From the NCBI GenBank assembly GCA_029210585.1, contig JARGFP010000006.1, forward strand, positions 7,949 to 71,948: a DNA stretch of 64,000 nt. The letters run 5' to 3'. Both the position numbers and the translations under genes were made by a program. Below, one piece after another: positions 1 through 64,000 of the stretch; within the stretch, counting starts at the first letter, position 1; each line of letters opens with the position of its first letter. The notes under the pieces were generated by a model that saw nothing but the letters and a program-made list of their open reading frames with translations, was not told the origin of the DNA and did no database searches. This DNA is from Bacteroidales bacterium. GTDB lineage: Bacteria; Bacteroidota; Bacteroidia; Bacteroidales; GCA-2748055.

Positions 1-1457
1 AACAGGATTGAATCCTGCAACCCGGGCAGGGAAGGAATTTTAAATTCAGTGGACAATTCCACGTTCCCGCAGCCAAGGGCGTGCACCCCGATATTGTTGT
101 TAAAAGCAAGGTCTTCAAAGAATACATAGTCATAGAAAACACCCGTGGTATCTGTATATGCCAGGTATTTTTCGTTCCGGGGAACAATCGAATCCACCGC
201 CAGGGTGCTTGAGCTCATCCCATGTTTGAGCACGGCAAAGGCCAGGTTGGGTTTGCCTGCACGATTCACTGCTTCGGCATAGCGCAGGTACAGCATCGCC
301 ACGCGATACACCGGGACCGCCCTGGAAATGTCGGTTGCCATCGTTGTAAATTTGGTGATCTGGTTCATTGTCCGGTCCACATCCATAATATCGTTGGTTT
401 CGATCACCGGAGATGATTCCGGGCTGAGATAGGACCCCATGTCCCCCCGCAGGTCACCTGGTCTCTGAACAGAGGCGGTATGGTAATAGGTTTGGTCATT
501 CCATGTGTCGATGGCAGCTGAAGAGGGAATGATTTCAGGATCGAACCAGGTGATACTGTCCAGGTAGGCTCCCTCCCCAAATTCGGCAGAACCAGCGATC
601 AGGGTAATCTGTTCATAATTGGTAAGTGTAAAGATATAGGGCCAGCCCTGGTTCTCGGGCTCTCTCGACACGAAAACACCATTATCCACTTCCCACAATG
701 ATTGAAAAAAGTCGTCGATCGTATAGGTCTCCTCCTGGATAAGGGCGTAGAATTCACCAGCTGCTTTCTCATAATCACCGTTCCAGAGGTAGAGTTCACC
801 CAGGACCATGCGGACGGGAAAAAAGAGGACATCACTGGAGAGGTCAGCGCCCAGGGAAATTCCCCCGGGAAGGTCAACATCCGTCCATGGGGCAAGATCA
901 TCAATCAATTCAGGTACAAGTGCATCAAGGGTGTACTCAGCAGTTTCCACTTCTTTGTTCACATACAAAACAGGCTCGGTATAATACTGTACAGTACCAT
1001 AGTTAAGTGCTGCCTGCATATAGGTCCAGGCGCGTATGGCCTTGGCAGCGGCAAATTCCTTGTACATCACTTTTTCTGCGTTTGCAGTCAGTGCTGTATC
1101 AATTATGGTTATGAGGTAATTGCAATGATTGATCACCGCATAATAGTCTTCCTGCCGGTTGAATGGATTCTCTGTTGTGATTTTGAAATCATTGATCTCC
1201 TGCAAAAAGGGATCCGCATTGGAGGTGACATCCATCAAATCGCCACGAAGTTCCCCCAACAATATGTACCGGTCTGCAAGTTTCTCAAGCTGGGTAAAAA
1301 TACCGATCATGGAAAAGATCGTATCATTTGGAGAATTCAGCTGATGGTCACCGGGGTATACCAGCCGGTCTGAATCAACATCCAGCAGGGTGTTGCATCC
1401 CATCGCCAATACTGCAAGTAGCGCAGGTACTGTAAATATTTTGGTCAGTTTCTTCAT
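1..1457 (-). CDS. RagB/SusD-family outer-membrane lipoprotein (N-terminal ~485 aa; 3' end runs off the left edge)
   Basis: Absent from the ORF track because it is open at the window edge. The reverse-strand ATG at 1455-1457 gives MKKLTKIFTVPALLAVLAMGCNTLLDVDSDRLVYPGDHQLNSPNDT (lipoprotein signal plus Cys). I hand-translated the same frame at positions 3-137 and found no stop. It lies 68 nt downstream of a SusC-type gene, the canonical susC-susD order. Confidence 0.8.
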   Translation of the reverse strand, partial: MKKLTKIFTVPALLAVLAMGCNTLLDVDSDRLVYPGDHQLNSPNDTIFSMIGIFTQLEKLADRYILLGELRGDLMDVTSNADPFLQEINDFKITTENPFNRQEDYYAVINHCNYLITIIDTALTANAEKVMYKEFAAAKAIRAWTYMQAALNYGTVQYYTEPVLYVNKEVETAEYTLDALVPELIDDLAPWTDVDLPGGISLGADLSSDVLFFPVRMVLGELYLWNGDYEKAAGEFYALIQEETYTIDDFFQSLWEVDNGVFVSREPENQGWPYIFTLTNYEQITLIAGSAEFGEGAYLDSITWFDPEIIPSSAAIDTWNDQTYYHTASVQRPGDLRGDMGSYLSPESSPVIETNDIMDVDRTMNQITKFTTMATDISRAVPVYRVAMLYLRYAEAVNRAGKPNLAFAVLKHGMSSSTLAVDSIVPRNEKYLAYTDTTGVFYDYVFFEDLAFNNNIGVHALGCGNVELSTEFKIPSLPGLQDSIL

Positions 1458-1525
1458 TTTTTTCGTGTTGGTTTAACCGCATATCTCAATTCCTGAAGAG
1501 AGATGCAGTAATCATTCGCGATCGT

Positions 1526-4500
1526 TTACAAATCCATTTTAATACCGATTAGAAAAGTCCTCGTGTGCGGTGTCAACCCTGTATCAATGCCCTGGAACAA
1601 CACGGAGGGATGGGCCGATACCTCTGGGTCGCGCCCCAGGTAACTGGTCAGGGTCCACAGGTTGCGCGCAGCAACCCAGATGTCCATTCCGTCAATCGCG
1701 CTGTTATTGACCGGGATCCTGTAGCTGACAGAAAGCGATTTTAGCCGCAGGTAGGAACCATCTTCGATCCACCGGTCCGAAAAACGTGCATTTCCCATGG
1801 GATCCTGGTAAACAACACGTGGCTGGCCGGTTTCCTGTCCTTCATAATACCAGCGATTCAGTACCGCTGTGGTCTGATTCATGAATCCGCTACCTGCTTC
1901 AAGTTCCGAACGCAGGTAATTATAGATGTCATTTCCATAGGAAAAGGTAAAAAATGCTTCGACTGTAAAATCCCAGATGGAAATTTTACTGCTAAAGGAG
2001 CCGTAAAGATCAGGATTCGGATCTCCAATGATCTGTTTGTCATTGTCATTGATGATCCCATCTGCCATTTCATCTGCAAAATACATATCGCCGGCCCCGA
2101 ATGCATGCGTTGCACCGGTTGAATCTGTCATCACCAGGGGATCCGCTTCCACATCGGATTCACTGGTGTATACGCCATTGGTCCTGTAGCCATAAAACAC
2201 ACCTGCAGGATATCCTACCCTGGTCAGAATCTCTGCATCATATGCAGACGTTACGATATCTCCATCAGGCAGGGATTCGATCCTGTTCCTGTAATGTCCG
2301 ATACTCATACCAAGCTCCCACTTCAGAATATCCAGGTTCAGGAGTTTTGCATTTGTATAGACCTCAAAACCCTTGTTGGTCATTTCACCGCCGTTGTTCC
2401 AGTAGAACCCGCTACCCGCAATTAATGGCAGCGATTGAAGTGTGAGCAGGTTACTGATTTTATTGTTGTAGATATCAGCTGAAACAGCAATGCGATCGTT
2501 GAACAGATTCGCATCCACGCCAACACTCATTTTTGTCGAAGTCTCCCATTGTATTTCCTCATTACCAATATTCCCGATAATGAGCCCGTTGGCCCGGTCC
2601 ATATAGCGTGTCGATGTGAACCAGGGACTCCATGCATAAGGGTCAATGCCATCGTTGCCGGACTGGGAAATGCCACCGCGAATTTTCAGACGATCAATCA
2701 ACGTTGCATTGGCCATGAATTCTTCAGAAGAGAGCAACCAGCCGGCATGCAGCGATGGAAAAACACCCCAGCTGCGATTGAACAGTTGCAGGCCGCCGAT
2801 GGTTGCATTCCCGAAACGTGAGGATCCGTCCATGGCAACTGTGGCAGTGACAAAATAACGGTTATCGTAGCTGTAATCTGCATTGAGGAAGTTTGAAATT
2901 GATTTTATCTCATTATGCGCCCCGCTGGTACTTCTGAAATCTTCTTCATTCAGTAAGTTTCGTTTTTGGTCGGATCCCGAATTATGTCCTTCGGCATAAT
3001 CCAGTTCATAACTATCAGATATATAGCGCCAACCTGCGATGGCATCCAGGCGGTGTTTGCTGTCTGACCGGTACCTGTACTCCAGGCGGGTCTCGTCAAA
3101 CAAAGTGATGTTGCGCATTTGCTGACTTTTGAACACATTCTCTGATAATCCCAGGCCGGGCAGGTAGCGGTCTGCGACGCCTATGATCGGACTGTAGTAG
3201 GTTTCCTTGAACCTGTCGAGGCTGTAATCAAACTGCGAACTGAGCGACAGCGATGGGGCGAGCTGAATTACAGGTTTGGCACCCAGGTTCAGCCGGTAGT
3301 GTTTATTTGTATTCAATGCTTTTTCAATGATCGCAGTCGGGTTCCCCACATTGAAATCATCACTGTCGACCACATCTGTGGTCAATGTGCCGGAGGCAGT
3401 GTATGAATAAGGATTCAGGAAGGGGGCCTTGATCATGGCCAGGTAGGCTGGTGAGGTATAGAACTGCACGCCATCATCGAGTAAATTACGGTCCACATTG
3501 GTAAATCCAACATTCAAGGCCATGTTGATTTTATCGGTCATGACAAAATCAGCATTGAACCGTGTATTGAGCCGCTGCAGGTCGGTGCTCTTCACCACTC
3601 CTTTGCTTCCTGTATACCCCATGGTAAAAGCATAGAGCGCCCGCTCATCTCCACCTTCAACGCCGATGTTGTAGCTTTGTATATTGCCCTGCTGGTATAC
3701 CTCATCCGCCCAGTTGGTGCTGTTATGATAGGTATTATAGTCCAGCCTGGTCGGATCATCCTGCAGGTAACCCAGTTCGTTGATCTGCATGCCGGGCATA
3801 TCCGTAGATCCCAGCAAATCAGTAACATATAGCCTGAACTGATCTCCATCCATCATCGGCAGGATGCCGGGTTGTTCTACGATCCCTCCCAGGGCATTCA
3901 CGGTGATCTTGGTGGCCATGTCCCTTCCCCGCTTCGTTTTTACAAGGAGCACTCCGTTTCCTCCTTTACTGCCATACATGGAGGTACCGTCCCTGATCAC
4001 AGTGACGCTTTCAATGTCGTTCACATCAATATCCGCAAGCTTATTGATAAAATTACCTGCATGCAGGGAAACCAGGTCGTGGTATGTATTCCATACCACA
4101 CCATCCACAACAATCAGAGGCTGTGCATTGAGATTGAGCGAGTTCAGTCCCCTGATAAACATTCTTGAACCATTCCCTGGCGCACCGGAGGCTGACAAGA
4201 TCCGCACCTCTCCGCCCAGGCGTTCCTGTAATACTTCATCCACAGAAATTTTAGACGGTGGCCCTATTTCATCCAGTTCTCCCAGGGCATTTGTTGCATA
4301 TGTACTCCGAACAGGTCCTGTGATCCCCTGTATGTCCCTGTACAAGTCTGTAAATACATCCGGATACAGTTCGATGCGCAGGTCCTTTTTCCCCTGAACA
4401 GGTATTTCCCTGGGATTATAATCGTATGCGAAGACAAACAACACTTCATTCTCAGAACCTGCCTCAATTGTGAATTCCCCGTTTTCATCAGTTGTTGCAG

Positions 4501-4735
4501 CGGCCAGGTGATTAAGCGCCCGTACCTGTACCGCTTCAAGGGGTGTTTTTGTTGCTGCATCAAGAACGAGCCCTTTTACTGTTACTACTGAATCGCCTGG
4601 TACCTGGCCGGTCTGACCGGAAACAGAAGTAAAAAAACCCAGTACCAGGAAAGCAAATACCTGGCGTCGTATTTTTTCAGGTAAGATAAACCCTGTTGTG
4701 CTTTTGATGATCATATTTTTGTTCATTAGTGCCAT
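1526..4735 (-). CDS. SusC/RagA-family TonB-dependent outer-membrane transporter (pair 1)
   Basis: 1069 aa with an ATG at 4733-4735. Signal peptide, then a carboxypeptidase-regulatory-like N-domain (VTVKGLVLDAATKTPLEAVQVRA). Plug region (IESVTVIRDGTSMYGSKGGNGVLLVKTKRG). Long beta-barrel with a typical SusC C-terminus (YLRLKSLSVSY ... GIDTGLTPHTRTFLIGIKMDL). Confidence 0.93.
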   Translation of the reverse strand: MALMNKNMIIKSTTGFILPEKIRRQVFAFLVLGFFTSVSGQTGQVPGDSVVTVKGLVLDAATKTPLEAVQVRALNHLAAATTDENGEFTIEAGSENEVLFVFAYDYNPREIPVQGKKDLRIELYPDVFTDLYRDIQGITGPVRSTYATNALGELDEIGPPSKISVDEVLQERLGGEVRILSASGAPGNGSRMFIRGLNSLNLNAQPLIVVDGVVWNTYHDLVSLHAGNFINKLADIDVNDIESVTVIRDGTSMYGSKGGNGVLLVKTKRGRDMATKITVNALGGIVEQPGILPMMDGDQFRLYVTDLLGSTDMPGMQINELGYLQDDPTRLDYNTYHNSTNWADEVYQQGNIQSYNIGVEGGDERALYAFTMGYTGSKGVVKSTDLQRLNTRFNADFVMTDKINMALNVGFTNVDRNLLDDGVQFYTSPAYLAMIKAPFLNPYSYTASGTLTTDVVDSDDFNVGNPTAIIEKALNTNKHYRLNLGAKPVIQLAPSLSLSSQFDYSLDRFKETYYSPIIGVADRYLPGLGLSENVFKSQQMRNITLFDETRLEYRYRSDSKHRLDAIAGWRYISDSYELDYAEGHNSGSDQKRNLLNEEDFRSTSGAHNEIKSISNFLNADYSYDNRYFVTATVAMDGSSRFGNATIGGLQLFNRSWGVFPSLHAGWLLSSEEFMANATLIDRLKIRGGISQSGNDGIDPYAWSPWFTSTRYMDRANGLIIGNIGNEEIQWETSTKMSVGVDANLFNDRIAVSADIYNNKISNLLTLQSLPLIAGSGFYWNNGGEMTNKGFEVYTNAKLLNLDILKWELGMSIGHYRNRIESLPDGDIVTSAYDAEILTRVGYPAGVFYGYRTNGVYTSESDVEADPLVMTDSTGATHAFGAGDMYFADEMADGIINDNDKQIIGDPNPDLYGSFSSKISIWDFTVEAFFTFSYGNDIYNYLRSELEAGSGFMNQTTAVLNRWYYEGQETGQPRVVYQDPMGNARFSDRWIEDGSYLRLKSLSVSYRIPVNNSAIDGMDIWVAARNLWTLTSYLGRDPEVSAHPSVLFQGIDTGLTPHTRTFLIGIKMDL

Positions 4736-4750
4736 GTAGATTTATATGCC

Positions 4751-6289
4751 TCACTCTAATACAGGTTCCAGGATGATGCAATCGATACGCATCGTTCTGG
4801 AGAATTCTCCGGATTGCTCTTCAACAGCAGTGACATCATTGATCACTTCCAATTTTACAGCGATCCTTTCAAATTCATCGGAAATTACATTCGCGAACTC
4901 GAAATCAAATTGTGTGACCAGCATTTTCATCATGCCAAAAGGCAGCGTGATATTATCCTCCGGCGTGATCCTGCTTACAAAAGTACTGCCGCTGGTCCTG
5001 CGGATATAGGTAAGCACAAACCTCGCCTTGGTTGGAATAAAGTCCAGGGGGTTCACAATGGATGGCGGAACGAACACGCAATAGATGTTGTATTTTGCTG
5101 AGAGTGTATTCGGTATGGAAAATTCAACACTGGGATCTGCCGAAGTGGGGTCCACCAGGATGTAGTTGTTTTCCGAAACATCCAGACCTGAACCATAGCT
5201 GCTGCGGGGAAAAATATTGCTGTTTACATTGATCCTGCCTTCCTGATCTTCTGCCTCAATGCGGATCTCCCGGAACCATGAATCGGTATCGGAATAAGGC
5301 ATCCTGGAGGTTACATGGGCCAGCCCGTTGCTCAGGGGTACCTGGTCGGTATTGCTGAACAGGCTGCCCGGATTATCAAATACAGTTCCGGTTGTGGAAA
5401 CAAGGGAATCAAGGCTGGAGGGTTCTGAAACAACCCCTTCAAACAGCATGTCCTGCACCAGGGTAAATTGAGATTCCTCGCGTTGCCGCTCCCTGCCGCC
5501 TGCATCTTCGGGGAAGTTGAAATAGGGTTCGATCCGGCTATATGCCTCGATCCATGCAGTATTATCCGGAAAAATCGCAGTGTATATGCTGTCTTCGTTA
5601 TCGATTGCCCCTATCTCGTCCAGCACGGGATTGCTGAAGATAAAAACCGTGTCATATACTGCCTGGCCATCTTCATTGACCCCGATCTCCACGCTGTTGA
5701 CCGGATCAAAGATGTTTCTGCTCTGGCCAAAGAGGTACGTGCGAAGCGAGTCAAGGGTTTCCTCTTTCCCGATAAACTCCCAGAGGTTATTCTGATAGGG
5801 TGCATATCCGTCGATCACGTGAAGCAATCCATTAACAGCAGGGGTATTCACTTCAAGCACATTTGAATTCCCGAATGTGTAGCCAGCAGCTTCACGCGAA
5901 AAATAGATGAATTTACCGTTCAACATGCGGATTGCCTGTTGATCAACTCCTGTAGTGGTATAGCGGCTCCTTGCAATATGATTACGAACGATATCCAGCA
6001 CCAGGTCTGCATTGGTCGTGTCCAGTCCTGCAAGCGCGGCATTGCTGGGGGCCCATACTGTAAAGGATTGTGATGCATCAAGAAGCTGGTCATATCCCGA
6101 GATTTTCAGCATGCCGGAAAAGGTGCTTAATCCGGGATGCTCCCGGATATGCGCTGTCAGAGTCTTGTCAGGCAAATTGAACGATCCCGGATCGTAATGT
6201 TCGCTCCATTTTTCCGTGCATGCAGTACCCGTCAACACAAGGGCCATCAGCGCACAGGGCAGGAAACATTTGAGATATGTACTTTTCAT
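4751..6289 (-). CDS. Fasciclin (FAS1)-domain surface lipoprotein with C-terminal beta-sandwich-like region
   Basis: The ORF track extends to 6421, but that extension overlaps the upstream gene. The ATG at 6287-6289 gives MKSTYLKCFLPCALMALVLTGTACTEKW (lipobox). FAS1 H1/H2-like motifs are FTVWAPSNAALAGL ... GLLHVIDGYAP. A second, degenerate copy is YTAIFPDNTAWIEAY ... GLAHVTSRMP. The C-terminal ~150 aa (IRIEAEDQEG ... MRIDCIILEPV) looks like a CBM-type beta-sandwich. Confidence 0.8.
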   Translation of the reverse strand: MKSTYLKCFLPCALMALVLTGTACTEKWSEHYDPGSFNLPDKTLTAHIREHPGLSTFSGMLKISGYDQLLDASQSFTVWAPSNAALAGLDTTNADLVLDIVRNHIARSRYTTTGVDQQAIRMLNGKFIYFSREAAGYTFGNSNVLEVNTPAVNGLLHVIDGYAPYQNNLWEFIGKEETLDSLRTYLFGQSRNIFDPVNSVEIGVNEDGQAVYDTVFIFSNPVLDEIGAIDNEDSIYTAIFPDNTAWIEAYSRIEPYFNFPEDAGGRERQREESQFTLVQDMLFEGVVSEPSSLDSLVSTTGTVFDNPGSLFSNTDQVPLSNGLAHVTSRMPYSDTDSWFREIRIEAEDQEGRINVNSNIFPRSSYGSGLDVSENNYILVDPTSADPSVEFSIPNTLSAKYNIYCVFVPPSIVNPLDFIPTKARFVLTYIRRTSGSTFVSRITPEDNITLPFGMMKMLVTQFDFEFANVISDEFERIAVKLEVINDVTAVEEQSGEFSRTMRIDCIILEPVLE

Positions 6290-6308
6290 ATTCTGTTTCT
6301 TTTCGGAC

Positions 6309-8282
6309 TTAATAGATATCTTCGTATTCCAGTACTTCAACCGGGACAAATTCGAGGTAATCGAACATGAACTCACCTGCGCGCACTGCTTTGACTGCAA
6401 AGGTATGTGTGCTTGCTTCATTGAATGTAAAAATGCCCAGGATGCGCCGCAATGCGGCCGGGCTCATACGTGCACTTGCCCCGCTGTACCAGGCGGTATT
6501 GATCACTTTAAAGCTGGCCGGCCCTTTCATGTATCCACGGTTCCGCATCATTTTGTCATTTTCGAATCCTTCCGGGTCAGCCGGGTCCAGGCCGGGTTGA
6601 ACGTAGCCAATCTCTGGTTCACTTGCATAAATCCGCAGGTCCAGCGGAATTCCTGTCGGCTTGCCATCCCAGTACAGCTGGGCGGCGCCCCTGAAAATCG
6701 TTGGCTGGTATCCGAACCTCACTTCGTAGGTGCCTGCCGGAATGGGAGGAGTGGTTATTTCAAAATCGTACAGTCCCTGCAGCCAGACCTCGTCCCCCTG
6801 GTAGTCACAAAAACGGTCATCGGCATTGTAGTACGCAAAATTTGTGGTTTCGGAGGTTTTGAGCCGCTCGATGTACCCCCTTGGAAAATACCACATCTCT
6901 GAAGGGTAATCGGGGGTGGCATGCCCCACCCGGATATTGTTGTTGGTCAGTTCCGGAAAGAAACTGGCTGCATCCATGCGCAAGCGCTTGCTGGAGATCA
7001 TCCTGTCCACCGCCTGCGAATACGCAAGAATGTTGTCGATTTCATGGTATACGCCATTCACGGCATCATTGTCAAAATTCTCTGTCAGGCGGATCACATC
7101 ACCGCTTTCCGGTATCATGTTGAACTGGTTATACTCGCTGGTGGTCCGCAGGGTACGCACTTCGAGCAGTGTATTTGGACACAAGGTCTCGATATACTCA
7201 AACATATCCACGGTCTTGATGGAATGGGTTTCACCCCTGGATTCATAGAACTGCCCGGTGTTGTCATATTTTTCAATGAACAGCCTGCTGGACAACTTCT
7301 TATTAATCAAGTGGTAAGCGACAAATCGGTTCAGGCTGTTCCTTCGGTCCGTAATATCGGTAATGGAAGCATCTTCAGGATACATCAGGTCATAGACTCC
7401 CCTTGCATATTCCTTCATGTCCTCCAGGTCGTTAATACCCGCATTGGCGTAGGTGGCATTGTTTTCCATCAGGGCAGTAAAACCGTACTTGCGTTCCTTT
7501 GGTACATGTATGATACTTCCGATGGGATAGAATGTCCCTTCTCTTTCCTCATACAAACTTCCCGGATCATAGGTTTCATCCTTGATGGGAAGCAATTCCC
7601 GGTCGAGGCCCGTTGCAATCAATGCTTCAAAGAACAGGGAAAAGTCGTCATCTGCAGCAATGGCTTCAATGAGGGTATTTTCCGTTGGTGAAAGCACCTT
7701 GTTGATGGTATGCACCACACCGTTATGCACCTCAATATCCCTGGCGCCTATCACAGAGGTGGTATTTACGCGATATAAAAGGGTACTCTCACCCGGCTCA
7801 AAACTGATTTTGAGATAACGACCGCTCATGGTCAGATTGGGAAGAAAGCCATCGACAAATTCATCCGAAGTCACGATAAAATCGCTGATGATGTGGTCAT
7901 ACGCGATTTTTTTCAGTGTGTCAGCGGTAAAATCATCCAGTGAATTCTTGCCCTTGGAATGGTAGAAATTAAACATTGCCTCGTTGTCCGGGAGAAAGCA
8001 GGTATATTTTCCATAGGCATTCAATAATCCCATCACACCACCTAACTCAAGCATCCGGGAAAATTCTGAATAGGTTTCAGGCCGATTGGCAATATAGTCA
8101 CCCATGGTCTCCCCTGTAAATGTGTAGTAGGTGTCCCCGACATCATCGCTGTCGCATCCAGCCAGAAGACCAGCCAGGAGGACTGCGATCAGCAGATAAC
8201 TGCCAAAAGAGCGATACCAACTTGAAATAGGTCTGCTGTTTTCCGGGGTTTTGCCTTGTATATTCCTTCTATTTATCTTCAT
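6309..8282 (-). CDS. Fasciclin (FAS1)-domain surface lipoprotein, two FAS1 modules plus C-terminal beta-sandwich-like region
   Basis: 657 aa with an ATG at 8280-8282. Lipobox LLAGLLAGCDSDD. FAS1 motifs are YTCFLPDNEAMFNFY ... GVVHTINKVLSPT and GVYHEIDNILAYS. The C-terminus reads AGTYEVRFGYQP ... FMFDYLEFVPVE. Confidence 0.8.
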   Translation of the reverse strand: MKINRRNIQGKTPENSRPISSWYRSFGSYLLIAVLLAGLLAGCDSDDVGDTYYTFTGETMGDYIANRPETYSEFSRMLELGGVMGLLNAYGKYTCFLPDNEAMFNFYHSKGKNSLDDFTADTLKKIAYDHIISDFIVTSDEFVDGFLPNLTMSGRYLKISFEPGESTLLYRVNTTSVIGARDIEVHNGVVHTINKVLSPTENTLIEAIAADDDFSLFFEALIATGLDRELLPIKDETYDPGSLYEEREGTFYPIGSIIHVPKERKYGFTALMENNATYANAGINDLEDMKEYARGVYDLMYPEDASITDITDRRNSLNRFVAYHLINKKLSSRLFIEKYDNTGQFYESRGETHSIKTVDMFEYIETLCPNTLLEVRTLRTTSEYNQFNMIPESGDVIRLTENFDNDAVNGVYHEIDNILAYSQAVDRMISSKRLRMDAASFFPELTNNNIRVGHATPDYPSEMWYFPRGYIERLKTSETTNFAYYNADDRFCDYQGDEVWLQGLYDFEITTPPIPAGTYEVRFGYQPTIFRGAAQLYWDGKPTGIPLDLRIYASEPEIGYVQPGLDPADPEGFENDKMMRNRGYMKGPASFKVINTAWYSGASARMSPAALRRILGIFTFNEASTHTFAVKAVRAGEFMFDYLEFVPVEVLEYEDIY

Positions 8283-8294
8283 CTTCGCTGCTTT

Positions 8295-9857
8295 TTAATC
8301 GTACAATCCTTCAGATATAAGTTCGTAGTATGAATTCTGTTCCAGGGCCGGATTTGCCTTGAGTTCATCGGTATGGATCGGCAGGTAGAGTGCGTCCATT
8401 ACCGACATCTTGGTTGCCTGGATCGTGGCACTTCCGGTAAATTTCTTCACCACATAGTTCAGCAAGGGTGAAGGTTCATTTTCCCTGCGCGCCAGGCGCA
8501 TCAAATCAAACCAGCGCTTCCCTTCAAACATCAGCTCGCGCTGACGTTCCCGCAGGAGCAATTTGTCGAGATCCAGTTTTGTATTGTAATTGGACAGCCT
8601 CAGTTCTCCGTCGATGAGCTCGGGATTCGCCCGCAGGTAGGTGGCATTGATCAGGTCCATCGCATCTTCGAGGTTGGTTTGGAGCTGGATCAGGGCTTCG
8701 GCCTTCATCAGCATGATTTCGGGGAGCCGGTAGACGATCCAGTTGGCCGAAGTACTGCGGTAAATGTAGGTACTAACCCCGGTGGTGACGTTCTCCTGGC
8801 GCAGCGCACCTGCATATTTAAAGACAAAATACCTGTCGCCACCGGTTTCCTGCCTGAGGAAATCCTTTTCCCGCAGATCCTCTTCACTTTCCTTAGCAGT
8901 TCCCGCCTGGAAATCGAACGGACTTGCATCCCCGGTAACAAGCACGCCAGGAAAACTCCACTGTCCGTTCTGGTATCCATAGTAACCAAAGAAATCCCGG
9001 GCCACCCAGTTGAACATGATATCATCATCAAACTGAAGTTCAAAAATGCTTTCCGATGAATTTCCCAGGTAGAAAACTTCTGAAATCACATCTTTACCGG
9101 GTACCAGTGCCAGTTGCTGTTCCGTATCGCTCAATACCTGGTCGCAGAGTTCCACGCATTTACTGTATTCCTCCTGCCATAAATAGATATCAGCCAACAA
9201 TGCCCTCACTGCGTTCCGGGTGATCCTTCCCTTGTTATAATCGGGAATCTCGAACCTGTCGCGTGCAAAGATCATGGCTGTTTCAAGGTCGCTTACAAGG
9301 TGCGTAAGGATCGTGTCTTCGGGAGATTTTGGAATCGTGTATTCCTGGGCATCATCAATACTGGGGTTGTCGATCCAGGGAACCTCTCCGAAGGTTCTCA
9401 CCAGGTAAAAGTAGGACAGCGCCCTGATTGTCAGCACCTCTGCTTCCATGGCGCGCAGTTTTGATTCGGTGAAATTCGGATCAATTTTCACCACCCGGGG
9501 AGCATAATGCAAAAAGTTATTGCAATAGTTGATCACCGTGTACATTGAGCCCCAGTGGCAGTATTCATTGTCGGGCGAGATATCCACATTCAGCATTTTG
9601 TACATATCCGTTGGCATTCCGTTACCGAATGTAACGTTATCGGAGCGCAGTTCCCCCCAGACGACCATCCTGCCCATGGTTCCAGGTTCGGTAAGGGACC
9701 TGTAACAGGCCGAAAGCACCTGGTTGACCTGGCTTTCATTCTGCCAGTAATCATCCAGTACGATTTCGCTTTCAGGCCTGATATCCAGCCAGTCACTGCA
9801 AGAAGTGGCTGTGAACAAGAACCCTGTGATTGAAAGTATTGATACTATGCTTTTCAT
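8295..9857 (-). CDS. RagB/SusD-family nutrient-binding outer-membrane lipoprotein (pair 2)
   Basis: 520 aa. MKSIVSILSITGFLFTATSCSDWLDIRPESE is a lipoprotein signal followed by the typical SusD N-terminal motif. TPR-like helical content. The conserved C-terminal block is RERQRELMFEGKRWFDLMRL. Confidence 0.92.
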   Translation of the reverse strand: MKSIVSILSITGFLFTATSCSDWLDIRPESEIVLDDYWQNESQVNQVLSACYRSLTEPGTMGRMVVWGELRSDNVTFGNGMPTDMYKMLNVDISPDNEYCHWGSMYTVINYCNNFLHYAPRVVKIDPNFTESKLRAMEAEVLTIRALSYFYLVRTFGEVPWIDNPSIDDAQEYTIPKSPEDTILTHLVSDLETAMIFARDRFEIPDYNKGRITRNAVRALLADIYLWQEEYSKCVELCDQVLSDTEQQLALVPGKDVISEVFYLGNSSESIFELQFDDDIMFNWVARDFFGYYGYQNGQWSFPGVLVTGDASPFDFQAGTAKESEEDLREKDFLRQETGGDRYFVFKYAGALRQENVTTGVSTYIYRSTSANWIVYRLPEIMLMKAEALIQLQTNLEDAMDLINATYLRANPELIDGELRLSNYNTKLDLDKLLLRERQRELMFEGKRWFDLMRLARRENEPSPLLNYVVKKFTGSATIQATKMSVMDALYLPIHTDELKANPALEQNSYYELISEGLYD

Positions 9858-9997
9858 CGATTAATTTTTAAATGTTATCAAGTCCGATAGTGCCCGACAT
9901 AACAGCCTGTCAATGGTTCCTGTCGCCTGGTGTGAATTATGCACCAGCGTGTATGAGAATACTATTGTCATGGCCCGGTTCATATCCCTTATTTTTA

Positions 9998-12900
9998 TCA
10001 GAATGAGATGGTTATACCCAGAGTAATATCTTTTGAACGGGGGGTGCTGGAATTGTCCTCGCTCACACCCAGTGCGCCATAGCCCACTTCAGGATCCACC
10101 CCGGTGTACCTTGTGAAAACGAACAGATTGTTCATCGTCAGGTAAAAGTTAAGCTGTTTCACGTCCCTGTCACTGAGCTTGTCCCTGGGAATGGAATAAT
10201 TCAGCGTCAGGTATTTCAATCGCATAAATGAACCATCTTCCACGTACCGGTCACTTCCCAGCCAGTTGTATCCATAATTATATAATGCGCGGGGCATGTC
10301 TGTCTCGTCCCCGTCCTTGCGCCACCGCCAGTTCACGGACACGCTCTGGTTGTTCAGTGTATACATGTTCTCCGCATACATCCGTGCCTTGTTGACGATC
10401 TTGTTTCCATAACGGAAATTAAAGAAGGCGGTCAGGCGCAGGTTTTTATAGCGCAACGTTGACCCGAAGCCTCCGTTGACCTTGGGGTTTGAATTTCCCA
10501 GGTAGACAATGTCCAGTTCGTCGATGGTTCCATCATGATTGATATCTTCATACATCGCATCACCGCCCCTGAACTGATAGGCATTGCTCCTGCCATAGGC
10601 AAAATACATGGGCAATGGATTGCCGTCCTGGTCTGTAAACACCTGGCCATTTTCATCCCTGGCTACAGGTGCATTTTCCTGGACACCAGGAATGTACTCG
10701 TTGTACTGGTAGACACCCAGGTACCTGAACCCGTAGATCGAACCGTAGGAATTGCCTTCCTGGATTCGGGACAGGTAAGAGCCGTTTGCATAGTTGAAAT
10801 CACCATTGACATTGGCCAGCACATCATCGCGCAATTCGACGATCGTATTCACGTAATTGGAAAGGTTGAAGTTAAAGTCGATCACAAAGTCATTGATCCT
10901 GAATCCATTGTTCGTGTAAAAATTCAGTTCCCAGCCATTGTTATCCATGGAGCCCACGTTCTGCACCGGGACACTGTAAAAACCAGATGAGCTCGGGATC
11001 CTGAGGTTTCTGAACAGCAGGTCGTCGGTACGTTTGTTGTAGAAATTCACATCAAACATAAAACGGTTGTGCATAAATCCCAGGTCCAGGCCGTAATTCA
11101 GCGAGGTGGTGGTTTCCCATTTCAATTCCGAAAGCCTGAGTGTTGTCGGGCGGGTAGCAGGCATACCGATATAGCTCTCATAGGGAGAATAGCGGCTGAA
11201 GTGGAGGTACTCCTCCCAGGGCTGGTTCCCGCTGATCCCCCAGCTCACACGGAAAGCCAGGATGCTGAGCCAATTGTACGCTGCCCGCATAAAAGATTCA
11301 TCAGAAATGATCCATTTCACTGATAAACCGGGGAAATTTCCATACTTATTGTTGTTACCGAATTTTGTGCTGCCATCCCTCCTGAATGTAAATCCAAGTA
11401 TGTACCTGTTCTTATAGGAATAATGTCCCCTGGCCAGCAATGCATTTGAACGGTAGGAATAGCGGCTTGAGGAGATACCGTCGATATACCCGAACGCGGA
11501 CGGATCAATGATCTCTCCTGATGGCAGGTTGGTATTCGCTGTACCCATGCTGGAATTACTGCCGGTCCGTATCTGAAAGGATCCGTAAAGCAAGAGGCTG
11601 TGATCCGGGTTACTGAATTTAGGTTGATAGGTAATGTTATTGTCAGTCATCACTGTCATACTCTCAGAATCCGTTCCCTGGGCGAGGTTCACGGCACTGC
11701 TGTTCCATGTGGAATTGGTGGCCTCCCTGGGCAGGAACCTGGTCACCTGGTCGTTGTTGACGTCGAAGGATACATACATATTGTACCGGAGGGTATGCAC
11801 TTCCGGATCCAGCAAATCATACTGCAACCTGAATGTTGGCAGGATCCTGTAGTTCTTTAAATTGTTCCTGGCCAGCATTGCGAGCGCCACCGGATTTCTC
11901 AGGTCGCGCTGTTCCCAATGCAACTGCGATTGCCGGGAAATATTAGAGAAAACGTCTGTATCATTGCCCTGCAGATCCTGCTGGTAGACACCAACATTGG
12001 GCATTTTCCGGTATGCGATCCCCAGCAGGTTTTCATAATTCCTGTCATTATCCGAATAGGTAAATGAAAGCTCAGAGATAAACTTGATCCTCCTGGACAC
12101 AGAATAGTCGAGGTAGGCCCGTGAAGAAATCCTGTTCAGTTCCTGTCCGATGACGGTTCCTGTCTGGTTCAGAAAACCTCCCGATATGCGAAATCTTGCC
12201 CGGTCTCCTCCCCCGGAAACAGTGAGGTAATTGTCGTGTTTGAAACCGGGTTGCGTCACTTCGGCAACCCAGTCGGTATTGTTGTTAAAATTCTCATATT
12301 CAGAATAAGTGGGGTCATACAGGAATTCACGGACATTGGCTGCATTTTCATCCTGGTAGGGATTAAAATAGGCCTGTTTGATCAGCATCGTATAGTCGTC
12401 CCCGTTCAACATATTGAGGCCCTGGGGCTGAATGGCACCGGTAAGGCGGTAGGAATACTGAACCGTTGTGGGTCCCCGCGTTCCTTTTTTGGTTTTGATC
12501 ACCAATACGCCGTTGGCACCCTTGGATCCCCATACGGCTGTGGCCGAAGCATCCTTCAGTACCGTAATCTCCTCGATGTCATCCGGGTTGATACTCAACA
12601 TGTTGGCATATTGTTCCTCGTTGGCACTGGCGAAATCAAAGGAAGGGTCGATCTCCACCTCGTAGGGGATATTATTGAGAACGATCAGTGGCTGGCTGTT
12701 TGAGTTAATAGATGTGGCTCCCCTTATTCTCATGGTCGTACCGGCTCCCGGGTCTCCTGAATTGGCAATAATATCCAGTCCGGCCACCCTACCCTGCAGC
12801 GCATCATCGATGGAGGTCACCTGCACGCCTTCGAAAGACCTGGTGCTGATGGTCTGCACTGCAGTGGAAACTTCCCGCTGCGGGATATCGATGGTTCCGT

Positions 12901-13282
12901 CGCTGTGCTTCCTTTCGGCGGTTATCACTATTTCATCGATCATCTGCAGGTCTTCTTCAAGCACCACATCAATCGTACGTTTATTGCCTATATCCAGTGT
13001 CTGGGGATGAAACCCGATAAAACTGCACACCACTTTGTTCTCCGGGTTTTTGATCTTAAGCACATACTGGCCATTGACATCGGTGATGGTCGCGTTGATG
13101 ATCCTGTTATTATCATCCACTTCAACCACCGTTGCACTGATCAGAGTTTCACCATCCGTTGCGGATGTCACCGTCCCCTGTATTACCCTTTCCCTGTTTC
13201 CCTGGCTAAATACAGCGATTGGAACAAGTAAAAACGCGACGAAAAATATTCCAGCTAATTTTAGTTTCATAATCATTGTCAT
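9998..13282 (-). CDS. SusC/RagA-family TonB-dependent outer-membrane transporter (pair 2)
   Basis: The ORF track starts at a TTG (13291). The first ATG is at 13280-13282 (MTMIMKLKLAGIFFVAFLL), 1 nt after the upstream stop. CarboxypepD_reg-like domain (VIQGTVTSATDGETLISATVVEV). Plug (IEEITVLKDASATAVWGSKGANGVLVIKTKKG). The C-terminus ends ITLGITISF. Confidence 0.93.
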   Translation of the reverse strand: MTMIMKLKLAGIFFVAFLLVPIAVFSQGNRERVIQGTVTSATDGETLISATVVEVDDNNRIINATITDVNGQYVLKIKNPENKVVCSFIGFHPQTLDIGNKRTIDVVLEEDLQMIDEIVITAERKHSDGTIDIPQREVSTAVQTISTRSFEGVQVTSIDDALQGRVAGLDIIANSGDPGAGTTMRIRGATSINSNSQPLIVLNNIPYEVEIDPSFDFASANEEQYANMLSINPDDIEEITVLKDASATAVWGSKGANGVLVIKTKKGTRGPTTVQYSYRLTGAIQPQGLNMLNGDDYTMLIKQAYFNPYQDENAANVREFLYDPTYSEYENFNNNTDWVAEVTQPGFKHDNYLTVSGGGDRARFRISGGFLNQTGTVIGQELNRISSRAYLDYSVSRRIKFISELSFTYSDNDRNYENLLGIAYRKMPNVGVYQQDLQGNDTDVFSNISRQSQLHWEQRDLRNPVALAMLARNNLKNYRILPTFRLQYDLLDPEVHTLRYNMYVSFDVNNDQVTRFLPREATNSTWNSSAVNLAQGTDSESMTVMTDNNITYQPKFSNPDHSLLLYGSFQIRTGSNSSMGTANTNLPSGEIIDPSAFGYIDGISSSRYSYRSNALLARGHYSYKNRYILGFTFRRDGSTKFGNNNKYGNFPGLSVKWIISDESFMRAAYNWLSILAFRVSWGISGNQPWEEYLHFSRYSPYESYIGMPATRPTTLRLSELKWETTTSLNYGLDLGFMHNRFMFDVNFYNKRTDDLLFRNLRIPSSSGFYSVPVQNVGSMDNNGWELNFYTNNGFRINDFVIDFNFNLSNYVNTIVELRDDVLANVNGDFNYANGSYLSRIQEGNSYGSIYGFRYLGVYQYNEYIPGVQENAPVARDENGQVFTDQDGNPLPMYFAYGRSNAYQFRGGDAMYEDINHDGTIDELDIVYLGNSNPKVNGGFGSTLRYKNLRLTAFFNFRYGNKIVNKARMYAENMYTLNNQSVSVNWRWRKDGDETDMPRALYNYGYNWLGSDRYVEDGSFMRLKYLTLNYSIPRDKLSDRDVKQLNFYLTMNNLFVFTRYTGVDPEVGYGALGVSEDNSSTPRSKDITLGITISF

Positions 13283-13283
13283 T

Positions 13284-15830
13284 TTATTCAAACCTCAGTA
13301 CTTCGTCAATTTGATGAATGACGGCTGTTGATGAAGTTGTTATGGATGATGCATTGAAATCAGCGCCGGTGCCCGTTCCATCAACCTCCCTGTAGGCCAG
13401 TGGATTATTGCTGAAAATATAATCGCGGACCATCATGTTGTAGAGGCCATTATCGGTAACGACCCGGGCGGTGCCATAGTTTTCGGTTGAGAGCTGCAGG
13501 TTGTCCCCATTGCCGGAGATCCCCAGCCTGTAGTACTTGTCTTTGTATGTTCCGAACTGTGTTGTTTCCTCGTCCATTTTGATGGTAGCGGTCTGGTAGA
13601 GCTTGTCCACCGGTGTGCCACTGATGTACACTGAATTGTCCTGGAAATGATACCTCAGGAAACGTTCCAGTTTTTTTATCTCTTCTGCACGGGCCGAAGT
13701 AGTGTCCGGCATGCCGTTGATCTCCTCCCAGTCGCTGATCAGGTTATCATCAATTGCCTGCCGGATTGCTTCATTGGTAGGTACATACACCGTGTAGTTA
13801 AAGGTATTGAAAAACTTGATATTGAAGTCGATCCCGTAGTAATTGGTTTTCTTGACGAACACCTCGTTCGTTGTACCTGTCAAACCGTTCAGCAACAGGA
13901 AAAACTCACTGAATTCAGGGGTTTCGCTCAGCACCCTGTACACTGATCGAAGGGGTGTCTGAATGGGTTTGTCGATGAAATAGGTGATCCCGTTTTGTTG
14001 TTCAAAGACTCCGTTTGGCACCACATTCACTGCGATACCCCTTACGATGTCATTGCCTCCCTGCACCTGCAGGTTGTCCCCGGTACCCTGTACCTTGATT
14101 GAATTCCCGTTTTTGGTGAAATAATACTGTTCCCCGGATTCCACATCGCCCACTACAATGTGCGAATCAAGGACATCCAGCAACCTGTTGGCAATGAAGC
14201 TCCGGTCAGTAATCACGGCAACGGAATCTCCCACGATATCATTCACGGCATCATAGGCATAGATGGTGGCATTTACCCTGCTGGTCTCTGTATTGTACCA
14301 GTATTTCATCACTCCCTTCACATCCTTGGCGTAGGCGACCGGATCGATATAGTTATTAAAAAACGCATCGGTCGGGACAAACAGGCTGTACCGGCTCACA
14401 AGCGAGTTCAGGTAGAGCCTGAAGTCGTTTTCCCGGATCACCCAGTTAAATACCCGCGTTTTCTCACTGAAAAGAACCGGTCCGTACACCGAAACATAAT
14501 CGTCAGGCGGATATACTTCATCTGTCTGGTATACCACACCGTTTACGCCCACATAGGTACTTTGCACATCGGAAGTGACAACAGGAATAGGAGAATTTTC
14601 GCTGTCATTCATTTTATCAAACCTGCTCGGAACAGTCTCGATAAAGGAAGTCCTCAGGTGTCGCTTAAGAAAAAGCATCACTATATCGTCCGGAATGCGG
14701 TCCCAACTCCCATAGCGGTCACGCAGCACGATCCCGCTGCCTGTTTCAAAATAGGCATTCATGGCTGCATCGGAAGGACTCAGAATTGCTGCCATATCCG
14801 ATTGCAGGGCACTGCCTGCGCCAGGGGGCACATAACTGTTCCTGCCCGGATTAAAGGGCAACAGGAATTCGGTGCTGATCAGGCTCCCGTTGGGATAACG
14901 CACTGCCCCGTCGACGGCAGAAAAGTATTGTTTTTCATAGATGGAGTCGATCGGCTGGTCCGGATTGACCTGGTTATACTCAATGGTCTGGTTGTCGTTA
15001 AAATAGGGTGCGCTGAAACGTTCCAGCAGGCTGGAAAAGATCTGGGTGTCCGGGTTCCTTCGCAGGTGCTCAGCAATATTGACCGGTGGGATCAGCACTT
15101 CTTCCAGCACATGGATATATCCGTTCTTACAGGTAATGTCCCGCTCGACCACCTTGACATTAAAAATATGTGCATCAGTCTGTTCCCGTTCCGCGCCGGT
15201 GATCAGTGTAAAATCACTGTTACTGATTCCGGCGTTTGAAAGCGTGCTTGGCAAAAAATGCACCATCGGCCAGGATGTGGCATCTTTCAACAGGTGGATT
15301 CCCTGGGTGCGAAATCCATTCCAGACAGGTCCTTGTGGCAGCATATCTCCCGATTCAAATGGAATGCTGTCCAGCACGGATACTGCCGTTTCGCGCCTGA
15401 GGGCTGTTCCCAGTTGCAGGCTCCCGTCGAAATAATTGGAGAGTGTTTCGACCAGGTACGCATTATTGATCATCGTGAAGTTGAGGATCAGCTTTTTCTG
15501 TGACACGGAAAGGTCGTCATAGCTTCCCACATTCCATTCATTGTCCTGGAAGAAACGATCAAATGCATCATCATCGGCCACAAACAACGTTTTGCTGCCC
15601 GACTTTGCAAGCACAGAGGTATACCCGATATCGTCAATCAACCTTGTATAATTGGTAAAATTGCCATCTTCCACCAGGTAATCATAGATACTTGCGCCGA
15701 GCCACTCCGGCTCACTGTCGTCATACAAATAATCGTCCTTGCACGAAACAAAAAAAACACTCATGCCCAGCAAGAGTGTGGCAAGGAAGAGAGGATAAAT
15801 ACTTTGTTTCCAGGATCCTTTTTTCATCAT
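13284..15830 (-). CDS. Multi-FAS1 (fasciclin) lipoprotein, about four FAS1-like modules
   Basis: 848 aa. Lipobox MSVFFVSCKDD. Four H1-like/H2-like pairs: TLFVADDDAFDRFF ... GYIHVLEEVLIPP; AAILSPSDAAMNAYF ... GVVYQTDEVYPP; SLFVPTDAFFNNYI ... GITYFIDKPIQTP; YTVYVPTNEAIRQAI ... AVIHQIDEVLRFE. Confidence 0.8.
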   Translation of the reverse strand: MMKKGSWKQSIYPLFLATLLLGMSVFFVSCKDDYLYDDSEPEWLGASIYDYLVEDGNFTNYTRLIDDIGYTSVLAKSGSKTLFVADDDAFDRFFQDNEWNVGSYDDLSVSQKKLILNFTMINNAYLVETLSNYFDGSLQLGTALRRETAVSVLDSIPFESGDMLPQGPVWNGFRTQGIHLLKDATSWPMVHFLPSTLSNAGISNSDFTLITGAEREQTDAHIFNVKVVERDITCKNGYIHVLEEVLIPPVNIAEHLRRNPDTQIFSSLLERFSAPYFNDNQTIEYNQVNPDQPIDSIYEKQYFSAVDGAVRYPNGSLISTEFLLPFNPGRNSYVPPGAGSALQSDMAAILSPSDAAMNAYFETGSGIVLRDRYGSWDRIPDDIVMLFLKRHLRTSFIETVPSRFDKMNDSENSPIPVVTSDVQSTYVGVNGVVYQTDEVYPPDDYVSVYGPVLFSEKTRVFNWVIRENDFRLYLNSLVSRYSLFVPTDAFFNNYIDPVAYAKDVKGVMKYWYNTETSRVNATIYAYDAVNDIVGDSVAVITDRSFIANRLLDVLDSHIVVGDVESGEQYYFTKNGNSIKVQGTGDNLQVQGGNDIVRGIAVNVVPNGVFEQQNGITYFIDKPIQTPLRSVYRVLSETPEFSEFFLLLNGLTGTTNEVFVKKTNYYGIDFNIKFFNTFNYTVYVPTNEAIRQAIDDNLISDWEEINGMPDTTSARAEEIKKLERFLRYHFQDNSVYISGTPVDKLYQTATIKMDEETTQFGTYKDKYYRLGISGNGDNLQLSTENYGTARVVTDNGLYNMMVRDYIFSNNPLAYREVDGTGTGADFNASSITTSSTAVIHQIDEVLRFE

Positions 15831-15856
15831 CAGTCATTTTTAAGAGGTTTGATCCC

Positions 15857-18616
15857 CTATTTTTTAATGAACCTGGCAGGTTGGTTACCAGTCGTTCTCA
15901 ATATATACATTCCGGCAGGAAGCGCACTTATATCTATTGCATGCAGTGCCTCTGCCCCGATAAGCTGATGCCCCGTAACATCATAGATCTCATACCGGGT
16001 GGGACGGTCCAGATCGATGTACAGCACATCATCCACAGGATTGGGATACAGTTTCAACGACCGGACCGAAGGGGAAACATGTGTCCCAATCACCTGTCCG
16101 GCAGCCAGGTCCACCACCATCCAGCCCAGCTGGTCTTCTTTCACAGTGGCGATTCCGCCTGAAAACTCGCGTTGTTTGAGCAGGTTAACGGTATGATCGC
16201 CGGTGCGGTTATAACGCATGGTTGCAGCAAAATTATCGGCTGCGGTCTGCAAACCGGCAAAGAACGCCGGCTGGGTGTAACTGGAATCGTACGACAGTTC
16301 CATTGGCCTGGAAGTCACCCCGCTGCCATCCACTGTACGTCCCACCGTGATGCGTTTCCCTTCGATGTCGCCCTGTCCCTGTTCAATGGCCAGCACGTGG
16401 ACCGTTTCAGGAAAAACAGGCCCGGTATAGGCTTCTTCTGCCTTCAACAAGAGATCAAAACCCGTATGCGATACATTCTGAACAGCCACTGTTAACGGGG
16501 ATGTATTGGCTCCGGAGGCGATGGTGCAGAATATGACGGGGTCCCCTGCAAATGGCTGTTCGAACTGCACACTCAGCCATTCGTCCTGCACATGGGTTAT
16601 TTCCATTGCTAAAGCGTTCAATTCACCAAAATCATGCGCTCCGGGAGGTATGGCAATGACTGCAATATTGTCGGTACCGGTAAAGACAGGATCCTTCAGG
16701 TATGCCCAGGGTAAGAGATGAAATTTAAACCTGGAGCCGGAAATATTGCTGACCCGCCGGGTCATGGGAAATACATTGTTAAATGTAGGAATGCCCAGCA
16801 CCACAAGCGGATTTTCAGCATATGCTTCTGAAAAAAGCGTGGTGTTCCATTCCGCATTGCTGACCCTGAAAGTTCCGGACTGCACATTGCCTGCCCCACC
16901 GGTCTGGAAATAGGATACCTCATTGGATACCAGGTATTCCCCTTCCTTTGTCTGGAGCCTCAGTCTGTAAGAAACCGTACCCCCTGTACCAGCATCGAGC
17001 GGATCCAGGAAATAATCTACTGCAATGTCATCGCTCGAATAAACGGTTTCAAACGCCCCGTCATTCACTCTTTTTTCCAGCGTATATCCTGCCGTCAGCT
17101 CTCCATTGCTGTCGGTCCAGCTTAACCGCATGCTGTTGGATAACGTAAGGTACCTGAGTGAAAGTTCCGGTTCCAGGTAATTCCAATGCGGAATCACTTC
17201 ATTGGCGGAGTTGTACGCGATTTGTGATTCATTCTCCTTGTAGTATGCACCTGCCAGGGTTACTCCCCCGTTGAGGATCATGGCGCGACAATCCTGTACC
17301 CAGTCGTAAATGAAATAGCGTTCCACGAAGCTGGCCGTATCGAGTACCTGCAGGATGCCTTTGATATCATTGAGCTGTTTCAGGGCATTGTCATCTGTAT
17401 AGCTTCTGTTGCCATCGGGCCACCATTCATTCGTCCAGTTTGCTCCATTGTTCCATTCCGTGATCCACAATGGCCTGCCTGTCTGCTCATGGATATATTT
17501 CAGATCGTTGTACCAGCTGATGGGTGATTTCCCTCCCCAGTAACAATGTAGCGGGACAAAATCAACCCGGTAATTCAGTGCATCGCATGTATTGATAAAA
17601 TCAAACAGGTTTCCGCCATCGCCTCCCCGGGCATTGGACCAGGCCGGGGCGCCTATCCGGAGACCGGAGTTCATCATTGCCGGCCAGATGTCGATCATCT
17701 GCTGGAAGGTCATGTTCGCCTGGTCGGGCCGGTCAGGTTCGTTGAATCCCAGCAGGTGACTCACATTTCTTTTTGCGTTGATGTCAGACCAGGAAGGCCA
17801 TCCGGCGTTCTGCCTGATCAGCACATATTCAACATCTGAAGAAGAATTCCCCCCCACATTCCAGTCGTAATAGCTCGTACAATCGAGGTCGTGGGGATTC
17901 CAGCCGGCTTTGGCCTTTTTACTGACAAACTCGTGTCTGAACACCCTGACAAATGATGCGGTACTGTAGAGTTCAGCCGGCATTGTAATGAATTCAAGAT
18001 CCTCCTGGTCCGCAATAAAGACCCGGCTGTACCCACTTCCGTCAGCGTTATTGGCAAATGTTGCCATGTACCCGCGCTTCAGCCTGAATGAGCGAATGGC
18101 ATTGTCGAATTCACCCAGGCTGTTGTGATAGATATGCAGTCCAAGTTGCCTGGGGGTACCGGCAAATGCATCCCCGCTGTAGACGGTTAAGGGTGAAAAT
18201 GATGCACCATGAGGCATGATCACCGTACCATGACCGTAGATGGCCACCCGTCCGTTGGTTCCATTTACTAGATGGGTGCCATTGGCCAGGACTCCGGAGA
18301 GATGCCTGCTGATCACCTCCGAGGGTTTGATATTGTCGAAAAAGAGCCACGCATCCTCGTGATCCAGGGATACGGTGCTGTTCATCATAGGAGCATCAGG
18401 TGATGTAAGGTGCAATTCAGCCGGTTCGGCAAGCACCCTGTTCTGGTCAACAAGACTTTCCAGCGTTTCCTGCGGAATGGAAAGCAGGGAAACGGGCACA
18501 ACAGCCATGATTAGTATGGATAGAAATGTATGCTTCCAATTCTCCCACCTCCAGCAGTACTCTCCTGTTGGTCCAGTACACGAATCGTTCCGTGTACCAT
18601 TAAGCGTATATTTCAT
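15857..18616 (-). CDS. Secreted clan GH-A glycoside hydrolase (Glyco_hydro_cc/PF11790-like catalytic core) with Ig-like modules and a T9SS C-terminal sorting domain
   Basis: 919 aa. The catalytic core is aa ~235-395: SYYDWNVGG, LLGFNEPDRPDQANMTF (NEP acid/base, Glu codon 17738-17740), VDFVPLHCYWGG, PLWITEWNNG (TEW nucleophile, Glu codon 17456-17458). The C-terminus LKLYPNPVDDVLYIDL ... GMYILRTTGNQPARFIKK is a type A T9SS CTD. Confidence 0.78.
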   Translation of the reverse strand: MKYTLNGTRNDSCTGPTGEYCWRWENWKHTFLSILIMAVVPVSLLSIPQETLESLVDQNRVLAEPAELHLTSPDAPMMNSTVSLDHEDAWLFFDNIKPSEVISRHLSGVLANGTHLVNGTNGRVAIYGHGTVIMPHGASFSPLTVYSGDAFAGTPRQLGLHIYHNSLGEFDNAIRSFRLKRGYMATFANNADGSGYSRVFIADQEDLEFITMPAELYSTASFVRVFRHEFVSKKAKAGWNPHDLDCTSYYDWNVGGNSSSDVEYVLIRQNAGWPSWSDINAKRNVSHLLGFNEPDRPDQANMTFQQMIDIWPAMMNSGLRIGAPAWSNARGGDGGNLFDFINTCDALNYRVDFVPLHCYWGGKSPISWYNDLKYIHEQTGRPLWITEWNNGANWTNEWWPDGNRSYTDDNALKQLNDIKGILQVLDTASFVERYFIYDWVQDCRAMILNGGVTLAGAYYKENESQIAYNSANEVIPHWNYLEPELSLRYLTLSNSMRLSWTDSNGELTAGYTLEKRVNDGAFETVYSSDDIAVDYFLDPLDAGTGGTVSYRLRLQTKEGEYLVSNEVSYFQTGGAGNVQSGTFRVSNAEWNTTLFSEAYAENPLVVLGIPTFNNVFPMTRRVSNISGSRFKFHLLPWAYLKDPVFTGTDNIAVIAIPPGAHDFGELNALAMEITHVQDEWLSVQFEQPFAGDPVIFCTIASGANTSPLTVAVQNVSHTGFDLLLKAEEAYTGPVFPETVHVLAIEQGQGDIEGKRITVGRTVDGSGVTSRPMELSYDSSYTQPAFFAGLQTAADNFAATMRYNRTGDHTVNLLKQREFSGGIATVKEDQLGWMVVDLAAGQVIGTHVSPSVRSLKLYPNPVDDVLYIDLDRPTRYEIYDVTGHQLIGAEALHAIDISALPAGMYILRTTGNQPARFIKK

Positions 18617-18756
18617 AGTTGAGTAGTTAGCTAAGTAGTTACCTGTCTCTTTTTACTTTCGAACAGGTCAAACAACAATACTAAAATAATGTCTCCAATA
18701 AACAAGTTCTATCAATATTCCGGCAAAAAATGTCTCTTATTCGCAATTTGGTCGTT

Positions 18757-21546
18757 TTACTGTTTCAGTACCTTACCATTATGCACCTGTATCCCGTTCA
18801 CCACAACCTTGTAGAGGAATACTTTTCCTCCTCCATATGTTGCAATATCGTTGAAAATAAACTGTTGGTAACCTGTTTCACAATCACGTACCTGCATGCT
18901 TACCACCTGTCCGGTCAGATTGGTCAGTACCACTTTCACTTCGGCAGCCCGGGACAGGTTCATCCCTATGGTAAAGCTTTCAGTGAATGGTACCGGGTAT
19001 GCCACAACGGAAAGTTGCTCATCCGGTTTTCTTTCTCCGAATCCTACATCGGTTAGCAGGGTGGTAAACATTTGCTCTGCGCCATAGCTCGTACCCATGT
19101 CATTCATGGCATAGGCCCTCACATAATAATCCGTTCCAGGTTCCAGCCCGGTCAGTTCACGTGCGAAAGTTCCGCCTCCTGATCCTGCAATGATCTTTGC
19201 CCCGGTAAGTTCAGGTGACGAACCGGTACCCAGGAAGAATCCATTTTCAATGATTTCGGCTCCTCCGTCATCGAGGACATTTCCTTCGGCTGTCGCAGAC
19301 TGCCTGGTAATGCCCGTTGTTTTCAGTGTAGCCACAGCAGGCAGGGCATTTTCCGTCAGCGTGGTGAAGCTTACCAGGTTGCCATATACAGTGCCCAGGT
19401 CACTGATCGCATACGCCTGGATATAATGAACCTGGCCGGAAACAAGGTTCGATAATTGCATGTAAAAGTTTCCGGTACCGCTTCCCAGGTCAACTTTCAC
19501 TCCTTCCGTCACGGGATCAGGCGTTGTGCCTATGTAAAGTCCCCGTTCCCTGACCGTGCTGCCTCCTTCATCTGCCACAAATCCCCCGACGATCGCTGAA
19601 ATGTTGGTTATTCCGGTGGCAGCTGTAGTAGTAACGGTTGGTAGACTCAGGTCTATTGCCTCAATCGCATCGATCTGTTCATCGAACCAGTCGATCCTTT
19701 GGGTAATCCACTTGTAGAGGTAATCCACCTCGTTGTTGTAGGTGCCCCCTACATAGTTATTGGGCCACACATAAGTATTCAGCACGTCCCAGACTGCAAA
19801 ATTCCTCTGCTGGGCTTCTGAGAGCAGGGTGGCAGCTGAATCGATCACATGATAGATCCGGCCCTTGCTGATCACGTTCTCCGTTAATTCTTCCCATCTG
19901 TATTTAAGCAGGGTTTCAAAATAGGGATCTGTTCTTAACCTGTCCCACCAGAATGGTATTTCGTAGGCATCACCTCTCCCGATACCATCTGATGCCCATC
20001 CCACCGGGTCGCCTGCATCAAAGAAGTTGGCGTTCCCAAAACAGATATTGTAGTCCCAGAAAGGAGTCATCACGAGTTTACCTCCTTTGCTGTCCTTGTC
20101 CTTGTGGAAATAAACGCTGACCCTGTACCCATCCAGGTCCTTGCTGAGTTCTGTTATAATAAAATAATCGATAAAGGAGATCACATCGATGTACGCCCTG
20201 TACCCCAGCTCCGGATCCCTGTAGTTCTCTCCATGCAGGGCATACTCAAATTCGGTGATGTATTCCCTGATATATGCCCGCTGTTCGGGCATCAGTTCGT
20301 CATATTTCGGGTCGACGTAGGAAAATGGAACATCTACGCTGCCTGTTCTTCCCATGAACGGGGAATTCCAGCTTCCAAACTGATCCCGGTCAATGCTGAT
20401 GATGTATCCCCCGGTGAGCTGATCGCCTGATATATCTTCGGGATAGAGCCGGGCAATGTCCACCCGGTCGTTGTCGATTTTGATCTTCTCAGCACAGAGA
20501 TAGACGCCCCGGTATTCGCCATTGATCTCCAGTTCCACGAACCGTGTACGCGGATGCCATTCGTCGCTCATGACATTCCCGATATTGTAGGCCAGCATAT
20601 TGCGCATCAGGGATTTATCGGAATAGGGACCATGAAACACCCAGTCATTCTCAACGGGCATGCCCAGCAGCGATACGTTGTTGTTCTCACCGGTACTGAG
20701 CCGGGTCTCAACGGTATAGCTCTTCTTAGGGAACATTTGTGCCGTATTGCCCCGGATTTCGATTCCGATAAAACCATTATATGTGTATACCGTGTCGTCA
20801 AAGAAATTCCTTCCCCCGGGCTGGTCGATCACTTTCATGGTACCCGTGATTTTCGGCTCATCCGGGATGCTTTGTCCCGCGGTATTGATCTTCACAATGG
20901 GAAGATTCGAGGATTCGAAGGAAATGGGTACCTTGAACCACGCGGGTGTTTCATGAAAGATGGTCTGATCCGAATCGATTTCAGCATGCAGGAAAAGCCG
21001 GGCAGACAGGTCCGATGAACTCAGATCCATGTTGAGAATATGTACTGCCAGGAGGTTGGCACCATCGTTCAGGACGGCAGGATCCAGGGCAAATCGTTCC
21101 GGCATACCGCCACTGTACATGCCTGTCTCGTGATCGTAGGTAACCGATCCGCTGATGGCAGGGGTTCCTGCGAGCAGGTTTGCCGACCGTGCCACCTCCA
21201 TTCCGTTGATATACGCAACAAAAGCATCGTCGTAGTCGATATCCAGGACCAGTTGACTGACATTAACCGTTGTGGGCAGGTTCAGTTCCTTCCTTATATA
21301 TATGGAGGTTGTTGCCGGCACAATGGTCCGGTCATCCCCGTCGCCATAACCGAATCCTCCCCTGCCGGAGTCCCAGTTTCCATCATTGAATTGTAACTGC
21401 ATCCAGTCACCGGGCGGTTCGTTTTCAGGAACCAGATATGTAAACTGGTCGTCTTCCAGCACGAGACTTTTCCAGTGCAGTTGAGTGCCTGCCGGCGATA
21501 CTGCGCTGAAAAAAGCCATTGATATAAGAAGATACAGTTGCTTCAT
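18757..21546 (-). CDS. CotH kinase-fold family protein, secreted (N-terminal beta-sandwich, CotH domain, two ~95-aa repeats, T9SS CTD)
   Basis: 929 aa. The CotH-type core is aa ~212-625 (YSDKSLMRNMLAYNIGNVM ... TRFVELEINGEYRGVYLCAEKIKIDNDRVDI ... FWDYNICFGNANF). Two tandem repeats are aa 635-730 and 735-830 (TTGIT..SA...G.V.D.GG......G...GT...P). The C-terminal VVAYPVPFTESFTIGMNL ... LYKVVVNGIQVHNGKVLKQ is T9SS CTD-like. Confidence 0.8.
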   Translation of the reverse strand: MKQLYLLISMAFFSAVSPAGTQLHWKSLVLEDDQFTYLVPENEPPGDWMQLQFNDGNWDSGRGGFGYGDGDDRTIVPATTSIYIRKELNLPTTVNVSQLVLDIDYDDAFVAYINGMEVARSANLLAGTPAISGSVTYDHETGMYSGGMPERFALDPAVLNDGANLLAVHILNMDLSSSDLSARLFLHAEIDSDQTIFHETPAWFKVPISFESSNLPIVKINTAGQSIPDEPKITGTMKVIDQPGGRNFFDDTVYTYNGFIGIEIRGNTAQMFPKKSYTVETRLSTGENNNVSLLGMPVENDWVFHGPYSDKSLMRNMLAYNIGNVMSDEWHPRTRFVELEINGEYRGVYLCAEKIKIDNDRVDIARLYPEDISGDQLTGGYIISIDRDQFGSWNSPFMGRTGSVDVPFSYVDPKYDELMPEQRAYIREYITEFEYALHGENYRDPELGYRAYIDVISFIDYFIITELSKDLDGYRVSVYFHKDKDSKGGKLVMTPFWDYNICFGNANFFDAGDPVGWASDGIGRGDAYEIPFWWDRLRTDPYFETLLKYRWEELTENVISKGRIYHVIDSAATLLSEAQQRNFAVWDVLNTYVWPNNYVGGTYNNEVDYLYKWITQRIDWFDEQIDAIEAIDLSLPTVTTTAATGITNISAIVGGFVADEGGSTVRERGLYIGTTPDPVTEGVKVDLGSGTGNFYMQLSNLVSGQVHYIQAYAISDLGTVYGNLVSFTTLTENALPAVATLKTTGITRQSATAEGNVLDDGGAEIIENGFFLGTGSSPELTGAKIIAGSGGGTFARELTGLEPGTDYYVRAYAMNDMGTSYGAEQMFTTLLTDVGFGERKPDEQLSVVAYPVPFTESFTIGMNLSRAAEVKVVLTNLTGQVVSMQVRDCETGYQQFIFNDIATYGGGKVFLYKVVVNGIQVHNGKVLKQ

Positions 21547-21784
21547 GTGCAGGACCCTAAATAACGATAAACTGCTTCATTTAATTATCAAAGTTGGCAA
21601 TAAAATGTGAAATTCACCCCGGTCATTTCATAATAAGTGGCAATTAAACACTTATTATTGAAAAATAAGCTATATTGACGAATTTGTAACAGGAAATGCT
21701 GAAAATTTGAATTGATATAGTCTGAAATAATAAATAAATTGGTCAAAATATCGATTACACATTAACTTACTAAACTATTGAATT

Positions 21785-24700
21785 ATGAAATCTGAAATTC
21801 TACGCAAAAGAAAGTGGTTCGTGTACCTGTTCACAGGACTGTTTTGCAGTGCTGCTGCATTTGGACAAGCCACATTGAAGCACAGCTATACCTTCGAGGA
21901 TGGTACGGCAAATGATGTTGTGGGAACTGCACACGGGACCGTTGTTGCCGGGACGATCGCAGACGGTGCATGGACCGGTGCGGCGAACGGTGAGTATATC
22001 GACCTTCCGGGGGCAGCGATTGCCATCAACACCTACAGCGCAATTACACTGGAAGCCATGATCTATGCCGACGTGGACAATACCCCTGCCACCATGCTGG
22101 CCTATTTCGGGGGAAATGAAAATGGAGTGGGCGGAAACGGGTATTTTATGACACCCGACCGCTGGAGTGAAAGCCGGACAGCGATTTCCTGCGGAAATGT
22201 CACGCAACCCTGGAATGCGGAACAAGGAGTCACTGCAGCCCCGGTTGCTGTCGGGGAAAAGCACTACCTGGTGAGTATCCTGACCAACAGCAGCATCAGC
22301 TGGTACATCGACGGTGTACTGGAAGGTACTGCAGAAGTTTCCGGGAACAACTCCATCGCCAATTTAAGCAACGACCTGGCGATGCTGGCCAAGGGCGGAT
22401 ATGATGTCGATCCCACCTGGTTGGGCACCCTTCATGAATTCAATATTTACGAGGGCGAGCTCGATGCAGCCACGATGGCACAAAACATCAGCAATTTCCT
22501 GGGAGTGAACGTTGCAGATGCAACCCTGGCAAGCCTCGAAACAAACAAGGGTTCTGTGGATCCAGCCTTTGATCCGAGTGTGGACCTTTATGAAATCTAC
22601 GTACCTTTTGGAACTACTTCAATCATCATAGACGCCGTTCCAACAATCGAAGGGGCAACGGTTGCGATGTTCGACGGTCTTGGAAATGAAATAACAGATG
22701 GCATTGTTACTTTTGGCGGTGATGGCATTGATTTGGAAATCATTGTGACAGCATTGAACGGAACAACAGAGAAATCATATTTCCTTTCCATCTTCCTCAA
22801 TCCGGGCGTAGAAGTTGCCACACTGACATCCATTGATCTTTCAGTGGGCAGATTCACCACGGCATTTGATACAGACCTCACCGATTATACTGCCATCGTT
22901 CCATTGGGCACCACCACCGTGGATGTCACTGCAGTGCCCACCTGGAGTGGCGCAACCGTTGCAGGTGATGGCACGATTACACTTACAGACGGTACTGCAT
23001 CCGTTGCCATCACGGTAACATCAGAAGACGGTCAGACCACACAGGTCTATAATGTCGAAATTTATGAATCGAAGATCGCAACAGGTAATAATTATTATAT
23101 CAAGCATGATGGTTCCGTGTTTGTAGTCACCGAAAGTGGTGAACCATACAACCGGATTGTGATGGATTACCCACTGAGAGATGAACCAAGGCAGCTCTTC
23201 CAGCTTGTGGAAAGTGGTGTGCCTGATCAGTATTACCTGAAAAACGGGACCAACCAGTACCTTACCCTTGTCAAGGATCCCGTATGGGATATGGTCATGG
23301 TACCCGAACTCACCAATGACCTCGATAGCTGCAGGTTCATCATTGATGAATTTGAACCGGGCAGGGTCAAAATATATTCCGTGGCCCGGCTTGAAACTCC
23401 CAATTACCTGACGGGGCCGAATTCAGCTGCACAAGGAGGGATATTCTCTGACAAGTACCCGGACAACCAGCTGGCAATATGGAATATTCTGCCACCCGAC
23501 GAGGTCGTTTCTCCCTTTGATACCGACCTGTCGGAACTGAGCGTGGACCCAGGCAGTATTGCCCCTGAATTCAATCCCTTCATTACCGAGTATTACGTCA
23601 CGTTCCCTGTTGGAACCACTTCAGCTACTGTTACCGCTGTTGCCAACGATGGCACGGCGACTGTAACTGGTGACGGTACCATAGATGTATCCGCGGGAGA
23701 AGGCACCATTACAGTGACCGTGACTGCCACAGATACGCAGTATAAGAAGGATTATGTGATCCATTACATGGTCAACACACCACTTACCCTGATGCATTCC
23801 TACACCTTTGCGGACGGTACCGCGGAAGATGTGGTTGGAGATGCCGACGGAACCGTGATTGGAGGTACGATCAACAGCGGGGTATACAGTGGCACGGCCA
23901 ACGGCCACCACATCACCCTTCCTGGAGATGAGATTGCGATCAACACCTACCCTTCCATCACTGTTGAATTGTACCTGGCTGATGATGCCAATACCAGCAA
24001 TGATATCAACACCATGACAAGTTATTTTGGTAACACCGCAGGTACATATGGTACGGACTATTATTTCACATCGCTGAAATCACGTGCGGCCATCAGCTGC
24101 AACAATACTTCAGATCCCTGGGCTACGGAAAACGGAGTGACAGGCATCAACCTGCTGGACGACGGAAGTCCGCACCACCTGGTAAGTGTGCTGAACAATG
24201 ATTCGATCACCTTATACCTCGATGGTGTATATACCGGAATGACTCGTCTGACTGGCAACAACAATATCCGGAACCTGAGCAACGCTTTTGCGTATCTCTG
24301 CAAGTCAGGTTACGTGAACGACCTGACCTGGCTCGGTGATATTATGGAATACAACATTTACACAGGACAAATGGACGCTACCACCATTGCCACGCGGGCC
24401 ATTGATTTCCCGCTGGAAGATTCCACGACGGATGCCACGTTGGCAGATCTCATGGTTGACGGTGTCACCATTGAAGGATTCGCATCTCCCAACCTGTCGT
24501 ACGATGTCGTGTTGCCAAGGGGTACGACTGTCGTTCCGACCGTGGCTGCCACGCCGAAGATTTCAACAGCTTCTGCAGCCGTTACAGCAGCGAACGAAGT
24601 ACCGGGAGCCACCACTGTACTGGTCACTGCCGAAGACGGCACCACCACGAATACCTATACCATCACTTTCAGTCTTGAAGCATCTGCCGAGGCAACCCTT

Positions 24701-25444
24701 TCAGACCTGACAGTGGACGGAACCACTATTGAGGGCTTTGAGCCGGGAGTTACCACCTATAATTATGGATTGGCTGCCGGAACAACCACAGTGCCCACGG
24801 TCGCCGGAACGGCATCTTCCACCGGTGCAACTGTGGATGTAACAGATGCAGATGCAATCCCGGGAACAACGACTGTTGTGGTTACTGCAGAGGACGGAGA
24901 AACAACGACAACCTATTATGTCAACTTTATCTTCGTACTATCTGCAGACGCAACGCTTGCTGATCTTACGGTTGACGGCAACACAGTTGAAGGATTTGAT
25001 CCGGTTGTAACTGCCTACGCAGTGGAATTGCCCCAGGGAACCACTGTGATCCCGACTGTGAGCGCCGCCACAACGCATCCCAATGCGTCATTCACCGTGA
25101 ATGATGCAGCATCACTGCCAGGGGTGAGCAATGTGGTTGTAACTGCAGAGGATGGAACCACGAAAAAGACCTACTATGTAAACTTTACACTGGATGTTTC
25201 ATCCCGTGATATACATGCTGACCTGGTTAAGGTGTATCCAACAGTATCCAATGGCAGCTTTAAGGTGACTACGGGTGAAGGCATGCATGTGATCGAAATT
25301 TATGACATGACCGGTTCTCTTGTCTCTGAAACGATCAGCCATGATCATGAAACACTGGTCAGGACTCCCAAAACAGGGATTTATATCCTGAAGATTGGAA
25401 ACGATGCATTCGTTAAAACATTCAGGATCATACACGCTGAATAG
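21785..25444 (+). CDS. 1219-aa secreted multidomain protein: 2x LamG/concanavalin-like, 6x cadherin-like beta-sandwich, one beta-trefoil-like module, T9SS CTD
   Basis: Signal peptide MKSEILRKRKWFVYLFTGLFCSAAAFGQ. LamG-like modules lie at ~21870-22505 and ~23785-24420 (TLKHSYTFEDGTANDVVGTAHGTV vs TLMHSYTFADGTAEDVVGDADGTV). The cadherin-like repeat signature (ATL.DL.V..G.....F.P....Y.V.LP.GTT.VP.V) occurs six times. YYIKHDG / YYLKNGTNQYL / LAIWNI suggests a ricin-B-like trefoil at ~23090-23500. The C-terminus is VKVYPTVSNGSFKV ... GIYILKIGNDAFVKTFRIIHAE. Confidence 0.75.
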   Translation: MKSEILRKRKWFVYLFTGLFCSAAAFGQATLKHSYTFEDGTANDVVGTAHGTVVAGTIADGAWTGAANGEYIDLPGAAIAINTYSAITLEAMIYADVDNTPATMLAYFGGNENGVGGNGYFMTPDRWSESRTAISCGNVTQPWNAEQGVTAAPVAVGEKHYLVSILTNSSISWYIDGVLEGTAEVSGNNSIANLSNDLAMLAKGGYDVDPTWLGTLHEFNIYEGELDAATMAQNISNFLGVNVADATLASLETNKGSVDPAFDPSVDLYEIYVPFGTTSIIIDAVPTIEGATVAMFDGLGNEITDGIVTFGGDGIDLEIIVTALNGTTEKSYFLSIFLNPGVEVATLTSIDLSVGRFTTAFDTDLTDYTAIVPLGTTTVDVTAVPTWSGATVAGDGTITLTDGTASVAITVTSEDGQTTQVYNVEIYESKIATGNNYYIKHDGSVFVVTESGEPYNRIVMDYPLRDEPRQLFQLVESGVPDQYYLKNGTNQYLTLVKDPVWDMVMVPELTNDLDSCRFIIDEFEPGRVKIYSVARLETPNYLTGPNSAAQGGIFSDKYPDNQLAIWNILPPDEVVSPFDTDLSELSVDPGSIAPEFNPFITEYYVTFPVGTTSATVTAVANDGTATVTGDGTIDVSAGEGTITVTVTATDTQYKKDYVIHYMVNTPLTLMHSYTFADGTAEDVVGDADGTVIGGTINSGVYSGTANGHHITLPGDEIAINTYPSITVELYLADDANTSNDINTMTSYFGNTAGTYGTDYYFTSLKSRAAISCNNTSDPWATENGVTGINLLDDGSPHHLVSVLNNDSITLYLDGVYTGMTRLTGNNNIRNLSNAFAYLCKSGYVNDLTWLGDIMEYNIYTGQMDATTIATRAIDFPLEDSTTDATLADLMVDGVTIEGFASPNLSYDVVLPRGTTVVPTVAATPKISTASAAVTAANEVPGATTVLVTAEDGTTTNTYTITFSLEASAEATLSDLTVDGTTIEGFEPGVTTYNYGLAAGTTTVPTVAGTASSTGATVDVTDADAIPGTTTVVVTAEDGETTTTYYVNFIFVLSADATLADLTVDGNTVEGFDPVVTAYAVELPQGTTVIPTVSAATTHPNASFTVNDAASLPGVSNVVVTAEDGTTKKTYYVNFTLDVSSRDIHADLVKVYPTVSNGSFKVTTGEGMHVIEIYDMTGSLVSETISHDHETLVRTPKTGIYILKIGNDAFVKTFRIIHAE

Positions 25445-25467
25445 TTACCCTCATTTGATTAATAAAG

Positions 25468-25497
25468 GGCAGGCCTGGCGGTCTGCCTTTTTTTTTT
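25468..25497 (+). terminator. Rho-independent terminator after the LamG/cadherin gene (may also serve the convergent GH43 gene)
   Basis: GGCAGGCC (25468-25475), loop TGGC, GGTCTGCC (25480-25487). This is an 8-bp stem with one G-U pair, followed by T10 (25488-25497). It sits 24 nt after the stop codon. Confidence 0.8.
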
Positions 25498-25503
25498 CAG
25501 CTG

Positions 25504-26658
25504 TTACTGATCAAATATGGAAAGGTCCCATGCATCGTGCCATGCGATGACCGGTTGTCCTGTCTCCAGGCGTATGGGCAGCCAGACATACCTCCCGTTG
25601 ATGGGATTCGTGGGCTTCCAGCGATCGGCCATAAAAATGAACGTATCCTTTTTTCCAGGTACCGGAAGCACAAAAGTGCTTTGTGAATCAAAAGTCAGAT
25701 CTGCACCCTCCCCAACGCAAGGATTGCCCAGGTATTCCCAGGGACCCAGCAGTTGGTCTGCAACGGAAAGCCGGGCGGCATTCGGCGCCCAGCCGGTGCA
25801 GCCGGAGGTGATCATATAGTATTTCCCATCTGTTTTAAAGATTGCAGGAGCCTCGTTGTGCCCGGCAGGCAGGACACGTGTCCAGGTCTCCTCAAAGTCA
25901 AGGTAGTCTTCCGTGAGCAGTGAAATGTGCAGTGTGAGATTTTCTTCGGAGGCATGCACATGGTACGCTTTTCCATCATCGTCAACGTACACGGTCATAT
26001 CCCTTGACATTTGTCCTGCATTGAAATCACGTCTTGCAAGGCTGCCATCCACCACTGCCAATTCCCACGGTTCTGTCCACCACTCCAGCGATGTGTTATC
26101 TATCCTGTTCTTCTGTGCTTCTGTAAAGCCCATCGGCCAGGTCCCGGCATTGGGCCTGAAGGAACGGATGTAGGTATATGGACCGGTGACATGATCACTG
26201 ACCGCCAGGCCGGTGCGTGCAGCAGTGTATTCCTGTCCTTTCAGTTCCAGGTGAAACCACATCACATATTTCCCGGTTGATTCATTGAACACAACCTTCG
26301 GTCGTTCCATCAAGCAGCCCTGGATAATTTCAGAGGCTGTATCCTGCGAAACTGCCAGCACAATCCCTTCATTTGTCCAGTTATAAAGGTCCTTCGATGA
26401 ATAGCACCCGATTCCAACCAGGGCCCGGTTGCCATGCCGACCGGCAGTTTTATGCTCCCCGAACCAATAATAGGTGTCACCCCTGACCAGTATTCCTCCT
26501 CCATGGGCATTGATGTGAATACTGTCATTATCGAGCCAGACCTTTCCGGGCTGAAAATGATTATACCTTTTATATTCATTCTCTCCCCCCCGGAAACAGG
26601 AAGTGCCCATAAGGGGCAACATGATGAGCAGCAGAACGATCGGGTGATTTGTTTGCAT
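25504..26658 (-). CDS. Glycoside hydrolase family 43 (subfamily 24-like, exo-beta-1,3-galactanase-like)
   Basis: 384 aa with a signal peptide or lipobox (LPLMGTSCFRG). Motifs I associate with GH43_24 enzymes: IHINAHGGGIL..GDTYYWFGEHK, CYSSKDLYNWTNEG, ERPKVVFNESTGKYVMWFH, GQMSRDMTVYVDDDGKAY, NEAPAIFKTDGKYYMITSGCTGWAPN, TFIFMADRW, RYVWLPI. Confidence 0.78.
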   Translation of the reverse strand: MQTNHPIVLLLIMLPLMGTSCFRGGENEYKRYNHFQPGKVWLDNDSIHINAHGGGILVRGDTYYWFGEHKTAGRHGNRALVGIGCYSSKDLYNWTNEGIVLAVSQDTASEIIQGCLMERPKVVFNESTGKYVMWFHLELKGQEYTAARTGLAVSDHVTGPYTYIRSFRPNAGTWPMGFTEAQKNRIDNTSLEWWTEPWELAVVDGSLARRDFNAGQMSRDMTVYVDDDGKAYHVHASEENLTLHISLLTEDYLDFEETWTRVLPAGHNEAPAIFKTDGKYYMITSGCTGWAPNAARLSVADQLLGPWEYLGNPCVGEGADLTFDSQSTFVLPVPGKKDTFIFMADRWKPTNPINGRYVWLPIRLETGQPVIAWHDAWDLSIFDQ

Positions 26659-26907
26659 GGCAGTGCGAATTTTTATGCTGGTATTTGAATGTCGCTGTCA
26701 TTTTCCTGCCTCCCGGTTTGATTTGCAGGCAGAAAAATATGTGGCCAATTTATGGCATTACGGAATTACAGGATATCAGAAATACAACAGATGCTATCAC
26801 ATATTCAATTACACACCGGAAATACATCAGCTGTTAAAGCATGGTTCGAAGAAAAAAGGCGTGGTTCAAAAGGGGAAGCGCATGGTCCGGAAGTGAAGGG
26901 GTACGAT

Positions 26908-29900
26908 CTATACTTCACCCTTCCTGTCGATGTACTCCTTTGGTGTGCAACCGTAATACTGCTTAAAGCACCTGGTAAAATAGGAAGGACTCGAGAATCC
27001 CACCATATAGATGATCTCGGATATGGATCTGCGCTTTTGAAGCAACATATCGGCAGCTGTTTTCAGTCGCTGGTTCCGGATAAATTCATTGGCGGTATGA
27101 CCGGTCAGCACTTTGATTTTCCTGTACGCCTGGTTCGGACTCATGCCCAGGGCATAGCTGAATTTTTCAACATCGAATGTTGTGTCATCCAGGTGATCCC
27201 TGACTGATTGTACCGCATCCCTGAGAAACTTTTCATCGAGGGAAGAAAGTTCAATATGTCCCGGATCCGTCAGTCTTTCGGTGCGGATACGTTCATGGAT
27301 ACGCCTGCGGTTGTCCAGGATATTTTGCACCTTCAATTGAAGGTTAACCAGATTGAAAGGTTTGAATATATAATCCACGGCCCCGATTTTCAGACCATCA
27401 ATTTCATCTTCCTGCATTGTTTTTGCAGTAAGAAAAACTACAGGTATGTGCGAAGTCAGCCGGTCAGCCCGCAATACCCTGGCCAGTTCAATACCATCCA
27501 TATCAGGCATCATAATATCGGTAATGACAATATCCGGAGTATCTTTCCGGGCAATTTCCAGTGCTTCTTTTCCATTTTTCGCACCGATAACAGTAAATTC
27601 CTCCGACAAGCCATTCACAATAAATTCATTGAGTTCATGGTCATCTTCCACAACCAGGACTTTGCGGAATTCATCGCTGTCATTCAGATATGAATCACTA
27701 CCATTACCTGCAGGATCGGAATATATCTCCTGTTCCTCCATTTCCTGTTCGGCTTCACCGGCAGCATCGTACAACGTTTCGGGTTTCCGGTCCACGGGCA
27801 GAATCACCCGGAAGCAACTGCCCTGTCCTGGTGCGCTTTCCAGTTCAATGGTTCCGCCATGTTGTTCCACAAATGTTCTGGTCACATACAGTCCGATTCC
27901 TCCCGTACTCTGGGTGATTTTCTGATTGACCTGGAAAAACCGGTCAAATATCTTTTCCTGCAACGCTTCCGGTATGCCGATACCAGTATCGTCGATCTCC
28001 ACGATGCACATTCTTTCATCATAGGTTTCCGCATCAATTTCTGCATGGATACTGATCTTGCTGTGGTCTTCAGAATACTTAAAAGCATTAGACAACAGGT
28101 TGTACAGGGCCTTTTCCAGCTTTTCATAGTCGACATAGGCCTCAATGGTCCGGGCACCCAACGTGATGGTAAAATCAATATTCCTCGACAGAGCCATGCC
28201 TTTGAATGAATCATAGAGCTCATTGAGAAGGGTCACGATATTTGTTTTCCGCCGCTGGAGTTCCATTTTACCAGTTTCCACTTTCCTGAATTCCATCAAT
28301 TGGTTGACAAGGCGCAGCAACCGGTGGGCGTTTTTCTTTATCAGTTCTGCCTGGTTCCGGGTATACCCCTTTATTTCTTCAGATTTCAGCAGTTCTTCTG
28401 CCGGTCCGAGTATCAATGTCAGTGGCGTACGGAATTCATGGGTAATATTTGTGAAGAAAAGAGATTTCATTTCATTCACTTCATGCTCCTTCTCATAGTG
28501 CATGTGTTCGATCATGATCCTGCCTTTTTCCCTGACCCCGATAATGGAGTACTCCTTGAAGAAATAGAGCAGTCCGATTAACACCGCGAAATAGAAAAAC
28601 ATTGCAAAAATGGACTGGTACCAGATCCTTGCGATGGTAAATTCAAATTCAGCCGGAGAAACGCTTTCGACGCCATCGGAATTCACTGCACTTACCCTGA
28701 AAGTATAATCGCCCGGTTGCAGGTTGGTATACGTAGCCGTGTTCCTGCTGCCCATTTCATTCCATTTGCTCTCGAGTCCTTCCAGCATATAGACATATGC
28801 ATTTCGCCTGGGTTCTTTGAAATCCATCGCTGAAAACTCGAATGTCAGCACTTTTGCGCGGTACGAGAGCCTGAGATCGTCCAGGTAGGGCACCGATTTG
28901 AACACCGGTTGCTTTTTTATTTCCGGCATGCCTGCGCAGAGGCTGTTATTGGATACCAGCAGATCCGTGATGCACACTTCCGGCTGGACTACATCACGAA
29001 GGAGGCTATCGGGATGAAAAGAAATAAACCCTCCGCTTCCCCCGAAAAGGAACAGTCCATTTTCCCCCCTGATTGCCGTATTCCGTTCCACGATGAGTTG
29101 CTGGTATTCCCTGCTGAAATATTCCTTTACAAGTGAATGTCCGGTTTTACTGAGGCTGACGATTCCCCTGTAAACCCCTACCCACACGTTTCCCGAATCA
29201 TCTTCAAGGATATTGGTAATGATCTCATCGGAAATATTTTCGACGCCGGGAAATCCGGAAAAGCAGACCACCAGGCTGTCGGATTCCGTAGCCATCGTTC
29301 GTTTCTTATTCAGACCTGCATTTGATCCGATCCACAGGTTCCCTTCAGCATCCTCATGCAGCACATTGATGACATTGTCGTTGATTGTATTTGTATCACC
29401 CGGTTCATAGTAATACCTGGTGAATTTTTCTGTTCCCGGATCAAAACAATTCAACCCATTCTGGGTACCGATCCAGACTTTCCCATCCCGGTCTTCGACC
29501 AGTGCCCTCACACTATTATCCGAAAGCTGATCCGGTGCGTTCCCTGCAGTATAGGATCGAATGACAGTTGAACCATTTTGCCTGTCGATCCGTACAAATC
29601 CGTTTTGTAATGTTCCTGCCCAGATTACTCCCGGGTAGATTTCGGACCTGACCAGCATACCCACCTTGTTCCCGGGAAGTGCCTGCTCTGTAAGTGTATT
29701 ATAGAACCGAAATGCACCACCAAGTTTTTCGACATTCTGCCTGCCCGGGTAATGAATCAGTCCGGCATCTTCCGTACCAACCCATAAACCGTCGTCATCC
29801 TGCAGCAATGCCAATACCGAATTGGATACATAATGAATGGATCCATGGTCATATTCAGGCTTTGGAAGATCACGCACGAATGCAAAATACCCGTTACGGG

Positions 29901-31131
29901 GCAGGTACAATCTCAGGTCATGTGTTGTGCCCACCCACAGTTGTTCATCCCGGTTACTGAGCGATCTTACCGGGCTTTCCAGGAAGTAGCCTCCCACAGA
30001 AATGGTTGGTGTATACCTGGTAATTCCTGTATTAAGGATATTGGTCCTGTCGATCATGGCACTGCCCACCCAAAGCATCCCTGCCCGGTCCACGAATATT
30101 GCCGAGACATTGTTACCGGAGATTCCATCAGGATTCCTCAGGTCATAGCTGTAATTCTCAAATTGTGCCTCACCGGGTGCAGCGTCCTGATGGGCGGAAG
30201 CAAGCAGGCTCAGTCCTGCATCCCAGGAGCCAATCCACAGGTTGTCATACTGGTCATAGTGTAACCTGTAGATAACGTCCGATGAAAGGCTGTTGCCGGC
30301 ATCTTGCGAAGTGTAATGAAGAAATTTAAGACTGTCGCTGTCGGGATGAACCTCGATGCGATTCAGTCCGCCTCCCCAGGTGCCCACCCATAGTTTTCCG
30401 TCATCTGATTCTGCAATCTGGGTAACGATCGAACTGCTGATCGATCTGAAGGGTGCTTCCTCATCAGGAATATACCTCTTATATCCGGAGGTATTCCGGT
30501 CAAAATAGATCAGGCCATAATAGGTGGCTGCCCACAGAATATTTCTTGAATCTTCATAGATATCGCTGATGATCTCGTTCTCCAGGAAATGCAGGATCTC
30601 GCCGGTTGCTGTATCCAGCCTGTACATCCCGCCGTTCCAGGTCCCCACCCACATGATGTGGTCCCGGTCCTCAAAAAGTGATATAATCCTGTGCTGGAAT
30701 GGATAGGTTTTCCACTTCCTGGTGACAGGATTATACTTATTCAATCCGGAAGTGGTCCCGGCCCATATATTCCCTTCGTGGTCCTCAAGCAAAGCCAATA
30801 CTTCCCTGTTACTGATGGTGGTGGTATCGTGGTACCCGGGCCTGAAGGTTTCAACATTATACCCATCATACCGGTTCAGTCCATTCCATGTTCCGATCCA
30901 GATAAAGCCTTTTCGATCCTGCAAAATGGCATTCGCCTTGCTGCTGGTAAATCCATCGTTAAAGCCAAGTTTATCAAAATCAAGGTTTTTTTGGCCCGGG
31001 GCTGTCAAAGAAATCAGGCAGAGCATGAAGCTCAGCAACCAGGCAGATACCCGGGTTGCTGTAAGCTGGTTCTGTTGTACTGATATTAACTTTGTCAAAG
31101 TCACCTTATCTTTTTCATTTAAACATGACAC
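26908..31131 (-). CDS. Hybrid two-component system sensor kinase/response regulator with AraC-type HTH (HTCS, PUL regulator type)
   Basis: 1407 aa. Many periplasmic beta-propeller repeats (W[IV]GT..GL..[YF]). A Y_Y_Y-like region (YTFRVSAVNSDG) and a TM segment. HisKA (FFTNITHEFRTPLTLI). HATPase (DDTGIGIP ... GGIGLYVTRTFVEQHGG). REC (VLVVEDDHELN ... DIVITDIMMPDMDG ... FLTAK). C-terminal AraC HTH (SISEIIYMVGFSSPSYFTRCFKQYYG). The start codon is GTG at 31129-31131 (the next in-frame Met is aa 36), so the start is uncertain. Confidence 0.92.
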   Translation of the reverse strand: MSCLNEKDKVTLTKLISVQQNQLTATRVSAWLLSFMLCLISLTAPGQKNLDFDKLGFNDGFTSSKANAILQDRKGFIWIGTWNGLNRYDGYNVETFRPGYHDTTTISNREVLALLEDHEGNIWAGTTSGLNKYNPVTRKWKTYPFQHRIISLFEDRDHIMWVGTWNGGMYRLDTATGEILHFLENEIISDIYEDSRNILWAATYYGLIYFDRNTSGYKRYIPDEEAPFRSISSSIVTQIAESDDGKLWVGTWGGGLNRIEVHPDSDSLKFLHYTSQDAGNSLSSDVIYRLHYDQYDNLWIGSWDAGLSLLASAHQDAAPGEAQFENYSYDLRNPDGISGNNVSAIFVDRAGMLWVGSAMIDRTNILNTGITRYTPTISVGGYFLESPVRSLSNRDEQLWVGTTHDLRLYLPRNGYFAFVRDLPKPEYDHGSIHYVSNSVLALLQDDDGLWVGTEDAGLIHYPGRQNVEKLGGAFRFYNTLTEQALPGNKVGMLVRSEIYPGVIWAGTLQNGFVRIDRQNGSTVIRSYTAGNAPDQLSDNSVRALVEDRDGKVWIGTQNGLNCFDPGTEKFTRYYYEPGDTNTINDNVINVLHEDAEGNLWIGSNAGLNKKRTMATESDSLVVCFSGFPGVENISDEIITNILEDDSGNVWVGVYRGIVSLSKTGHSLVKEYFSREYQQLIVERNTAIRGENGLFLFGGSGGFISFHPDSLLRDVVQPEVCITDLLVSNNSLCAGMPEIKKQPVFKSVPYLDDLRLSYRAKVLTFEFSAMDFKEPRRNAYVYMLEGLESKWNEMGSRNTATYTNLQPGDYTFRVSAVNSDGVESVSPAEFEFTIARIWYQSIFAMFFYFAVLIGLLYFFKEYSIIGVREKGRIMIEHMHYEKEHEVNEMKSLFFTNITHEFRTPLTLILGPAEELLKSEEIKGYTRNQAELIKKNAHRLLRLVNQLMEFRKVETGKMELQRRKTNIVTLLNELYDSFKGMALSRNIDFTITLGARTIEAYVDYEKLEKALYNLLSNAFKYSEDHSKISIHAEIDAETYDERMCIVEIDDTGIGIPEALQEKIFDRFFQVNQKITQSTGGIGLYVTRTFVEQHGGTIELESAPGQGSCFRVILPVDRKPETLYDAAGEAEQEMEEQEIYSDPAGNGSDSYLNDSDEFRKVLVVEDDHELNEFIVNGLSEEFTVIGAKNGKEALEIARKDTPDIVITDIMMPDMDGIELARVLRADRLTSHIPVVFLTAKTMQEDEIDGLKIGAVDYIFKPFNLVNLQLKVQNILDNRRRIHERIRTERLTDPGHIELSSLDEKFLRDAVQSVRDHLDDTTFDVEKFSYALGMSPNQAYRKIKVLTGHTANEFIRNQRLKTAADMLLQKRRSISEIIYMVGFSSPSYFTRCFKQYYGCTPKEYIDRKGEV

Positions 31132-31278
31132 GTGTTGTCAGGACAAATATTGCCCGGAGGATTGGAATTATCAAATGATTATTACAATTTATACCGGCAA
31201 AGGAATAAAAAATAATCCGCATACGTTTTGTTGGTACAAGGTCAATGCCGAAATGGCAGGAATAAAATTATCTTTGGG

Positions 31279-32175
31279 ATGAATTCAATACTTCAGGCGA
31301 TGAAATACCTACTGCTCAATGTTTGCATTGTATTGCTCCCGGGCGTCCTGTTTGCGCAGGATACCACCTATTTATATGCCAGTGATTTCGGGATCACTGA
31401 GCACATGGATGATGCGAAATACATGCGAAAAATTGACAGCAGGTCGGTGCGAAGGAGCGTGGTAAAGACCTATGAACCTGAGGGTGACGAATGGGTGCGC
31501 ATCAGGAAGGAAAAAACCGTGCGGGTCAATGATACCCTGATGCAGATTCGTCGCAAGGCGGACAAGTTATGGCCCGAGGTTATCTCGAGGTCATTTCACC
31601 TCCAGGAGGATGGCTTGTACCGATTCACCGACAGAAAAAGGGGCAGTCTCGTCCTGGAAGGAACTGCAACCAGCCTGGTCCCGCTGCACCTGGAGGATAC
31701 CGTCAGATCGTATTACACCAAAAACATGCCCAAGTCTGTTGCAATCTATAAAAACAACAAACTGATCAGGAACCGGAACTGGCTGCGTAACGGGAATGAA
31801 TATTACGACAACCTGCACTATTTCGTCGACCAGGCCCCTGAGCACAGCCTGGGACAGGTTCATTTCAGGGCCTATATGCTGAATGGCATCGCGGAGTCGG
31901 GAATCGATCTGAGCCAGATCAGCGACAGGGTGGTAATCGGCTGGGTGGTGCTGGAGGACGGCAGCCTGGAAGGTTTTCATACGATTTCAGGAGTATTTTC
32001 CCAGTTGAACAATATACTGATCAATCTCATCAGGGAGATGCCCGGTGAATGGCAACCGGCAATGCTCGATGGCCGCCCGGTACGTTATTACATGAACATC
32101 CCGTTCAATTTCATCGACCGGTCGGAGCGCTTTGAGACACTGGAACTCAGTACTGGATTTGTCTCCTGGGATTAA
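31279..32175 (+). CDS. Secreted hypothetical protein with a TonB C-terminal-like domain
   Basis: ATG at 31279 (or 31300) gives MNSILQAMKYLLLNVCIVLLPGVLFAQD (signal peptide). The C-terminal VVIGWVVLEDGSLEGFHTISGVFSQLNNILINLIREMPGEWQPAMLDGRPVRYYMNIPFNF resembles the TonB_C / energy-transducer fold pattern. The N-terminal two thirds are unrecognised. Confidence 0.55.
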   Translation: MNSILQAMKYLLLNVCIVLLPGVLFAQDTTYLYASDFGITEHMDDAKYMRKIDSRSVRRSVVKTYEPEGDEWVRIRKEKTVRVNDTLMQIRRKADKLWPEVISRSFHLQEDGLYRFTDRKRGSLVLEGTATSLVPLHLEDTVRSYYTKNMPKSVAIYKNNKLIRNRNWLRNGNEYYDNLHYFVDQAPEHSLGQVHFRAYMLNGIAESGIDLSQISDRVVIGWVVLEDGSLEGFHTISGVFSQLNNILINLIREMPGEWQPAMLDGRPVRYYMNIPFNFIDRSERFETLELSTGFVSWD

Positions 32176-33611
32176 AACTCCCAGACCGGATGGGGTGTAC
32201 GAGCTGTCCGGAGCAATGCATCCAACCTGCGTTCCACTTCAGGATATTCTTCCACCACGTTGGTTGTCTCACCCGGATCCGCTTCAAGATTATACAGTTC
32301 GATCCTTGAATTGGGTGCCTCGCTGACATTGTATCGTATCGCTTTCCAGTTTCCTTCACGCAGGGCAATCCGGCCGCCCCGCTCGTGGAATTCCCAGTAC
32401 AGCCTGGCATGTTCCTCCTGGTTTCCCTGCCCGGTAAGGGCCGGCACCATGGATATTCCGTCGATCCCTTCGGGAACGGTGCCTCCTGTCAGTTCCGCAA
32501 ACGTAGGGAACATGTCCCAGAATGCAGATACATGCGTATTGACTGTATCTGCAGCCACCGTTCCCGGCCACCAGGCAATGGTGGGTACACGGATTCCTCC
32601 CTCGTAGAGGTCGCGCTTGTATCCGCGGAACGGACCATTGGAATCAAAGAATTCCGGATCGGCCCCACCTTCCATATGGGTGCCGTTATCGGAGGTAAAG
32701 ATCACCAGTGTATGTTCGGCAATACCGTATTCTTCAAGCTTCGACAAAATCTCTCCCACCGCCATGTCGAGCCTTGTAACCATGGCTGCAAAGGCAGCGT
32801 GCGGGTATTCCTGTGAACCGTAGGGTCCTTTCCTGTATCGGGGTCCGTCATCCACTCCCTTCCAGGGTGTTTCAGGATATTGACCAATAAATGATTCGAA
32901 AATGGAATCGTGCGGTACGATCAGTTCAGCATGGGGAATGGTATAGGGAAGATACATAAAGAATGCAGTATCCTTGTGCGCTGCCAGAAAATCCATGGCC
33001 TTGTCATGGATCAGATCGAAACTGTACTGCTCCGTTCCCCCGTCGGCATTGCCTTCCATGATCACTTTACGGTTATTGTGCCAGAGGAATTCCGGGTAAA
33101 AATTATGTGCCAGTGACTGGCTGTTGTATCCATACCATTCATCAAACCCACGATTTTCGGGGGAACCTTCCGAACCCGGGTAGCCCATGCCCCATTTACC
33201 AAATGCCCCGGTAACATACCCCTGCTCCCTGAACATTTCGCTCATCATGGGGATGGAATCGGCGATGGGGTATCCTCCGCCGTTCATTCCCTTGTTGCCG
33301 CGTATGGGAGCGTGACCGGTATGCAGACCGGTGAACAGGACGGCACGGGACGGGGCACATACTGTTGAACCTGAATAGTGCTGGGAGAAGAACATTCCCT
33401 GTTCCGCCATACGGTCGATGTTCGGGGTGGAAAATTTCTCCTGTCCCAGGAATCCGAGGTCGCCCCAGCCCAGGTCATCGGCCAGTATATAGATCATGTT
33501 CGGTGCCGCAACATTTTCTGATTTACTTCCTTCAGACTTCAGATTGCAGGAACCAAAAAAAAAGACTGCGGAAAGTACCGCGACAAGCAGCATTGGAAAA
33601 GTTCTTTTCAT
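32172..33611 (-). CDS. Sulfatase (S1 formylglycine-dependent arylsulfatase family)
   Basis: The ATG at 33609-33611 gives MKRTFPMLLVAVLSAVFFFGSCNLKSEG, so the track's longer start at 33701 is unnecessary. NMIYILADDLGWGDLG. The formylglycine motif is CAPSRAVLFTGLHTGH (C-x-P-x-R). Also TSDNGTH and YEGGIRVP. Confidence 0.9.
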   Translation of the reverse strand: MKRTFPMLLVAVLSAVFFFGSCNLKSEGSKSENVAAPNMIYILADDLGWGDLGFLGQEKFSTPNIDRMAEQGMFFSQHYSGSTVCAPSRAVLFTGLHTGHAPIRGNKGMNGGGYPIADSIPMMSEMFREQGYVTGAFGKWGMGYPGSEGSPENRGFDEWYGYNSQSLAHNFYPEFLWHNNRKVIMEGNADGGTEQYSFDLIHDKAMDFLAAHKDTAFFMYLPYTIPHAELIVPHDSIFESFIGQYPETPWKGVDDGPRYRKGPYGSQEYPHAAFAAMVTRLDMAVGEILSKLEEYGIAEHTLVIFTSDNGTHMEGGADPEFFDSNGPFRGYKRDLYEGGIRVPTIAWWPGTVAADTVNTHVSAFWDMFPTFAELTGGTVPEGIDGISMVPALTGQGNQEEHARLYWEFHERGGRIALREGNWKAIRYNVSEAPNSRIELYNLEADPGETTNVVEEYPEVERRLDALLRTARTPHPVWEF

Positions 33612-33813
33612 GACAATGGTTCTTATGTTTATTATTGCAAATCTGTATTCAGTACCAGATGGAAAACAACACAGACGGCACTTTGTTATCAAGGCATTCA
33701 TACTGTGCGCGCCAAGATATTATAAGTTTCTTTTATGACAAAATCCTGCCAACGCTCCGGCCATCCAACGCCCATTGATGCCCTGGGAACAGGGATAACA
33801 GACTACCAGGCAC

Positions 33814-35199
33814 TTAATCCCCGATCAGTTCCCTGATGCGTTCGATCTGCCTTTGCTTGTTCACCTCCCTGAGGCTCTGCGCTGTACTGGTGAAATACTG
33901 GTGACCGGTAATGAATTTCACCTGCAGCCTGTTCCATTCGGTGAGTGTCCCGATCTTGTCCTGCTCTTTCAGTTCCTTGTACAGGGTGTTGGAAACGGGG
34001 ATCATATCGCTTCTCCCCAGGTAATCAAGGTCGGCATCACAGATGATTTTCTCCAGGAGGTTTTTGGGACTTGGCGGCATTCTCGTAGCCATGATCACCT
34101 CGCAGATCTTTTCGATCTGTGCCTCGTTGTACCCGTATACGGGCAGGATGCCACGTGCCAGCATGGTGCCGTGGTATTCATGCTCATCATAGGCAACCGT
34201 ATGCCCTGCGTCATGGAACAAGGCAGCTGTTTTGAGTATCAGGATATCATCATCACTGACCCCTTCGGCCCATCCGATCAGTTCCACCTCGGTGACTACA
34301 TCCACGGTATGTTTTACATTATGGTAGTAGAGGTAATCGGGCAACTCCTTCTCCAGTTTGTCCAGTATGATCTCCTGCAGATCCGTAAACTGGATCAGTT
34401 TAAACTTCGTATCAAAATTCTCATTGGGTGTAACACCCGCTCCATTCCTGGAATACTCACCCCGTATTCCCTGCACTTCAAACATCTCCAGGTCTCCCTT
34501 GTATTTTACCGGCAGTTTGCCGAAATATTCACAAATAAAAAACTCCTTGATCAGTTCATAGGTCATGACTGATATCACAATCTTCCCGCTTTCACCCACA
34601 CCCTGTACCCGGTGCGCGATATTTACCGTATCTCCCTTGATATCGTAAGAGATCTTTTTCTTCCCTGAAATCCCTGCTGTCAGAGGACCGGTATGGATGC
34701 CCAGGCGCATGTTCCAGATGCTTTTACCCAGTCCTTCGGTTCTTTTTTTCAGATAGGCCTGCATTTCCAGGGCGGCCATCACCACCTCGATGGGATTGGT
34801 AATATTCTTCACGGGAATCCCACCGGCGGCCATGTATGTATCGCCTATTGTCTTGATTTTCTGTATATGGTACTTTTTAAGGATTCTGTTGAATTCAATC
34901 AGCACCTCGTCGAGCTGGTCCAACAGTACCACTGAATCCGTATCATCGGTAAGCTTGTAGAATCCGTCGATATTGGCGAACAGGACGGTCACCATTTTGA
35001 ATTTGCGGATGTTCGGTTTCCCGGTGGGATCGGCAGTTTCTGTATCTGCACCCGGGCGGATGCGTTTTTTCAGCAACTCATTCTGTTCTGTAAGTGCTTC
35101 CACGGCTATCCGGAGCTTTTCATTCTCGTCGATCAGCTCCTGGTTCTGCCGCACCAGTTTCTGAATTCGTTTAAGTAGTTGATCATGCTCCTGGCTCAT
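33814..35199 (-). CDS. Coiled-coil / class III adenylate-guanylate cyclase / HD-domain fusion protein
   Basis: The ORF-track start at 35223 is a TTG; the first ATG is at 35197-35199 (MSQEHDQLLKRIQKL). N-terminal heptad-like coiled coil. Cyclase motifs: VTVLFANIDGFYKL, IKTIGDTYMAAGG, GIHTGPLTAGISGKKKISYDIKGDTVNIAHRVQG. The C-terminal HD domain reads YHNVKHTVDVV ... AALFHDAGH ... CDADLDYLG. Confidence 0.85.
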   Translation of the reverse strand: MSQEHDQLLKRIQKLVRQNQELIDENEKLRIAVEALTEQNELLKKRIRPGADTETADPTGKPNIRKFKMVTVLFANIDGFYKLTDDTDSVVLLDQLDEVLIEFNRILKKYHIQKIKTIGDTYMAAGGIPVKNITNPIEVVMAALEMQAYLKKRTEGLGKSIWNMRLGIHTGPLTAGISGKKKISYDIKGDTVNIAHRVQGVGESGKIVISVMTYELIKEFFICEYFGKLPVKYKGDLEMFEVQGIRGEYSRNGAGVTPNENFDTKFKLIQFTDLQEIILDKLEKELPDYLYYHNVKHTVDVVTEVELIGWAEGVSDDDILILKTAALFHDAGHTVAYDEHEYHGTMLARGILPVYGYNEAQIEKICEVIMATRMPPSPKNLLEKIICDADLDYLGRSDMIPVSNTLYKELKEQDKIGTLTEWNRLQVKFITGHQYFTSTAQSLREVNKQRQIERIRELIGD

Positions 35200-35465
35200 C
35201 TTTTGTCTCTCAGTTTCAGCCAACGGACTGTGGTGTGGCTTCAGCCCTAAAGTTAAAAATATTTTTCATTGCAACTATTCGCTGGATGCGGCATAAGATT
35301 CACAAGTTTTCCACGAATGGGAAGAATCCTTCAACAATATACCCGGGATGATGAATTGATTATTGTTTTACATCCGTTATCTTTGGGATACGGTTTATGC
35401 CTGCGCCGGCAAATGAAGCAATTGCCTGACCGGATGCCATTCAGCCTATGTAAATAAGTTCAAAA

Positions 35466-36506
35466 ATGCACGTGTCGATGAAAATTCCAATAATCATTCT
35501 TGCAACGGTAATCTTTGTGCAGACCAATCTTTACGCGCAGCGTGGGGAACACACGTTTACTGTGATGTTCTATAATGTCGAAAACCTTTTTGATACGATC
35601 AACCACCCTGACTTTGACGACGAGGAGTTCACTCCTGCCGGGTCCAAACAGTGGGATTACGGTCGGTACGGGAAAAAGCTTGAGGACATTGCCCGCGTGA
35701 TCCTGTCGGTTCCTGAAAAGGAGCTCCCGGCCCTTATCGGTTTCGCCGAGGTGGAGAACCAGTCCGTACTTGAGGACCTGGTACAGCAGCGTGGACTGCG
35801 CCGCGAGGAATACAAGGCCATCGTGATCGACACCGATGATCCCAGGGGCATCGATTGTGGCTTGATTTACCGGACAGATCTTTTTAAATACAGGACACAC
35901 CGGATGTTGCCGGTGGAGGACCTTTCTGGAAATGACTATCCACTGCGCGGCATCCTGCACGTTGAGGGAACCGGTCCGGATGGTGCACCGCTGCATATTT
36001 ATATCAACCACTGGAAATCCAGGCGGGGCGGGGTAAAGGAAACCGAGCACCTGCGCGTCTATGCCGGGATCGCAATGCGCAGGGAACTGGACAGGCTGTT
36101 GTCGACTTCTACGGACCCCAGGGCGATCGTCATGGGCGATTTCAACGATGAACCCACCAATAAAAGCATCTTTGATGTGCTGCATGCAGCCAATAAGCGC
36201 ATGAACATTGCGATCAACGATGCCTATAACCTCTTCTACGACATCCATAACATGGGTCTTGGAGGCAGTTACAATTACCAGGGCACCTGGCAGATGTATG
36301 ACCAGATCATTGTATCCTACTCCCTGCTGAACCAGTCACGTGGACTCTCCACCACCTTCGATGGCGGTAAGATACTGAAAGAGGAATGGATGCTCTACCA
36401 TGATGAACGCAACGACGTGAAAGTGCCCAATCGCACCTATGGCGGAGACAATTACTATGGCGGGATCAGTGACCATTTCCCATTATATGTAACCTTCAGT
36501 TATTGA
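35466..36506 (+). CDS. Endonuclease/exonuclease/phosphatase (EEP) family secreted protein
   Basis: 346 aa with a signal peptide (MKIPIIILATVIFVQTNLYAQ). FTVMFYNVENLFD, GFAEVEN, INHWKSRRGG, VMGDFNDEP and SDHFPLYVTF are typical EEP-fold motifs. Confidence 0.85.
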   Translation: MHVSMKIPIIILATVIFVQTNLYAQRGEHTFTVMFYNVENLFDTINHPDFDDEEFTPAGSKQWDYGRYGKKLEDIARVILSVPEKELPALIGFAEVENQSVLEDLVQQRGLRREEYKAIVIDTDDPRGIDCGLIYRTDLFKYRTHRMLPVEDLSGNDYPLRGILHVEGTGPDGAPLHIYINHWKSRRGGVKETEHLRVYAGIAMRRELDRLLSTSTDPRAIVMGDFNDEPTNKSIFDVLHAANKRMNIAINDAYNLFYDIHNMGLGGSYNYQGTWQMYDQIIVSYSLLNQSRGLSTTFDGGKILKEEWMLYHDERNDVKVPNRTYGGDNYYGGISDHFPLYVTFSY

Positions 36507-36508
36507 CG

Positions 36509-38545
36509 ATGGATTTCAGGCTCACTTCAGAATACAAACCCACAGGAGACCAGCCGGAAGCGATCAGGCAGCTCATTGAAGGGTTCAGTCTGGGCGAGCA
36601 GTTCCAGACCCTGCTGGGGGTTACCGGATCCGGGAAGACCTTCACTGTTGCCAACGTGGTGCAGGAACTCCGCCGCCCGGTGCTCGTTCTGAGTCACAAC
36701 AAGACCCTGGCCGCACAGCTGTACAGTGAGTTCAAACAATTCTTCCCCGACAATGCCGTGGAGTATTTTGTTTCCTATTACGATTACTACCAGCCGGAGG
36801 CATACATGCCCATCACGGATACCTATATTGAAAAGGACCTTTCCATCAATGATGAGATTGAAAAGCTGCGCCTCAGTACAACCTCATCCCTGCTTTCGGG
36901 CAGAAGCGATGTGATCGTGGTATCATCGGTTTCCTGCCTTTACGGCATCGGGAACCCGGAAGATTTTCACAGTACGAAGATCCAGGTAAAAAAGAATGAG
37001 ACCATCAGCAGGAACGTATTTTTAAGGAAGCTGGTGGACAGTCTGTATGCCAGGAACGAAGTGGACTTCAAACCCGGGACCTTCAGGGTACGGGGTGATA
37101 CGGTGGATGTATACCTGGCTTACAACGATGTGGGATACCGGTTTGAATTCTGGGGAGATGAAATTGAAGCGATCAAATCGATAGACCCCTTTTCCGGGAA
37201 CTTCCTGGAAAATCATGACGAGGTTACCATTTTTCCTGCAAACATTTTCATCACCACGCAGTCGAGAATCAAACAGGCCATCCACCAGATACAGGACGAC
37301 ATGATGCGGCAGGTGGATTTCTTCAAGGAGAATGGAAAATACATCGAGGCCCAGCGGATCGAGGAGCGCGTCACCTATGATCTGGAGATGATCAGGGAAC
37401 TGGGATATTGCCCGGGAATTGAGAACTATTCCCGTTATTTTGACGGGCGGCCGGCAGGAACCCGGCCTTTTTGCCTGCTGGATTATTTTCCGGATGATTT
37501 TATTACCGTGATTGATGAGAGTCATGTGACCATTCCACAGGTCCATGCCATGTATGGCGGCGATCATGCACGCAAGAAGAACCTCGTTGAGTATGGTTTT
37601 CGCCTCCCGGCTGCAGTTGACAACAGGCCATTAAAATTCAACGAATTCGAGGAGTTGATCGGACAGACGCTTTTTGTTTCCGCCACACCGGCCGACTATG
37701 AGCTGGAAAAATGCGGTGGCATATACGTGGAACAGGTGATCCGTCCGACGGGATTACTGGATCCGCTGATCGAAATCCGTCCCAGTCTGAACCAGATCGA
37801 TCACCTGGTAGGTGAGATCAATCAGCGCATAGTGAAGCAGGAACGGGTGCTGGTAACGACCCTTACAAAGCGCATGGCCGAGGAGCTGTCGGCTTACCTG
37901 GAGAAGCTGAATATCAAGACCGCCTATATCCATTCCGATATTGACACCCTGGACCGGGTGGAAATCCTGGACGGTCTGCGGCGCGGCAAATTTGATATCC
38001 TCGTAGGTGTGAATCTCCTGCGCGAAGGACTGGACCTTCCGGAGGTATCGCTGGTGGCGATCCTTGATGCCGACAAAGAAGGATTCCTGAGGTCGGAACG
38101 TTCCCTGACCCAGACAGCAGGACGTGCAGCCAGGCACCTGAATGGCAAGGTGATCATGTATGCAGACAATATTACGCGGTCGATGCAGAAGACCATTGAC
38201 GAAACCAACCGGCGAAGGGAGAAACAATTGTTGTACAACGAGGAAAACGACATTACGCCTACCCAGATCTTCAAGACCAGTGTTTCATTGTTTGAGCAGA
38301 ACAAGGAACTGATCGACCGCAGGGGGGTATATGCTGATCAGGCGAAGACCGATATTGCAGCCGACCCGGTGGTAAAATACATGAACAGGGAAGGGCTGGA
38401 AAAGGCGGTGGAGAATGCCAGGAAGAAGATGGAGGATGCAGCGCGTGAACTGGACTTCATAGCCGCTGCGAAATACCGCGACGAGATGTTTGCCTACAGG
38501 GAAAAGCTGGAGGAAACAGAAGGTCCGAAGAAGAAACACAGGTAG
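36509..38545 (+). CDS. uvrB: Excinuclease ABC subunit B
   Basis: MDFRLTSEYKPTGDQPEAIRQLIEG ... GVTGSGKTFT (Walker A) ... DESH ... the C-terminal UVR motif ELDFIAAAKYRDEM. The track start at 36503 is a TTG overlapping the upstream stop; the ATG at 36509 matches the usual UvrB N-terminus. Confidence 0.97.
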   Translation: MDFRLTSEYKPTGDQPEAIRQLIEGFSLGEQFQTLLGVTGSGKTFTVANVVQELRRPVLVLSHNKTLAAQLYSEFKQFFPDNAVEYFVSYYDYYQPEAYMPITDTYIEKDLSINDEIEKLRLSTTSSLLSGRSDVIVVSSVSCLYGIGNPEDFHSTKIQVKKNETISRNVFLRKLVDSLYARNEVDFKPGTFRVRGDTVDVYLAYNDVGYRFEFWGDEIEAIKSIDPFSGNFLENHDEVTIFPANIFITTQSRIKQAIHQIQDDMMRQVDFFKENGKYIEAQRIEERVTYDLEMIRELGYCPGIENYSRYFDGRPAGTRPFCLLDYFPDDFITVIDESHVTIPQVHAMYGGDHARKKNLVEYGFRLPAAVDNRPLKFNEFEELIGQTLFVSATPADYELEKCGGIYVEQVIRPTGLLDPLIEIRPSLNQIDHLVGEINQRIVKQERVLVTTLTKRMAEELSAYLEKLNIKTAYIHSDIDTLDRVEILDGLRRGKFDILVGVNLLREGLDLPEVSLVAILDADKEGFLRSERSLTQTAGRAARHLNGKVIMYADNITRSMQKTIDETNRRREKQLLYNEENDITPTQIFKTSVSLFEQNKELIDRRGVYADQAKTDIAADPVVKYMNREGLEKAVENARKKMEDAARELDFIAAAKYRDEMFAYREKLEETEGPKKKHR

Positions 38546-38605
38546 CGTAAAACAAACAAGGCCACCGGGTTGCGGCAGCCTTGAATCAATTGATCGAAAT
38601 ACGTT

Positions 38606-39466
38606 TTATCCCAGATACGTCTTTAACAGTTTGCTTCTTGAAGTATGCCTTAACCGTCTGATCGCTTTTTCCTTGATCTGGCGCACACGTTCGCGCGTCA
38701 GGCCAAATTTTTCTCCGATCTCTTCAAGTGTCATTTCCTGACAGGCAATTCCGAAAAAGAGTTTAATGATATCCCGTTCCCTTTCGGTGAGCGTGGCAAG
38801 TGCACGTTCAACCTCGCGGGCGAGGGACTCATTGATCAGGGAATTGTCTGCATTGGGTGAATCATTGTTCACCAACACATCCAAAAGACTGTTGTCTTCA
38901 CCATCTACGAAAGGAGCATCCACGGACACGTGACGGCCGGAGACCCTCAGTGTGTCGGAGACTTTTTCCTTTGGCAGATCCAATGCTTCGGCCAGTTCCT
39001 CGGGCGTGGGTGTACGCTCGTACTGCTGTTCGAATTTCGAAAACGCTTTGTTGATCTTGTTAAGTGAACCAACCTGGTTCAGTGGTAAGCGTACGATCCT
39101 CGATTGTTCAGCAAGGGCCTGAAGTATGGATTGACGGATCCACCATACGGCGTAAGAGATGAACTTGAACCCGCGTGTTTCATCAAACTTTTCAGCTGCC
39201 TTGATCAGTCCCAGGTTTCCTTCATTAATCAGGTCGGGCAAACTCAGCCCCTGGTTCTGGTACTGCTTGGCAACTGAAACGACGAAACGAAGGTTGGCCC
39301 TGGTAAGTTTTTCCAGTGCCTGTCTGTCACCCTTCTTGATCCGTTGTGCCAATTCGACTTCTTCCTCAACAGTGATCAGTTCCTCCTTACCAATCTCCTG
39401 TAAATACTTGTCAAGCGAAGCACTCTCGCGATTGGTAATGGATTTAGTGATCTTTAACTGTCTCAT
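38606..39466 (-). CDS. rpoD: Primary RNA polymerase sigma factor (Bacteroidota short sigma-A type)
   Basis: 286 aa. Region 2 reads [40 protein letters not shown] and [13 protein letters not shown]. Region 4 reads [14 protein letters not shown] ... [28 protein letters not shown]. Confidence 0.95.
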
Positions 39467-39545
39467 TTAATTCCTCCTCGAATTTTTACTTTGAAAATTA
39501 AAACCCTGCAAATGTATGACCTTATTCATTTACAGTCAATATAAA

Positions 39546-39585
39546 TAACAAAAATAAAGAAGACCTTTTCCGCAAGGCCTTCTTT
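39546..39585 (-). terminator. Rho-independent terminator downstream of htrA
   Basis: On the minus strand AAAGAAGGCC (39585-39576) pairs with GGTCTTCTTT (39565-39556). This is a 10-bp stem with one G-U pair and a 10-nt loop, followed by ATTTTTGTTATTT. It lies 36 nt after the htrA stop. Confidence 0.7.
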
Positions 39586-39620
39586 ATCATAACGTAAGAG
39601 ATTAATAAGTTAGTATAGAT

Positions 39621-41054
39621 CTACATGCCAAATGCATAATATGATTTTGATCCATCGTTATACACACCCTCAATGATCACTCCTCCATCAACGCCTCGCA
39701 GGATGTCTGATATATCCTTAACGCTGTCGACCGGCTTTTTGTTTACGGAAGTGACCACAAAACCTTTCTTTATACCGACTTTCATGAATTTTCCGGGTTT
39801 AAGGTCAGTGACACGTACGCCGTTGGCAATGCCCAGTTTTTGTTTATCATTAGTGTTTAAAGGTTCAAACCTGGCTCCCAGTACTTCAATGATCTCGTTT
39901 GTCCGCACAATATCTGTACTTCCCTGCATGTTACGCAGAACGACATCAAATTGTTTCATGTTTCCGTTTCTTTTGAGTACAACTTTCACCTTATCCTTGG
40001 GCCTGTACTTGCTGACCTGCTCCTGCAGCTCTGATACGGTATTCACCCTTATACCGTTGATCGAGGTAATGACATCTCCCGGTTTGATTCCGGCATCTTT
40101 GGCTGCGCCGTTCTCACTGAGATCAGTAACGTATACACCTCTGGTATCATCCAATCCCTCTTCCTTTGCCAGTTCAGAGGTAACGTTGGTGATGGTCACC
40201 CCGAGGATGGCCCGCTGCACTTCGCCAAATTCCATCAGGTCACCGACAACTTTCTGCACGATACTTACCGGAATGGCAAACGAGTATCCCGTATAGTTTC
40301 CTGTACGGGAAGCAATGGCCGTATTGATTCCCACCAGCTGACCCAGGGTATTTACAAGGGCACCCCCGCTGTTTCCAGGGTTAACAGCTGCGTCTGTCTG
40401 AATAAATGATTCGATGGAAAAACTGTTGCGGAGGATATTGATATTACGTGCCTTGGCACTTACAATACCTGCTGTTACGGTCGAGGTCAGGTTGTACGGA
40501 TTCCCCACTGCAAGGACCCATTCTCCCATCTGAAGATTGTCTGAATCCCCGTATTTAATTGTAGGCAGACCTTTTTCATCGATCTTGAGCAGTGCCAGGT
40601 CCGTGGTGGGATCAACCCCGATCAGTTCAGCTTTGAACTCCCTCCGGTCGTTCATGGTCACCTGCACTTCATCAGACCCTTCGATCACGTGGTTGTTGGT
40701 TACAATATATCCGTCTTCGCTGATGATCACGCCGGATCCGAATCCCATTACCGGCCGGGACTGGCTCTCGGGTGTGATCCCGAAAAAGAACTCGTACAAT
40801 GGGTTGACTTCCATCTGCCTGAAGGCTGTTGTTTTCACGTGCACCACTGCATTAACAGATGATTCGGCAGCAGCCGTGAAGTCCATGGTAAACCTGTTCT
40901 CAAGTGCAGGAAGACCGATCTGCCGCGCAACGGGCTGGACGGGTACTTCCACAATCTGCTGTTCAGACTGGAAGAACTTTGCATATAAAAAAACAGCAAC
41001 AAATGCTGATACGAGTGTAAAACCAAATAATCCTAAAATTCGTCTCGATTTCAT
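39621..41054 (-). CDS. htrA: Do/HtrA-family periplasmic serine endopeptidase with two PDZ domains
   Basis: 477 aa. The trypsin-fold triad context is TNNHVIEG (His), DLALLKI (Asp), GNSGGALVN (Ser). Two PDZ-like segments follow (GVYVTDLSENGAAKDAGIKPGDVITSING; VRVTDLKPGKFMKVGIKKGFVVTSVN). Confidence 0.93.
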   Translation of the reverse strand: MKSRRILGLFGFTLVSAFVAVFLYAKFFQSEQQIVEVPVQPVARQIGLPALENRFTMDFTAAAESSVNAVVHVKTTAFRQMEVNPLYEFFFGITPESQSRPVMGFGSGVIISEDGYIVTNNHVIEGSDEVQVTMNDRREFKAELIGVDPTTDLALLKIDEKGLPTIKYGDSDNLQMGEWVLAVGNPYNLTSTVTAGIVSAKARNINILRNSFSIESFIQTDAAVNPGNSGGALVNTLGQLVGINTAIASRTGNYTGYSFAIPVSIVQKVVGDLMEFGEVQRAILGVTITNVTSELAKEEGLDDTRGVYVTDLSENGAAKDAGIKPGDVITSINGIRVNTVSELQEQVSKYRPKDKVKVVLKRNGNMKQFDVVLRNMQGSTDIVRTNEIIEVLGARFEPLNTNDKQKLGIANGVRVTDLKPGKFMKVGIKKGFVVTSVNKKPVDSVKDISDILRGVDGGVIIEGVYNDGSKSYYAFGM

Positions 41055-41192
41055 AATTCATGTTTTTTAATGATCCGTTTGAATATATTCAAAATCCGTG
41101 CCCCGAACCAATGTTTCCTCCACTTAACAACCGGGAAGAGAAAAATATTGTAATTTTACGATCCATTTAACCTTTTTTAACGAACCAGCGTT

Positions 41193-41975
41193 TTGAAACT
41201 GCGATTTTACAAATACCACGGTACCGGAAACGACTTCATCATGGTCGACAGCAGAAAAAATGTCATACCAGACCAGTCCCCCAGGCTCATTTCGCGCTTG
41301 TGTGACCGACATTTTGGCATAGGAGCGGATGGATTGATCATCCTGGAGTCATCAAAAACACATGATTTCCGGATGAAATACTTCAATGCCGACGGCTACC
41401 CGGGTACCATGTGCGGCAACGGCGGCAGGTGCATTACAGCTTTTGCACGGAAGTCGGGATGGATCATCAGCAACTGCACCTTTGAAGCTGCCGATGGCAC
41501 CCACAGGGCCGCGGTACTGTCGGACGGGAGGGTGAGACTGGAATTACGGGATGTAAAAGGAGTGCGGAAAATTGAAGAAGGGTACATGATTGATACGGGC
41601 TCCCCTCACCTGGTGATGTTCAGGGATGCAGTGGAGCAACTGGATGTTGCCGGACTGGGAAGAAAATACAGGTACGACCCGCGTTTTGAGCATGGCACAA
41701 ATGTAAATTTCGTGGAACGAACAGGCCGGGGGATCATGGTCAGGACATTTGAAAGAGGTGTGGAAGATGAAACGCTCAGTTGTGGAACCGGGGTAACAGC
41801 TTCCGCAATTGCAGCTTTCCTGGAAACCGGCGCCTTCGGAAATTCCATTGAAGTAACCACCATGGGAGGGATCCTGAAGGTGGATTTCAAGCCGGATCAT
41901 GAAAAAAAGGTGTTCAGGGAGATCTATCTCACCGGACCTGTCACCGAGGTTTTTACCGGCGAAGTGGATGTATGA
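41193..41975 (+). CDS. dapF: Diaminopimelate epimerase
   Basis: 260 aa. (M)KLRFYKYHGTGNDFIMVD, MKYFNADGYPGTMCGNGGRC, GSPHLVMF and LSCGTGVTASA give both catalytic Cys contexts. The start is a TTG at 41193 and I saw no in-frame upstream ATG. Confidence 0.92.
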   Translation: MKLRFYKYHGTGNDFIMVDSRKNVIPDQSPRLISRLCDRHFGIGADGLIILESSKTHDFRMKYFNADGYPGTMCGNGGRCITAFARKSGWIISNCTFEAADGTHRAAVLSDGRVRLELRDVKGVRKIEEGYMIDTGSPHLVMFRDAVEQLDVAGLGRKYRYDPRFEHGTNVNFVERTGRGIMVRTFERGVEDETLSCGTGVTASAIAAFLETGAFGNSIEVTTMGGILKVDFKPDHEKKVFREIYLTGPVTEVFTGEVDV

Positions 41976-42046
41976 TGCTCAGTAACCCGGGGGAATCCAG
42001 GAGGTGCTGCAGACAGGTGTTGACCTGCCACCCAACTTTTTTCTGA

Positions 42047-42529
42047 TTAAGCATCTTTTTGCTGAAGTCGCTCCGCGAATGCGAGGATGCTGTCGAAATC
42101 AATTTCGGGCATCACTTCGAGCCTTTGTTTCTTTCGGGTCATGATCTTTTGCATCAGGTTCATTTTCTTGAAGTTCAGTTCCCCCCCGAAATAGCTTTTT
42201 GCCAACGCATGATCCAGTAAGGGCTTTGGAAAGACGGTCTTGAGCAATTCATCTTCATTTTCACCCGGATCCACACAGCAGATAAACAGTCCGATCTCCA
42301 CCTTCAGCAATTCTTTCAGGTTGTCTTCACAAAACTTACGAACAGCCCGCTGGATCATTCCTTCGTGAATGGACCCGCCGATGATTACGGTACCATATTG
42401 CTCAAAATTGATCTTGCGTCTCCTGGATATCCTGTACATATCGACGTCTTCTCCAAGGTCTTCTTTCAGCCTGCTTGCACATTGTTCTGTGCAACCCAGT
42501 GTTGTTGAGTATGCAATTAATGTCTTCAT
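42047..42529 (-). CDS. Flavodoxin-domain protein (HemG/flavodoxin_5-like)
   Basis: 160 aa. MKTLIAYSTTLGCTEQCA (flavodoxin N-terminal FMN-loop pattern) ... VIIGGSIHEGMIQ. Confidence 0.65.
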   Translation of the reverse strand: MKTLIAYSTTLGCTEQCASRLKEDLGEDVDMYRISRRRKINFEQYGTVIIGGSIHEGMIQRAVRKFCEDNLKELLKVEIGLFICCVDPGENEDELLKTVFPKPLLDHALAKSYFGGELNFKKMNLMQKIMTRKKQRLEVMPEIDFDSILAFAERLQQKDA

Positions 42530-42706
42530 AAATGGTTGCCCGAAGGTTCAAATATAGAATTATCTCACCATCTTACATAATAATCGTGCTTTTTCCGTTA
42601 CTTAACAAAAGCGACACCGTCGAAAGAAACAAAATATGTGAATAACACGTATGACAGGTGTAAATATTTTTTCTATTTTTACTCAGGTATTCAAAAAAAC
42701 AAATGT

Positions 42707-43027
42707 ATGGCACATAAAGAAGCAGCTCCTCCCCGCAAATTTCCGATAATCAATGAAGGAGCAAAACGGAAGCGTGCACAGAAAAAATACCAGATTCCTG
42801 TCATCGGGCACTTTGCCGACCGCAGTGTCGAGTTCAAGAATATTATTGAAGCTGAACGCGTTACGGGCATCAACTATACAATGATCTTTGAAGCATGCAT
42901 CGGAAAAATCTTCAAGGCGCACAATGTGCACTGGGAATTCAAAAAAGGCAACCATTACATCAAATACAAGGCCTTTTATATCAATGCGCAGTCATCATAC
43001 ACACGGAAAACCGGATTTAACGGATAA
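42707..43027 (+). CDS. Small orphan protein with a NUMOD1-like HTH segment (hypothetical)
   Basis: The ATG at 42707 gives MAHKEAAPPRKFPIINEGAKRKRAQKKYQIPVIGHFADRSVEFKNIIEAERVTGINYTMIFEACIGKIFKAHNVHWEFKKG. It has its own terminator at 43059-43087. Local GC looks about 40 percent by eye, against roughly 50 percent elsewhere in the window. Confidence 0.5.
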   Translation: MAHKEAAPPRKFPIINEGAKRKRAQKKYQIPVIGHFADRSVEFKNIIEAERVTGINYTMIFEACIGKIFKAHNVHWEFKKGNHYIKYKAFYINAQSSYTRKTGFNG

Positions 43028-43058
43028 ACACCGGGGACAAAATATACGCATAACCAAG

Positions 43059-43087
43059 AGGGTGTCTTCAAAGGAGGCACCCTTTTT
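43059..43087 (+). terminator. Rho-independent terminator after the small orphan gene
   Basis: AGGGTG (43059-43064), a 13-nt loop, CACCCT (43078-43083), then TTTTT. Confidence 0.65.
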
Positions 43088-43172
43088 ACATTTATAAAAG
43101 ACCTCTTTTCTTTGGGTATTTCTTCGTGAAGTGGTTATTGCTGCGAAAAGAGGTGATGATGCTGATTTTGTA

Positions 43173-45149
43173 TTATCTGCCGGATGTGATTCCCGGCCAG
43201 TCGTCTATCCTGAAAGGACCCGCCGGCAATCCTGCTGCATTGTATAGATTGGCATCGTCAGGGTTGTCGGCCCATGCGTAGCGGACGGCGACGGGAACAT
43301 CCACTGCATCACTGCGAAGATAGATGTTGTTCCCGTATTGCACGCCTTTGGCCCAATGGAATACACGGTCCGCGCCTGCAATGGCGAATCCTTTCACATA
43401 GCCATATTTGTCGCGCACAACCAGTTCGCTGTCCATGGGGTCAAACTGCAGGACCACAGTCGGACCATCGATGGTAAACGTTTGCAGCACCGGACCTGAC
43501 CAGACAACTTCTTTCCCATATATGTCGTGCAATGCTGCGCGTGCCAGCCGCTTTCCCACATCCTGCTTGTTCCGTGGATGGATATCGTTTGCCTCGCCAA
43601 TATCGATGGCAACAGCCATGCCCGTATGCGGAAGGTCAAGTGTCATGGTTTGGGCTTCGCGTAATTCCGCCCAGTCACTTTCTGCCGGTTGGTCTTTCGC
43701 ATCCCTGAAATTGGCCAGTTGCACAAAATAGAACCCCAGTTCCGGGTTGTTCCAATGATTCCTCCAGTCTTTGATAAGGTTCGGGAAAAGCTTCCTGTAC
43801 CGGTAGGCCTGCCCTGCATTTGATTCTCCCTGGTACCAGATGGCACCCAGCACTTCAAAATTCAGCAATGGATGAATCATTCCGTTGAAAAGCAGCGTGG
43901 GTTTTGAGTTGGGAGAAATATTGACGGCCGTGTTCACTGAAAAACCGGCAGAGGAGACCCGGTACTTCCATGTTCCTGAAAGGTTGATGTTTCCGGCAGG
44001 GCTCTGCAGCACCATGGCATCCGGGCTTCCCCAGAACCCCCCATTGCCCCGGTAGTCTTCGATCCTTACCACCACCGTGTTCAACCCGGGTGTAAGGACC
44101 GCAGCCGGCACCTTGTATTCGCGCTCTGCGGCATAGGCATCCATGGTGGAGCCCACCTCCTTTCCGTTGATCCAGGTACGGTCGCTGTCGTCGATGGGAC
44201 CAAGTTTCAGCAACGCATCCTGAGCTGCCTGTTCCTCCGAAAGGGTAATCGTTCTCCTGTACCATACCACTCCGTCGAGTCCGCCCAGTCCGGCATCCTC
44301 CCAGACTCCCGGCACTTTCATTTCCTTCCAGGCAGAAAGGTCCATTGATGGTTCAGCCCACACCGGTTCACCATTGACGATCCCTTCCTCCAGTCCTCCC
44401 AGGGAGGCGATGAATTCCTGCCGTTCCTTCTGGATCCTGGCCTGTAGTTCCCCCGGGCTGACATTTTCAATAGTGGCCACAGCATCCCGCATGACCGGGT
44501 CGGTCTGTGACATTTCCCTGCTGGTCCATGTTTCCACGTTGGTTCCTCCCCAGTTGCTGCTGATCAGCCCGACCGGCACCCCGGTTTCCCTGTGGATCTT
44601 GCGTCCGAAAAAGTATCCGACTGCTGAAAAACCAGGCACGGTTTCCGGGCTGCATACGTTCCATTCTCCTGACGGAATATCGTCTGCAGGCATGAACTGA
44701 ATATTTTTGGGTACGGTGAAGAGCCTGATTTCCGGATGCTCTGCTGCAGCAATCTCTTTCTCTGCGTTGTCGGAGTTCTGAACGGTCCACTCCATGTTGG
44801 ACTGACCGGAACATACCCATACATCTCCTACCAGGATATTCTGCAGGCTGATCGTGTTCTTCCCATCGATCACCATCTCAAACGGACCCCCGGCCTGCAT
44901 GGGCTGCAGGACAACCATCCAGGTTCCGTCCTTCCCTGCACGCACCTGTGTTTCCTGACCGTTAAAAGCAACGGTAACCTTCTCCCGTGCATCGGCCCAG
45001 CCCCAGATGCTGACTTCCCGGTTTCGCTGCAGGACCATATTGCTTCCGATCACCTTTGGAAGTATTACCTCGGCAGACAGGTCTGCTGCTGCAATGATCA
45101 GTCCCATCATCAACAATGCGAGCTGTTTAATGTATGTATTCGTGTTCAT
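43173..45149 (-). CDS. SASA-family carbohydrate 9-O-acetylesterase (sialate O-acetylesterase-like)
   Basis: 658 aa with a signal peptide. GDVWVCSGQSNMEW (GQSN active-site block), ISSNWGGTNVETW, a central beta-sandwich insertion, GAIWYQGESNA and ANDIHPRNKQDVGKRLA. Confidence 0.85.
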   Translation of the reverse strand: MNTNTYIKQLALLMMGLIIAAADLSAEVILPKVIGSNMVLQRNREVSIWGWADAREKVTVAFNGQETQVRAGKDGTWMVVLQPMQAGGPFEMVIDGKNTISLQNILVGDVWVCSGQSNMEWTVQNSDNAEKEIAAAEHPEIRLFTVPKNIQFMPADDIPSGEWNVCSPETVPGFSAVGYFFGRKIHRETGVPVGLISSNWGGTNVETWTSREMSQTDPVMRDAVATIENVSPGELQARIQKERQEFIASLGGLEEGIVNGEPVWAEPSMDLSAWKEMKVPGVWEDAGLGGLDGVVWYRRTITLSEEQAAQDALLKLGPIDDSDRTWINGKEVGSTMDAYAAEREYKVPAAVLTPGLNTVVVRIEDYRGNGGFWGSPDAMVLQSPAGNINLSGTWKYRVSSAGFSVNTAVNISPNSKPTLLFNGMIHPLLNFEVLGAIWYQGESNAGQAYRYRKLFPNLIKDWRNHWNNPELGFYFVQLANFRDAKDQPAESDWAELREAQTMTLDLPHTGMAVAIDIGEANDIHPRNKQDVGKRLARAALHDIYGKEVVWSGPVLQTFTIDGPTVVLQFDPMDSELVVRDKYGYVKGFAIAGADRVFHWAKGVQYGNNIYLRSDAVDVPVAVRYAWADNPDDANLYNAAGLPAGPFRIDDWPGITSGR

Positions 45150-45224
45150 CGTATGGTTATTGGTTATGGTATTGGGGTCTAAATTAAAGAAATCTAATTA
45201 AATTTGGCTCCGCCTCAAGATAAA

Positions 45225-46046
45225 ATGAGCATGGAAAAATTTTCAAACAAGGTAGTATTCGTTACAGGATCCAGCAAGGGAATCGGCCGGACCATCGCGG
45301 AGGAGATGCTACGCAAGGGGGCCAGGGTGGTCCTGAACGGACGCAACCGGGATGTCCTGGAAAAGACAGCGGATGAACTTTCCGGTCCCGGACGCGAGCT
45401 GCTGCAGATCGCTGCTGATGTGTCAGCCCCGGAAGCTTTCAGCAGTGCTCTGGACCAGGTCCTGGAACGGTTTGGCAGGTTGGATATACTGATCCTGAAC
45501 GCGGGGCTCAGTTCGTATGGTGCGGTGGAAAAAACGAGCAACACATCGCTGGAACAGGTAATGCGGGTCAACACTTTCGGCCCCTTCACGGGTGCCCGGA
45601 TTGCACTTCCGCATATAACAGCCTCCCGGGGCAGTATCGTATTTATCTCCTCGCTGGCAGGATTGCATGGCATCCCCTATTCATCGGTATACAGCATGAG
45701 CAAGATGGCACTTACCGCGCTGGCTCAATCGCTTAAGACGGAACTCACCGGCAAAGGCGTGCATATTGGCATCGTATATGTGGGATTTACCCGGAATGAT
45801 CCGGCCAAGACCGCCGTGGCACCTGATGGAACGATCAGGCCGTTGCAGTCAAGGCCCGGCTGGGTACAGCAGTCACCACAGAAGGTGGCCCGACTGATAC
45901 TCCGTAGCATCCGGCGAAGACGCTTCCGAACCACCCTGTCAACCATGGGCAGGCTGATGGCCTTTTTCAGCAGGTATTTTCCCCGGCTCTTCCAGTTTGC
46001 CATGCGCGGAATGCTGAAATCGGCACAGAAACTTACTGCCGAATAA
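45225..46046 (+). CDS. Short-chain dehydrogenase/reductase (SDR) with a basic C-terminal tail
   Basis: ATG at 45225 (MSMEKFSNKVVFVTGSSKGIG is the TGxxxGIG Rossmann motif). NAG, S...YSMSK (YxxxK). The track start at 45204 is a TTG. Confidence 0.85.
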   Translation: MSMEKFSNKVVFVTGSSKGIGRTIAEEMLRKGARVVLNGRNRDVLEKTADELSGPGRELLQIAADVSAPEAFSSALDQVLERFGRLDILILNAGLSSYGAVEKTSNTSLEQVMRVNTFGPFTGARIALPHITASRGSIVFISSLAGLHGIPYSSVYSMSKMALTALAQSLKTELTGKGVHIGIVYVGFTRNDPAKTAVAPDGTIRPLQSRPGWVQQSPQKVARLILRSIRRRRFRTTLSTMGRLMAFFSRYFPRLFQFAMRGMLKSAQKLTAE

Positions 46047-46071
46047 CACCTTTCGGAAGCTGCATGCCAGC

Positions 46072-46162
46072 AGAAACCGGGCAAGAGAAAACCGGCAGGG
46101 AAAACCGGCAGGAGAAATCTGCCAGGGACAACCGGGTAAGGGAAAATCTGTCATTGGAAACC
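46072..46162. repeat. Degenerate 13-14-bp purine-rich tandem repeat (~6.5 units)
   Basis: AGAAACCGGGCAAG / AGAAAACCGGCAGG / GAAAACCGGCAGG / AGAAATCTGCCAGG / GACAACCGGGTAAG / GGAAAATCTGTCATT / GGAAACC. It lies in the 189-bp spacer between the convergent SDR and gnd genes. Confidence 0.8.
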
Positions 46163-46189
46163 TTACAGCGTATTCCTGCCAACATCAAT

Positions 46190-46218
46190 CTGCCGGGACA
46201 ACGCAGTCATCCCGGCAG
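46190..46218. terminator. Perfect 9-bp hairpin between convergent genes (possible bidirectional terminator, no U-tract)
   Basis: CTGCCGGGA (46190-46198), an 11-nt loop, TCCCGGCAG (46210-46218). It lies 18 nt beyond the gnd stop. No T-run follows on either strand. Confidence 0.4.
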
Positions 46219-46235
46219 ATCATTGATCCAATCAA

Positions 46236-47690
46236 TTACACATTATAGGTGGAAGAGGCAGTATCTCCTCCCCTGCCTGTCCAGTTGGTGTGAAAGAATT
46301 CACCGCGCGGCTTATCGAGCCGTTCATAGGTATGCGCACCGAAGTAATCGCGCTGTGCCTGCAGCATGTTGGCCGGCAACCGCTCGGTACGGTACCCGTC
46401 GAAATAGCACAGGGCAGAGGTGAATGCAGGAATGGGGATGCCGTTCTCCAGTGCCACTGCACATATCTTGCGCCATCCTTGCTGTGACGCTTCCACTTTC
46501 TCCCTGAAAAAGTCATTCAGCAGCAGGTTAGAAAGGTCATTGTCGGCATCGAAAGCAGCTTTGATGTCGCCCAGGAAAGCCGACCGGATGATACATCCCC
46601 CCCGCCACATCAGGGCAATATCGCCGTAGTTCAGGTTCCAGCTGTACTCTTTTGCAGCCTCTTTCAGCAGTGTGAAGCCCTGGGCATAGGAGACGATCTT
46701 TGAAGCAAAGAGTGCCTGCCTGATGTATTCAATAAATGTTGCTTTATCCTCTTTGAATTCGATCGCGGGTCCGGAAAGCACTTTTGAAGCTTTTACACGT
46801 TCATCCTTGAGTGCTGAAAGACAGCGCGCAAAAACCGATTCCCCGATCAACGTCAGCGGAATCCCAAGGTCGAGTGCAGAGATGCCCGTCCATTTACCGG
46901 TCCCCTTCTGTCCGGCAGTATCCAGGATCTTCTCCAGCAGCGGCTCTCCATCTTCGTCCCTGAACCCCAGGATGTCGCGGGTGATCTCAATGAGGTAGGA
47001 ATCCAGCTCTCCCTCGTTCCATTCCCTGAATATGTCGTGCATTTCATCAGCGTCCATACCCAGCAGGTTCTTCATCAGGAAATAGGCTTCGCTGATCAGC
47101 TGCATATCGCCATATTCGATACCATTGTGAACCATTTTTACAAAATGTCCGGCACCATCACTGCCCACCCAGTCACAGCAAGGGGAACCATCTTCCACCT
47201 TTGCAGAAATGGACTGGAAGATCTCTTTCACATGGGGCCATGCTGCATCTGAACCGCCCGGCATGATCGAAGGACCTTTCAGTGCACCTTCCTCGCCTCC
47301 CGAAACACCTGTGCCAATGTACAGCAATCCTTTTTCCTCCACGTACTTTGTCCTGCGGATCGTATCCGGATAGTGTGAATTTCCGCCATCAATAATGATA
47401 TCGCCCTCTTCCAGGTGCGGAAGAAGCATCTCGATGAAATCATCCACCGGTTTTCCTGCCTTCACAAGCATCATCACTTTGCGCGGACGTTCCAGAGCGT
47501 CAACGAACTCTTCCACTGATGTTGCACCTATAAAATTTTTTCCCTTGCCCCTGCCGTTGACAAATTTTTCCACCTTTTCAACGGTCCGGTTGTACACGGC
47601 TACCGTATAACCGTTGTTTTCCATATTCAGGACCAGGTTTTCACCCATTACTGCAAGGCCGATCAGGCCAATGTCTGCTTTTTCTTTCAT
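46236..47690 (-). CDS. gnd: 6-phosphogluconate dehydrogenase, decarboxylating (NADP)
   Basis: 484 aa. ADIGLIGLAVMGENLVLNMENNGYTVAVYNRT, DGGNSHY, GTGVSGGEEGA, HFVKMVHNGIEYGDMQLI, IRSAFL and QRDYFGAHTYER. Confidence 0.96.
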   Translation of the reverse strand: MKEKADIGLIGLAVMGENLVLNMENNGYTVAVYNRTVEKVEKFVNGRGKGKNFIGATSVEEFVDALERPRKVMMLVKAGKPVDDFIEMLLPHLEEGDIIIDGGNSHYPDTIRRTKYVEEKGLLYIGTGVSGGEEGALKGPSIMPGGSDAAWPHVKEIFQSISAKVEDGSPCCDWVGSDGAGHFVKMVHNGIEYGDMQLISEAYFLMKNLLGMDADEMHDIFREWNEGELDSYLIEITRDILGFRDEDGEPLLEKILDTAGQKGTGKWTGISALDLGIPLTLIGESVFARCLSALKDERVKASKVLSGPAIEFKEDKATFIEYIRQALFASKIVSYAQGFTLLKEAAKEYSWNLNYGDIALMWRGGCIIRSAFLGDIKAAFDADNDLSNLLLNDFFREKVEASQQGWRKICAVALENGIPIPAFTSALCYFDGYRTERLPANMLQAQRDYFGAHTYERLDKPRGEFFHTNWTGRGGDTASSTYNV

Positions 47691-47771
47691 CTTTTAAGTA
47701 ATTTTTCTATTTGTAAGTTTTAATGTTTCGTATTATTCGATTTTCTCTGTATATAATCGTGTTTTCTGCTT

Positions 47772-47856
47772 GATGTGGCCTGTTCGATGTGGCCTGTTCG
47801 CGCTGGCATGTTATGTTCGCGCTGGTATGTTCTGTTCGCCTGGTTGTATTCTGTTC
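47772..47856. repeat. Tandem direct repeats ending in TGTTC (14 bp x2, then 19 bp x3), 82-166 bp upstream of the gnd start
   Basis: GATGTGGCCTGTTC x2 (47772-47799), then GCGCTGGCATGTTATGTTC, GCGCTGGTATGTTCTGTTC and GCCTGGTTGTATTCTGTTC (47800-47856). Confidence 0.85.
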
Positions 47857-47925
47857 GCTTCGTATTTATCTTTTCATTTTTACCTTTTCCCCCGGCAGGA
47901 TCCGATCATCCGTTTTTACCATTGT

Positions 47926-49065
47926 TCAAAAACAGCTATCGCCGATGACGTCGAATCCAAGGCCTTCAAAAATTTCCCTGTATTTTCCGTCATCGTTGAA
48001 CACACGCACATGGTAGGCGGGCGGTTCGCGCCTGACCCGGTAATCGCCCCTGAGCTTTTCAAACTGGTCCATGCGTGCCATAAAGTTTTCATGATCTTCC
48101 AGCACGTCGTATGTCATGCCGTACACCTCCCTGGTTACTTCCATGGCATCCCTCTCCGCTCCATCTGCAAACAGCTCCGGCTCTCCTGGTGCAGGCACAT
48201 CAGCAGGTGTCCACTGGTCCATACCCAGGCCGAAAAACCTGCTTGCGGCCCTGACACTCATGGCCGTTCCGTTGGCTTTTCCATCCGTGGAGTACCCTGC
48301 AATATGCGGCGTGGCGATGGTCAGCAATGACAGCAGTTCCCGATCGACAGCGGGTTCATGCTCAAACACATCCAGCACGGCTTCCGACAATTTGCCATAA
48401 CGCAGTGCGCGCTTCAGTGCTTCTTCATGCACCACCTCCCCGCGGCTGGTATTGATAAAGACGGCGCCCTGTTTCATCGCTGAAAACAAGCCATCGTCAG
48501 CCAGGTGCCTTGTGGGATATTTTCCGTGGTCCGACAGCGGAACATGGATGGTCACGATGTCTGCGGTCTCCAGCACTTTATCCAACACCGTAAACGCTGC
48601 ATCCCCCTCCTTATCCGCGCGTGGCGGATCGTTGAGCAGCACCTTGTATCCAAGTGCAGCAGCTGCCCTTGCCACTTTTGTTCCCACATTCCCCACACCG
48701 ATAATTCCCAGGGTTTTCCCTGCAGGGTCCGCCCCCCGGAACCCTGGCAGACTCAGCAGCACAGAGACGATGTATTGTTCCACGGACCCGGAATTGCATC
48801 CCGGTGCATTGGTCCAGGTGATTCCGGCCGCATCGCACCAGCCTGTATCGATATGGTCGTACCCGATGGTGGCCGTGGCAATGAATTTTACAGCGGATCC
48901 TTCCAGGAGTGCGCGGTTGCATTTGGTCCTGGTGCGCACGATCAGTCCGTCTGCATCCTTCACATCAGCCGGCCCGATTGCATCACCCGGCAGGTAGACT
49001 ACCACCGCTTTTGCTTCAAAAACGCCCCCGATGAACGGGATTTTATGATCGACAACCAACTTCAT
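47926..49065 (-). CDS. pdxB: 4-phosphoerythronate dehydrogenase
   Basis: 379 aa. MKLVVDHKIPFIGGVFE, the D-2-hydroxyacid dehydrogenase NAD fold (GIIGVGNVGTKVA), HIAGYS, and a PdxB-specific C-terminal dimerisation region (FEKLRGDYRVRREP). Confidence 0.85.
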   Translation of the reverse strand: MKLVVDHKIPFIGGVFEAKAVVVYLPGDAIGPADVKDADGLIVRTRTKCNRALLEGSAVKFIATATIGYDHIDTGWCDAAGITWTNAPGCNSGSVEQYIVSVLLSLPGFRGADPAGKTLGIIGVGNVGTKVARAAAALGYKVLLNDPPRADKEGDAAFTVLDKVLETADIVTIHVPLSDHGKYPTRHLADDGLFSAMKQGAVFINTSRGEVVHEEALKRALRYGKLSEAVLDVFEHEPAVDRELLSLLTIATPHIAGYSTDGKANGTAMSVRAASRFFGLGMDQWTPADVPAPGEPELFADGAERDAMEVTREVYGMTYDVLEDHENFMARMDQFEKLRGDYRVRREPPAYHVRVFNDDGKYREIFEGLGFDVIGDSCF

Positions 49066-49187
49066 TTTAATATATCTCTTTTAGAGTATTATGATGTAAT
49101 CAGATCAACATTTCATCAATCTTTATCTGACGTATTGCCCGCCGGGAGATAAAACCTTCCAACACAACAAGGACTGACACATTCCTT

Positions 49188-50462
49188 TTAATTTTCAAAT
49201 TTATCCTTTGTGGACCAGAGCCCGGTGGCCGGATTGGAGATAAAATAAATCCTTTCCCCCCCGGGCAGATCGTTGAAACCATCTTTCAGTTTACCGGGAT
49301 CATACTTCCTGAGCATCATCTGCAGGTCGGCATACCTGTAATTCACCGATTCGATCTCTTCCCTGGTGAGGTTTTCAGGGCAGTAGGTAACCGAGAACCG
49401 CTGCTCGGTGGAGCCATGGATCAGGTGTGCCGCCGCACTCAGGTTATTGCGAAGGTCATCATTATTGGCCACAAAATCAAGTATTTCGGGCGTAGTCCTG
49501 TATCCATATTTACGGATCAACCGGTCGATTTCCGGATCCTCGCCAAATTCCTTCAGCCCTGGTGCCAGCACCACCAGTTGCCCGTTATCGGCAATGGCCA
49601 TCCGTGTACGGTAAATACTCTTGTTGCCGAGCCAGGTGCTCTTGAACTCTTCGGGGTCGAGGTAGACCACCACTTTATCCAAAGGCTCCGGGACCATTTC
49701 AAAGTTTACCTCCAGCGATAACGCGGCTGCTTTTTCAAAACAGTCATTGTCATCCCCGATGAACAATCCGCGCGGGACCAGCAATCCCGCGGAATTCCTT
49801 CCAACCACTGTCAGCACATAAACGACCGGCAACCCGGCACCAAAGGCACGTGCGGCATAATTCAGCACATCGCGCACGGGTGATTTCGCCCTGCCCATGA
49901 TCCGTTCCATGCCGTATGCAGCCCCCAGGAAATGGCTTTTATTGATCCCTTCCGGTCCGCCGGTACCCACAAAAATATTCTTGTTGTGGTTGGCCATACC
50001 AATCACTTCATGCGGCACCACCTGGCCAATGGAAAGGAGCAGGTCGTGCCCACCCTCCACAAGGAGCCTGTTGACCTGAGCGGGCCAGGCGTAGGAAACC
50101 CTCCCTTCAGAAACTTCCTGGACAAAATTTCCCGGCACTTCTCCCAGTGTCACCACGTCGGTTCGCCAGTTGTGTATCCTGAACAGGGACGCCGGGGTGG
50201 CTCCGTACATCTTTTTGATCTCCGCGGGAGTCATGGGTGCATGTGTTCCCAGGGCAGGAAGGATATCGGTCATGCTGTCTCCGTAATATTCCCAGGCCAT
50301 CTCCGTAATAGGTCCGGCAAGACTGTGGGCACGTGTGATATCCGGCGGTATTGCCAGCACTTTCTTTCGCCTGCCCAGCCTGTCTAGCGCCAGGTTCAGC
50401 CCTTCCCTGATGTCGTCGCGCGACAGCTCAAGGTCTTTTCCTCCTTTTTCGAAATAGATCAT
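49188..50462 (-). CDS. LarA-family (lactate racemase N-terminal domain/DUF2088) protein, putative NPN-dependent 2-hydroxyacid racemase/epimerase
   Basis: 424 aa. VLAIPPDITR resembles the LarA IISSDHTR block. ALGTH(74)AP resembles ATGFH(108)RP. PH(151)EVIGMANHNK(161)...INKSH(177) reproduces the 10- and 16-residue spacing of LarA His174/Lys184/His200 as I recall that sequence. Confidence 0.7.
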   Translation of the reverse strand: MIYFEKGGKDLELSRDDIREGLNLALDRLGRRKKVLAIPPDITRAHSLAGPITEMAWEYYGDSMTDILPALGTHAPMTPAEIKKMYGATPASLFRIHNWRTDVVTLGEVPGNFVQEVSEGRVSYAWPAQVNRLLVEGGHDLLLSIGQVVPHEVIGMANHNKNIFVGTGGPEGINKSHFLGAAYGMERIMGRAKSPVRDVLNYAARAFGAGLPVVYVLTVVGRNSAGLLVPRGLFIGDDNDCFEKAAALSLEVNFEMVPEPLDKVVVYLDPEEFKSTWLGNKSIYRTRMAIADNGQLVVLAPGLKEFGEDPEIDRLIRKYGYRTTPEILDFVANNDDLRNNLSAAAHLIHGSTEQRFSVTYCPENLTREEIESVNYRYADLQMMLRKYDPGKLKDGFNDLPGGERIYFISNPATGLWSTKDKFEN

Positions 50463-50478
50463 CTCACCAAGTTATTCA

Positions 50479-51366
50479 TTAATTCACTTTCCAGGAAGGC
50501 TTTTCGGGGAGGAAGGAATCAAATTTCTCCAGCAGTTCCTGTGCATAGGACCCTGCAAATGTGCCATTGAAAAACTTCTCCAGTCCTTCGTTCAGCAGGC
50601 GGTCCCACGAATCTTCCTCATGTCCGGGGTTGATCGGGAAGAACAACACCTCATTTGTCTTCGCCGCCTTGTAATCTCCGGGGGCATCACCAATCATCAG
50701 GATTTTGTTGTCCGGATACTTTCCTTTTGCTGCCAGTGCCAGGTGCTCTGTCTTGGTACCATATTCCTGTCCGCAGATGATCCTGACAAAGCCTTCGATG
50801 CCATTTTCCTCCCATTCACGCTCCAGTGCTTCCAGCGGTGTTTGCGAAACGACAAGGGCATCGGCCTTCTCACTGATCTTCTCCAGTGACGCACGCACTC
50901 CCGGGAACGGGGGCATTCCGAATACCATGTCCCTGATATTCCGGTTCACCTGCAACGACCATTCCAGTGCCAGGTCGATATCGGGATGGTTGACTGTTTT
51001 GGCATATTCAATAAGCGCGGGGTTCCCGAGCTTGGATTCCTTCTGGGTCCACCGGATCAGTTCCGACATATCGGGCAGTACCATGCCGCGTGCATGCACT
51101 TCCGGCCGTTGTGCCAGCAACCTGAATGTCTCCAGCACTGCCAGGAAGCGATTCACTCCCCGGGTCTTGGAGTAGAGGTTTGTAAATTCCCAGGTTTCCC
51201 TGGCATACTTGGATATTTTCTGCAGTCCGTAATACTTGATGAAATTCGGACAAAAACACTCTTTCTGTTTGATTTCCATCGTGTCGAACGCACATCCGTC
51301 GGAGTCGATGCCAATGAAAAATTCTTTGGTGGGTTGAAGTTCTTTTAATTGATCCTGCAGATTCAT
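50479..51366 (-). CDS. HAD-superfamily hydrolase (phosphatase-like)
   Basis: 295 aa. FIGIDSDGCAFDT is HAD motif I (DxD). LMIGDAPGDYKAA is motif IV. The stop is 16 nt upstream of the LarA-family start. Confidence 0.75.
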   Translation of the reverse strand: MNLQDQLKELQPTKEFFIGIDSDGCAFDTMEIKQKECFCPNFIKYYGLQKISKYARETWEFTNLYSKTRGVNRFLAVLETFRLLAQRPEVHARGMVLPDMSELIRWTQKESKLGNPALIEYAKTVNHPDIDLALEWSLQVNRNIRDMVFGMPPFPGVRASLEKISEKADALVVSQTPLEALEREWEENGIEGFVRIICGQEYGTKTEHLALAAKGKYPDNKILMIGDAPGDYKAAKTNEVLFFPINPGHEEDSWDRLLNEGLEKFFNGTFAGSYAQELLEKFDSFLPEKPSWKVN

Positions 51367-51529
51367 AGGTATATATCTTTTTTAAAGTATTATGATTAAA
51401 TTCGTTATTCATTCTGTTTTTCTCCAGCGGAGTTATTCTTCCTTATTCGTCAGCCTCATCAGCTCCACTTCGTTCAGGTTGTTACCGCACATTATACATC
51501 ATTAGGTTTCAGGCCGGAAGACCAGGCCA

Positions 51530-52807
51530 TCAGCCTGCCTGGAGCGAATAATCCTTCAGTTTCTTTTCCGCAAAGATGGGTTTGAGCTGCGCGAAACGCT
51601 GCCGACCGTTGATCACCGGCACACTCACCCAGTCCTCGCCGATCAGGGGGCGCACATATTCCAGGAAAGCATCGGTAACATCCACCCTGCTTTCGGCGAT
51701 CCATTTATCGGGAAAGGTCCTTTCCGACAGCGCCACTTTTTCCAGCGGCACCTTGTCGTACCTTACATTATAGATATAGCCCGGTTCCCGCAGGATCGTG
51801 GCCATCCACCCGTTTCCGTCGTTGAGTGCGATATCCACCGCTTTTTGTCCGACACGGTACGCCTCGTCCAGGTCCACCGTGGATGCATAGATGGCTGTAT
51901 CGCGCTGGTCGGTGCCCATCACCTGTCCGCGTGCCTTCCCGCGTGCCTTGAGTCCCACTTCATTCAGGTAGTTCACCACCACCTGGAAGACCGACTGCTG
52001 GCTGCTGCCGAAAGAGGTATGACCAAAGGAGTCTTTCACCTCTCCGAGTGACCCGACATCGAAGCCTTCACTTACCACCACGATGCAACGGCCATCTTTC
52101 TGCAGCTGGTCATTCACCCGGTCGGCCATCTCCATCAGGGAAAGTCCGGATTCGGCCATGTAGATCTGCAGCGGGATTTCCCGGCCAGGATCTGCCAGTC
52201 GCGCAGCTGCCGGTATGTACCCGATCTTTCTTCCCATGGCCTGGAGTACCAGCACCGGGTCGGCCGGGGAGGAACCCCTGTTTTCTTCGTCTGCATTCTG
52301 AACGATATGCGACCAGTACTTTGCCACACTGCCATAGCCCGGCGTATGGTCGATCAGTTTGAATTCACTGTCGCCCACGTCGTTGTCGATCGTCTTGGGC
52401 ACCCCAACGGCCACCACGTCAAGTCCGTGCTCCCTGGCCATCTCGCTGACACGAAAAGCCGTATGCTGGGAATCATTGCCGCCGATGTAAAAGAAATACC
52501 CGATGTCATGGGCCCTGAGCACCTCCACGATCCTGGCCATGTCCTTTTCCTGGTGGTCCTTCAGCTTGTACCGGCAGGTACCCACTGAACCGGCTGCCGG
52601 GGTTGTTCTGAGCAGCGCGATCTCCTCGTCGGGTTGGGCGGAAAGATTGAGCAACTCCTCCAGGAGCACCCCTTCAATGCCATGCCAGCCGGCATATAAG
52701 GTGCCAAAGGTTTCGGGAAACCGTTTGCAGGTTTCCACGATCCCCCTCAGTGATGCATTGATTACCGGGGAAGGTCCCCCCGATTGTGCTACGATTACAT
52801 TTCTCAT
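51530..52807 (-). CDS. Phosphofructokinase-family enzyme (short PPi-PFK-like)
   Basis: 425 aa. VIVAQSGGPSPVINASLRG, FFYIGGNDS (N-D where the E. coli ATP-PFK motif is D-G), VGVPKTIDND and VLQAMGRKIGYIP. The phosphoryl donor cannot be decided from sequence alone. Confidence 0.8.
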   Translation of the reverse strand: MRNVIVAQSGGPSPVINASLRGIVETCKRFPETFGTLYAGWHGIEGVLLEELLNLSAQPDEEIALLRTTPAAGSVGTCRYKLKDHQEKDMARIVEVLRAHDIGYFFYIGGNDSQHTAFRVSEMAREHGLDVVAVGVPKTIDNDVGDSEFKLIDHTPGYGSVAKYWSHIVQNADEENRGSSPADPVLVLQAMGRKIGYIPAAARLADPGREIPLQIYMAESGLSLMEMADRVNDQLQKDGRCIVVVSEGFDVGSLGEVKDSFGHTSFGSSQQSVFQVVVNYLNEVGLKARGKARGQVMGTDQRDTAIYASTVDLDEAYRVGQKAVDIALNDGNGWMATILREPGYIYNVRYDKVPLEKVALSERTFPDKWIAESRVDVTDAFLEYVRPLIGEDWVSVPVINGRQRFAQLKPIFAEKKLKDYSLQAG

Positions 52808-52954
52808 TATTCTGCGATGTTAACTTTAAAAATCATTTGCGAAGACTGCGTTTGGCAGGGCAGCGAAATCGAAGCATAAATAACTGTGATATGCCTGATA
52901 ATTGTCATACGCCCGACCCAAAAACAGTCATATAGGATCAAATCTTAATTCACT

Positions 52955-53809
52955 CTAAACCCCGCCGTAGGCACTGTATCCCCCGTCCACCGGAATGCAG
53001 ATGCCGGTAATGAAATGGCTCATGTCCGACAAGAGGTAGAGCGCTGTTCCGGTAATATCTGCCGGTTCACCGAATGCTCCCATCGGTGTACTGGCAATAA
53101 TTTTCTTACCCCGGGAGGTGAGTGCTCCTGTTGCTTCATCCAACAGCAGGAACCTGTTCTGGTTGGTGAGGAAGAACCCGGGTGCAATGGCATTGACCCG
53201 CACCCCTGTCTTGGCGAAATGCACCGCCAGCCATTCCGTGAAATTATTGATGGATGCCTTGGCGGCGGAGTAGGCCGGGATCTTGGTAAGGGGTTTGTAG
53301 GCGTTCATCGATGAAATATTCAGGATGACACCCTTCTGACGCTGCACCATCTGCTTTGCGAAGACCATTGTAGGGAGCAGTGTCCCCATGAAGTTCAGGT
53401 CGAACACCTTCTGGAAGCCCTCCATTTCGAGGCCGAAGAAGGATTTCTCCAGGTTGTCCAGGTCGTCTTCAGTGAGTTCCTCCAGCTGCGTGGTAGCCTG
53501 GGGGGAGTTCCCTCCTGCCCCGTTGATCAGGAAGTCGATCTGCCCCGCCTCGTCGGTAATTTGCTGAAGCACCGCCACCAGCGAAGCCTTATCCAGCACA
53601 TTTGCCTTCATTCCGAAGGATTTCGTTCCGGTCTCTTCCTGTACCGTGGTTGCCACTTTCTGCGCAGCTTCCTCATTGATGTCGAGAATCACTGTGACGA
53701 TTCCAACCCCAGCAAGCCCTGTGGCCAGTGAGGCACCAATAACGCCACCACCGCCGGTGATCACGCATACCTTGTCTTTAAGATCATTCAGATTGTTCAT
53801 ATTGTGCAT
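52955..53809 (-). CDS. SDR-family oxidoreductase, UxuB-like (putative fructuronate reductase / D-mannonate oxidoreductase)
   Basis: VCVITGGGGVIG, NGAGGN, SS..AY....IPAYSAAK (YxxxK), NAIAPGFFLT. Length and the long substrate-loop insertion resemble the SDR-type UxuB of Bacteroides/Bacillus. Possible starts are ATG 53809 or 53800; both overlap the upstream LacI stop (53784). Confidence 0.6.
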   Translation of the reverse strand: MHNMNNLNDLKDKVCVITGGGGVIGASLATGLAGVGIVTVILDINEEAAQKVATTVQEETGTKSFGMKANVLDKASLVAVLQQITDEAGQIDFLINGAGGNSPQATTQLEELTEDDLDNLEKSFFGLEMEGFQKVFDLNFMGTLLPTMVFAKQMVQRQKGVILNISSMNAYKPLTKIPAYSAAKASINNFTEWLAVHFAKTGVRVNAIAPGFFLTNQNRFLLLDEATGALTSRGKKIIASTPMGAFGEPADITGTALYLLSDMSHFITGICIPVDGGYSAYGGV

Positions 53810-54860
53810 TGAAATTTAGATAATAATCCACGTTTTCCTTTGTAAGTATGTCGATAGGCAGCAACACCTGGGGCGGCTGCTTTCGCTTGAGAACGGCCAG
53901 GCTGAAGAGTTGTCGGATTCCCAGGTAGGATTGTTCCTCCGGGCTTTGCGAAAGAAGGTAATCGATGTATTCCCGCTTCAGGTATTCAACGCTTTCCGGG
54001 AGGAGGTCGTACCCGATCAGCCGCACATTCATGGCACCGCGTTCGGCAAGGTACCTGGCCACCATATGTACCCTCGAATTGGTAACAAAGATGCCTGCAA
54101 CACTGAATTCCGTCATTTTCCTGGCGATCTCATCGGCCACCGTTTCATAATCGCCGCCATTCAGGTTAACGGATACCAGGTTGCTGACCCGGTCGCCGTG
54201 TTCTTCAAAATAGGCACGGAAGCCGCGTTCCCTCCTGATAATATGCTGGTAATTGTCTTTACGCAGGGAGAGGTTCACCACCAGGAGGTCCTTTCCAGAC
54301 GGAAGCCCGTAGCTGATCAGCCTTCCCCCGAGGAATCCGCTCTGGAAGGCATCCTGGCCAATAAAACCATCGGTCTCGATGCCTTCGACCCGGGAATTGA
54401 ACTGGACGCACGGGATCCCTGCTTCTTTCCACCTGGTGAGGAATTCGGCAGCTTCTTTACTGAATACCGGCGCAAACAGGAGCCCGTCGTACTTGCTCAC
54501 CTCAACAGTGCGCACCTTATCAGAAAAATCCGATTTACTGTGCTGGTCAAACCGCAGGTAATCAACATGAAGGTCAAAATGGCGCAATTCCTCCAGTGCT
54601 TTTTGCACACCCAGTTCGGGAAGTTTCCAGAAAGCGTGTGCGTTCACGACGTCCGGCATACATACCATCAGGCGGTACGTCCTGTTGGAGGCGAGGGCAC
54701 CGGCCAATATATCAGGCTCATAATCATACTCTTCAATGATCATTTCCACCCGTCTCCTGGTGGCTTCCGAGACCCCTTCCCGACCATGAAGCACCCGGTC
54801 AACCGTTCCCGTGGAAACGTTGGCAAGCCGTGCAATATCCTTGATCCTGATTCTTGACAT
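53784..54860 (-). CDS. LacI-family transcriptional regulator
   Basis: 358 aa. The N-terminal HTH is IRIKDIARLANVSTGTVDRVLHGREGVSEATRRRV. A periplasmic-binding-protein-like sugar-binding core follows. Confidence 0.92.
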   Translation of the reverse strand: MSRIRIKDIARLANVSTGTVDRVLHGREGVSEATRRRVEMIIEEYDYEPDILAGALASNRTYRLMVCMPDVVNAHAFWKLPELGVQKALEELRHFDLHVDYLRFDQHSKSDFSDKVRTVEVSKYDGLLFAPVFSKEAAEFLTRWKEAGIPCVQFNSRVEGIETDGFIGQDAFQSGFLGGRLISYGLPSGKDLLVVNLSLRKDNYQHIIRRERGFRAYFEEHGDRVSNLVSVNLNGGDYETVADEIARKMTEFSVAGIFVTNSRVHMVARYLAERGAMNVRLIGYDLLPESVEYLKREYIDYLLSQSPEEQSYLGIRQLFSLAVLKRKQPPQVLLPIDILTKENVDYYLNFNAQYEQSE

Positions 54861-55298
54861 CTTTTTTTGGGCAGGTCTTATATTATATTGTATACCTGAT
54901 ACTTAAAATCTCATTACTGCAAGTAGTCCATCAAAAATACAATTATTATTTGAATTTCACAGAAAATTTCAATAATTTCGTGTGCGTACACGGTAAAGTG
55001 AAACCTTGCACCTTTTTTCGTCCAAAATGAGCCGCACCATAACTGCATTATTGACACACCCGCATATGAACAGCGCATTCCTGGCGGTGGAAAAGCCTGA
55101 TAAAAAGTCGTTGCAGGTGCCATTCGCCTGCCTTAAAGTTTGGCAGGCGGATCTGATGCAGCCGTTGGGTTGCCCGGGAAAAGCAAATGAGGTCCGCACG
55201 CCTTACAATTCCGGCAGGCGGGCCTGGCCGATAAAGAACTAAAAACAAACAGATTAATAGCTGGGTACATCCCACGACTTGTAAAGAAAAAAAATACC

Positions 55299-56549
55299 AT
55301 GAAAAAAATTGAAAAATATTCCTTCGGCATTGGCGACAGGTTCACGATGCAGGGAGAGGCACAATTGCGGGCAATCATGCAGGCGAATGACCTGGGGATT
55401 CCACTGGTGCCGGTATGGAACAAATCGAACAGGGAGCACCAGATCGTCAGGACCGTCCCGGCCGATACGTGGTCGGAAGCAGCCAGGGCTGTTGGCGCCT
55501 TGAACTATGCAGGCAACTGGTATGTGGATGCGGACCATATCAACTTATCGAACGTGGATGCCTACATCCCGCATTCCAATTTCTTTACCCTTGATGTTGC
55601 CGATTACATTGGCAGGCAGGGAGAGGCCGCCGGTCAGACTGACATGCTCAGAAAGCTGCAGCCGTTTACAGGCGAGCTGAACATTCCCGGGATCGATGAA
55701 ACATTCAGCATTACCGAACCGCAGCTGGAAGGGATCGTAAACAAATTCCACATGGCTGTGAAGGAGGCAGCGCTCATTTACAGGCGCATCAGCGCGGAAC
55801 GGGGGAATGAAGATTTCATCGCTGAAGTATCCATGGATGAGGTTGAAGAGGCGCAATCTCCCGTGGAACTGTTCTTTATCCTGCTGATGATTGACCATTA
55901 CGGCATTCCTGCACAGACCATTGCACCGAAGTTTACGGGACGATTCAACAAGGGGGTCGACTATGTGGGCGATGTGGACCAGTTCAGGAAAGAGTTTGAG
56001 CAGGACCTGCTGGTGATCGACCATGCTGTGAACATTTTTAACCTCCCGCGGAATTTGAAGTTAAGCGTCCATTCAGGAAGTGATAAATTCTCCATTTACC
56101 CGGTAATCGGCGAGCTGATCAGGAAATATGACAAGGGAATCCATGTAAAAACTGCGGGAACCACCTGGCTGGAAGAGGTCATCGGACTCGCCATGGCAGG
56201 AGGTGAGGCACTTGCGCTCGCCAAATCCATTTATAGCAGCGCCTTCCAGCGGATGGACGAACTGTGCGGTCCCTATGCCACGGTGATTGATATTGACAAG
56301 CAGAAACTGCCGGATCCTTCGGAAGTGGATGCATGGGACAGCGCCAGGTTTGCAGGTACCCTCAGGCACATTCCAGGTCATACCGATTATGACCCGATGT
56401 TCCGGCAGCTGATCCATGTAGGATACAAGGTGGCGGCGGAAATGGGAACGGCGTACCTGGAAATGCTGGAGAAACACAAGGAGATCGTCGGGTCGCAGGT
56501 AACTGAGAACATTTTTGACAGACACATTAAACGATTGTTTGACCTTTAG
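55299..56549 (+). CDS. uxaE: Tagaturonate/fructuronate epimerase
   Basis: 416 aa. FGIGDRF, WYVDADH, LSVHSGSDKFSIYP, IHVKTAGTTWLEE, FRQLIHVGYKV and DRHIKRLF match my recollection of Thermotoga UxaE blocks (SLHSGSDKFSVYP, HVKTAGTSYLEA, RQLIHVTYG, HIKRH). Confidence 0.8.
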   Translation: MKKIEKYSFGIGDRFTMQGEAQLRAIMQANDLGIPLVPVWNKSNREHQIVRTVPADTWSEAARAVGALNYAGNWYVDADHINLSNVDAYIPHSNFFTLDVADYIGRQGEAAGQTDMLRKLQPFTGELNIPGIDETFSITEPQLEGIVNKFHMAVKEAALIYRRISAERGNEDFIAEVSMDEVEEAQSPVELFFILLMIDHYGIPAQTIAPKFTGRFNKGVDYVGDVDQFRKEFEQDLLVIDHAVNIFNLPRNLKLSVHSGSDKFSIYPVIGELIRKYDKGIHVKTAGTTWLEEVIGLAMAGGEALALAKSIYSSAFQRMDELCGPYATVIDIDKQKLPDPSEVDAWDSARFAGTLRHIPGHTDYDPMFRQLIHVGYKVAAEMGTAYLEMLEKHKEIVGSQVTENIFDRHIKRLFDL

Positions 56550-56783
56550 GATAATCTGTCTATATTCACTAACACTTTATCATCAGATATTTACCAGCAT
56601 ATCAACCACACATGTATGAAACCCAATGTTCGACTGATCAAAAAAGGATATGAACCGAAATCGCACTGGTGATGAGCTGAGTGAAACTAATGCAATATGA
56701 GGGGTACGTGGTAACAGAAATATGCCCCCGATCTTTGAGGAATATTATATTGAATATTTACAGACTAAAATAATGATATATCT

Positions 56784-58184
56784 ATGAAACCATTCATGGA
56801 CGAAGACTTTTTACTGGAGACAAAGTCGGCCCGGGAGCTCTACCATTCTTTTGCCAGCGAAGTGCCGATCATCGACTACCATTGTCACCTCAACCCGGAA
56901 GATATTGCCAACGACCGGAAATTCAACAATATTTCTGAAATATGGCTGGCCGGGGACCATTATAAATGGCGGGCCATGCGTGCCAACGGCATCAATGAAA
57001 AATACTGCACAGGCGATGCCCCGGACCGGGATAAATTCATGAAGTGGGCCGAGACGGTGCCTGCAACCCTCAGGAATCCGCTGTACCACTGGACGCACAT
57101 GGAGCTGCGCAGGTATTTCGGAATCCAGGAGCTGCTGGGACTGGATACTGCCGAAATGATCTACGACAAAACGGCAAAGATGCTTCAGGAAGATGAGTTC
57201 AGCGTAAGGAACCTGCTTCGCAAAATGAACGTGGAAGTGGTCTGTACAACCGATGATCCGGTGGACAGCCTGGAGCACCACAGGAAGATCAGCGAGGATG
57301 GATTTGAGATCAAAGTACTGCCAACGTGGCGACCCGACAAAGCCATGGCGGTGGATGACATTGCAACCTACATCAGCTATCTTGATCAACTTGCGGAGGC
57401 AGCATCACATCCCGTCAACCATTTCATGGATTTGCTGGAGGCGCTGATGAAACGCCACGATTATTTCGGTTCAATGGGATGCCGGTTGTCTGATCACGGG
57501 CTGGAGCATTTCATTTACGAAGAGTATACGCATGAGGAGATTGAGGAAATCTTCGCAAAAATCAGGACTAAAAAAGAAATTACGCAAACAGAGAAAACGA
57601 AGTTCCGGACCGCGATGCTGGTGGAACTTGCGGTGATGGACCATGACAAGGGATGGACGCAGCAGTTTCACGTGGGAGCCATCCGGAACAACAATTCACG
57701 GATGTTTCACCAGGTGGGACCCGACAGCGGATTTGATTCGATAGGTGATTTCCCGATGGCAAGGGCCATGTCGCGGTTTTTTGCCCGGCTGGATCACCTG
57801 GGACAGCTGGCAAAAACCATTGTATACAACCTGAATCCTTCCGACAACGAGGTGATGGTGACCATGGCCTGCAATTTCAACGATGGTACGGTCCCGGGAA
57901 AGATGCAATTCGGCTCAGGCTGGTGGTTCCTCGATCAGAAAAAGGGAATGGAGGCGCAACTGGACAGCCTTTCGCAACTGGGTCTGCTCAGCAGGTTCAT
58001 AGGAATGCTCACCGATTCGAGAAGCTTTCTTTCCTTCCCGCGTCACGAATACTTCAGGCGTATCCTTTGTAACCTGCTTGGCAGGGACATGGAGAACGGG
58101 GAATTGCCCAACGACATGGAGATGGTGGGAACCATGGTGCACGATATCTGCTACCGGAACGCAAAACAATATTTTGGATTCTGA
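56784..58184 (+). CDS. uxaC: Glucuronate isomerase
   Basis: 466 aa. MKPFMDEDFLLETKSARELYH ... IIDYHCHL ... GDHYKWRAMRANG ... NPLYHWTHMELRR ... KMQFGSGWWF ... LTDSRSFLSFPRHEYFRRILC. It appears collinear with E. coli UxaC throughout. Confidence 0.97.
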   Translation: MKPFMDEDFLLETKSARELYHSFASEVPIIDYHCHLNPEDIANDRKFNNISEIWLAGDHYKWRAMRANGINEKYCTGDAPDRDKFMKWAETVPATLRNPLYHWTHMELRRYFGIQELLGLDTAEMIYDKTAKMLQEDEFSVRNLLRKMNVEVVCTTDDPVDSLEHHRKISEDGFEIKVLPTWRPDKAMAVDDIATYISYLDQLAEAASHPVNHFMDLLEALMKRHDYFGSMGCRLSDHGLEHFIYEEYTHEEIEEIFAKIRTKKEITQTEKTKFRTAMLVELAVMDHDKGWTQQFHVGAIRNNNSRMFHQVGPDSGFDSIGDFPMARAMSRFFARLDHLGQLAKTIVYNLNPSDNEVMVTMACNFNDGTVPGKMQFGSGWWFLDQKKGMEAQLDSLSQLGLLSRFIGMLTDSRSFLSFPRHEYFRRILCNLLGRDMENGELPNDMEMVGTMVHDICYRNAKQYFGF

Positions 58185-58451
58185 CGGGAGCAAGTCCCTG
58201 TATTTGCATCCCTGTGTCTGCAGCCCGAAGTTTCCCTGGCACCTGCCGCCGATGCAACATGTAACAACCATCTGTCCATATCCGACAAGTCCCTTTCCGT
58301 CATGGCCGGACCGTTTTGATCCGGCTGCCTGACGTTATGTACAGGAACTTTTCCAGGTTCCTCTCGCCGGGAAATCTTCCGAAGATAATTTCCTGAAAAG
58401 AAATCCGTTTATGTAGAAAATAGTAAATTAGGCACCTGTTAAATTCCCGGG

Positions 58452-61259
58452 ATGCAGAAAAAGATACGCTTAGCGCTTGCATATTTACTCCTATTGGCCA
58501 TTGCACCGGCTTACAGTCAGGGCATTAAAGGAAAGGTAGTCGACACGGAAGGGCAACCGGTGGCTTATGCATCCATCTTCATACGGGAGCTTTCCCTTGG
58601 CACCACCACCAATTCGCTTGGCATCTTCCGCCTCCCACTGCCCCAGGGGGAATACCATATTTTCTTCAGGAGCCTGGGGTACACCGAAGTATTCAAGACA
58701 GTAAAGGTGGCGGACGAAATGATCGATATGGAGGTAACCATGCCGCCTCAGACTTACATGATCCCCGAGGTGCGTGTATCAGCAACAGGCGAGGATCCTG
58801 CCTACCGGGTAATGCGAAAAGCCATCGGACTGGCCAACTACCATCTCAACCAGGTATCCACCTACACTGCGGAAATCTACATCAAGGGCACTGCCTATTT
58901 CCATAAACTTCCACGTGCCATTGCCAAACGCATTGAAGTGGGTGATGTAAAGGTGGAAGAGAACCGCGCCTACATGCTGGAATCTTTGAATGAAGTGACC
59001 TACAGGGCACCTGACAAGTATGAAATGCGGATCATTGCCACCCAGAATACCATCCCGGGATACTTGGAGAATGTAAATCCCATGGATTATATCAATGCGA
59101 GTCTTTACCAGCCGCAAATTGAATCCTTTGTATCCCCGCTTGCCAGGAATGCATTTTTCTATTACGAATTCAGTTTTGAAGGCTCATTTATACAGGGTAG
59201 CCATATGATCGACAAGATCAGGGTCACACCCAAGCGCAAGAGCCAGCAACTCTGTTCAGGATTCCTCTACATTGTTGAGGACCTCTGGTGCCTTCATTCC
59301 AGCGACCTGGAGGTAAATACCATTGCAGGAACATTGTACCTCGAACAGCAATATGCCAATGTGATCATGGATACCTGGCTCCCGGTAAGTCACAAACTGG
59401 ACATGGAGGTTCAGATCGCAGGGGTGCAGGCCGATGTCACCTATGTCTCTTCGCTGGAATACACGAAAACAGTACTTAATCCCAACCTGCCCCGCTCCTA
59501 TTTTGAACCCATAAATGCACCAGTGGCACAGCAGGAAAAGGTTCCGGATGAAGCGGATGAAGCAGATGAGGTGGAAGGTGCCGGTGAAGCGGGTGGTCAG
59601 AAGGAAGGAGATGATGCAGGTGAGGCGGATGGACAGGAGAAAGCAGATGGTACCGGTGAAGCGGGTGCACAGGAGGAAGGAGATGATGCAGGTGAGGCGG
59701 ATGGAGCAGATGAGGTGGAAGGTGCCGGTGAAGCCCCGCAGCCTTCCCCGGAACAGAAAAAAATACAGGAAATCCTGGCCAAGGAGGAACTCAGCGACAG
59801 GGACATGACCAGGCTGACAAGGTTGATGGAGAAGGAAACCGGGGAAGCAAACCCCTCTGCCAACAACCTCGAGATCAAGGGTACAGAATTTTCCATAGCT
59901 CCCAACGCGGTGATGAACGATTCCACCTTCTGGAACAAGGTCAGACCCGTTCCCCTCACCATTGAAGAGAAAGAGACCATTGTCAGACGTGACTCGATCT
60001 ATGGCTTCGGGAATGCCTCCGTGTCGGAAAGGCGGGATTCGCTTTTCAGAGCCAGGAGGCCCGGATTCAGAACCAGGGACCTGATTACCGGTAAAACCTT
60101 CCAGTCGAAAGACCGCAAGACCAGGGTCAGCTATGGCGGGCTCATCGATCCTTCGATGCTCTCCTTCAATACGGTGGACGGATGGATTTATGGCCAGGAA
60201 ATCGGTTATGATTACCGTCCCACCAACCGGGTGGTGTATCGCTGGAACCTGCGTGCCGGCTACGCTTTTGCACGGAAGGCGCCCGATATCGACTGGAACT
60301 CAAGCATCCTGTATGCACCGAAAATCCGCGGTAAGATCGCACTGCGCGTGGATTACAGGTCGATGGATTTCAACCGGGAAACAGGGATTCCATCACTTAC
60401 CAACAGTGCCTATTCGTTGTTTTACAGGGAGAATTATTCCAGGCGCTATGAAAACCTCGATGTGCTGCTGGAGCACCGCATGGACCTTGCCACCGGGCTG
60501 GTCTTTTATGCTTCAGCGGACCTGCAGCGGCGCCGGGAGCTGACCAACAACTCTGATTTCTCGTTTTTCTACCGGGATTCGAAAAGCTACGCAGATAATT
60601 ACCCTGACCACATCGAACCGTCGGACCCTGCATTAGACCACTCCAGTTTGTTCGCAGCACAGGCCCGGCTCGAATACACCTACGAATATTATTACCGCCT
60701 GAGAAACGGACGTAAACAGTATCTCAAATCCGATTACCCTACCTTCTACCTGGTGTACCGGCATGCATTTCCAATGGAGGCATCGGGCTGGGCTGATTAC
60801 AGCAGGATTTACGGCGGACTGCAACATGAGCTGGAGCTAGGCTTGTTGTCTACACTCAATTACAAGGTTGAATACGGAAGATTCCTCCACGCAGATGCCT
60901 TGCATTTTTCAGACCTGAAGCATTTCAAGGCGTCACCACTTCTATTTGACATGCAGGGCTTCCAGGAAACTTTCCTGCTGATGGATTACTACCGTTCCAG
61001 CACCAGCACTGCCTACCTTGAAGGGCATGCCAGGCTGACTTCCCCCTTCCTTGTGCTGAAGTTGCTGCCATGGTTCAGTGAGCGTTTGTGGAACGAATCT
61101 GTATCTGTGGGCTATCTCACCAGCGTTGACATCCGGGACCATATCCAGGTGGGCTACAGCCTGAATGAGATTGGCTTTTTATTTGATATCGGCATCTACA
61201 CTGCATTTGAAAACTGGCAGTACCATGGTACCGCGCTGCGCATTTACCTAAGGTTCTGA
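58452..61259 (+). CDS. DUF5686-like protein with N-terminal carboxypeptidase-regulatory-like domain (predicted outer-membrane beta-barrel), carrying an acidic repeat insertion
   Basis: 935 aa. Signal peptide (LLLLAIAPAYSQG). The CarboxypepD_reg-like domain reads IKGKVVDTEGQPVAYASIFIRELSLGTTTNSLGIFRLPLPQGEYHIFFRSLGY. The C-terminus ...TALRIYLRF ends in an aromatic residue, as OMP barrels do. Confidence 0.7.
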   Translation: MQKKIRLALAYLLLLAIAPAYSQGIKGKVVDTEGQPVAYASIFIRELSLGTTTNSLGIFRLPLPQGEYHIFFRSLGYTEVFKTVKVADEMIDMEVTMPPQTYMIPEVRVSATGEDPAYRVMRKAIGLANYHLNQVSTYTAEIYIKGTAYFHKLPRAIAKRIEVGDVKVEENRAYMLESLNEVTYRAPDKYEMRIIATQNTIPGYLENVNPMDYINASLYQPQIESFVSPLARNAFFYYEFSFEGSFIQGSHMIDKIRVTPKRKSQQLCSGFLYIVEDLWCLHSSDLEVNTIAGTLYLEQQYANVIMDTWLPVSHKLDMEVQIAGVQADVTYVSSLEYTKTVLNPNLPRSYFEPINAPVAQQEKVPDEADEADEVEGAGEAGGQKEGDDAGEADGQEKADGTGEAGAQEEGDDAGEADGADEVEGAGEAPQPSPEQKKIQEILAKEELSDRDMTRLTRLMEKETGEANPSANNLEIKGTEFSIAPNAVMNDSTFWNKVRPVPLTIEEKETIVRRDSIYGFGNASVSERRDSLFRARRPGFRTRDLITGKTFQSKDRKTRVSYGGLIDPSMLSFNTVDGWIYGQEIGYDYRPTNRVVYRWNLRAGYAFARKAPDIDWNSSILYAPKIRGKIALRVDYRSMDFNRETGIPSLTNSAYSLFYRENYSRRYENLDVLLEHRMDLATGLVFYASADLQRRRELTNNSDFSFFYRDSKSYADNYPDHIEPSDPALDHSSLFAAQARLEYTYEYYYRLRNGRKQYLKSDYPTFYLVYRHAFPMEASGWADYSRIYGGLQHELELGLLSTLNYKVEYGRFLHADALHFSDLKHFKASPLLFDMQGFQETFLLMDYYRSSTSTAYLEGHARLTSPFLVLKLLPWFSERLWNESVSVGYLTSVDIRDHIQVGYSLNEIGFLFDIGIYTAFENWQYHGTALRIYLRF
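59545..59740 (+). repeat. In-frame D/E/G/A-rich repeat block inside the DUF5686-like CDS
   Basis: GCAGATGAGGTGGAAGGTGCCGGTGAAGC occurs at 59562-59590 and 59706-59734. GAAGGAGATGATGCAGGTGAGGCGGATGGA occurs at ~59604-59633 and ~59666-59695. The block encodes DEADEADEVEGAGEAGGQKEGDDAGEADGQEKADGTGEAGAQEEGDDAGEADGADEVEGAGEA. Confidence 0.9.
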
Positions 61260-61260
61260 T

Positions 61261-62664
61261 TTGGGCAAGAAGCATCATACTTCCCTCCGGAAAGCACCTG
61301 CCGGATTTGCTGCCCTGGCAATGATCGGTCCTTCGCTGGTCTGGGTCTCTGAATATATCGGGTCCGGCGAGGTGATCATCGCCACCCGTGCAGGAGCATT
61401 GCTGGGCACAGGCATCCTCTGGGCGGTGGTGGCCGGAATTTTCCTCAAATTCTGGATCGGGATGTCGGGAGCCCGCTACACGGTGACCACGGGAGAAGGG
61501 ATGATCGATCTCTTCGACCGGATGCCCGGACCTGCCCACTGGGCAGTATGGATGATCATGATCATCCAGCTTGCAGCAGCAGCAGTCTCCATTGGCTCCG
61601 TGGCATCTGCGGGAGGTATCTTTCTTGCGCACATCACCCATATGCCCCGGTTCATGGGCGGATGGCTTATAACGCTGGCAGCTTTTGGCATCGCCTGGAA
61701 AGGAACCTTCAAATGGTTGAAAATCACCATGAGCATCCTGGTGCTCACGGTAATCGTTGGTGTTATCTATGTTGCCGTAAATGTTTTTCCTTCAGCAGCA
61801 GAATTCTTTTCCGGGCTGGTGCCCTCGAAACCTGAAATGCCCGAATGGGCCATAGACAAAGGTCTGGATATCAACCCCTGGCGTGAAATTCTTCCGCTGC
61901 TCGGCTGGGGTGCAGGTGGATTTGCCAGCCAGGTATGGTACAGTTACTGGGTGATCGGTGCCGGTTACGGCATGACCAGCAAGGATGGATACGGGATACC
62001 GGCAGACCGGGAAAAATTGCAAAGCATAGATGCAGGATCGGCGAAGGAGCTCAGAAAATGGCAGCGGTTTGTCTCCAAGGATGCCTCCCTGGCCATGATC
62101 ATCGGAATTGTTGCGACCGGTGGCTTCCTGATCGCAGGCGCCGGGATCCTGGGAAGCAGGCAGGTCGTCCCGGAAGGTGAACATGTGGCGCTTCAGCTAT
62201 CGGAATTGTTCTCCGCCAATTGGGGCACAACAGGTGCATTTCTATTCGTTTTAGGCGGAGCCGCGGCACTGTTCTCTACGCAGATCGGGCAATTGGCCGG
62301 CTGGCCACGGCTGCTGTCTGACGCATTCAGGCTTTGCATGCCAAAAACTGCCGGTCGCATTCCCTGGAAGCAGCAATTCAGGGTCATCCTGGTATTTCTG
62401 ACACTTGCCAGCATGACCATCATTTTCACCCTGGGATACAAGCCCGTGGTCCTTGTAAAGTTTGCTGCCATATTCGAGGGATTGCTGCTAACGCCCATCC
62501 AGGCACTGGGACTGTTCTTCGGCCTCTATTTTGTGATGCCGGAATTTTTCCGCCCGGAGGTCAGGAAGACCATCACTCCGCACTGGTCCGTCGGAGCAGG
62601 ACTCCTGGTTGCATTTCTTTTCTTCCTCTATTTCTGCGTGGTTCAGCTGCCGGCAATATTGTAA
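61261..62664 (+). CDS. Nramp-superfamily-like polytopic membrane transporter
   Basis: 467 aa with about 11-12 hydrophobic segments. The N-terminal LAMIGPSLVWVSEYIGSGEVIIATRAGA resembles Nramp TM1, but YIGSGE replaces the DPGN motif. The start is a TTG at 61261, 1 nt after the upstream stop; the first in-frame ATG is at aa 21, so the start is uncertain. Confidence 0.6.
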   Translation: MGKKHHTSLRKAPAGFAALAMIGPSLVWVSEYIGSGEVIIATRAGALLGTGILWAVVAGIFLKFWIGMSGARYTVTTGEGMIDLFDRMPGPAHWAVWMIMIIQLAAAAVSIGSVASAGGIFLAHITHMPRFMGGWLITLAAFGIAWKGTFKWLKITMSILVLTVIVGVIYVAVNVFPSAAEFFSGLVPSKPEMPEWAIDKGLDINPWREILPLLGWGAGGFASQVWYSYWVIGAGYGMTSKDGYGIPADREKLQSIDAGSAKELRKWQRFVSKDASLAMIIGIVATGGFLIAGAGILGSRQVVPEGEHVALQLSELFSANWGTTGAFLFVLGGAAALFSTQIGQLAGWPRLLSDAFRLCMPKTAGRIPWKQQFRVILVFLTLASMTIIFTLGYKPVVLVKFAAIFEGLLLTPIQALGLFFGLYFVMPEFFRPEVRKTITPHWSVGAGLLVAFLFFLYFCVVQLPAIL

Positions 62665-62666
62665 CG

Positions 62667-62753
62667 GGAGCAGGGAGACCGGGGGAGCGGAGGACCGGGA
62701 GACCAGGAGACCGGGGGAGCGGAGGACCGGGAGACCGGGAGACCGGGGTAACG
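62667..62753. repeat. G-rich 32-bp minisatellite (2.3 units) between convergent genes
   Basis: GAGACCGGGGGAGCGGAGGACCGGGAGACCAG (62675-62706), GAGACCGGGGGAGCGGAGGACCGGGAGACCGG (62707-62738), GAGACCGGGG (62739-62748). GTAACG flanks it at 62661-62666 and 62748-62753. The plus strand carries eight G-tracts of 3 or more. Confidence 0.9.
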
Positions 62754-62769
62754 AAAAAGTACGATAAAT

Positions 62770-63474
62770 TTATTGGTTGTTTGAAGCGGGACGCGGTTTT
62801 TCAAGGATCAGGCCACGCATGATCAGGTATTGGGCAATAATATAGGTCAGCATGATCAGGAATCCCGCATAGGGAATTTCGGTGTGGAACTTGTTGATCG
62901 CGATCATACTGTCGGAGGCGACGAAAAAGAGCGAACCTGCAAATACAAGTCGGAAACTACTGTAATTCACCCTGTCGCGCCGGTTCAGTGCAGCAAGTGA
63001 CATCCCGATCAGGGAGAGGGCATATACGAGAATCACAGGTACCATTACCCCTTCAAGCCCGGGATACAGCAACCAATAGATCAGCACACCATATCCGAGC
63101 AGTGGAATGAACCACAGCGGATTCCTCAACAACAGCCCCTTGATGTCATTTTCAGCATTCAGAAGAAATATAAAAATATAGGTGACCTGGGCAAGAAAGA
63201 ACCCTCCCACCCCGGTATAAAAAAGCATTTCATTATCGTATCCACCGGAAAACATCAGGAAAATATCTCCTGTCCAGCTGAAAAAAAATGCCAGCAACAC
63301 CCCGTTTCGGAAAGTACGTTTCCGGGCATTCAACAGGAAATAGAGGGTGATCCAGATCATTATGAGCGGTTTCACAGGATATTCCAACAAAACATTGTCG
63401 ATTAGCCGCCCTGTCAGTTCCACGATAACGATCACGGCAAAGATCAGGTGAAGTAGCTTGTTGGTCCTGCTCAT
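62770..63474 (-). CDS. YhhN-family membrane protein (lysoplasmalogenase-like)
   Basis: 234 aa with about 8 TM segments. FFFSWTGDIFLMF and FVASDSMIAINKF are typical YhhN blocks. Confidence 0.75.
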   Translation of the reverse strand: MSRTNKLLHLIFAVIVIVELTGRLIDNVLLEYPVKPLIMIWITLYFLLNARKRTFRNGVLLAFFFSWTGDIFLMFSGGYDNEMLFYTGVGGFFLAQVTYIFIFLLNAENDIKGLLLRNPLWFIPLLGYGVLIYWLLYPGLEGVMVPVILVYALSLIGMSLAALNRRDRVNYSSFRLVFAGSLFFVASDSMIAINKFHTEIPYAGFLIMLTYIIAQYLIMRGLILEKPRPASNNQ

Positions 63475-63677
63475 AATTCTGTCTTTTTAAACCTGCCAAT
63501 AGTGTTTACACGAAAAATGTACCGGTTGAATGCCGTTCCGTTCCTGTTCCCTGGCATGGTGCTGATCTGTGCACCATGGACACAAGCACCAAAGATAAAT
63601 AAAACATTCACTTTTTTAAGGAAAGAAGTTGTCAGAATAATTTGTGCAATCGATTGTATTTTCATATATTTGTGGAA

Positions 63678-64000
63678 ATGAACTGGGAAAAAAAACATAT
63701 TACCATACACGACATTGCCCGTGAGCTGAAGATATCTGCGTCCACTGTTTCCCGTGCATTAAACAACAATCCCAGGATCAGTGCTGCAACGCGCGATATG
63801 GTGCAGAAGCTGGCTGCCGCGCATGGGTACCAGCCTAATGTGATGGCCTCATCCCTCAGGAAGGGACGGGGCAATACGGTGGGTGTGATCGTACCCAATA
63901 TTAACCGGAGCTTTTTCTCCAATATCATCGGGGGAATTGAGGAGAAGCTGAGCGGGGCTGGTTTTAACCTGATGATCTGCCAGTCGAATGAATCCCTGGA
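63678..64000 (+). CDS. LacI-family transcriptional regulator (N-terminal 107 aa; continues past the right edge)
   Basis: Absent from the ORF track because it is open at the edge. The ATG at 63678 gives MNWEKKHITIHDIARELKISASTVSRALNNNPRISAATRDMVQKLAAAHGYQPNVMASSLRKGRGNTVGVIVPNINRSFFSNIIGGIEEKLSGAGFNLMICQSNESL. Confidence 0.88.
   Translation, partial: MNWEKKHITIHDIARELKISASTVSRALNNNPRISAATRDMVQKLAAAHGYQPNVMASSLRKGRGNTVGVIVPNINRSFFSNIIGGIEEKLSGAGFNLMICQSNESL

Follow-up and report, generated by a model that had tools for sequence, protein, structure and literature searches.

The locus that opens the window, by which we mean the whole stretch of 64,000 nucleotides analysed, is probably a PUL regulated by a hybrid two-component system sensor/regulator (HTCS) and built on a seven-gene outer-membrane cassette, with a laminarin-type or decorated β-1,3-glucan as its likeliest substrate and CotH as a sporadic accessory. 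The locus, which comes from an uncultured member of the Bacteroidales close to Prolixibacteraceae, spans positions ~1-31131 and continues past the window start. Two SusC proteins matching TIGR04056, each with an adjoining SusD, and an HTCS and a GH43 gene next door all speak for a PUL, and its substrate is most likely a β-1,3-linked glycan. An earlier note on this DNA had proposed a PUL-type locus with an unusual, binding-protein-rich layout, which the present analysis supports.

Gene layout and the conserved cassette

Nine consecutive genes, CotH through SusD2, occupy the minus strand of positions 1-21546 in the ORF listing. With SusC1 starting at ATG 13282 and FAS_C at ATG 6289, the intergenic gaps from CotH to SusD2 are 140, 26, 1, 140, 12, 19, 15, and 68 nt, reproducing those given in the earlier note, and Pfam and NCBIfam searches bore out its domain calls (CotH, a PF11790-like glycoside hydrolase, three FAS1 proteins, two SusC, and SusD). 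Co-transcription of all nine genes would have to span the two 140-nt gaps.

The conserved unit is not these nine genes but seven: FAS_A(848)-SusC1-SusD1-FAS_B(657)-FAS_C(512)-SusC2-SusD2. Scored over six genes, the order FAS_A-SusC1-SusD1-FAS_B-FAS_C-SusC2 is kept in 48 of the 54 independent loci with flank long enough, and the other six are minor variants with only extra or missing FAS genes. Because this order recurs so consistently, the arrangement is far beyond chance; conservation of gene order across genomes, which the earlier note had raised as a matter to check, is very strong for the fasciclin/SusCD genes. The order spans Prolixibacteraceae, Marinilabiliaceae, and Paludibacteraceae, often with several paralogous copies within one genome, and SusD2 is the final cassette gene in every relative examined. 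Relatives of FAS_A are encoded at 577 or more loci in species-representative genomes, and the cassette is common in sediment Bacteroidales genomes, with hundreds of them carrying it. Gaps inside the cassette are mostly 12-20 nt, although that between SusC1 and SusD1 measures 140 nt here versus 16 nt in Maribellus.

Both SusC/RagA TonB-dependent transporters are encoded on the minus strand. SusC1 (9998-13282; TIGR04056 E 1.8e-219) has an ORF that could begin at 13291, with ATG 13282 or 13267 the likelier starts, and the gene call in a relative gives 1089 aa; SusC2 (1526-4735, 1069 aa; TIGR04056 E 1.4e-176) also shows Plug, barrel, and CarboxypepD_reg-like domains. SusD1 (8295-9857, minus strand) is a SusD/RagB-like lipoprotein of 520 aa (PF07980 E 1.4e-24, PF14322 E 4.8e-17). 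The second SusD/RagB-like lipoprotein, SusD2 (1-1457, minus strand; Cys21), is truncated at the window edge and shows no stop in 485 codons. These cover 485 of ~550 aa, and the Pfam matches of the partial sequence fall below threshold, whereas homologs of 545-552 aa carry PF07980. Two complete SusC/SusD pairs had been announced; the first is complete, but SusD2 runs off the window start and the second is therefore incomplete in the window. The pairs are divergent, SusC1 and SusC2 being 27% identical and SusD1 and SusD2 22%. A characterised precedent for dual divergent SusCD pairs with a T9SS-secreted enzyme is the F. johnsoniae chitin locus, in which CusDI and CusDII are 27% identical and differ in oligomer-length preference (PMC5127042).

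Fasciclin lipoproteins, secreted proteins, and flanking genes

The three fasciclin proteins, all encoded on the minus strand, are predicted lipoproteins in which a Cys is followed by acidic residues. FAS_A (13284-15830, 848 aa; PF02469 E 2.8e-19) is the first and best-conserved cassette gene, with more than 1805 homologs at 57-95% identity across the full length; it contains four FAS1-like units with four H1/H2 motif pairs located, and an invariant Cys30 followed by KDDY. Its structure model is poor (pLDDT 52). FAS_B and FAS_C take the position after SusD1. For FAS_B (6309-8282, 657 aa; PF02469 E 2e-18; lipoprotein signal at Cys43, then DSDD), the AlphaFold model (pLDDT 83, pTM 0.81) shows a pair of FAS1 domains and, C-terminally, a CBM-like β-sandwich. 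Foldseek matched the FAS1 pairs at E ~1e-14; for the C-terminal domain it returned CBM-type modules, among them the xanthan-binding 7EHG, at E 1e-4 to 1e-3. This modelled combination makes the fasciclin lipoproteins candidate glycan-binding proteins. FAS_C (4751-6289, ~512 aa; PF02469 E 6e-15; lipoprotein Cys24, H1/H2 motifs located) has two FAS1 units and a C-terminal domain of ~170 aa without family assignment, and aligns with FAS_B over the N-terminal part only (hhalign probability 98.5%). Since its homologs measure 503-514 aa, the start at ATG 6289 fits.

Upstream of FAS_A lies the gene for a GH128-like multidomain enzyme (15857-18616, minus strand, 919 aa), which matches Glyco_hydro_cc (PF11790, E 4e-25), H_lectin, Por_Secre_tail, and TIGR04183. 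Its domains are, in order, an N-terminal domain without assignment, the GH128 catalytic domain (~233-458), an FN3-like domain, one or more H-type lectin-like domains, and the T9SS C-terminal domain. The catalytic domain matches GH128 structures in the PDB (6UAQ/6UAR and others, E 3e-20) and keeps both catalytic Glu motifs, NEP (291) and TEW (385). To our knowledge, all characterised GH128 members are β-1,3-glucanases; H-type lectins typically bind Gal/GalNAc. In 31 of 67 loci the gene directly precedes FAS_A. Its distribution agrees with clades of the FAS_A tree, in which the window falls within the same larger clade as Alkalitalea.

Beyond CotH, an AT-rich intergenic region of 238 nt, read by eye (21547-21784), is probably a bidirectional promoter region for CotH and the divergent gene of a T9SS-secreted Laminin_G_3/Cadherin-like protein (21785-25444, plus strand, 1219 aa; Pfam, TIGR04183). 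This LamG/cadherin class is a recurrent partner of the cassette: of the 161 ORFs that are its nearest neighbours upstream, 34 encode Laminin_G_3 proteins, which also occur after SusD2 in L087, L089, and L090; downstream of the second SusD, relatives carry more T9SS LamG/GH43-like proteins. Next follows a GH43 lipoprotein (25504-26658, minus strand, 384 aa), presumably of subfamily GH43_24, which matches PDB 6EUG (E 1.8e-129), 3VSF (deposited as 'Ricin B lectin', E 1.5e-62), and two entries deposited as galactan 1,3-β-galactosidase or exo-β-1,3-galactanase (7BYS, E 2.5e-52; 5FLW, E 7e-38). To judge from these structure matches, it is related to exo-β-1,3-galactanases. The HTCS (26908-31131, minus strand, 1407 aa), which presumably regulates the locus, combines Reg_prop, Y_Y_Y, HisKA, HATPase_c, Response_reg, and HTH_AraC domains, and an HTCS gene borders the cassette in other loci too (L010, L028, L056, L061, L069, and L089). 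The enzyme-poor character ascribed to the locus holds within 1-21546, where Pfam detected no SusE/F, CBM, lyase, or esterase families, in agreement with the earlier note; it is partly a boundary effect, because the locus also holds the T9SS LamG/cadherin, GH43, and HTCS genes immediately upstream, to 31131.

The CotH-fold protein (18757-21546, minus strand, 929 aa; PF08757 E 6.5e-51) begins with a signal peptide and an N-terminal β-sandwich-like region; the CotH domain (262-620) is followed by two ~95-aa repeats and a T9SS C-terminal domain. The family profile matches B. cereus CotH 5JD9 (E 5e-6); residues D472 and W497-D498 are strictly conserved. Both proteins at the head of the block had been called T9SS-secreted. 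For the GH128-like protein the Pfam and TIGR matches agree, but the signal of CotH is below threshold in both collections and was recognised only with a custom HMM of CotH-homolog C-termini, which matches residues 846-929 (E 6.5e-12) and also recovers the bona fide C-terminal domains of the GH128-like and LamG proteins.

Substrate and competing explanations

The substrate assignment draws on Alkalitalea saponilacus, where the SusC/SusD pair CDL62_12310/12315 of PUL 10 was induced by laminarin and not by xylan, as measured by RT-qPCR of this one pair (PMC13591233, 2026). PUL 10, a PULDB-predicted locus with GH128 and tandem SusCD, goes without mention of its fasciclin genes in that paper. By gene count, CDL62_12310/12315 apparently correspond to SusC2/SusD2 of locus L005, and the window proteins are 43-65% identical over their full length to Alkalitalea/Natronoflexus counterparts. 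Because this apparent orthologue responds to laminarin, a laminarin-type or decorated β-1,3-glucan is the favoured substrate, although the Alkalitalea locus has two GH16_3 laminarinases and none was seen in the window or, within reach, in a 95% relative. The system had been put forward as the best candidate in the window for an undescribed glycan or glycoprotein capture system. That stands insofar as literature searches returned no paper connecting fasciclin proteins with SusC/D, nor any report of a bacterial FAS1 protein that binds glycans, but the apparent orthologue, as mapped here, is already tied to laminarin/β-glucan.

The glucan reading is challenged by the exo-β-1,3-galactanase-type GH43 beside the HTCS and by the H-type lectin domain of the GH128-like protein, both of which point to galactan. 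The same machinery might in this copy serve β-1,3-galactan, which forms the backbone in type II arabinogalactan and arabinogalactan-protein, with the GH128-like protein as an endo-β-1,3-galactanase; similar GH43, GH2 β-galactosidase, and DUF2264 genes do adjoin the GH128-like gene and FAS_A, or lie between the two, in L051, L063, and L065-68. We regard this as possible but rather unlikely, given the β-1,3-glucanase record of GH128, a GH43 and HTCS that may form a separate transcription unit, and the finding that A. saponilacus did not grow on gum arabic while its apparent orthologous PUL answered to laminarin (PMC13591233). A non-glycan role, whether in RagAB-like import of peptides or proteins or in fasciclin-mediated attachment to cells or surfaces, would suit FAS1 as a classical adhesion module (TGFBIp and periostin are its nearest structural matches) and the few enzymes inside the cassette itself. 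It is nevertheless very hard to credit beside constant neighbours that are GH128-like, GH43, and GH2 glycoside hydrolases, LamG/CBM-type proteins, and HTCS sugar sensors, with no peptidase among the neighbour families listed, and beside the CBM-like domain of FAS_B and the laminarin response.

As to architecture, the earlier note had placed CotH at the head of the system. An integral role, in which a secreted kinase-fold protein modifies or recognises the substrate of a new CotH/FAS1/SusCD glycoprotein-capture system before uptake, is improbable, despite a co-oriented position 140 nt ahead of the GH128-like gene, the retained putative catalytic Asp residues and T9SS domain, and CotH-domain T9SS genes adjoining the cassette at three further, unrelated loci (L023, L047, L077). 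Besides these, the 95% relatives (L001/L003) are the only loci with a full CotH-domain gene in the neighbourhood of the cassette; counted within 10 kb upstream, such a gene occurs in ~3 of 55 loci (2 passing the phmmer score cut-off), on the opposite strand in L047 and L077, and it is absent from the nearest non-identical clade (L007-L011). There is little ATP outside the cell, so extracellular kinase activity is doubtful. CotH is a sporadic, lineage-specific accessory gene and not a defining part of the locus. Two independent PULs side by side (FAS_A-SusC1-SusD1-FAS_B and FAS_C-SusC2-SusD2), or a chance juxtaposition, would accommodate the low identity between the SusCD pairs, the 140-nt gaps inside the block, and the frequent clustering of PULs, but are quite improbable against an exact order shared by at least three families and by paralogous copies, and against the short spacing within the cassette.

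For the favoured β-1,3-glucan PUL, a working scheme can be proposed. The GH128-like enzyme and LamG/cadherin proteins, plus CotH in this lineage, all bearing T9SS C-terminal domains, would be located at the cell surface and attack the β-1,3-linked glycan extracellularly. The three fasciclin lipoproteins, with their lipoprotein signals and fold, may be surface-exposed replacements for SusE/F-type glycan-binding proteins that retain polymer or oligosaccharides at the transporters; in FAS_B, two FAS1 domains might hold the CBM-like module off the membrane. The two divergent SusC/SusD pairs could import different size classes or differently decorated products. Degradation would be finished by exo-enzymes in the periplasm or bound to the cell, for instance the GH43 lipoprotein, and the HTCS would detect an oligosaccharide product.

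Layout and boundaries of the locus

The first 21.5 kb of the window carry nine consecutive genes on the minus strand, as an earlier note had claimed and the ORF listing confirmed. They encode CotH (18757-21546, 929 aa), a GH128-like glycoside hydrolase (PF11790; 15857-18616, 919 aa), FAS_A (13284-15830, 848 aa), SusC1 (9998-13282/13291, about 1090 aa), SusD1 (8295-9857, 520 aa), FAS_B (6309-8282, 657 aa), FAS_C (4751-6289, 512 aa), SusC2 (1526-4735, 1069 aa) and SusD2 (<1-1457, partial). FAS_A, FAS_B and FAS_C are fasciclin lipoproteins, and the seven genes from FAS_A to SusD2 are referred to here as the cassette. The reported gaps of 140, 26, 1, 140, 12, 19, 15 and 68 nt are obtained when SusC1 begins at ATG 13282 and FAS_C at ATG 6289, the latter start matching gene calls of 503-514 aa in relatives. 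All domain assignments were borne out by Pfam and NCBIfam. Two SusC/SusD pairs had been described as complete; the first is, while the second is incomplete in the window because SusD2, with 485 codons against 545-552 aa in its homologs, has no in-window stop codon and runs past the window start.

The locus has the features of a polysaccharide utilization locus (PUL), as proposed: paired susC-like and susD-like genes, carbohydrate-active enzymes and a linked hybrid two-component sensor/regulator (HTCS) are all present. SusC1 and SusC2 match TIGR04056 (E 1.8e-219 and 1.4e-176) and SusD1 matches PF07980/PF14322; SusD2 is weak alone, and its homologs carry PF07980. The two adjacent pairs are co-localised with the GH128-like gene and with a GH43 lipoprotein gene (25504-26658, minus strand), and GH43, GH2 and GH128-like genes recur beside the cassette in relatives. 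The HTCS gene (26908-31131, minus strand) is complete, with the full domain set, and is linked by adjacency; among relatives, HTCS genes are found on either side of the cassette.

Upstream of CotH, and divergent from it across an AT-rich spacer of 238 nt, lies a gene for a T9SS protein with Laminin_G_3 and Cadherin-like domains (21785-25444, plus strand, 1219 aa), which the GH43 gene adjoins. The description of the stretch 1-21546 as enzyme-poor is thus in part a boundary effect, the GH43 gene lying outside it, beyond the LamG/cadherin gene. At the other end, exact-match context look-ups with FAS_A and FAS_B yielded no record, and locus L087 of a 95% relative was used as a stand-in for what lies past window position 1. 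After SusD2 it carries (11851-18696), on the opposite strand, a second LamG/Cadherin T9SS protein of 1264 aa, followed by a protein with LamG, aBig_2 and a GH43/GH32-like propeller; therefore, the true locus probably extends past window position 1. A sigma-70 promoter and terminator scan of positions 1-20000 returned counts no different from those of shuffled sequence; its consensus is not applicable to Bacteroidota.

The fasciclin and twin-transporter core

Over 1805 homologs of FAS_A, almost all of them full length and 57-95% identical, occur in Prolixibacteraceae, Marinilabiliaceae and related MAGs; FAS_B has a 100% match in MDF1571123.1, a protein of a "Bacteroidales bacterium" MAG. With one genome scanned per species, at least 577 loci encode a FAS_A relative, which places the cassette among the commoner uncharacterised PUL layouts of anaerobic sediment and digester Bacteroidales. 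The best 80 of these loci belong to Prolixibacteraceae, Marinilabiliaceae and Paludibacteraceae, and several genomes among the matches listed have two or three such loci. When the window proteins were searched against the ORFs of the listed loci, the order FAS_A-SusC1-SusD1-FAS_B-FAS_C-SusC2 was found to be kept in 48 of the 54 loci whose downstream flank reaches at least 9.5 kb; the sole difference in the other six is a FAS gene gained or missing, and SusD2 is always the last cassette gene. Conservation of gene order, one of the checks that the earlier note had called for, holds for the fasciclin/SusCD core, which is a strongly conserved and widespread architecture.

The flanks of this core are more varied. 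A GH128-like gene lies within 4 kb upstream of FAS_A in 31/67 loci. Laminin_G_3 (34) and GH43 (19) are the commonest Pfam families among the 161 nearest upstream ORFs, many of the Laminin_G_3 neighbours also bearing aBig_2, Cadherin-like or T9SS domains; GH2, CBM26, GH88 and GH44 turn up occasionally. Another frequent neighbour is a TPR gene of about 289 aa (TPR families match about 19 of the 161 ORFs); in a sizeable fraction of related loci it directly precedes FAS_A or the GH128-like gene, for example at 8529-9398 in L004 and 8435-9304 in L023. One whole clade without GH128 carries this gene; the window has none. In a neighbour-joining tree of FAS_A, the window falls in a GH128-bearing clade nested in a larger clade with Alkalitalea.

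The three fasciclin proteins score 70, 67 and 56 bits against PF02469, for a cut-off of 22. Fasciclin is the sole Pfam family above the domain threshold in all three, FAS_A also reaching DUF2642 at the whole-protein cut-off, and NCBIfam returned zero matches for them. In Bacteroidota, a lipoprotein cysteine followed by acidic residues is a surface-export signal, and such residues follow the cysteine in FAS_A (C30-KDDY), FAS_B (C43-DSDD) and FAS_C (C24-TEKWSE); by this rule, the three lipoproteins are predicted to be surface-exposed. They are candidate surface lipoproteins encoded beside susD, the arrangement of surface glycan-binding proteins (SGBPs), with FAS_B and FAS_C directly after SusD1, and Pfam and NCBIfam detected neither SusE/SusF nor any other described SGBP family in them.

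The FAS1 H1/H2 motifs mark four FAS1-like units in FAS_A and two each in FAS_B and FAS_C. The N-terminal FAS1 parts are homologous by profile comparison (98.5% and 96.9% probability). The C-terminal domains of FAS_B and FAS_C showed no detectable kinship in profile-profile comparison, and neither fell into a Pfam family at relaxed thresholds. The AlphaFold model of FAS_B is confident (pLDDT 83, pTM 0.81) and shows a pair of FAS1 domains and, after them, a beta-sandwich (about 430-650). With Foldseek, the FAS1 part resembles TGFBIp, periostin and fasciclin I (E about 1e-14), the model superposing on FAS1 structures with a TM (target) of 0.78-0.85. The sandwich resembles carbohydrate-binding modules, namely the xanthan-binding module 7EHG (E 1e-4, TM about 0.6), as well as xanthan lyase 6F2P and accessory domains of GH115, GH87 and Pc1,3Gal43A. 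No comparable CBM-like module turned up for FAS_A or FAS_C; the FAS_A model, built from a 15-sequence alignment, was left out of the fold search because its pLDDT was 52. The FAS1 fold and its tandem arrangement are shared with the eukaryotic multi-FAS1 proteins TGFBIp, periostin and fasciclin I, whereas the proteins of the window are predicted bacterial outer-membrane lipoproteins encoded in a putative nutrient-uptake operon.

The transporters of the cassette are dissimilar. SusC1 and SusC2 share 27% identity and SusD1 and SusD2 22% over the N-terminal half; the two pairs are ancient paralogs and did not arise by recent duplication.

Secreted proteins and the likely substrate

Two T9SS-secreted proteins had been placed at the head of the operon. 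The GH128-like protein, along with the LamG/cadherin protein, passes TIGR04183, the model of the C-terminal sorting domain (CTD), and the T9SS signal of CotH falls below the Pfam and TIGR thresholds. A custom HMM trained on the C-terminal 85 residues in 25 homologs of CotH found CotH 846-929 at E 6.5e-12, and CotH is very probably T9SS cargo too, because this HMM also detects the CTDs of the GH128-like and LamG proteins. T9SS machinery genes were not recognised in the scanned parts of the window.

The CotH domain is recognised by PF08757 (E 6.5e-51), and its family profile reaches the Bacillus cereus CotH structure 5JD9 (E 5e-6); single-sequence PDB searches with CotH returned nothing, and the LamG/cadherin protein had no PDB match. 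D472 and W497-D498 do not vary across 19 sequences, so that the active-site aspartates were counted as present; from a low-confidence alignment of the C-lobe to 5JD9, these residues may correspond to the catalytic-loop and metal-binding motifs. The fold and conserved Asp residues are common to the spore-coat kinase of Bacillus, whereas the CotH of the window is predicted to be secreted by T9SS and not spore-associated, and its kinase activity is uncertain given the extracellular location. The N-terminal part belongs to no Pfam family at relaxed thresholds. Residues from about 634 to 830 form two repeats of about 95 aa, the region that scored highest when 1.8 billion proteins were searched; repeats of this type occur in 5-25 copies in giant proteins 1-6 thousand residues long, and they also match the N-terminal region of a BT0360-type arabinanase model.

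The view of CotH as an integral head of the system did not survive the synteny comparison. CotH-domain genes occur near the cassette only in loci L001, L003 (95%-identical), L023, L047 and L077, on the opposite strand in the last two, and the clade closest to the window (L007-L011) is without one. On these grounds CotH is ruled out as a defining part and is a sporadic accessory outside the conserved system.

The GH128-like protein matches PF11790 (E 4e-25) and the GH128 structure 6UAQ (E 3e-20), and it contains both glutamate motifs, NEP (FNEPD, residue 291) and TEW (ITEWN, residue 385). Its catalytic domain is alignable with those of GH128 beta-1,3-glucanases (PDB 6UAQ-6UB1), which share the NEP and TE(W/Y) motifs, but the window protein is a 919-aa T9SS cargo with extra parts: a 230-aa N-terminal domain, FN3-like and H-type lectin-like domain(s), and the T9SS domain. 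The N-terminal part has no Pfam family at relaxed thresholds. The ORF opens with a Cys/Trp-rich segment of ~35 aa (CTGPTGEYCWRWENW) ahead of a hydrophobic signal-like segment, and this extension may be real because the total length (917-919 aa) is kept in relatives.

The GH43 lipoprotein aligns over its full length with PDB 6EUG (E 1.8e-129) and also matches 7BYS and 5FLW (exo-beta-1,3-galactanase / galactan 1,3-beta-galactosidase) and the related 3VSF. Exo-beta-1,3-galactanases of the 6EUG, 7BYS and 5FLW type are presumably members of subfamily GH43_24, whose enzymes are used by Bacteroides arabinogalactan PULs. Compared with these enzymes, the GH43 of the window is tied to the cassette by adjacency, outside 1-21546, and similar genes stand near the cassette in only about 4/55 loci. 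Confirmation of a link between DUF2264 and GH154 was sought and none was obtained.

An apparent counterpart of the locus is "PUL 10" of Alkalitalea saponilacus, a PULDB prediction (CDL62_12280-12355) described in a September 2026 paper (PMC13591233). It includes a GH128 (CDL62_12280), a SusC (CDL62_12310) and a SusD (CDL62_12315), with two GH16_3, GH43_34, GH2_1, GH31_3 and GH97 downstream; in RT-qPCR, the one SusC/D pair assayed was induced on laminarin and not on xylan, and the species showed no growth on gum arabic (PMC13591233). The words fasciclin and T9SS have 0 occurrences in that paper. In CP021904.1 (A. saponilacus, locus L005), the order is GH128, FAS_A, SusC1, SusD1, FAS_B, FAS_C, SusC2; with locus tags taken to rise by five per gene, CDL62_12310 and CDL62_12315 would, by gene count alone, be SusC2 and SusD2. 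By the same count, PUL 10 would have its GH128 followed by a cassette block as in the window. The sister genus Natronoflexus has two LamG/cadherin genes after SusD2, another likeness to the window's system, and these fit the two unnamed PUL 10 tags before the first GH16_3. The window proteins are 43-65% identical to those of Alkalitalea/Natronoflexus over their full length. The two loci differ in that Alkalitalea has the set of downstream enzymes and an FN3-repeat protein at the position of CotH, whereas the window has the exo-beta-1,3-galactanase-type GH43 and the HTCS upstream. Searchable literature yielded nothing linking fasciclin proteins with SusC/D, PULs, T9SS or TonB. The suggestion of an undescribed capture system stands for the fasciclin/twin-transporter core, which is essentially undescribed, and not for its substrate, which has already been assigned in the apparent counterpart.

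A laminarin-type or decorated beta-1,3-glucan is the favoured substrate because of the GH128 family and the laminarin induction of the apparent ortholog. For this copy of the locus, a serious alternative is a beta-1,3-galactan or a type II arabinogalactan, suggested by the exo-beta-1,3-galactanase-like GH43 beside the HTCS and by the H-type lectin domain in the GH128-like protein. The GH128-bearing cassette subclade can be tied provisionally to beta-1,3-glucan turnover. In the proposed scheme, the T9SS-exported GH128-like and LamG/cadherin proteins would process a beta-1,3-linked glycan on the cell surface or close to it, FAS1 lipoproteins would stand in for SusE/F-type binding proteins, FAS_B at least presenting a CBM-like module on a FAS1 stalk, and the two dissimilar SusCD transporters would take up different product classes. 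Exo-enzymes would finish the degradation and the HTCS would sense the product.

Known systems and neighbouring genes

The levan and dextran utilisomes and the beta-glucan SGBP systems of Bacteroides consist of a SusC/SusD core, surface lipoproteins encoded just after susD, and an HTCS sensor. The locus of the window has these three elements in common with them, but its extra lipoproteins are FAS1-based with no known SGBP family detected, this type of locus obligatorily links two SusCD pairs, and its enzymes are T9SS cargo instead of lipoproteins.

Dual divergent SusCD pairs together with a T9SS enzyme have their nearest characterised parallel in the chitin locus (ChiUL) of Flavobacterium johnsoniae, in which CusDI and CusDII are 27% identical and differ in oligomer-length preference, and growth is crippled only when both SusC/D pairs are lost (PMC5127042). 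Like the window, ChiUL has two divergent pairs in one locus (SusD identity 27% there, 22% here) and relies on a T9SS-secreted multidomain enzyme. Unlike the window, it targets chitin with GH18/GH20 enzymes, has classical two-component regulation in place of an HTCS, lacks fasciclin lipoproteins, and presents the pairs in another order with an enzyme gene between them.

One joint reading, bold and on balance unlikely, is that the cassette builds an obligate hetero-oligomeric outer-membrane "twin utilisome". The three fasciclin lipoproteins would bridge and feed two different SusCD transporters; they would amount to a new class, widely distributed, of surface proteins that bind glycans or serve as scaffolds, and they would dock the T9SS-anchored LamG and GH128-like enzymes. 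A CotH-fold protein secreted in some lineages would act on the substrate, either in a non-kinase role or by phosphorylating it outside the cell. Should the fasciclin lipoproteins prove to be glycan binders or scaffolds, a new protein class would join the Sus paradigm, and FAS1 domains in bacteria would acquire a definite function. Why many PULs carry tandem transporters, a matter called puzzling in the F. johnsoniae study (PMC5127042), can be addressed cleanly in this system, where two distant SusCD transporters are invariably paired. The fasciclin lipoproteins and this obligatory pairing are the parts that merit follow-up; since PUL annotation pipelines label non-CAZyme genes "unknown", FAS1 genes can be used to flag loci of the cassette type.

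The remainder of the window encodes a sulfatase, UvrB, a sigma-70 factor, an HtrA-like protease, and central-metabolism and uronate genes, none of them visibly linked to the locus. A 315-aa ORF without a Pfam match (31228-32175, plus strand) is divergent from the HTCS gene and overlaps the convergent sulfatase gene (32172-33701, minus strand) by 4 nt; comparison rejected it as the TPR gene of relatives. On the minus strand at 33814-35223, between the sulfatase gene and an endonuclease/exonuclease/phosphatase-family gene, a protein of 469 aa has both an HD domain and a catalytic domain of the adenylate/guanylate cyclase type. Genes for 6-phosphogluconate dehydrogenase, 2-hydroxyacid dehydrogenase, a LarA-like protein and phosphofructokinase (46236-52807, minus strand) and for hexuronate catabolism, UxaE-like and UxaC (55299-58184, plus strand), have no evident link to the locus. 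A 658-aa protein with SASA (sialate O-acetylesterase-like) and GH2_N-like domains is encoded at 43173-45149 on the minus strand, and the relative L088 has a similar gene at 16203-18044, a few genes downstream of the cassette. At 58452-62664 (plus strand), a gene for a 935-aa DUF5686 protein is followed after a 1-nt gap by an Nramp-like transporter gene; the N-terminus of the DUF5686 protein is CarboxypepD_reg-like, a module common to SusC proteins.

Follow-up and report, generated by a model that had tools for sequence, protein, structure and literature searches.

The locus analyzed here raises the question of what two lipoproteins with fasciclin (FAS1) domains, FAS-1 and FAS-2, contribute to a Bacteroidales polysaccharide utilization locus (PUL) in which they are encoded between two SusC/SusD pairs. 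An earlier note on this DNA, a stretch of 64,000 nucleotides (the window), had taken them for surface glycan-binding proteins (SGBPs). We reach a similar reading: FAS-2 and FAS-1 are probably, though by no means surely, surface-exposed, non-catalytic glycan-binding lipoproteins of a PUL with two SusC/SusD pairs. The earlier interpretation is partly supported: the parts that can be checked in silico hold, and its functional core is what we infer.

Gene organization and conservation of the locus

The FAS-2 (6309..8282, 657 aa) and FAS-1 (4751..6289, 512 aa) genes are tightly packed on the minus strand, which also carries every feature given below with coordinates. On one side lie a SusC-like TonB-dependent transporter (SusC-A, 9998..13291; TIGR04056, 731 bits) and a SusD-like lipoprotein (SusD-A, 8295..9857; Pfam SusD_RagB and SusD-like_3), and on the other a second SusC-like transporter (SusC-B, 1526..4735; TIGR04056, 590 bits) and a second SusD-like lipoprotein (SusD-B, 1..1456) that runs off the window start. 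The latter was read from the sequence (MKKLTKIF...LAMGC...); tblastn matches were found at the equivalent site in related loci, in one of which (L001) Pfam SusD_RagB was detected at this position. FAS-2 starts 12 nt past the susD-A stop, FAS-1 19 nt past FAS-2, and SusC-B 15 nt past the FAS-1 stop, all on a single strand, in agreement with the earlier statement that both genes directly follow susD. A mechanical ORF call for FAS-1 (4751-6421) was ∼44 codons too long. The homologues listed are mostly ∼510-516 aa long and start at the equivalent of MKSTYLKC, and therefore the FAS-1 start was set at 6289.

A third FAS1 lipoprotein (13284..15830, 848 aa; Pfam Fasciclin E 2.8e-19), with the lipobox FFVS-C followed by KDDYLYDDSE, has about four FAS1 modules, as judged by motifs and HMM, and no beta-sandwich tail; its position upstream of SusC-A is conserved. 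The locus has a total of ∼8 FAS1 modules in three lipoproteins, in the arrangement [FAS]-SusC-SusD, twice. The sole recognizable hydrolase within the tight gene string is a GH128-like enzyme (15857..18616; Pfam PF11790, E 4e-25) that matches GH128 crystal structures (6uaq and others, E 3e-20) and also has an H-type lectin domain and a T9SS C-terminal sorting domain. A hybrid two-component system regulator (26908..31131; Pfam Reg_prop, Y_Y_Y, HisKA, HATPase_c, Response_reg and HTH_18) is likely the sensor of the locus. Also encoded here are T9SS proteins carrying domains of the cadherin-like and LamG types.

Related loci were compared in Prolixibacteraceae, Marinilabiliaceae and Paludibacteraceae genomes. 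The six-gene core FAS(4xFAS1)-SusC-SusD-FAS-2-FAS-1-SusC was present in 40 of the 50 evaluable loci, and its order recurs in Natronoflexus. A FAS-1-like gene lies directly downstream of FAS-2 in 50/65 loci, and the GH128-like gene immediately precedes the 4xFAS1 gene in 19/43. The SusE/F position proposed earlier for the pair is borne out insofar as, in 54 of 70 related loci, the gene immediately upstream of FAS-2 is SusD, but the pair could as well be described as preceding the second SusC. In two loci (L070 and L071), SusC follows FAS-2 paralogues that have no SusD ahead of them. For some other paralogues neither SusC nor SusD lies within 10 kb, and glycoside hydrolases are still nearby: their neighbors are GH27/36-type alpha-galactosidases with NPCBM domains, GH2, LamG/ricin T9SS proteins, a sulfatase and GDSL esterases.

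FAS-1 and FAS-2 are predicted tandem-FAS1 lipoproteins

The AlphaFold2 models of FAS-2 (pLDDT 86.3, pTM 0.84) and FAS-1 (pLDDT 88.2, pTM 0.73) both show the order FAS1 - FAS1 - beta-jelly-roll. The motifs quoted in the earlier note were all found in the translations where it had placed them. With the Pfam PF02469 cut-off at 22 bits, one FAS1 domain only per protein, the N-terminal one, was detected, at scores well above what chance would give. In FAS-2 this domain (∼aa 58-198, 7689..8111, as defined by Pfam, the TGFBIp match and DSSP of the model) scored 67.2 bits (E 2e-18), and carries the H1 motif KYTCFLPDNEAM (aa 92) and the H2 motif NGVVHTIN (aa 187). In FAS-1 (∼aa 44-160, 5810..6160) it scored 56.2 bits (E 5e-15), and the corresponding motifs are SFTVWAPSNAAL (aa 75) and NGLLHVID (aa 153). 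TGFBIp and periostin were the PDB sequence matches of the two proteins, with TGFBIp matching the first FAS1 domain of FAS-2 at E 2.9e-20. The first FAS1 domains of FAS-2 and FAS-1 aligned with 98% probability (hhalign), and the homology between the two proteins is confined to this domain.

The second FAS1 domain of FAS-2 (∼aa 204-420, 7023..7673) contains large insertions and has the H2 motif NGVYHEID at aa 409; a profile of residues 201-430 matched TGFBIp in the PDB (E 2.7e-5). For the second domain of FAS-1 (∼aa 169-327, 5309..5785) a sequence-profile search gave no significant match, and its assignment rests on the predicted structure and on the H1/H2-like motifs IYTAIFPDNTAW (aa 235) and NGLAHVTS (aa 321). 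Foldseek gave a target-normalised TM of 0.78-0.86 against single FAS1 domains, and E-values of 1e-13 to 1e-14 over ∼320-380 columns against tandem-FAS1 extracellular proteins; with the best of these, 324-381 columns aligned. The FAS-2 model aligned over ∼370-380 columns with the best structures and ∼373 with the FAS1 pair 1o70_A, and the FAS-1 model over 324-334 columns with TGFBIp and periostin. Two FAS1 modules per protein, as had been claimed, are thus supported by Pfam for the first module and by motifs, Foldseek and the FAS-2 profile for the second; the tandem alpha/beta fold with H1/H2 motifs is present in both predicted structures, the second-module profile being significant in FAS-2 only. 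In distant relatives, conservation of the FAS1 domains is found mainly at the classical H1, H2 and YH motif residues, and many polar and aromatic residues of the tail are retained.

Both proteins had been described as lipoproteins, and the lipobox is conserved family-wide in each. In FAS-2, LLAG-C43 is followed by DSDDVGD (family consensus C-[DN]SDD[VI]GD), and in FAS-1, Cys24 is followed by TEKWSEHYD (consensus C-[TS][KD]EWD[ED]HYDE). Such acidic stretches after the cysteine resemble the signal known from Capnocytophaga and Bacteroides for lipoprotein export, and the motif is weaker in FAS-1 than in FAS-2. From the acidic stretch behind the lipid-anchor cysteine we infer that both proteins may be surface exposed. 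No catalytic domain was found in either protein with Pfam or NCBIfam. FAS-1 and FAS-2 are therefore what is expected of SGBPs in this respect: lipoproteins encoded in a PUL beside SusC/SusD, and free of a recognizable catalytic domain. Pfam at E <= 0.01 returned only Fasciclin and NCBIfam returned nothing, so that neither search placed them in the SusE/SusF families.

The C-terminal tails resemble CBMs in predicted fold

The C-terminal beta-sandwich expected from the earlier reading is borne out at the level of the predicted fold (AlphaFold2, Foldseek). The FAS-2 tail (aa 431-657, 6312..6992) contains AGTYEVRFGY ... FMFDYLEFVP, and the FAS-1 tail (∼aa 342-512, 4754..5266) contains IRIEAEDQEG ... 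MRIDCIILEPV. The earlier note had proposed structure prediction with a Foldseek search as a check; its outcome is that the tails are like CBM84, CBM35 and CBM22 modules in fold. The predicted models have the beta-jelly-roll of CBM6/35, CBM22 and CBM84. The FAS-2 tail was matched to MiXBM/CBM84 (7ehg, E 6e-5) and CBM35 (2w1w, E 3.5e-3), and the FAS-1 tail to the CBM22 of Xyn10B (2w5f, E 2.7e-5), MiXBM (E 2.7e-5) and CBM35 (2w1w, E 9e-5); CBM-like domains of GH43, GH87 and GH115 enzymes were also matched. Because the Foldseek output omits the aligned query residues, these matches were placed on the tails by target size and secondary structure. The same jelly-roll is shared with non-glycan binders such as APC10 and domain III of Cry toxin, which were among the Foldseek matches.

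Neither tail could be assigned to a CBM sequence family: Pfam (E <= 0.01) gave no CBM match for either, and in profile searches against the PDB the best match of the FAS-2 tail was MiXBM at a non-significant E of 0.67, and the FAS-1 tail gave nothing relevant. For the FAS-2 tail, the top sequence match, non-significant as it is, and the fold match agree on MiXBM. Residues invariant in the FAS-2 tail, polar or aromatic, include R435, Y519, E520, R522, Q535, Y537, N581, R612 and E644. The CBM-like fold of the tails and the conserved polar and aromatic residues in the tail are what suggests a putative binding of the target glycan of the PUL.

Fusion to catalytic CAZyme modules is the usual hallmark of a CBM. 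The FAS-2 tail is present in 443 representative clusters and sits C-terminally in proteins of ∼600-750 aa; no fusion to a catalytic CAZyme module was found among 62 sampled proteins, 55 of which have Pfam Fasciclin, the only other Pfam matches being one FGE-sulfatase and one LRR_5 protein. The two tails show no detectable homology to each other (hhalign probability 0.3%). Since they are unrelated in sequence, they probably recognize different epitopes, by analogy with SusE/SusF or SGBP-A/SGBP-B.

Proposed role of FAS-1 and FAS-2

If FAS-1 and FAS-2 are SGBPs, the following sequence of events can be proposed. Both would be cleaved and lipidated at the lipobox cysteine, as the sequence predicts, and the acidic stretch behind it would direct their flipping to the cell surface. 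The N-terminal FAS1 pair would then serve as a stalk that keeps the C-terminal CBM6/35/84-like jelly-roll off the membrane, in the role that Ig-like domains have in SusE, SusF and SGBP-B. The tail would catch the target glycan and hand it over to the adjacent SusCD transporters, with the T9SS-secreted GH128-like enzyme and the third lipoprotein, with its four FAS1 modules, as presumed partners.

FAS1 domains of known structure act mostly in contacts between proteins (for example in TGFBIp, periostin, the LRC6 linker of the phycobilisome, and CupS of NDH-1), and FAS-1 and FAS-2 might accordingly be protein-protein adaptors or scaffolds that organize a two-transporter "utilisome" and bind no glycan themselves. 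The ∼8 FAS1 modules in three lipoproteins, the twice-repeated [FAS]-SusC-SusD order, and a FAS-2 tail fused to FAS1 rather than to enzymes in the sampled proteins fit such a role. We nevertheless consider it unlikely: the paralogues located more than 10 kb from any SusC or SusD are hard to square with an adaptor that always requires SusCD, the residues conserved best for other than structural reasons are found in the CBM-like tail, and in the models the tails look like true glycan-binding modules. Those paralogues, in that they exist outside PULs, would suit another explanation, that the proteins are adhesins for the surface of algae, plants or particles, or for a glycoprotein, with no hand-over of soluble glycan to a transporter. 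Adhesion is the classical association of FAS1 (PMC6032426), and abundant FAS1 transcripts of a flavobacterial symbiont were read as adhesion by other authors (PMC10199937). However, the genes are closely packed and co-transcribed between SusD and SusC, a placement kept in most loci, the cadherin-like/LamG T9SS proteins are better adhesin candidates, and a cell that adheres to polysaccharide would in practice be binding glycan too, so that we regard a purely adhesive function as quite improbable.

It is very improbable, in our judgment, that the proteins face the periplasm from the inner leaflet of the outer membrane, binding imported oligosaccharides or serving an unrelated role. The FAS-1 sequence C-TEKWSEHYD, a poorer fit to the export motif than its FAS-2 counterpart, would be in keeping with this location, but the FAS-2 sequence, C-(D/N)-S-D-D, is close to canonical and is conserved across its family, and lipoproteins encoded beside SusD in characterized PULs are surface exposed as a rule. 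A wider proposal, which we put forward with considerable doubt, is that FAS1 lipoproteins are an unrecognized and widespread class of SusCD partners, in which the FAS1 pair extends the glycan-binding surface or docks to SusC/SusD, and that the three FAS proteins with two transporter pairs form a new beta-glucan "utilisome". If true, it would assign a biochemical function to multi-FAS1 proteins of bacteria for the first time, and could bear on direct polysaccharide contact by plant fasciclin-like arabinogalactan proteins.

Comparison with known systems

SusE/SusF of Bacteroides thetaiotaomicron and SGBP-B are likewise non-catalytic lipoproteins encoded directly after susD, with non-binding N-terminal domains that act as spacers, C-terminal CBM-like beta-sandwich domains held off the membrane, and with two different proteins side by side. 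In FAS-1 and FAS-2, however, the spacer is an alpha/beta FAS1 pair rather than Ig-like or PKD domains, each protein has a single candidate binding domain where SusE/SusF and SGBP-B have two or three, and the pair is followed by a second SusCD pair. SGBP architectures vary widely among lineages. SGBPs of beta-glucan PULs are reportedly found in Bacteroides uniformis, B. fluxus and B. ovatus, and PKD-CBM laminarin binders in marine Flavobacteriia; the substrate class (beta-1,3-glucan) is probably shared with FAS-1 and FAS-2, the PUL position is equal and the role presumably so. We know of none built with FAS1 domains, a distinction made here by description. By word count, fasciclin and FAS1 occur zero times in PMC7974029, PMC7157763 and bioRxiv 10.1101/2023.09.07.556657. 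The FAS1-FAS1-beta-sandwich arrangement is conserved in many species, and in the literature searched we found no description of it; FAS1-FAS1-jelly-roll is a real candidate for a new SGBP architecture.

Fasciclin I (1o70), TGFBIp (5nv6, 7as7) and periostin (5yjg) have the head-to-tail FAS1 pair and the H1, H2 and YH motifs in common with FAS-1 and FAS-2. Those eukaryotic proteins belong to the matrix or act in adhesion, with integrins and collagens as binding partners, whereas FAS-1 and FAS-2 are lipoproteins of a bacterium that end in a jelly-roll and are encoded in a glycan-uptake operon, with large insertions in the second FAS1. MiXBM (7ehg), CBM35 (2w1w) and CBM22 (2w5f) share the beta-jelly-roll with the tails (Foldseek target-normalised TM 0.5-0.65), and MiXBM and the FAS-2 tail have the common strand motif G-x-Y-x-(V/L) ... 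Q-L-x-(W/I)-D-G. In contrast to these modules of ∼130 aa, the tails are 170-230 aa long, lack significant sequence similarity to them and are not attached to an enzyme.

Likely substrate of the locus

A related locus (L021), in which FAS-2 is 61% identical, has the order GH128 - 4xFAS1 - SusC - SusD - FAS-2 - FAS-1 - SusC - SusD, and is apparently PUL 10 of Alkalitalea saponilacus. This PUL has, in this order, the GH128 gene CDL62_12280, five genes, and SusC 12310 and SusD 12315 (PMC13591233), as in L021. Its second SusC/SusD pair, the only one measured in that study, was reportedly induced on laminarin, and the FAS genes go unmentioned there (PMC13591233). Gene order and locus-tag arithmetic link the two, and PUL 10 is apparently the orthologue of the window locus. 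Given the GH128 gene and the reported laminarin induction of this apparently orthologous PUL, the substrate is likely a polymer that contains beta-1,3-glucan, for example laminarin or a decorated relative. The flanking genes differ: GH16_3, GH43_34, GH2, GH31 and GH97 enzymes flank PUL 10, and CotH, GH43 and cadherin/LamG proteins are encoded on the flanks in the window.

Two FAS1 Lipoprotein Genes Lie Between the SusCD Pairs of a Polysaccharide Utilisation Locus

The window comes from a Bacteroidales metagenome-assembled genome. Every gene between position 21546 and position 1 is on the minus strand, and the packing is tight. Along that strand they encode a protein with a CotH domain (18757-21546), a GH128-like hydrolase that carries an H-type lectin domain plus a T9SS sorting tail (15857-18616; PF11790), an 848-aa lipoprotein termed 4xFAS1 (13284-15830), SusC-A (9998-13291), SusD-A (8295-9857), the fasciclin (FAS1) lipoproteins FAS-2 (6309-8282; 657 aa) and FAS-1 (4751-6289; 512 aa), SusC-B (1526-4735) and SusD-B, which starts at 1456 and continues past the window edge. 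The gaps are 12 nt between SusD-A and FAS-2, 19 nt between FAS-2 and FAS-1, and 15 nt between FAS-1 and SusC-B. Farther upstream, the window has a GH43 gene and also encodes a hybrid two-component regulator. The locus is a polysaccharide utilisation locus (PUL) with two SusCD pairs, and because 4xFAS1 is directly upstream of SusC-A, it is equally readable as [FAS]-SusC-SusD repeated twice. A database protein on a 200-kb contig (P0001; 100% identity to FAS-2) is annotated as "fasciclin domain-containing protein."

The earlier note had counted two FAS lipoproteins; both were borne out, but the locus holds three when 4xFAS1 is included. In 4xFAS1, H1-like motifs occur at aa 79, 346, about 480 and about 678, and H2-like motifs at aa 236, 430, 613 and about 836, giving about four FAS1 modules and no beta-sandwich tail. 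Its placement directly upstream of SusC is kept in most related loci.

The longest FAS-1 ORF (4751-6421) has 44 extra codons at its upstream side and runs 113 nt into the 3' end of FAS-2. We placed the start at 6289, because most of the listed homologues measure about 510-516 aa and begin at the equivalent of MKSTYLKC. The span 4751-8282 previously assigned to the pair was retained, and the mechanical ORF is too long as judged from the homologue starts. We rejected a reading of FAS-1 and FAS-2 as chance or mis-called ORFs, because full-length homologues with 45-80% identity number in the hundreds for each family.

FAS-2 and FAS-1 Combine FAS1 Domains with Predicted Beta-Jelly-Roll Tails

FAS-2 and FAS-1 are genuine FAS1 proteins. 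All motifs quoted in the earlier note were found in the translations, and Pfam detected one N-terminal Fasciclin domain in each protein (E 2e-18 for FAS-2, 5e-15 for FAS-1). A sequence search of the PDB with both proteins returned TGFBIp and periostin. The AlphaFold2 models were confident (pLDDT 86.3 and pTM 0.84 for FAS-2; 88.2 and 0.73 for FAS-1), and Foldseek aligned them with the best tandem-FAS1 structures over about 370-380 columns (FAS-2) or 324-334 columns (FAS-1), with E 1e-13 to 1e-14.

The presence of two FAS1 modules in each protein, as had been claimed, is invisible to Pfam, yet it is supported by motifs, models and Foldseek, and for FAS-2 also by a profile. The FAS-2 motif NGVYHEID (aa 409) falls in the second module, and a profile of residues 201-430 matched TGFBIp in the PDB (E 2.7e-5). 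FAS-1 carries second H1/H2-like motifs at aa 235 (IYTAIFPDNTAW) and aa 321 (NGLAHVTS); a PDB profile search with its middle region found nothing, so that its second FAS1 module is a predicted one, indicated by the model and the motifs at no significant sequence-profile score. Comparison by region with hhalign related only the first FAS1 domains of the two proteins; their middle parts and tails were not detectably related. We therefore rejected FAS-1 as a recent duplicate of FAS-2.

DSSP analysis of the models revealed beta-rich regions at residues 431-650 of FAS-2 and 342-509 of FAS-1. The C-terminal regions had been described as CBM-like, with AlphaFold and Foldseek proposed as the check; when this was run with full-length models, carbohydrate-binding jelly-rolls were among the matches that followed FAS1. 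FAS-2 matched MiXBM, a xanthan-binding module of family CBM84 (7ehg; E 6e-5, TM about 0.6 when normalised to the target), as well as Paenibacillus xanthan lyase, CBM35 (2w1w), Cry toxin domain III and CBM-like parts of GH43, GH87 and GH115 enzymes. FAS-1 matched the CBM22 of Xyn10B (2w5f; E 2.7e-5), MiXBM (E 2.7e-5) and CBM35 (E 9e-5, TM 0.65), as well as APC10 and a phage tailspike. The output gave no query range for the CBM-type matches, which we assigned to the tails on two grounds: the targets are all-beta modules about 130 aa long, and no other part of either query is all-beta.

At the sequence level, neither tail belongs to a known family. Pfam and NCBIfam searches with the full proteins returned Fasciclin alone, with no CBM, SusE/F or DUF model. 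The top PDB match of the FAS-2 tail profile was again MiXBM, at a non-significant E of 0.67 although with a sensible strand alignment (PaGtYevrfg...aqlyldG vs. HAGAYDLVLG...YQLQIDG), and the FAS-1 tail profile returned an irrelevant kinase alone (E 0.5). When the FAS-1 tail served as homologue query, the 12 sequences recovered were all fragments from its own family and added no new architecture. For the FAS-2 tail, an exhaustive HMMER search yielded 443 representative clusters (50% identity) at E <= 1e-3, the match being almost always C-terminal in proteins of 600-750 aa. Among 62 sampled full-length proteins (down to about 25% identity), 55 had a Pfam Fasciclin domain and none a catalytic CAZyme domain, which argues for a tail specific to the FAS1 architecture; the other Pfam matches were confined to one FGE-sulfatase protein and one LRR_5 protein. 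A cryptic enzyme was rejected, since there was no catalytic-domain signal and the top fold matches were without catalytic-domain structures.

The Gene Order Is Conserved in Related Loci

Relatives in a large protein collection numbered 882 for FAS-2 and 333 for FAS-1, most of them in Prolixibacteraceae, Marinilabiliaceae, Maribellus, Saccharicrinis and organisms like these. At least 302 loci with FAS-2 relatives came from scanning species-representative genomes, and the window proteins were mapped by tblastn onto the best 80 of them. Among these 80, SusD was directly upstream of FAS-2 in 54 of the 70 evaluable loci, a FAS-1-like gene was directly downstream in 50/65, and the six-gene core 4xFAS1-SusC-SusD-FAS-2-FAS-1-SusC was complete in 40/50. 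A GH128-like gene preceded 4xFAS1 directly in 19 of 43. Natronoflexus pectinivorans has the same gene order, and precomputed Pfam calls agree.

The exceptions are of two kinds. In two loci (L070 and L071), FAS-2 paralogues are ahead of 4xFAS1-SusC with no SusD before them, and in about a dozen of the best 80 there is no SusC/SusD within 10 kb of the FAS-2 paralogue. One such gene adjoins two GH27/36-type alpha-galactosidases with NPCBM, GH2 and LamG/ricin T9SS proteins (L025, 9929-19148), and another adjoins GDSL esterases, an MBOAT protein and a sulfatase (L028, 5064-14860). The SusE/F position proposed in the earlier note thus holds as a location after SusD in 54/70 loci, but not as a strict "slot after SusD." Given these exceptions, FAS-2 is associated with glycan degradation in general, and with SusCD in most cases.

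Copy number also varies. Some genomes have at least four FAS-2 paralogues, as in Saccharicrinis sp. FJH62 (L025, L027, L041 and L042). FAS-2-like genes are locally amplified in tandem at two loci: L071 holds three copies (3020-7224 on the minus strand and 9977-11863 on the plus strand), and in L052 the FAS-2 match extends over about 3.8 kb (about 8059-11905), about twice the gene length.

FAS-2 and FAS-1 as Candidate Surface Glycan-Binding Proteins

Surface glycan-binding proteins (SGBPs) largely set which glycans a Bacteroidota cell captures. Of all PUL components they are the hardest to predict, since sequence conservation is lacking among them, and their architectures are known to vary widely. 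We consider FAS-2 and FAS-1 to be probable SGBPs, in which a lipid anchor would hold the protein, two FAS1 domains would form a stalk, and a CBM-like head would capture a beta-1,3-glucan-type polymer for both SusCD importers, acting together with the secreted GH128 and the 4xFAS1 lipoprotein.

The lipoprotein assignment made earlier was upheld across 37 homologues of each family, in which the signal peptide ends in cysteine, followed by [DN]SDD[VI]GD in the FAS-2 family and [TS][KD]EWD[ED]HYDE in the FAS-1 family; in the 848-aa 4xFAS1 protein, FFVS-C is followed by KDDYLYDDSE. Acidic residues straight after the lipidated cysteine are the surface-export signal of Bacteroidota lipoproteins, and the fit is very good for FAS-2 and moderate for FAS-1. 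Beside these signals, lipoproteins that face the periplasm would be very improbable. In the divergent sampled set, the FAS1 parts keep mainly classical motif residues. In the FAS-2 tail, R435, P515, R522, P546, R612 and E644 are invariant and Y519, E520, Q535, Y537, N581, G583 and D641 nearly so, a pattern that suggests a functional site. Set beside this pattern, a scaffold or adaptor that serves the neighbouring SusCD and binds no glycan is unlikely. FAS1 was read as adhesion in a symbiont paper (PMC10199937); here, an adhesin is unlikely.

A substrate for the putative SGBPs is suggested by the GH128-like hydrolase, whose core matched crystal structures of GH128 beta-1,3-glucanases (6uaq; E 3e-20). 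In "PUL 10" of Alkalitalea saponilacus, which comprises the GH128 gene CDL62_12280 and the SusC/SusD pair CDL62_12310/12315, this pair was reported to be induced on laminarin and not on xylan, and FAS genes are never mentioned (2026 paper, PMC13591233). In the same strain we found a locus (L021) with the order GH128-4xFAS1-SusC-SusD-FAS-2-FAS-1-SusC-SusD, in which the second SusC is the sixth gene after GH128 and the second SusD the seventh, precisely the spacing that the PUL 10 locus tags imply. From this gene order, L021 appears to be PUL 10, and its three FAS genes would then, by the same tag spacing, be CDL62_12285, CDL62_12300 and CDL62_12305.

FAS-2 and FAS-1 would be like SusE/SusF or SGBP-B in function, but they differ by family, with no SusE/F model match. 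Their tails share a predicted fold with CBM6/35/22/84 modules and are not members of these families by sequence; such modules are usually attached to enzymes, whereas the FAS-2 tail was free of such attachment in the 62 proteins sampled. In the literature searched, which includes few subscription journals so that earlier mentions may exist, we found no functional study of FAS1 proteins as PUL components. In a Gramella genome report, one PUL figure bears the label "FAS1 domain protein" (PMC4891872), and Bacteroidota PULs are not covered by the main review of FAS1 (PMC6032426).

The pair is a real finding, well described in the earlier note, and moderately surprising to specialists. If the proposed role is correct, (i) the FAS1-FAS1-jelly-roll signature would make it possible to annotate, as candidate glycan binders, hundreds of lipoproteins called "fasciclin domain-containing"; (ii) a non-Ig scaffold would join the known SGBP repertoire; (iii) the tails would be leads to two CBM families that may be new; and (iv) bacterial tandem-FAS1 proteins would gain a concrete, testable function. 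The module is also present in the cultivable A. saponilacus, N. pectinivorans and Maribellus species, and since in A. saponilacus it apparently lies in the very locus reported as laminarin-inducible, experiments would be straightforward.

Other Genes Around the Locus

The CotH protein within the PUL (18757-21546, minus strand) has 929 aa, a CotH kinase-like domain (E 6.5e-51) and, near its ends, regions that NCBIfam matches weakly to an endo-arabinanase and to a rhamnosidase. In several related loci (L010, L012, L013, L020 and L055), CotH homologues are again found close to the module. Divergent from the PUL, a plus-strand gene (21785-25444) encodes a protein of 1219 aa that combines cadherin-like beta-sandwich repeats with LamG_3 (ConA-like) domains and has a weak T9SS tail. 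Proteins similar to it are found on the flanks of the module in Natronoflexus (L001). Genes beyond the regulator encode a sulfatase (32172-33701), a fusion of an adenylate/guanylate cyclase and an HD domain (33814-35223), and an acetylesterase of the SASA type that carries a GH2_N-like domain (43173-45149).

Follow-up and report, generated by a model that had tools for sequence, protein, structure and literature searches.

A predicted T9SS-exported CotH-family protein beside a SusC/SusD locus in a Bacteroidales bacterium

Results

Genes and features of the locus

The window, a stretch of 64,000 nucleotides from contig JARGFP010000006.1 of a Bacteroidales bacterium (assembly GCA_029210585.1), carries a complete gene for a CotH-family protein of 929 amino acids. 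Physically, this gene is the first in a same-strand run that contains two SusC/SusD pairs. The features considered here are the following.

18757..21546, minus strand: whole gene for the predicted secreted CotH-family protein of 929 aa (ATG-to-stop open reading frame and its translation)
21484..21546, minus strand: Sec (SPI-type) signal peptide, aa 1-21, MKQLYLLISMAFFSAVSPAGT (by inspection of the sequence)
20947..21483, minus strand: N-terminal jelly roll, aa 22-200, with a GH2-N/galactose-binding-domain-like fold (AlphaFold2, Foldseek)
19672..20913, minus strand: CotH kinase-fold domain, aa 212-625, Pfam match 262-620 (PF08757, Foldseek, hhalign)
20722..20754, minus strand: N-lobe motif R265-G266...K274-K275-S-Y277, putative nucleotide-binding strand (hhalign)
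20116..20133, minus strand: catalytic loop D472-G-Y-R-V-S477 (three alignments; codons checked)
20047..20058, minus strand: DFG-equivalent W497-D498-Y-N500 (pairwise, global hhalign and MAFFT alignments)
19357..19641, minus strand: Fn3-like repeat 1, aa 636-730 (identity to repeat 2, FnIII fold matches)
19057..19341, minus strand: Fn3-like repeat 2, aa 736-830 (identity to repeat 1, FnIII fold matches)
18760..19011, minus strand: probable T9SS type-A C-terminal sorting domain (CTD), aa 846-929 (sub-threshold profiles, homologues)
18617..18756: 140-nt gap to the next same-strand gene, 33% GC
1..18616: adjacent PUL as a whole (Pfam, NCBIfam), made up of the next eight entries
15857..18616, minus strand: Glyco_hydro_cc, H-lectin and T9SS protein (Pfam/NCBIfam)
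13284..15830, minus strand: fasciclin protein (Pfam/NCBIfam)
9998..13291, minus strand: SusC (Pfam/NCBIfam)
8295..9857, minus strand: SusD (Pfam/NCBIfam)
6309..8282, minus strand: fasciclin protein (Pfam/NCBIfam)
4751..6421, minus strand: fasciclin protein (Pfam/NCBIfam)
1526..4735, minus strand: SusC (Pfam/NCBIfam)
1..~1490, minus strand: partial SusD, cut by the window edge (translation of the window edge)
21547..21784: 238-nt AT-rich divergent intergenic region, 27% GC
25504..31131, minus strand: upstream HTCS and GH43 region (domain matches)
25504..26658, minus strand: GH43 (Pfam)
26908..31131, minus strand: hybrid two-component regulator, HTCS (Reg_prop, Y_Y_Y, HisKA, HATPase_c, Response_reg, HTH_AraC)

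The stop codon of the CotH gene occupies positions 18757-18759, and its start is the same in a 91%-identical orthologue. Since the GC content of the gene equals that of the window (50.1% versus 49.6%), recent horizontal transfer was rejected. From the N terminus, the domain order is a Sec signal peptide, a GH2-N-like jelly roll, the CotH domain, two Fn3-like repeats and a probable T9SS type-A CTD. The full-length AlphaFold2 model was of medium quality (mean pLDDT 77.7, pTM 0.54). In the adjacent PUL, the two SusC proteins scored 732 and 590 bits against TIGR04056, and SusD was recognised by PF07980/PF14322.

The gene directly upstream of the CotH gene lies on the opposite strand, and a hairpin terminator at 25464-25491 closes off GH43. 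The CotH gene's own promoter would have to lie within 21547-21784, and the gene would either be transcribed as a separate unit or begin one. A motif scan did not find the Bacteroidota -7 motif TAnnTTTG in this region or in 18617-18756, and sigma-70 promoter and terminator scans stayed at background level (18 found versus 15.7 expected, and 10 versus 11.4, respectively). The gap at 18617-18756 is as AT-rich as the preliminary description of this locus had it. A scan did not find a canonical intrinsic terminator in it; it does contain a stem of 6 bp, ACCTGT/ACAGGT, around a loop of 16 nt. The gap is 95% identical in a close relative, and several of the few changes fall within the loop of this stem. 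Footprinting against the 91% relative discriminated nothing, since the intergenic DNA is 93-95% identical and the comparison is therefore uninformative.

Export signals and accessory domains

By inspection, MKQLYLLISMAFFSAVSPA contains an n-region, an h-region and an Ala-x-Ala-like site. A lipobox Cys is absent from the signal peptide, and the AlphaFold2 model places an N-terminal helix at aa 2-15. At the other end of the protein, the sorting domain that had been reported from the sequence was harder to establish. The protein's own scores are sub-threshold, both for PF18962 against aa 846-929 (20 bits, cut-off 27, E 8.7e-4) and for TIGR04183 (13.5 bits, cut-off 23). On the other hand, most homologues carry a precomputed PF18962 annotation, the family profile matches the solved Por CTD 8glj_D (E 1.2e-3), and the region is predicted as a 7-strand sandwich. 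Residues P851, P853 and G879 are invariant. We therefore describe this domain as probable. CTD matches were also found in two neighbouring proteins. The one encoded at 15857-18616 passes the thresholds of Pfam and NCBIfam alike, whereas the one encoded at 21785-25444 scores above the TIGR04183 cut-off (29.9 versus 23 bits) and below that of Pfam (21.8 versus 27). These CTD-bearing proteins within the 64-kb window suggest that the organism uses T9SS.

The N-terminal beta-sandwich of the preliminary description proved to be real. This jelly roll (aa ~22-200), which contains WMQLQFNDGNWDSGRGGFGYGDGDD and DDAFVAYINGMEVAR, reached an AlphaFold2 pLDDT of 89.6 when modelled alone. Foldseek placed it with GH2 beta-glucuronidases and beta-galactosidases, whose N-terminal sugar-binding jelly roll it resembles (E ~1e-5, TMq 0.50-0.55), and a Pfam search of the domain matched no model, even at E <=10. 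It includes the conserved Asp-rich motifs GGFGYGDGDD and DIDYDD, and it was found in all 73 family members with a mean identity of 43%.

The two predicted Fn3-like repeats were likewise borne out. They share 45% identity (E 2e-25) and resemble FnIII tandems in fold according to Foldseek, with a Pfam fn3 score of 20.2 bits that lies below the cut-off of 25. They occur in only 5 of the 73 family members. Elsewhere, the same module is present in up to 25 copies in giant proteins.

The CotH domain and its active site

The PF08757 match spans aa 262-620 and the whole model (positions 1-321 of 322; E 6.5e-51; 174.2 bits against a curated gathering cut-off of 23.8 bits). When the full-length AlphaFold2 model was searched with Foldseek, B. 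cereus CotH took ranks 1 and 2 (5jd9 and 5jda; E 7e-11 and 1.4e-10; TM 0.69-0.70, normalised to the target). Both results uphold the CotH-family kinase fold and the domain order that had been described. For alignments we used a full B. cereus CotH sequence that was rebuilt from a frameshifted assembly and is 100% identical to 5jd9_A. The local hhalign alignment to it covered the N-lobe, aa 259-355, with a probability of 94.8%. The global alignment has a probability of 61%, and the HMM comparison as a whole is confident over the N-lobe only. Similarly, a 20-sequence family profile reached 5jd9 in the N-lobe only. A phmmer search of the 929-aa protein against the PDB returned fibronectin fragments and no CotH structure, and an 87-aa piece of B. 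cereus CotH used as a word-index query returned only fragments.

The earlier proposal to check the catalytic residues against Bacillus CotH gave a clear answer, in that both Asp residues are retained and invariant. Pairwise, global hhalign and MAFFT alignments agree that D472 corresponds to the catalytic Asp, D223 of B. cereus and D228 of B. subtilis. W497-D498 align to B. cereus W245-D246, so that D498 corresponds to the metal-binding Asp, which is D251 in B. subtilis. For the B. subtilis enzyme, a catalytic role of D228 has been described, the D251A variant is inactive, and mutation of D228/D251 inactivates Bacillus CotH (PMC7821199). Among 74 species-level relatives with 39-75% identity, each from a different species, D472 is kept in all 74, as are W497, D498, E280, E353, K482 and N505. 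In the N-lobe, R265-G266...K274-K275-S-Y277 aligns with B. cereus R45-G46...K54-K55-S-Y57 (hhalign); here R265 is conserved in 73, G266 in 74 and K274 in 71 of the 74. Given the invariant catalytic and metal-binding Asp and the conserved N-lobe motif, the protein is unlikely to be a pseudokinase, and the active-site pattern is one that selection on an enzyme would be expected to leave.

Bacillus CotH and canonical kinases have an Asn five residues past the catalytic Asp. This catalytic-loop Asn (N228 in B. cereus) is absent here; the position is S477, and Ser occupies it in 74 of 74 relatives and in a further paralogue at one of the surveyed loci (L003). We treat the substitution as a probable subfamily variation and not as a ground for exclusion from the CotH family. 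The position of B. cereus D248 is Asn in most subfamily members. The subfamily signature is hence D-x4-S plus WD[YF]N, where Bacillus has D-x4-N plus WDYD, and with these two replacements the chemistry or metal use may differ from that of Bacillus CotH.

Conceivably, the fold has been turned to another chemistry or another donor, such as AMPylation, other nucleotidyl transfer, or the use of polyphosphate or a different phosphodonor. SelO and SidJ are atypical kinase folds with other chemistries. An invariant, subfamily-specific signature would fit such a change, and so would an extracellular location, which makes ATP-dependent phosphorylation awkward. We nevertheless judge this improbable: it has no positive evidence in its favour, and a bona fide kinase has these same two Asp residues and this N-lobe motif.

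The same residues bear on whether the protein is an enzyme at all. It could be a non-catalytic binding or scaffold protein. In that case T9SS would display it on the cell surface, and the CotH fold would serve in adhesion or as a structural module. The loss of the catalytic-loop Asn, the absence of an obvious ATP source outside the cell and the adhesin-typical decoration with Fn3, PKD and LamG spacers all point in this direction. Structural or binding roles have moreover been proposed for extracellular CotH proteins, including Mucorales CotH3 as a GRP78 ligand and plant-cell-wall binding by cellulosomal CotH (PMC12484212; PMC11291939; PMC9973265). However, D472, D498 and the N-lobe Lys, Arg and Gly are invariant or nearly so in 74 sequences down to 39% identity. 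Such invariance would make little sense unless the protein were catalytic or, at a minimum, bound nucleotide or metal, and we consider a non-catalytic role unlikely.

Family size and genomic neighbourhood

The preliminary description had implied that the protein is a rarity. In fact, relatives with the jelly roll-CotH-CTD architecture are present in at least 596 Bacteroidota species genomes, and thousands of proteins with this architecture carry the annotation 'CotH kinase family protein'. Exhaustive phmmer was unsuited to sizing the family since the Fn3-like repeats draw in giant multi-repeat proteins. The protein is thus a further member of an already known, uncharacterised Bacteroidota subfamily.

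The gene had also been placed at the head of a glycan locus. Its physical position at the start of the same-strand run stands, but the linkage is not conserved. The nearest full-length relatives (60-66% identity) lie outside any PUL, and relatives at four loci (L003, L004, L005 and L007) have unrelated genes on their flanks. In a survey of 80 species loci, no neighbour family exceeded 9, the size of the largest cluster; upstream neighbours fell into 100 Pfam families across 67 loci and downstream neighbours into 90 across 71. SusC/D was located within 10 kb in about 6 of the 80, and only the 91% relative shared the synteny of the present locus. The functional tie to the PUL is accordingly not borne out: adjacency is a local arrangement and no property of the family.

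Association with a PUL, HTCS or GH43 was confined to some Prolixibacteraceae and Paludibacteraceae loci. A fasciclin-SusC/D block adjoins CotH at four of them, in three different gene orders (L013, L015, L016, L029). A full-length HTCS lies immediately upstream of CotH at four others (L012, L014, L024, L026), one of which has GH5 and GH31 beside the HTCS-CotH pair (L024); at two more, the HTCS is split into three ORFs (L033) or fragmentary (L035). The sensor domains of HTCS at other loci are 21-27% identical to that of the window's HTCS, and the recurrent GH43 neighbour is non-homologous to the GH43 found here. There is therefore no orthologous partner set, and a conserved HTCS-GH43-CotH module was ruled out.

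A role within the PUL, with phosphorylation of a glycan, is the idea of the preliminary description. According to this idea, the protein would be an extracellular kinase of glycans or glycoprotein glycans: the jelly roll would bind polysaccharide and the CotH domain phosphorylate a sugar hydroxyl, tagging or solubilising it for SusC/D capture under HTCS control, much as Fam20B acts on xylose. The gene does head a PUL with two SusC/D pairs and has an HTCS upstream; in Prolixibacteraceae, three rearrangements have left CotH beside the same fasciclin-SusC/D block; it directly follows an HTCS near GH31 and GH5 in Paludibacteraceae-type loci; and the N-terminal domain shares its fold with the GH2 sugar-binding domain. 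CotH modules also recur in cellulosomes, and a clustering of kinase-like families puts CotH together with Fam20 (PMC9758233). Against this, most relatives are neither in nor near PULs, and this holds for the closest full-length ones too. The partner genes are not orthologous, and the adjacencies come from about three lineages and are not clearly above the background of PUL-rich genomes. A GH2-N fold is no proof of glycan binding, the source of extracellular ATP is unexplained, and the sole characterised CotH is a protein Ser kinase (PMC7821199). We regard a glycan kinase of the PUL as a doubtful reading with little probability.

Discussion

With moderate confidence, we favour the view that the protein is a T9SS-exported enzyme of the CotH atypical-kinase family, catalytically competent and acting extracellularly, whose gene is an accessory and no core component of the PUL. 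Export through Sec and T9SS would leave it displayed on the surface or released. The constant core of the subfamily is the signal peptide, the GH2-N-like jelly roll, CotH and the CTD, with the Fn3-like pair as extra spacers. Judged by its conserved residues, the protein is probably an active secreted phosphotransferase. It would act on a macromolecular hydroxyl acceptor outside the cell, with the jelly roll as a targeting module. Bacillus CotH, whose substrates are CotB and CotG, suggests by analogy that the likeliest acceptor would be rich in Ser/Thr, either a protein of the surface or matrix or a glycoprotein. To our knowledge there is no obvious ATP supply outside the cell, which counts against an extracellular kinase.

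The best structural match is Bacillus CotH (B. subtilis; B. cereus 5JD9/5JDA), a spore-coat Ser kinase of the same Pfam family. Both proteins have the catalytic and metal-binding Asp and the N-lobe motifs RG...KKSY, D-x-SL-x-RN and ING...GVY...E, although their identity is only about 16-21%. Bacillus CotH acts in the mother-cell cytoplasm, whereas Sec/T9SS export is predicted here. The present protein further differs in having the jelly roll, the two Fn3-like modules and the CTD, Ser for the catalytic-loop Asn and WDYN for WDYD, and its host is a non-sporulating member of the Bacteroidota without the CotB/CotG substrates.

Closer relatives are the T9SS CTD-bearing 'CotH kinase family proteins' of about 725 aa from Maribellus sediminis, Wenyingzhuangia marina, Saccharicrinis and Marinoscillum. 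Over aa 1-630 they are 56-69% identical to the present protein, and they share its subfamily, its jelly roll-CotH-CTD order and its invariant residues. Unlike them, the present protein and a few relatives (P0001-P0007) have two Fn3-like repeats before the CTD. Its gene also lies at a PUL, while most of the Bacteroidota CotH-CTD relatives are encoded elsewhere.

Fam20 enzymes (the protein kinase Fam20C and the xylose kinase Fam20B) form a kinase-like fold group with secreted substrates. They reside in the Golgi lumen, into which ATP is imported. No direct Fam20 match was obtained by phmmer against the PDB, with the family profile or by Foldseek.

The preliminary description had noted that an extracellular CotH of this kind has no assigned role, and we found none in the literature searched. 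Precedents for an extracellular CotH in glycan-degrading systems do exist in C. thermocellum CseP (Cthe_0044, CotH-dockerin) and Cthe_0239 (LTD-LTD-Fn3-CotH) and in the dockerin-CotH proteins of anaerobic fungi, which are tied to the glycan-degrading apparatus by a targeting module and for which structural or kinase roles have been proposed (PMC12484212, PMC11291939). The likeness to the present protein that we draw is one of domain layout, with a T9SS CTD in place of the dockerin as anchor and the GH2-N-like jelly roll in place of LTD as accessory domain. The puzzle of extracellular CotH in glycan-degrading machines had thus already been recognised.

In this lineage, the CotH gene has come to lie between the HTCS/GH43 pair and the fasciclin-SusC/D PUL. 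Its induction may therefore accompany glycan foraging, as with the CotH components of cellulosomes. A far-reaching extension, which we hold to be very improbable, is that the T9SS-CotH proteins of Bacteroidota in general are extracellular glycan or glycoprotein kinases, tied in lineages such as this one to HTCS-controlled foraging loci. If true, enzymatic phosphorylation of environmental polysaccharide would be a step of glycan capture, and the cellulosomal CotH proteins would be explained as well.

For secreted CotH-fold proteins outside Bacillus spores, we know of no established substrate, phosphate donor or phenotype. Over and above what the family shows, this locus contributes little. The adjacency of HTCS and SusC/D, here and in a few related lineages, means that an inducing glycan could serve to switch the gene on and to search for its substrate. 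Secreted CotH-fold proteins are abundant, not only in Bacteroidota but also in cellulosomes and fungi. In the Bacteroidota subfamily, the strict conservation of catalytic residues argues for enzymes that work outside the cell, and such extracellular CotH enzymes would raise the question of where their energy and phosphate donor come from.

Domain architecture of the CotH protein

The CotH gene is a 929-codon open reading frame with an ATG start (18757..21546, minus strand), and all the sequence strings quoted in the preliminary description were found in its translation. Pfam placed a full-length CotH domain (PF08757) at residues 262-620 (E 6.5e-51; 174 bits, gathering score 23.8). With 20 homologues as input, AlphaFold2 gave a model with a mean pLDDT of 77.7 and a pTM of 0.54, for which Foldseek ranked the B. 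cereus CotH entries 5jd9 and 5jda highest in the PDB (E 7e-11 and 1.4e-10; target-normalised TM 0.69-0.70), followed by tandem FnIII domains. The CotH core that had been proposed from sequence alone was thereby verified.

The preliminary description had also placed a beta-sandwich before this core and two Fn3/Ig-like repeats behind it, and both were recovered. Residues ~22-200 had no Pfam match, permissive thresholds included; modelled separately, they reached a pLDDT of 89.6, with a fold like that of the 'sugar-binding' jelly roll at the N-terminus of GH2 beta-glucuronidases and beta-galactosidases (E about 1e-5; TMq 0.50-0.55). A duplicated Fn3-like module, with 45% identity between its copies (E 2e-25), occupies residues 636-730 and 736-830. 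The Fn3-like repeat (residues 634-830; window 19057-19641) has a further match in the BT0360-type arabinanase model NF049889 (E 1e-8), at the N-terminal region of that model. Elsewhere in the window, a SASA-type carbohydrate esterase (43173-45149, minus strand) carries a Glyco_hydro_2_N domain, of the fold class to which the N-terminal jelly roll of the CotH protein belongs.

By inspection, residues 1-21 form a Sec signal peptide that lacks a lipobox. The last 84 residues resemble the type IX secretion (T9SS) type-A C-terminal sorting domain (CTD) that had been claimed for them, but they scored under the curated thresholds (PF18962, 20 bits against 27; TIGR04183, 13.5 against 23). Nevertheless, the CotH family profile matched the solved Por CTD structure 8glj_D (E 1.2e-3), PF18962 is on record for most homologues, and a seven-strand sandwich is predicted for this region. 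On these three grounds, the C-terminal region is probably a T9SS type-A sorting domain.

Distribution of the family

A word-indexed search, in which 8,000 candidates were scored, returned 3,913 proteins at E <=1e-10. The top matches were ~725 aa long, many were already named 'CotH kinase family protein' and carried PF18962, and they came from Maribellus, Saccharicrinis, Wenyingzhuangia, Marinoscillum, Roseimarinus and many metagenome-assembled genomes. The protein belongs to Pfam CotH and to the large Bacteroidota group that NCBI names 'CotH kinase family protein'. Scanning one genome per GTDB species confirmed at least 596 CotH loci, including Prolixibacteraceae, Paludibacteraceae, Flavobacteriales, Saprospiraceae, Cyclobacteriaceae, Chitinophagales, Crocinitomicaceae, Rhodothermia and others.

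The jelly roll was present in 73/73 full-length family members, the Fn3 pair in only 5. Jelly roll, CotH and CTD therefore make up the constant unit, with the Fn3 pair as a lineage-specific spacer; apart from this insertion, there is nothing exceptional about the copy in the window. The Fn3-like spacer is a promiscuous module that occurs in up to 25 copies in proteins of 1,000-6,300 aa. Since these giant proteins dominate the exhaustive phmmer search (P0137-P0285), the match counts of that search are no measure of the CotH family.

In several genomes, CotH genes are paired side by side (sampled loci L003, L025, L033, L062, L078 and L087), which suggests duplication and a division of labour within the family. 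At L003, a 477-aa paralogue without the jelly roll (8154-9587, minus strand) lies divergent from a 931-aa copy.

Conservation of the catalytic residues

In B. subtilis CotH, the substitutions D228Q and D251A each abolish activity (Freitas et al. 2020, PMC7821199). The B. cereus CotH used as reference was reconstructed from a frameshifted long-read assembly and is 100% identical to chain 5jd9_A. By profile-profile comparison the N-lobe aligned to this reference at 94.8% probability, with R265-G266...F-P-K274-K275-S-Y277 falling on B. cereus R45-G46...F-E-K54-K55-S-Y57; the motifs D-x-S-L-x-R-N and I-N-G-x3-G-V-Y-x4-E are common to both proteins. The C-lobe aligned more weakly (global hhalign probability 61%), and its register was identical in Smith-Waterman, global hhalign and three-sequence MAFFT alignments. 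In this register, D472 (DLDGYRVS) corresponds to B. cereus D223 and B. subtilis D228, and W497-D498-Y-N500 to B. cereus W245-D246-Y-D248, where D246 is the equivalent of B. subtilis D251.

Among 74 sequences from different species genomes, with 39-75% identity to the query, D472, D498, W497, G266, E280, E353, K482 and N505 were conserved in all 74, R265 in 73 and K274 in 71. The preliminary description had proposed an alignment to Bacillus CotH and had considered a pseudokinase that serves only as a scaffold. With D472 and D498 retained in 74/74, that reading is unlikely, because the catalytic core is present and strongly constrained. Overall, the protein is probably a CotH-family enzyme that is secreted and active.

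Within the active-site signature region (residues 472-500; window 20047-20133), compared with the same 74 relatives, S477 was Ser in 74/74, at a position five residues past the catalytic Asp where Bacillus has Asn (B. cereus N228); the shorter Bacteroidota paralogue likewise has Ser there. Every Bacteroidota CotH sequence examined showed D-x4-S and most showed WD[YF]N, in place of the D-x4-N and WDYD of Bacillus CotH. This subfamily-specific signature may mean a change in metal handling or chemistry, and the invariant Ser and Asn substitutions in the active-site region hint that the protein may use altered chemistry or an altered donor.

Gene layout and transcription

Features around the CotH gene (window coordinates)
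15857-18616, minus strand: 919-aa protein with Glyco_hydro_cc (PF11790), an H-type lectin domain and a T9SS CTD that scores above threshold; next gene downstream of CotH
18617-18756: gap of 140 nt between the CotH gene and the next gene on the same strand
21785-25444, plus strand: 1219-aa protein with LamG_3, three cadherin-like stretches and a T9SS CTD, divergent from the CotH gene
25464-25491: strong, GC-rich 12-bp hairpin with A- and T-runs on either side, likely serving both convergent genes (GH43 and 21785-25444)

On the minus strand, the Glyco_hydro_cc gene is followed by a fasciclin gene, SusC, SusD, two fasciclin genes, SusC and a SusD gene that overruns the window edge. Upstream of the CotH gene and beyond the divergent LamG/cadherin-like gene lie GH43 and then a hybrid two-component regulator (HTCS), both on the minus strand. 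The hairpin is likely a bidirectional terminator common to GH43 and the 21785-25444 gene. Since it closes both convergent genes, transcription of the CotH gene must start at a putative promoter of its own within 21547-21784. The 140-nt gap, which had been suggested to hold a terminator or promoter, contained no canonical terminator and no Bacteroidota -7 box, and the promoter and terminator scans remained at background level. For footprinting of the CotH intergenic DNA, the sole close relative was too similar to the window.

The polysaccharide utilisation locus (PUL; 1-18616, minus strand) combines two SusC/SusD pairs with three fasciclin (PF02469) proteins, the latter at positions where SusE/F-like surface glycan-binding proteins usually sit. 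In the literature searched, a single paper named fasciclin and SusD together. Two of the fasciclin reading frames (4751-6421 and 6309-8282, minus strand) overlap by 113 nt as listed, and the downstream one probably starts at a later codon. Further along the window, a protein with an adenylate/guanylate cyclase catalytic domain and an HD domain (33814-35223, minus strand) adjoins a sulfatase (32172-33701).

Linkage to PULs across relatives

The placement of the CotH gene at the head of a PUL held for its physical position on the minus strand, but not for its linkage in relatives. A 91% relative has synteny identical to the window, and the next full-length relatives (60-66% identity), like the Maribellus orthologue, sit among unrelated genes. 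When crude gene calls at 80 species loci were searched with the window's proteins, SusC/D-type genes lay within 10 kb of CotH at about six. All-against-all clustering of 897 neighbour proteins from these loci gave no family present in more than nine, and the immediate neighbours represented 100 Pfam families over 67 loci upstream and 90 over 71 downstream.

Several Prolixibacteraceae genomes share the fasciclin-SusC/D block. In four of them CotH adjoins this block in other orders, at its tail (L015, L016, L029) or convergent to it (L013), which makes three arrangements with the head position in the window. A GH43+RicinB+BACON+T9SS gene adjoins CotH in nine loci. In L012, L014, L024 and L026, a full-length HTCS directly precedes CotH on the same strand; the upstream HTCS is split over three ORFs in L033 and is fragmentary in L035. 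In L024 and L026 (980-12193; Paludibacteraceae-type metagenome-assembled genomes), HTCS and CotH are flanked divergently by GH31+PA14 and GH5, without SusC/D within 10 kb of CotH; GH31+PA14 and GH5 are a xyloglucan-like enzyme pair.

The sensor domains of these HTCS share only 21-27% identity with that of the window's HTCS, and the window contains no homologue of the recurrent GH43. The associations therefore represent different loci in about three lineages rather than one module, and they are not clearly above chance for PUL-rich genomes. We conclude that the PUL position of the CotH gene is an arrangement at the level of the lineage and does not characterise the family. In the lineage of the window, the gene may be co-induced with glycan foraging.

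Proposed function and the phosphate donor

Bacillus CotH, the only characterised member, phosphorylates the Ser-rich proteins CotB and CotG (PMC7821199). By analogy, the most likely acceptor would be a protein or glycoprotein, extracellular or at the surface, that is rich in Ser/Thr. The CotH protein would be a phosphotransferase that is catalytically competent and that T9SS displays or releases; the jelly roll may provide targeting, and the Fn3 pair would keep the enzyme clear of the CTD anchor. A dedicated partner gene was absent across the surveyed loci.

The phosphate donor is the main weakness of an extracellular phosphotransferase, as we know of no ATP supply outside the outer membrane. 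This keeps three alternatives alive. Besides the altered chemistry or donor hinted at by the active-site substitutions, the protein may have a binding or scaffold role, as already proposed for cellulosomal and Mucorales CotH. The glycan kinase put forward in the preliminary description has circumstantial support from the GH2-N-like fold of the N-terminal domain and from the local PUL context.

No paper in the literature searched ties CotH to type IX secretion or PULs. For glycan-degrading machines, extracellular CotH modules are on record in CseP/Cthe_0044, Cthe_0239 and fungal dockerin-CotH proteins, where their role was explicitly termed unclear. The question of the function and the donor of secreted CotH enzymes concerns the whole family and had been raised earlier by the cellulosome work.
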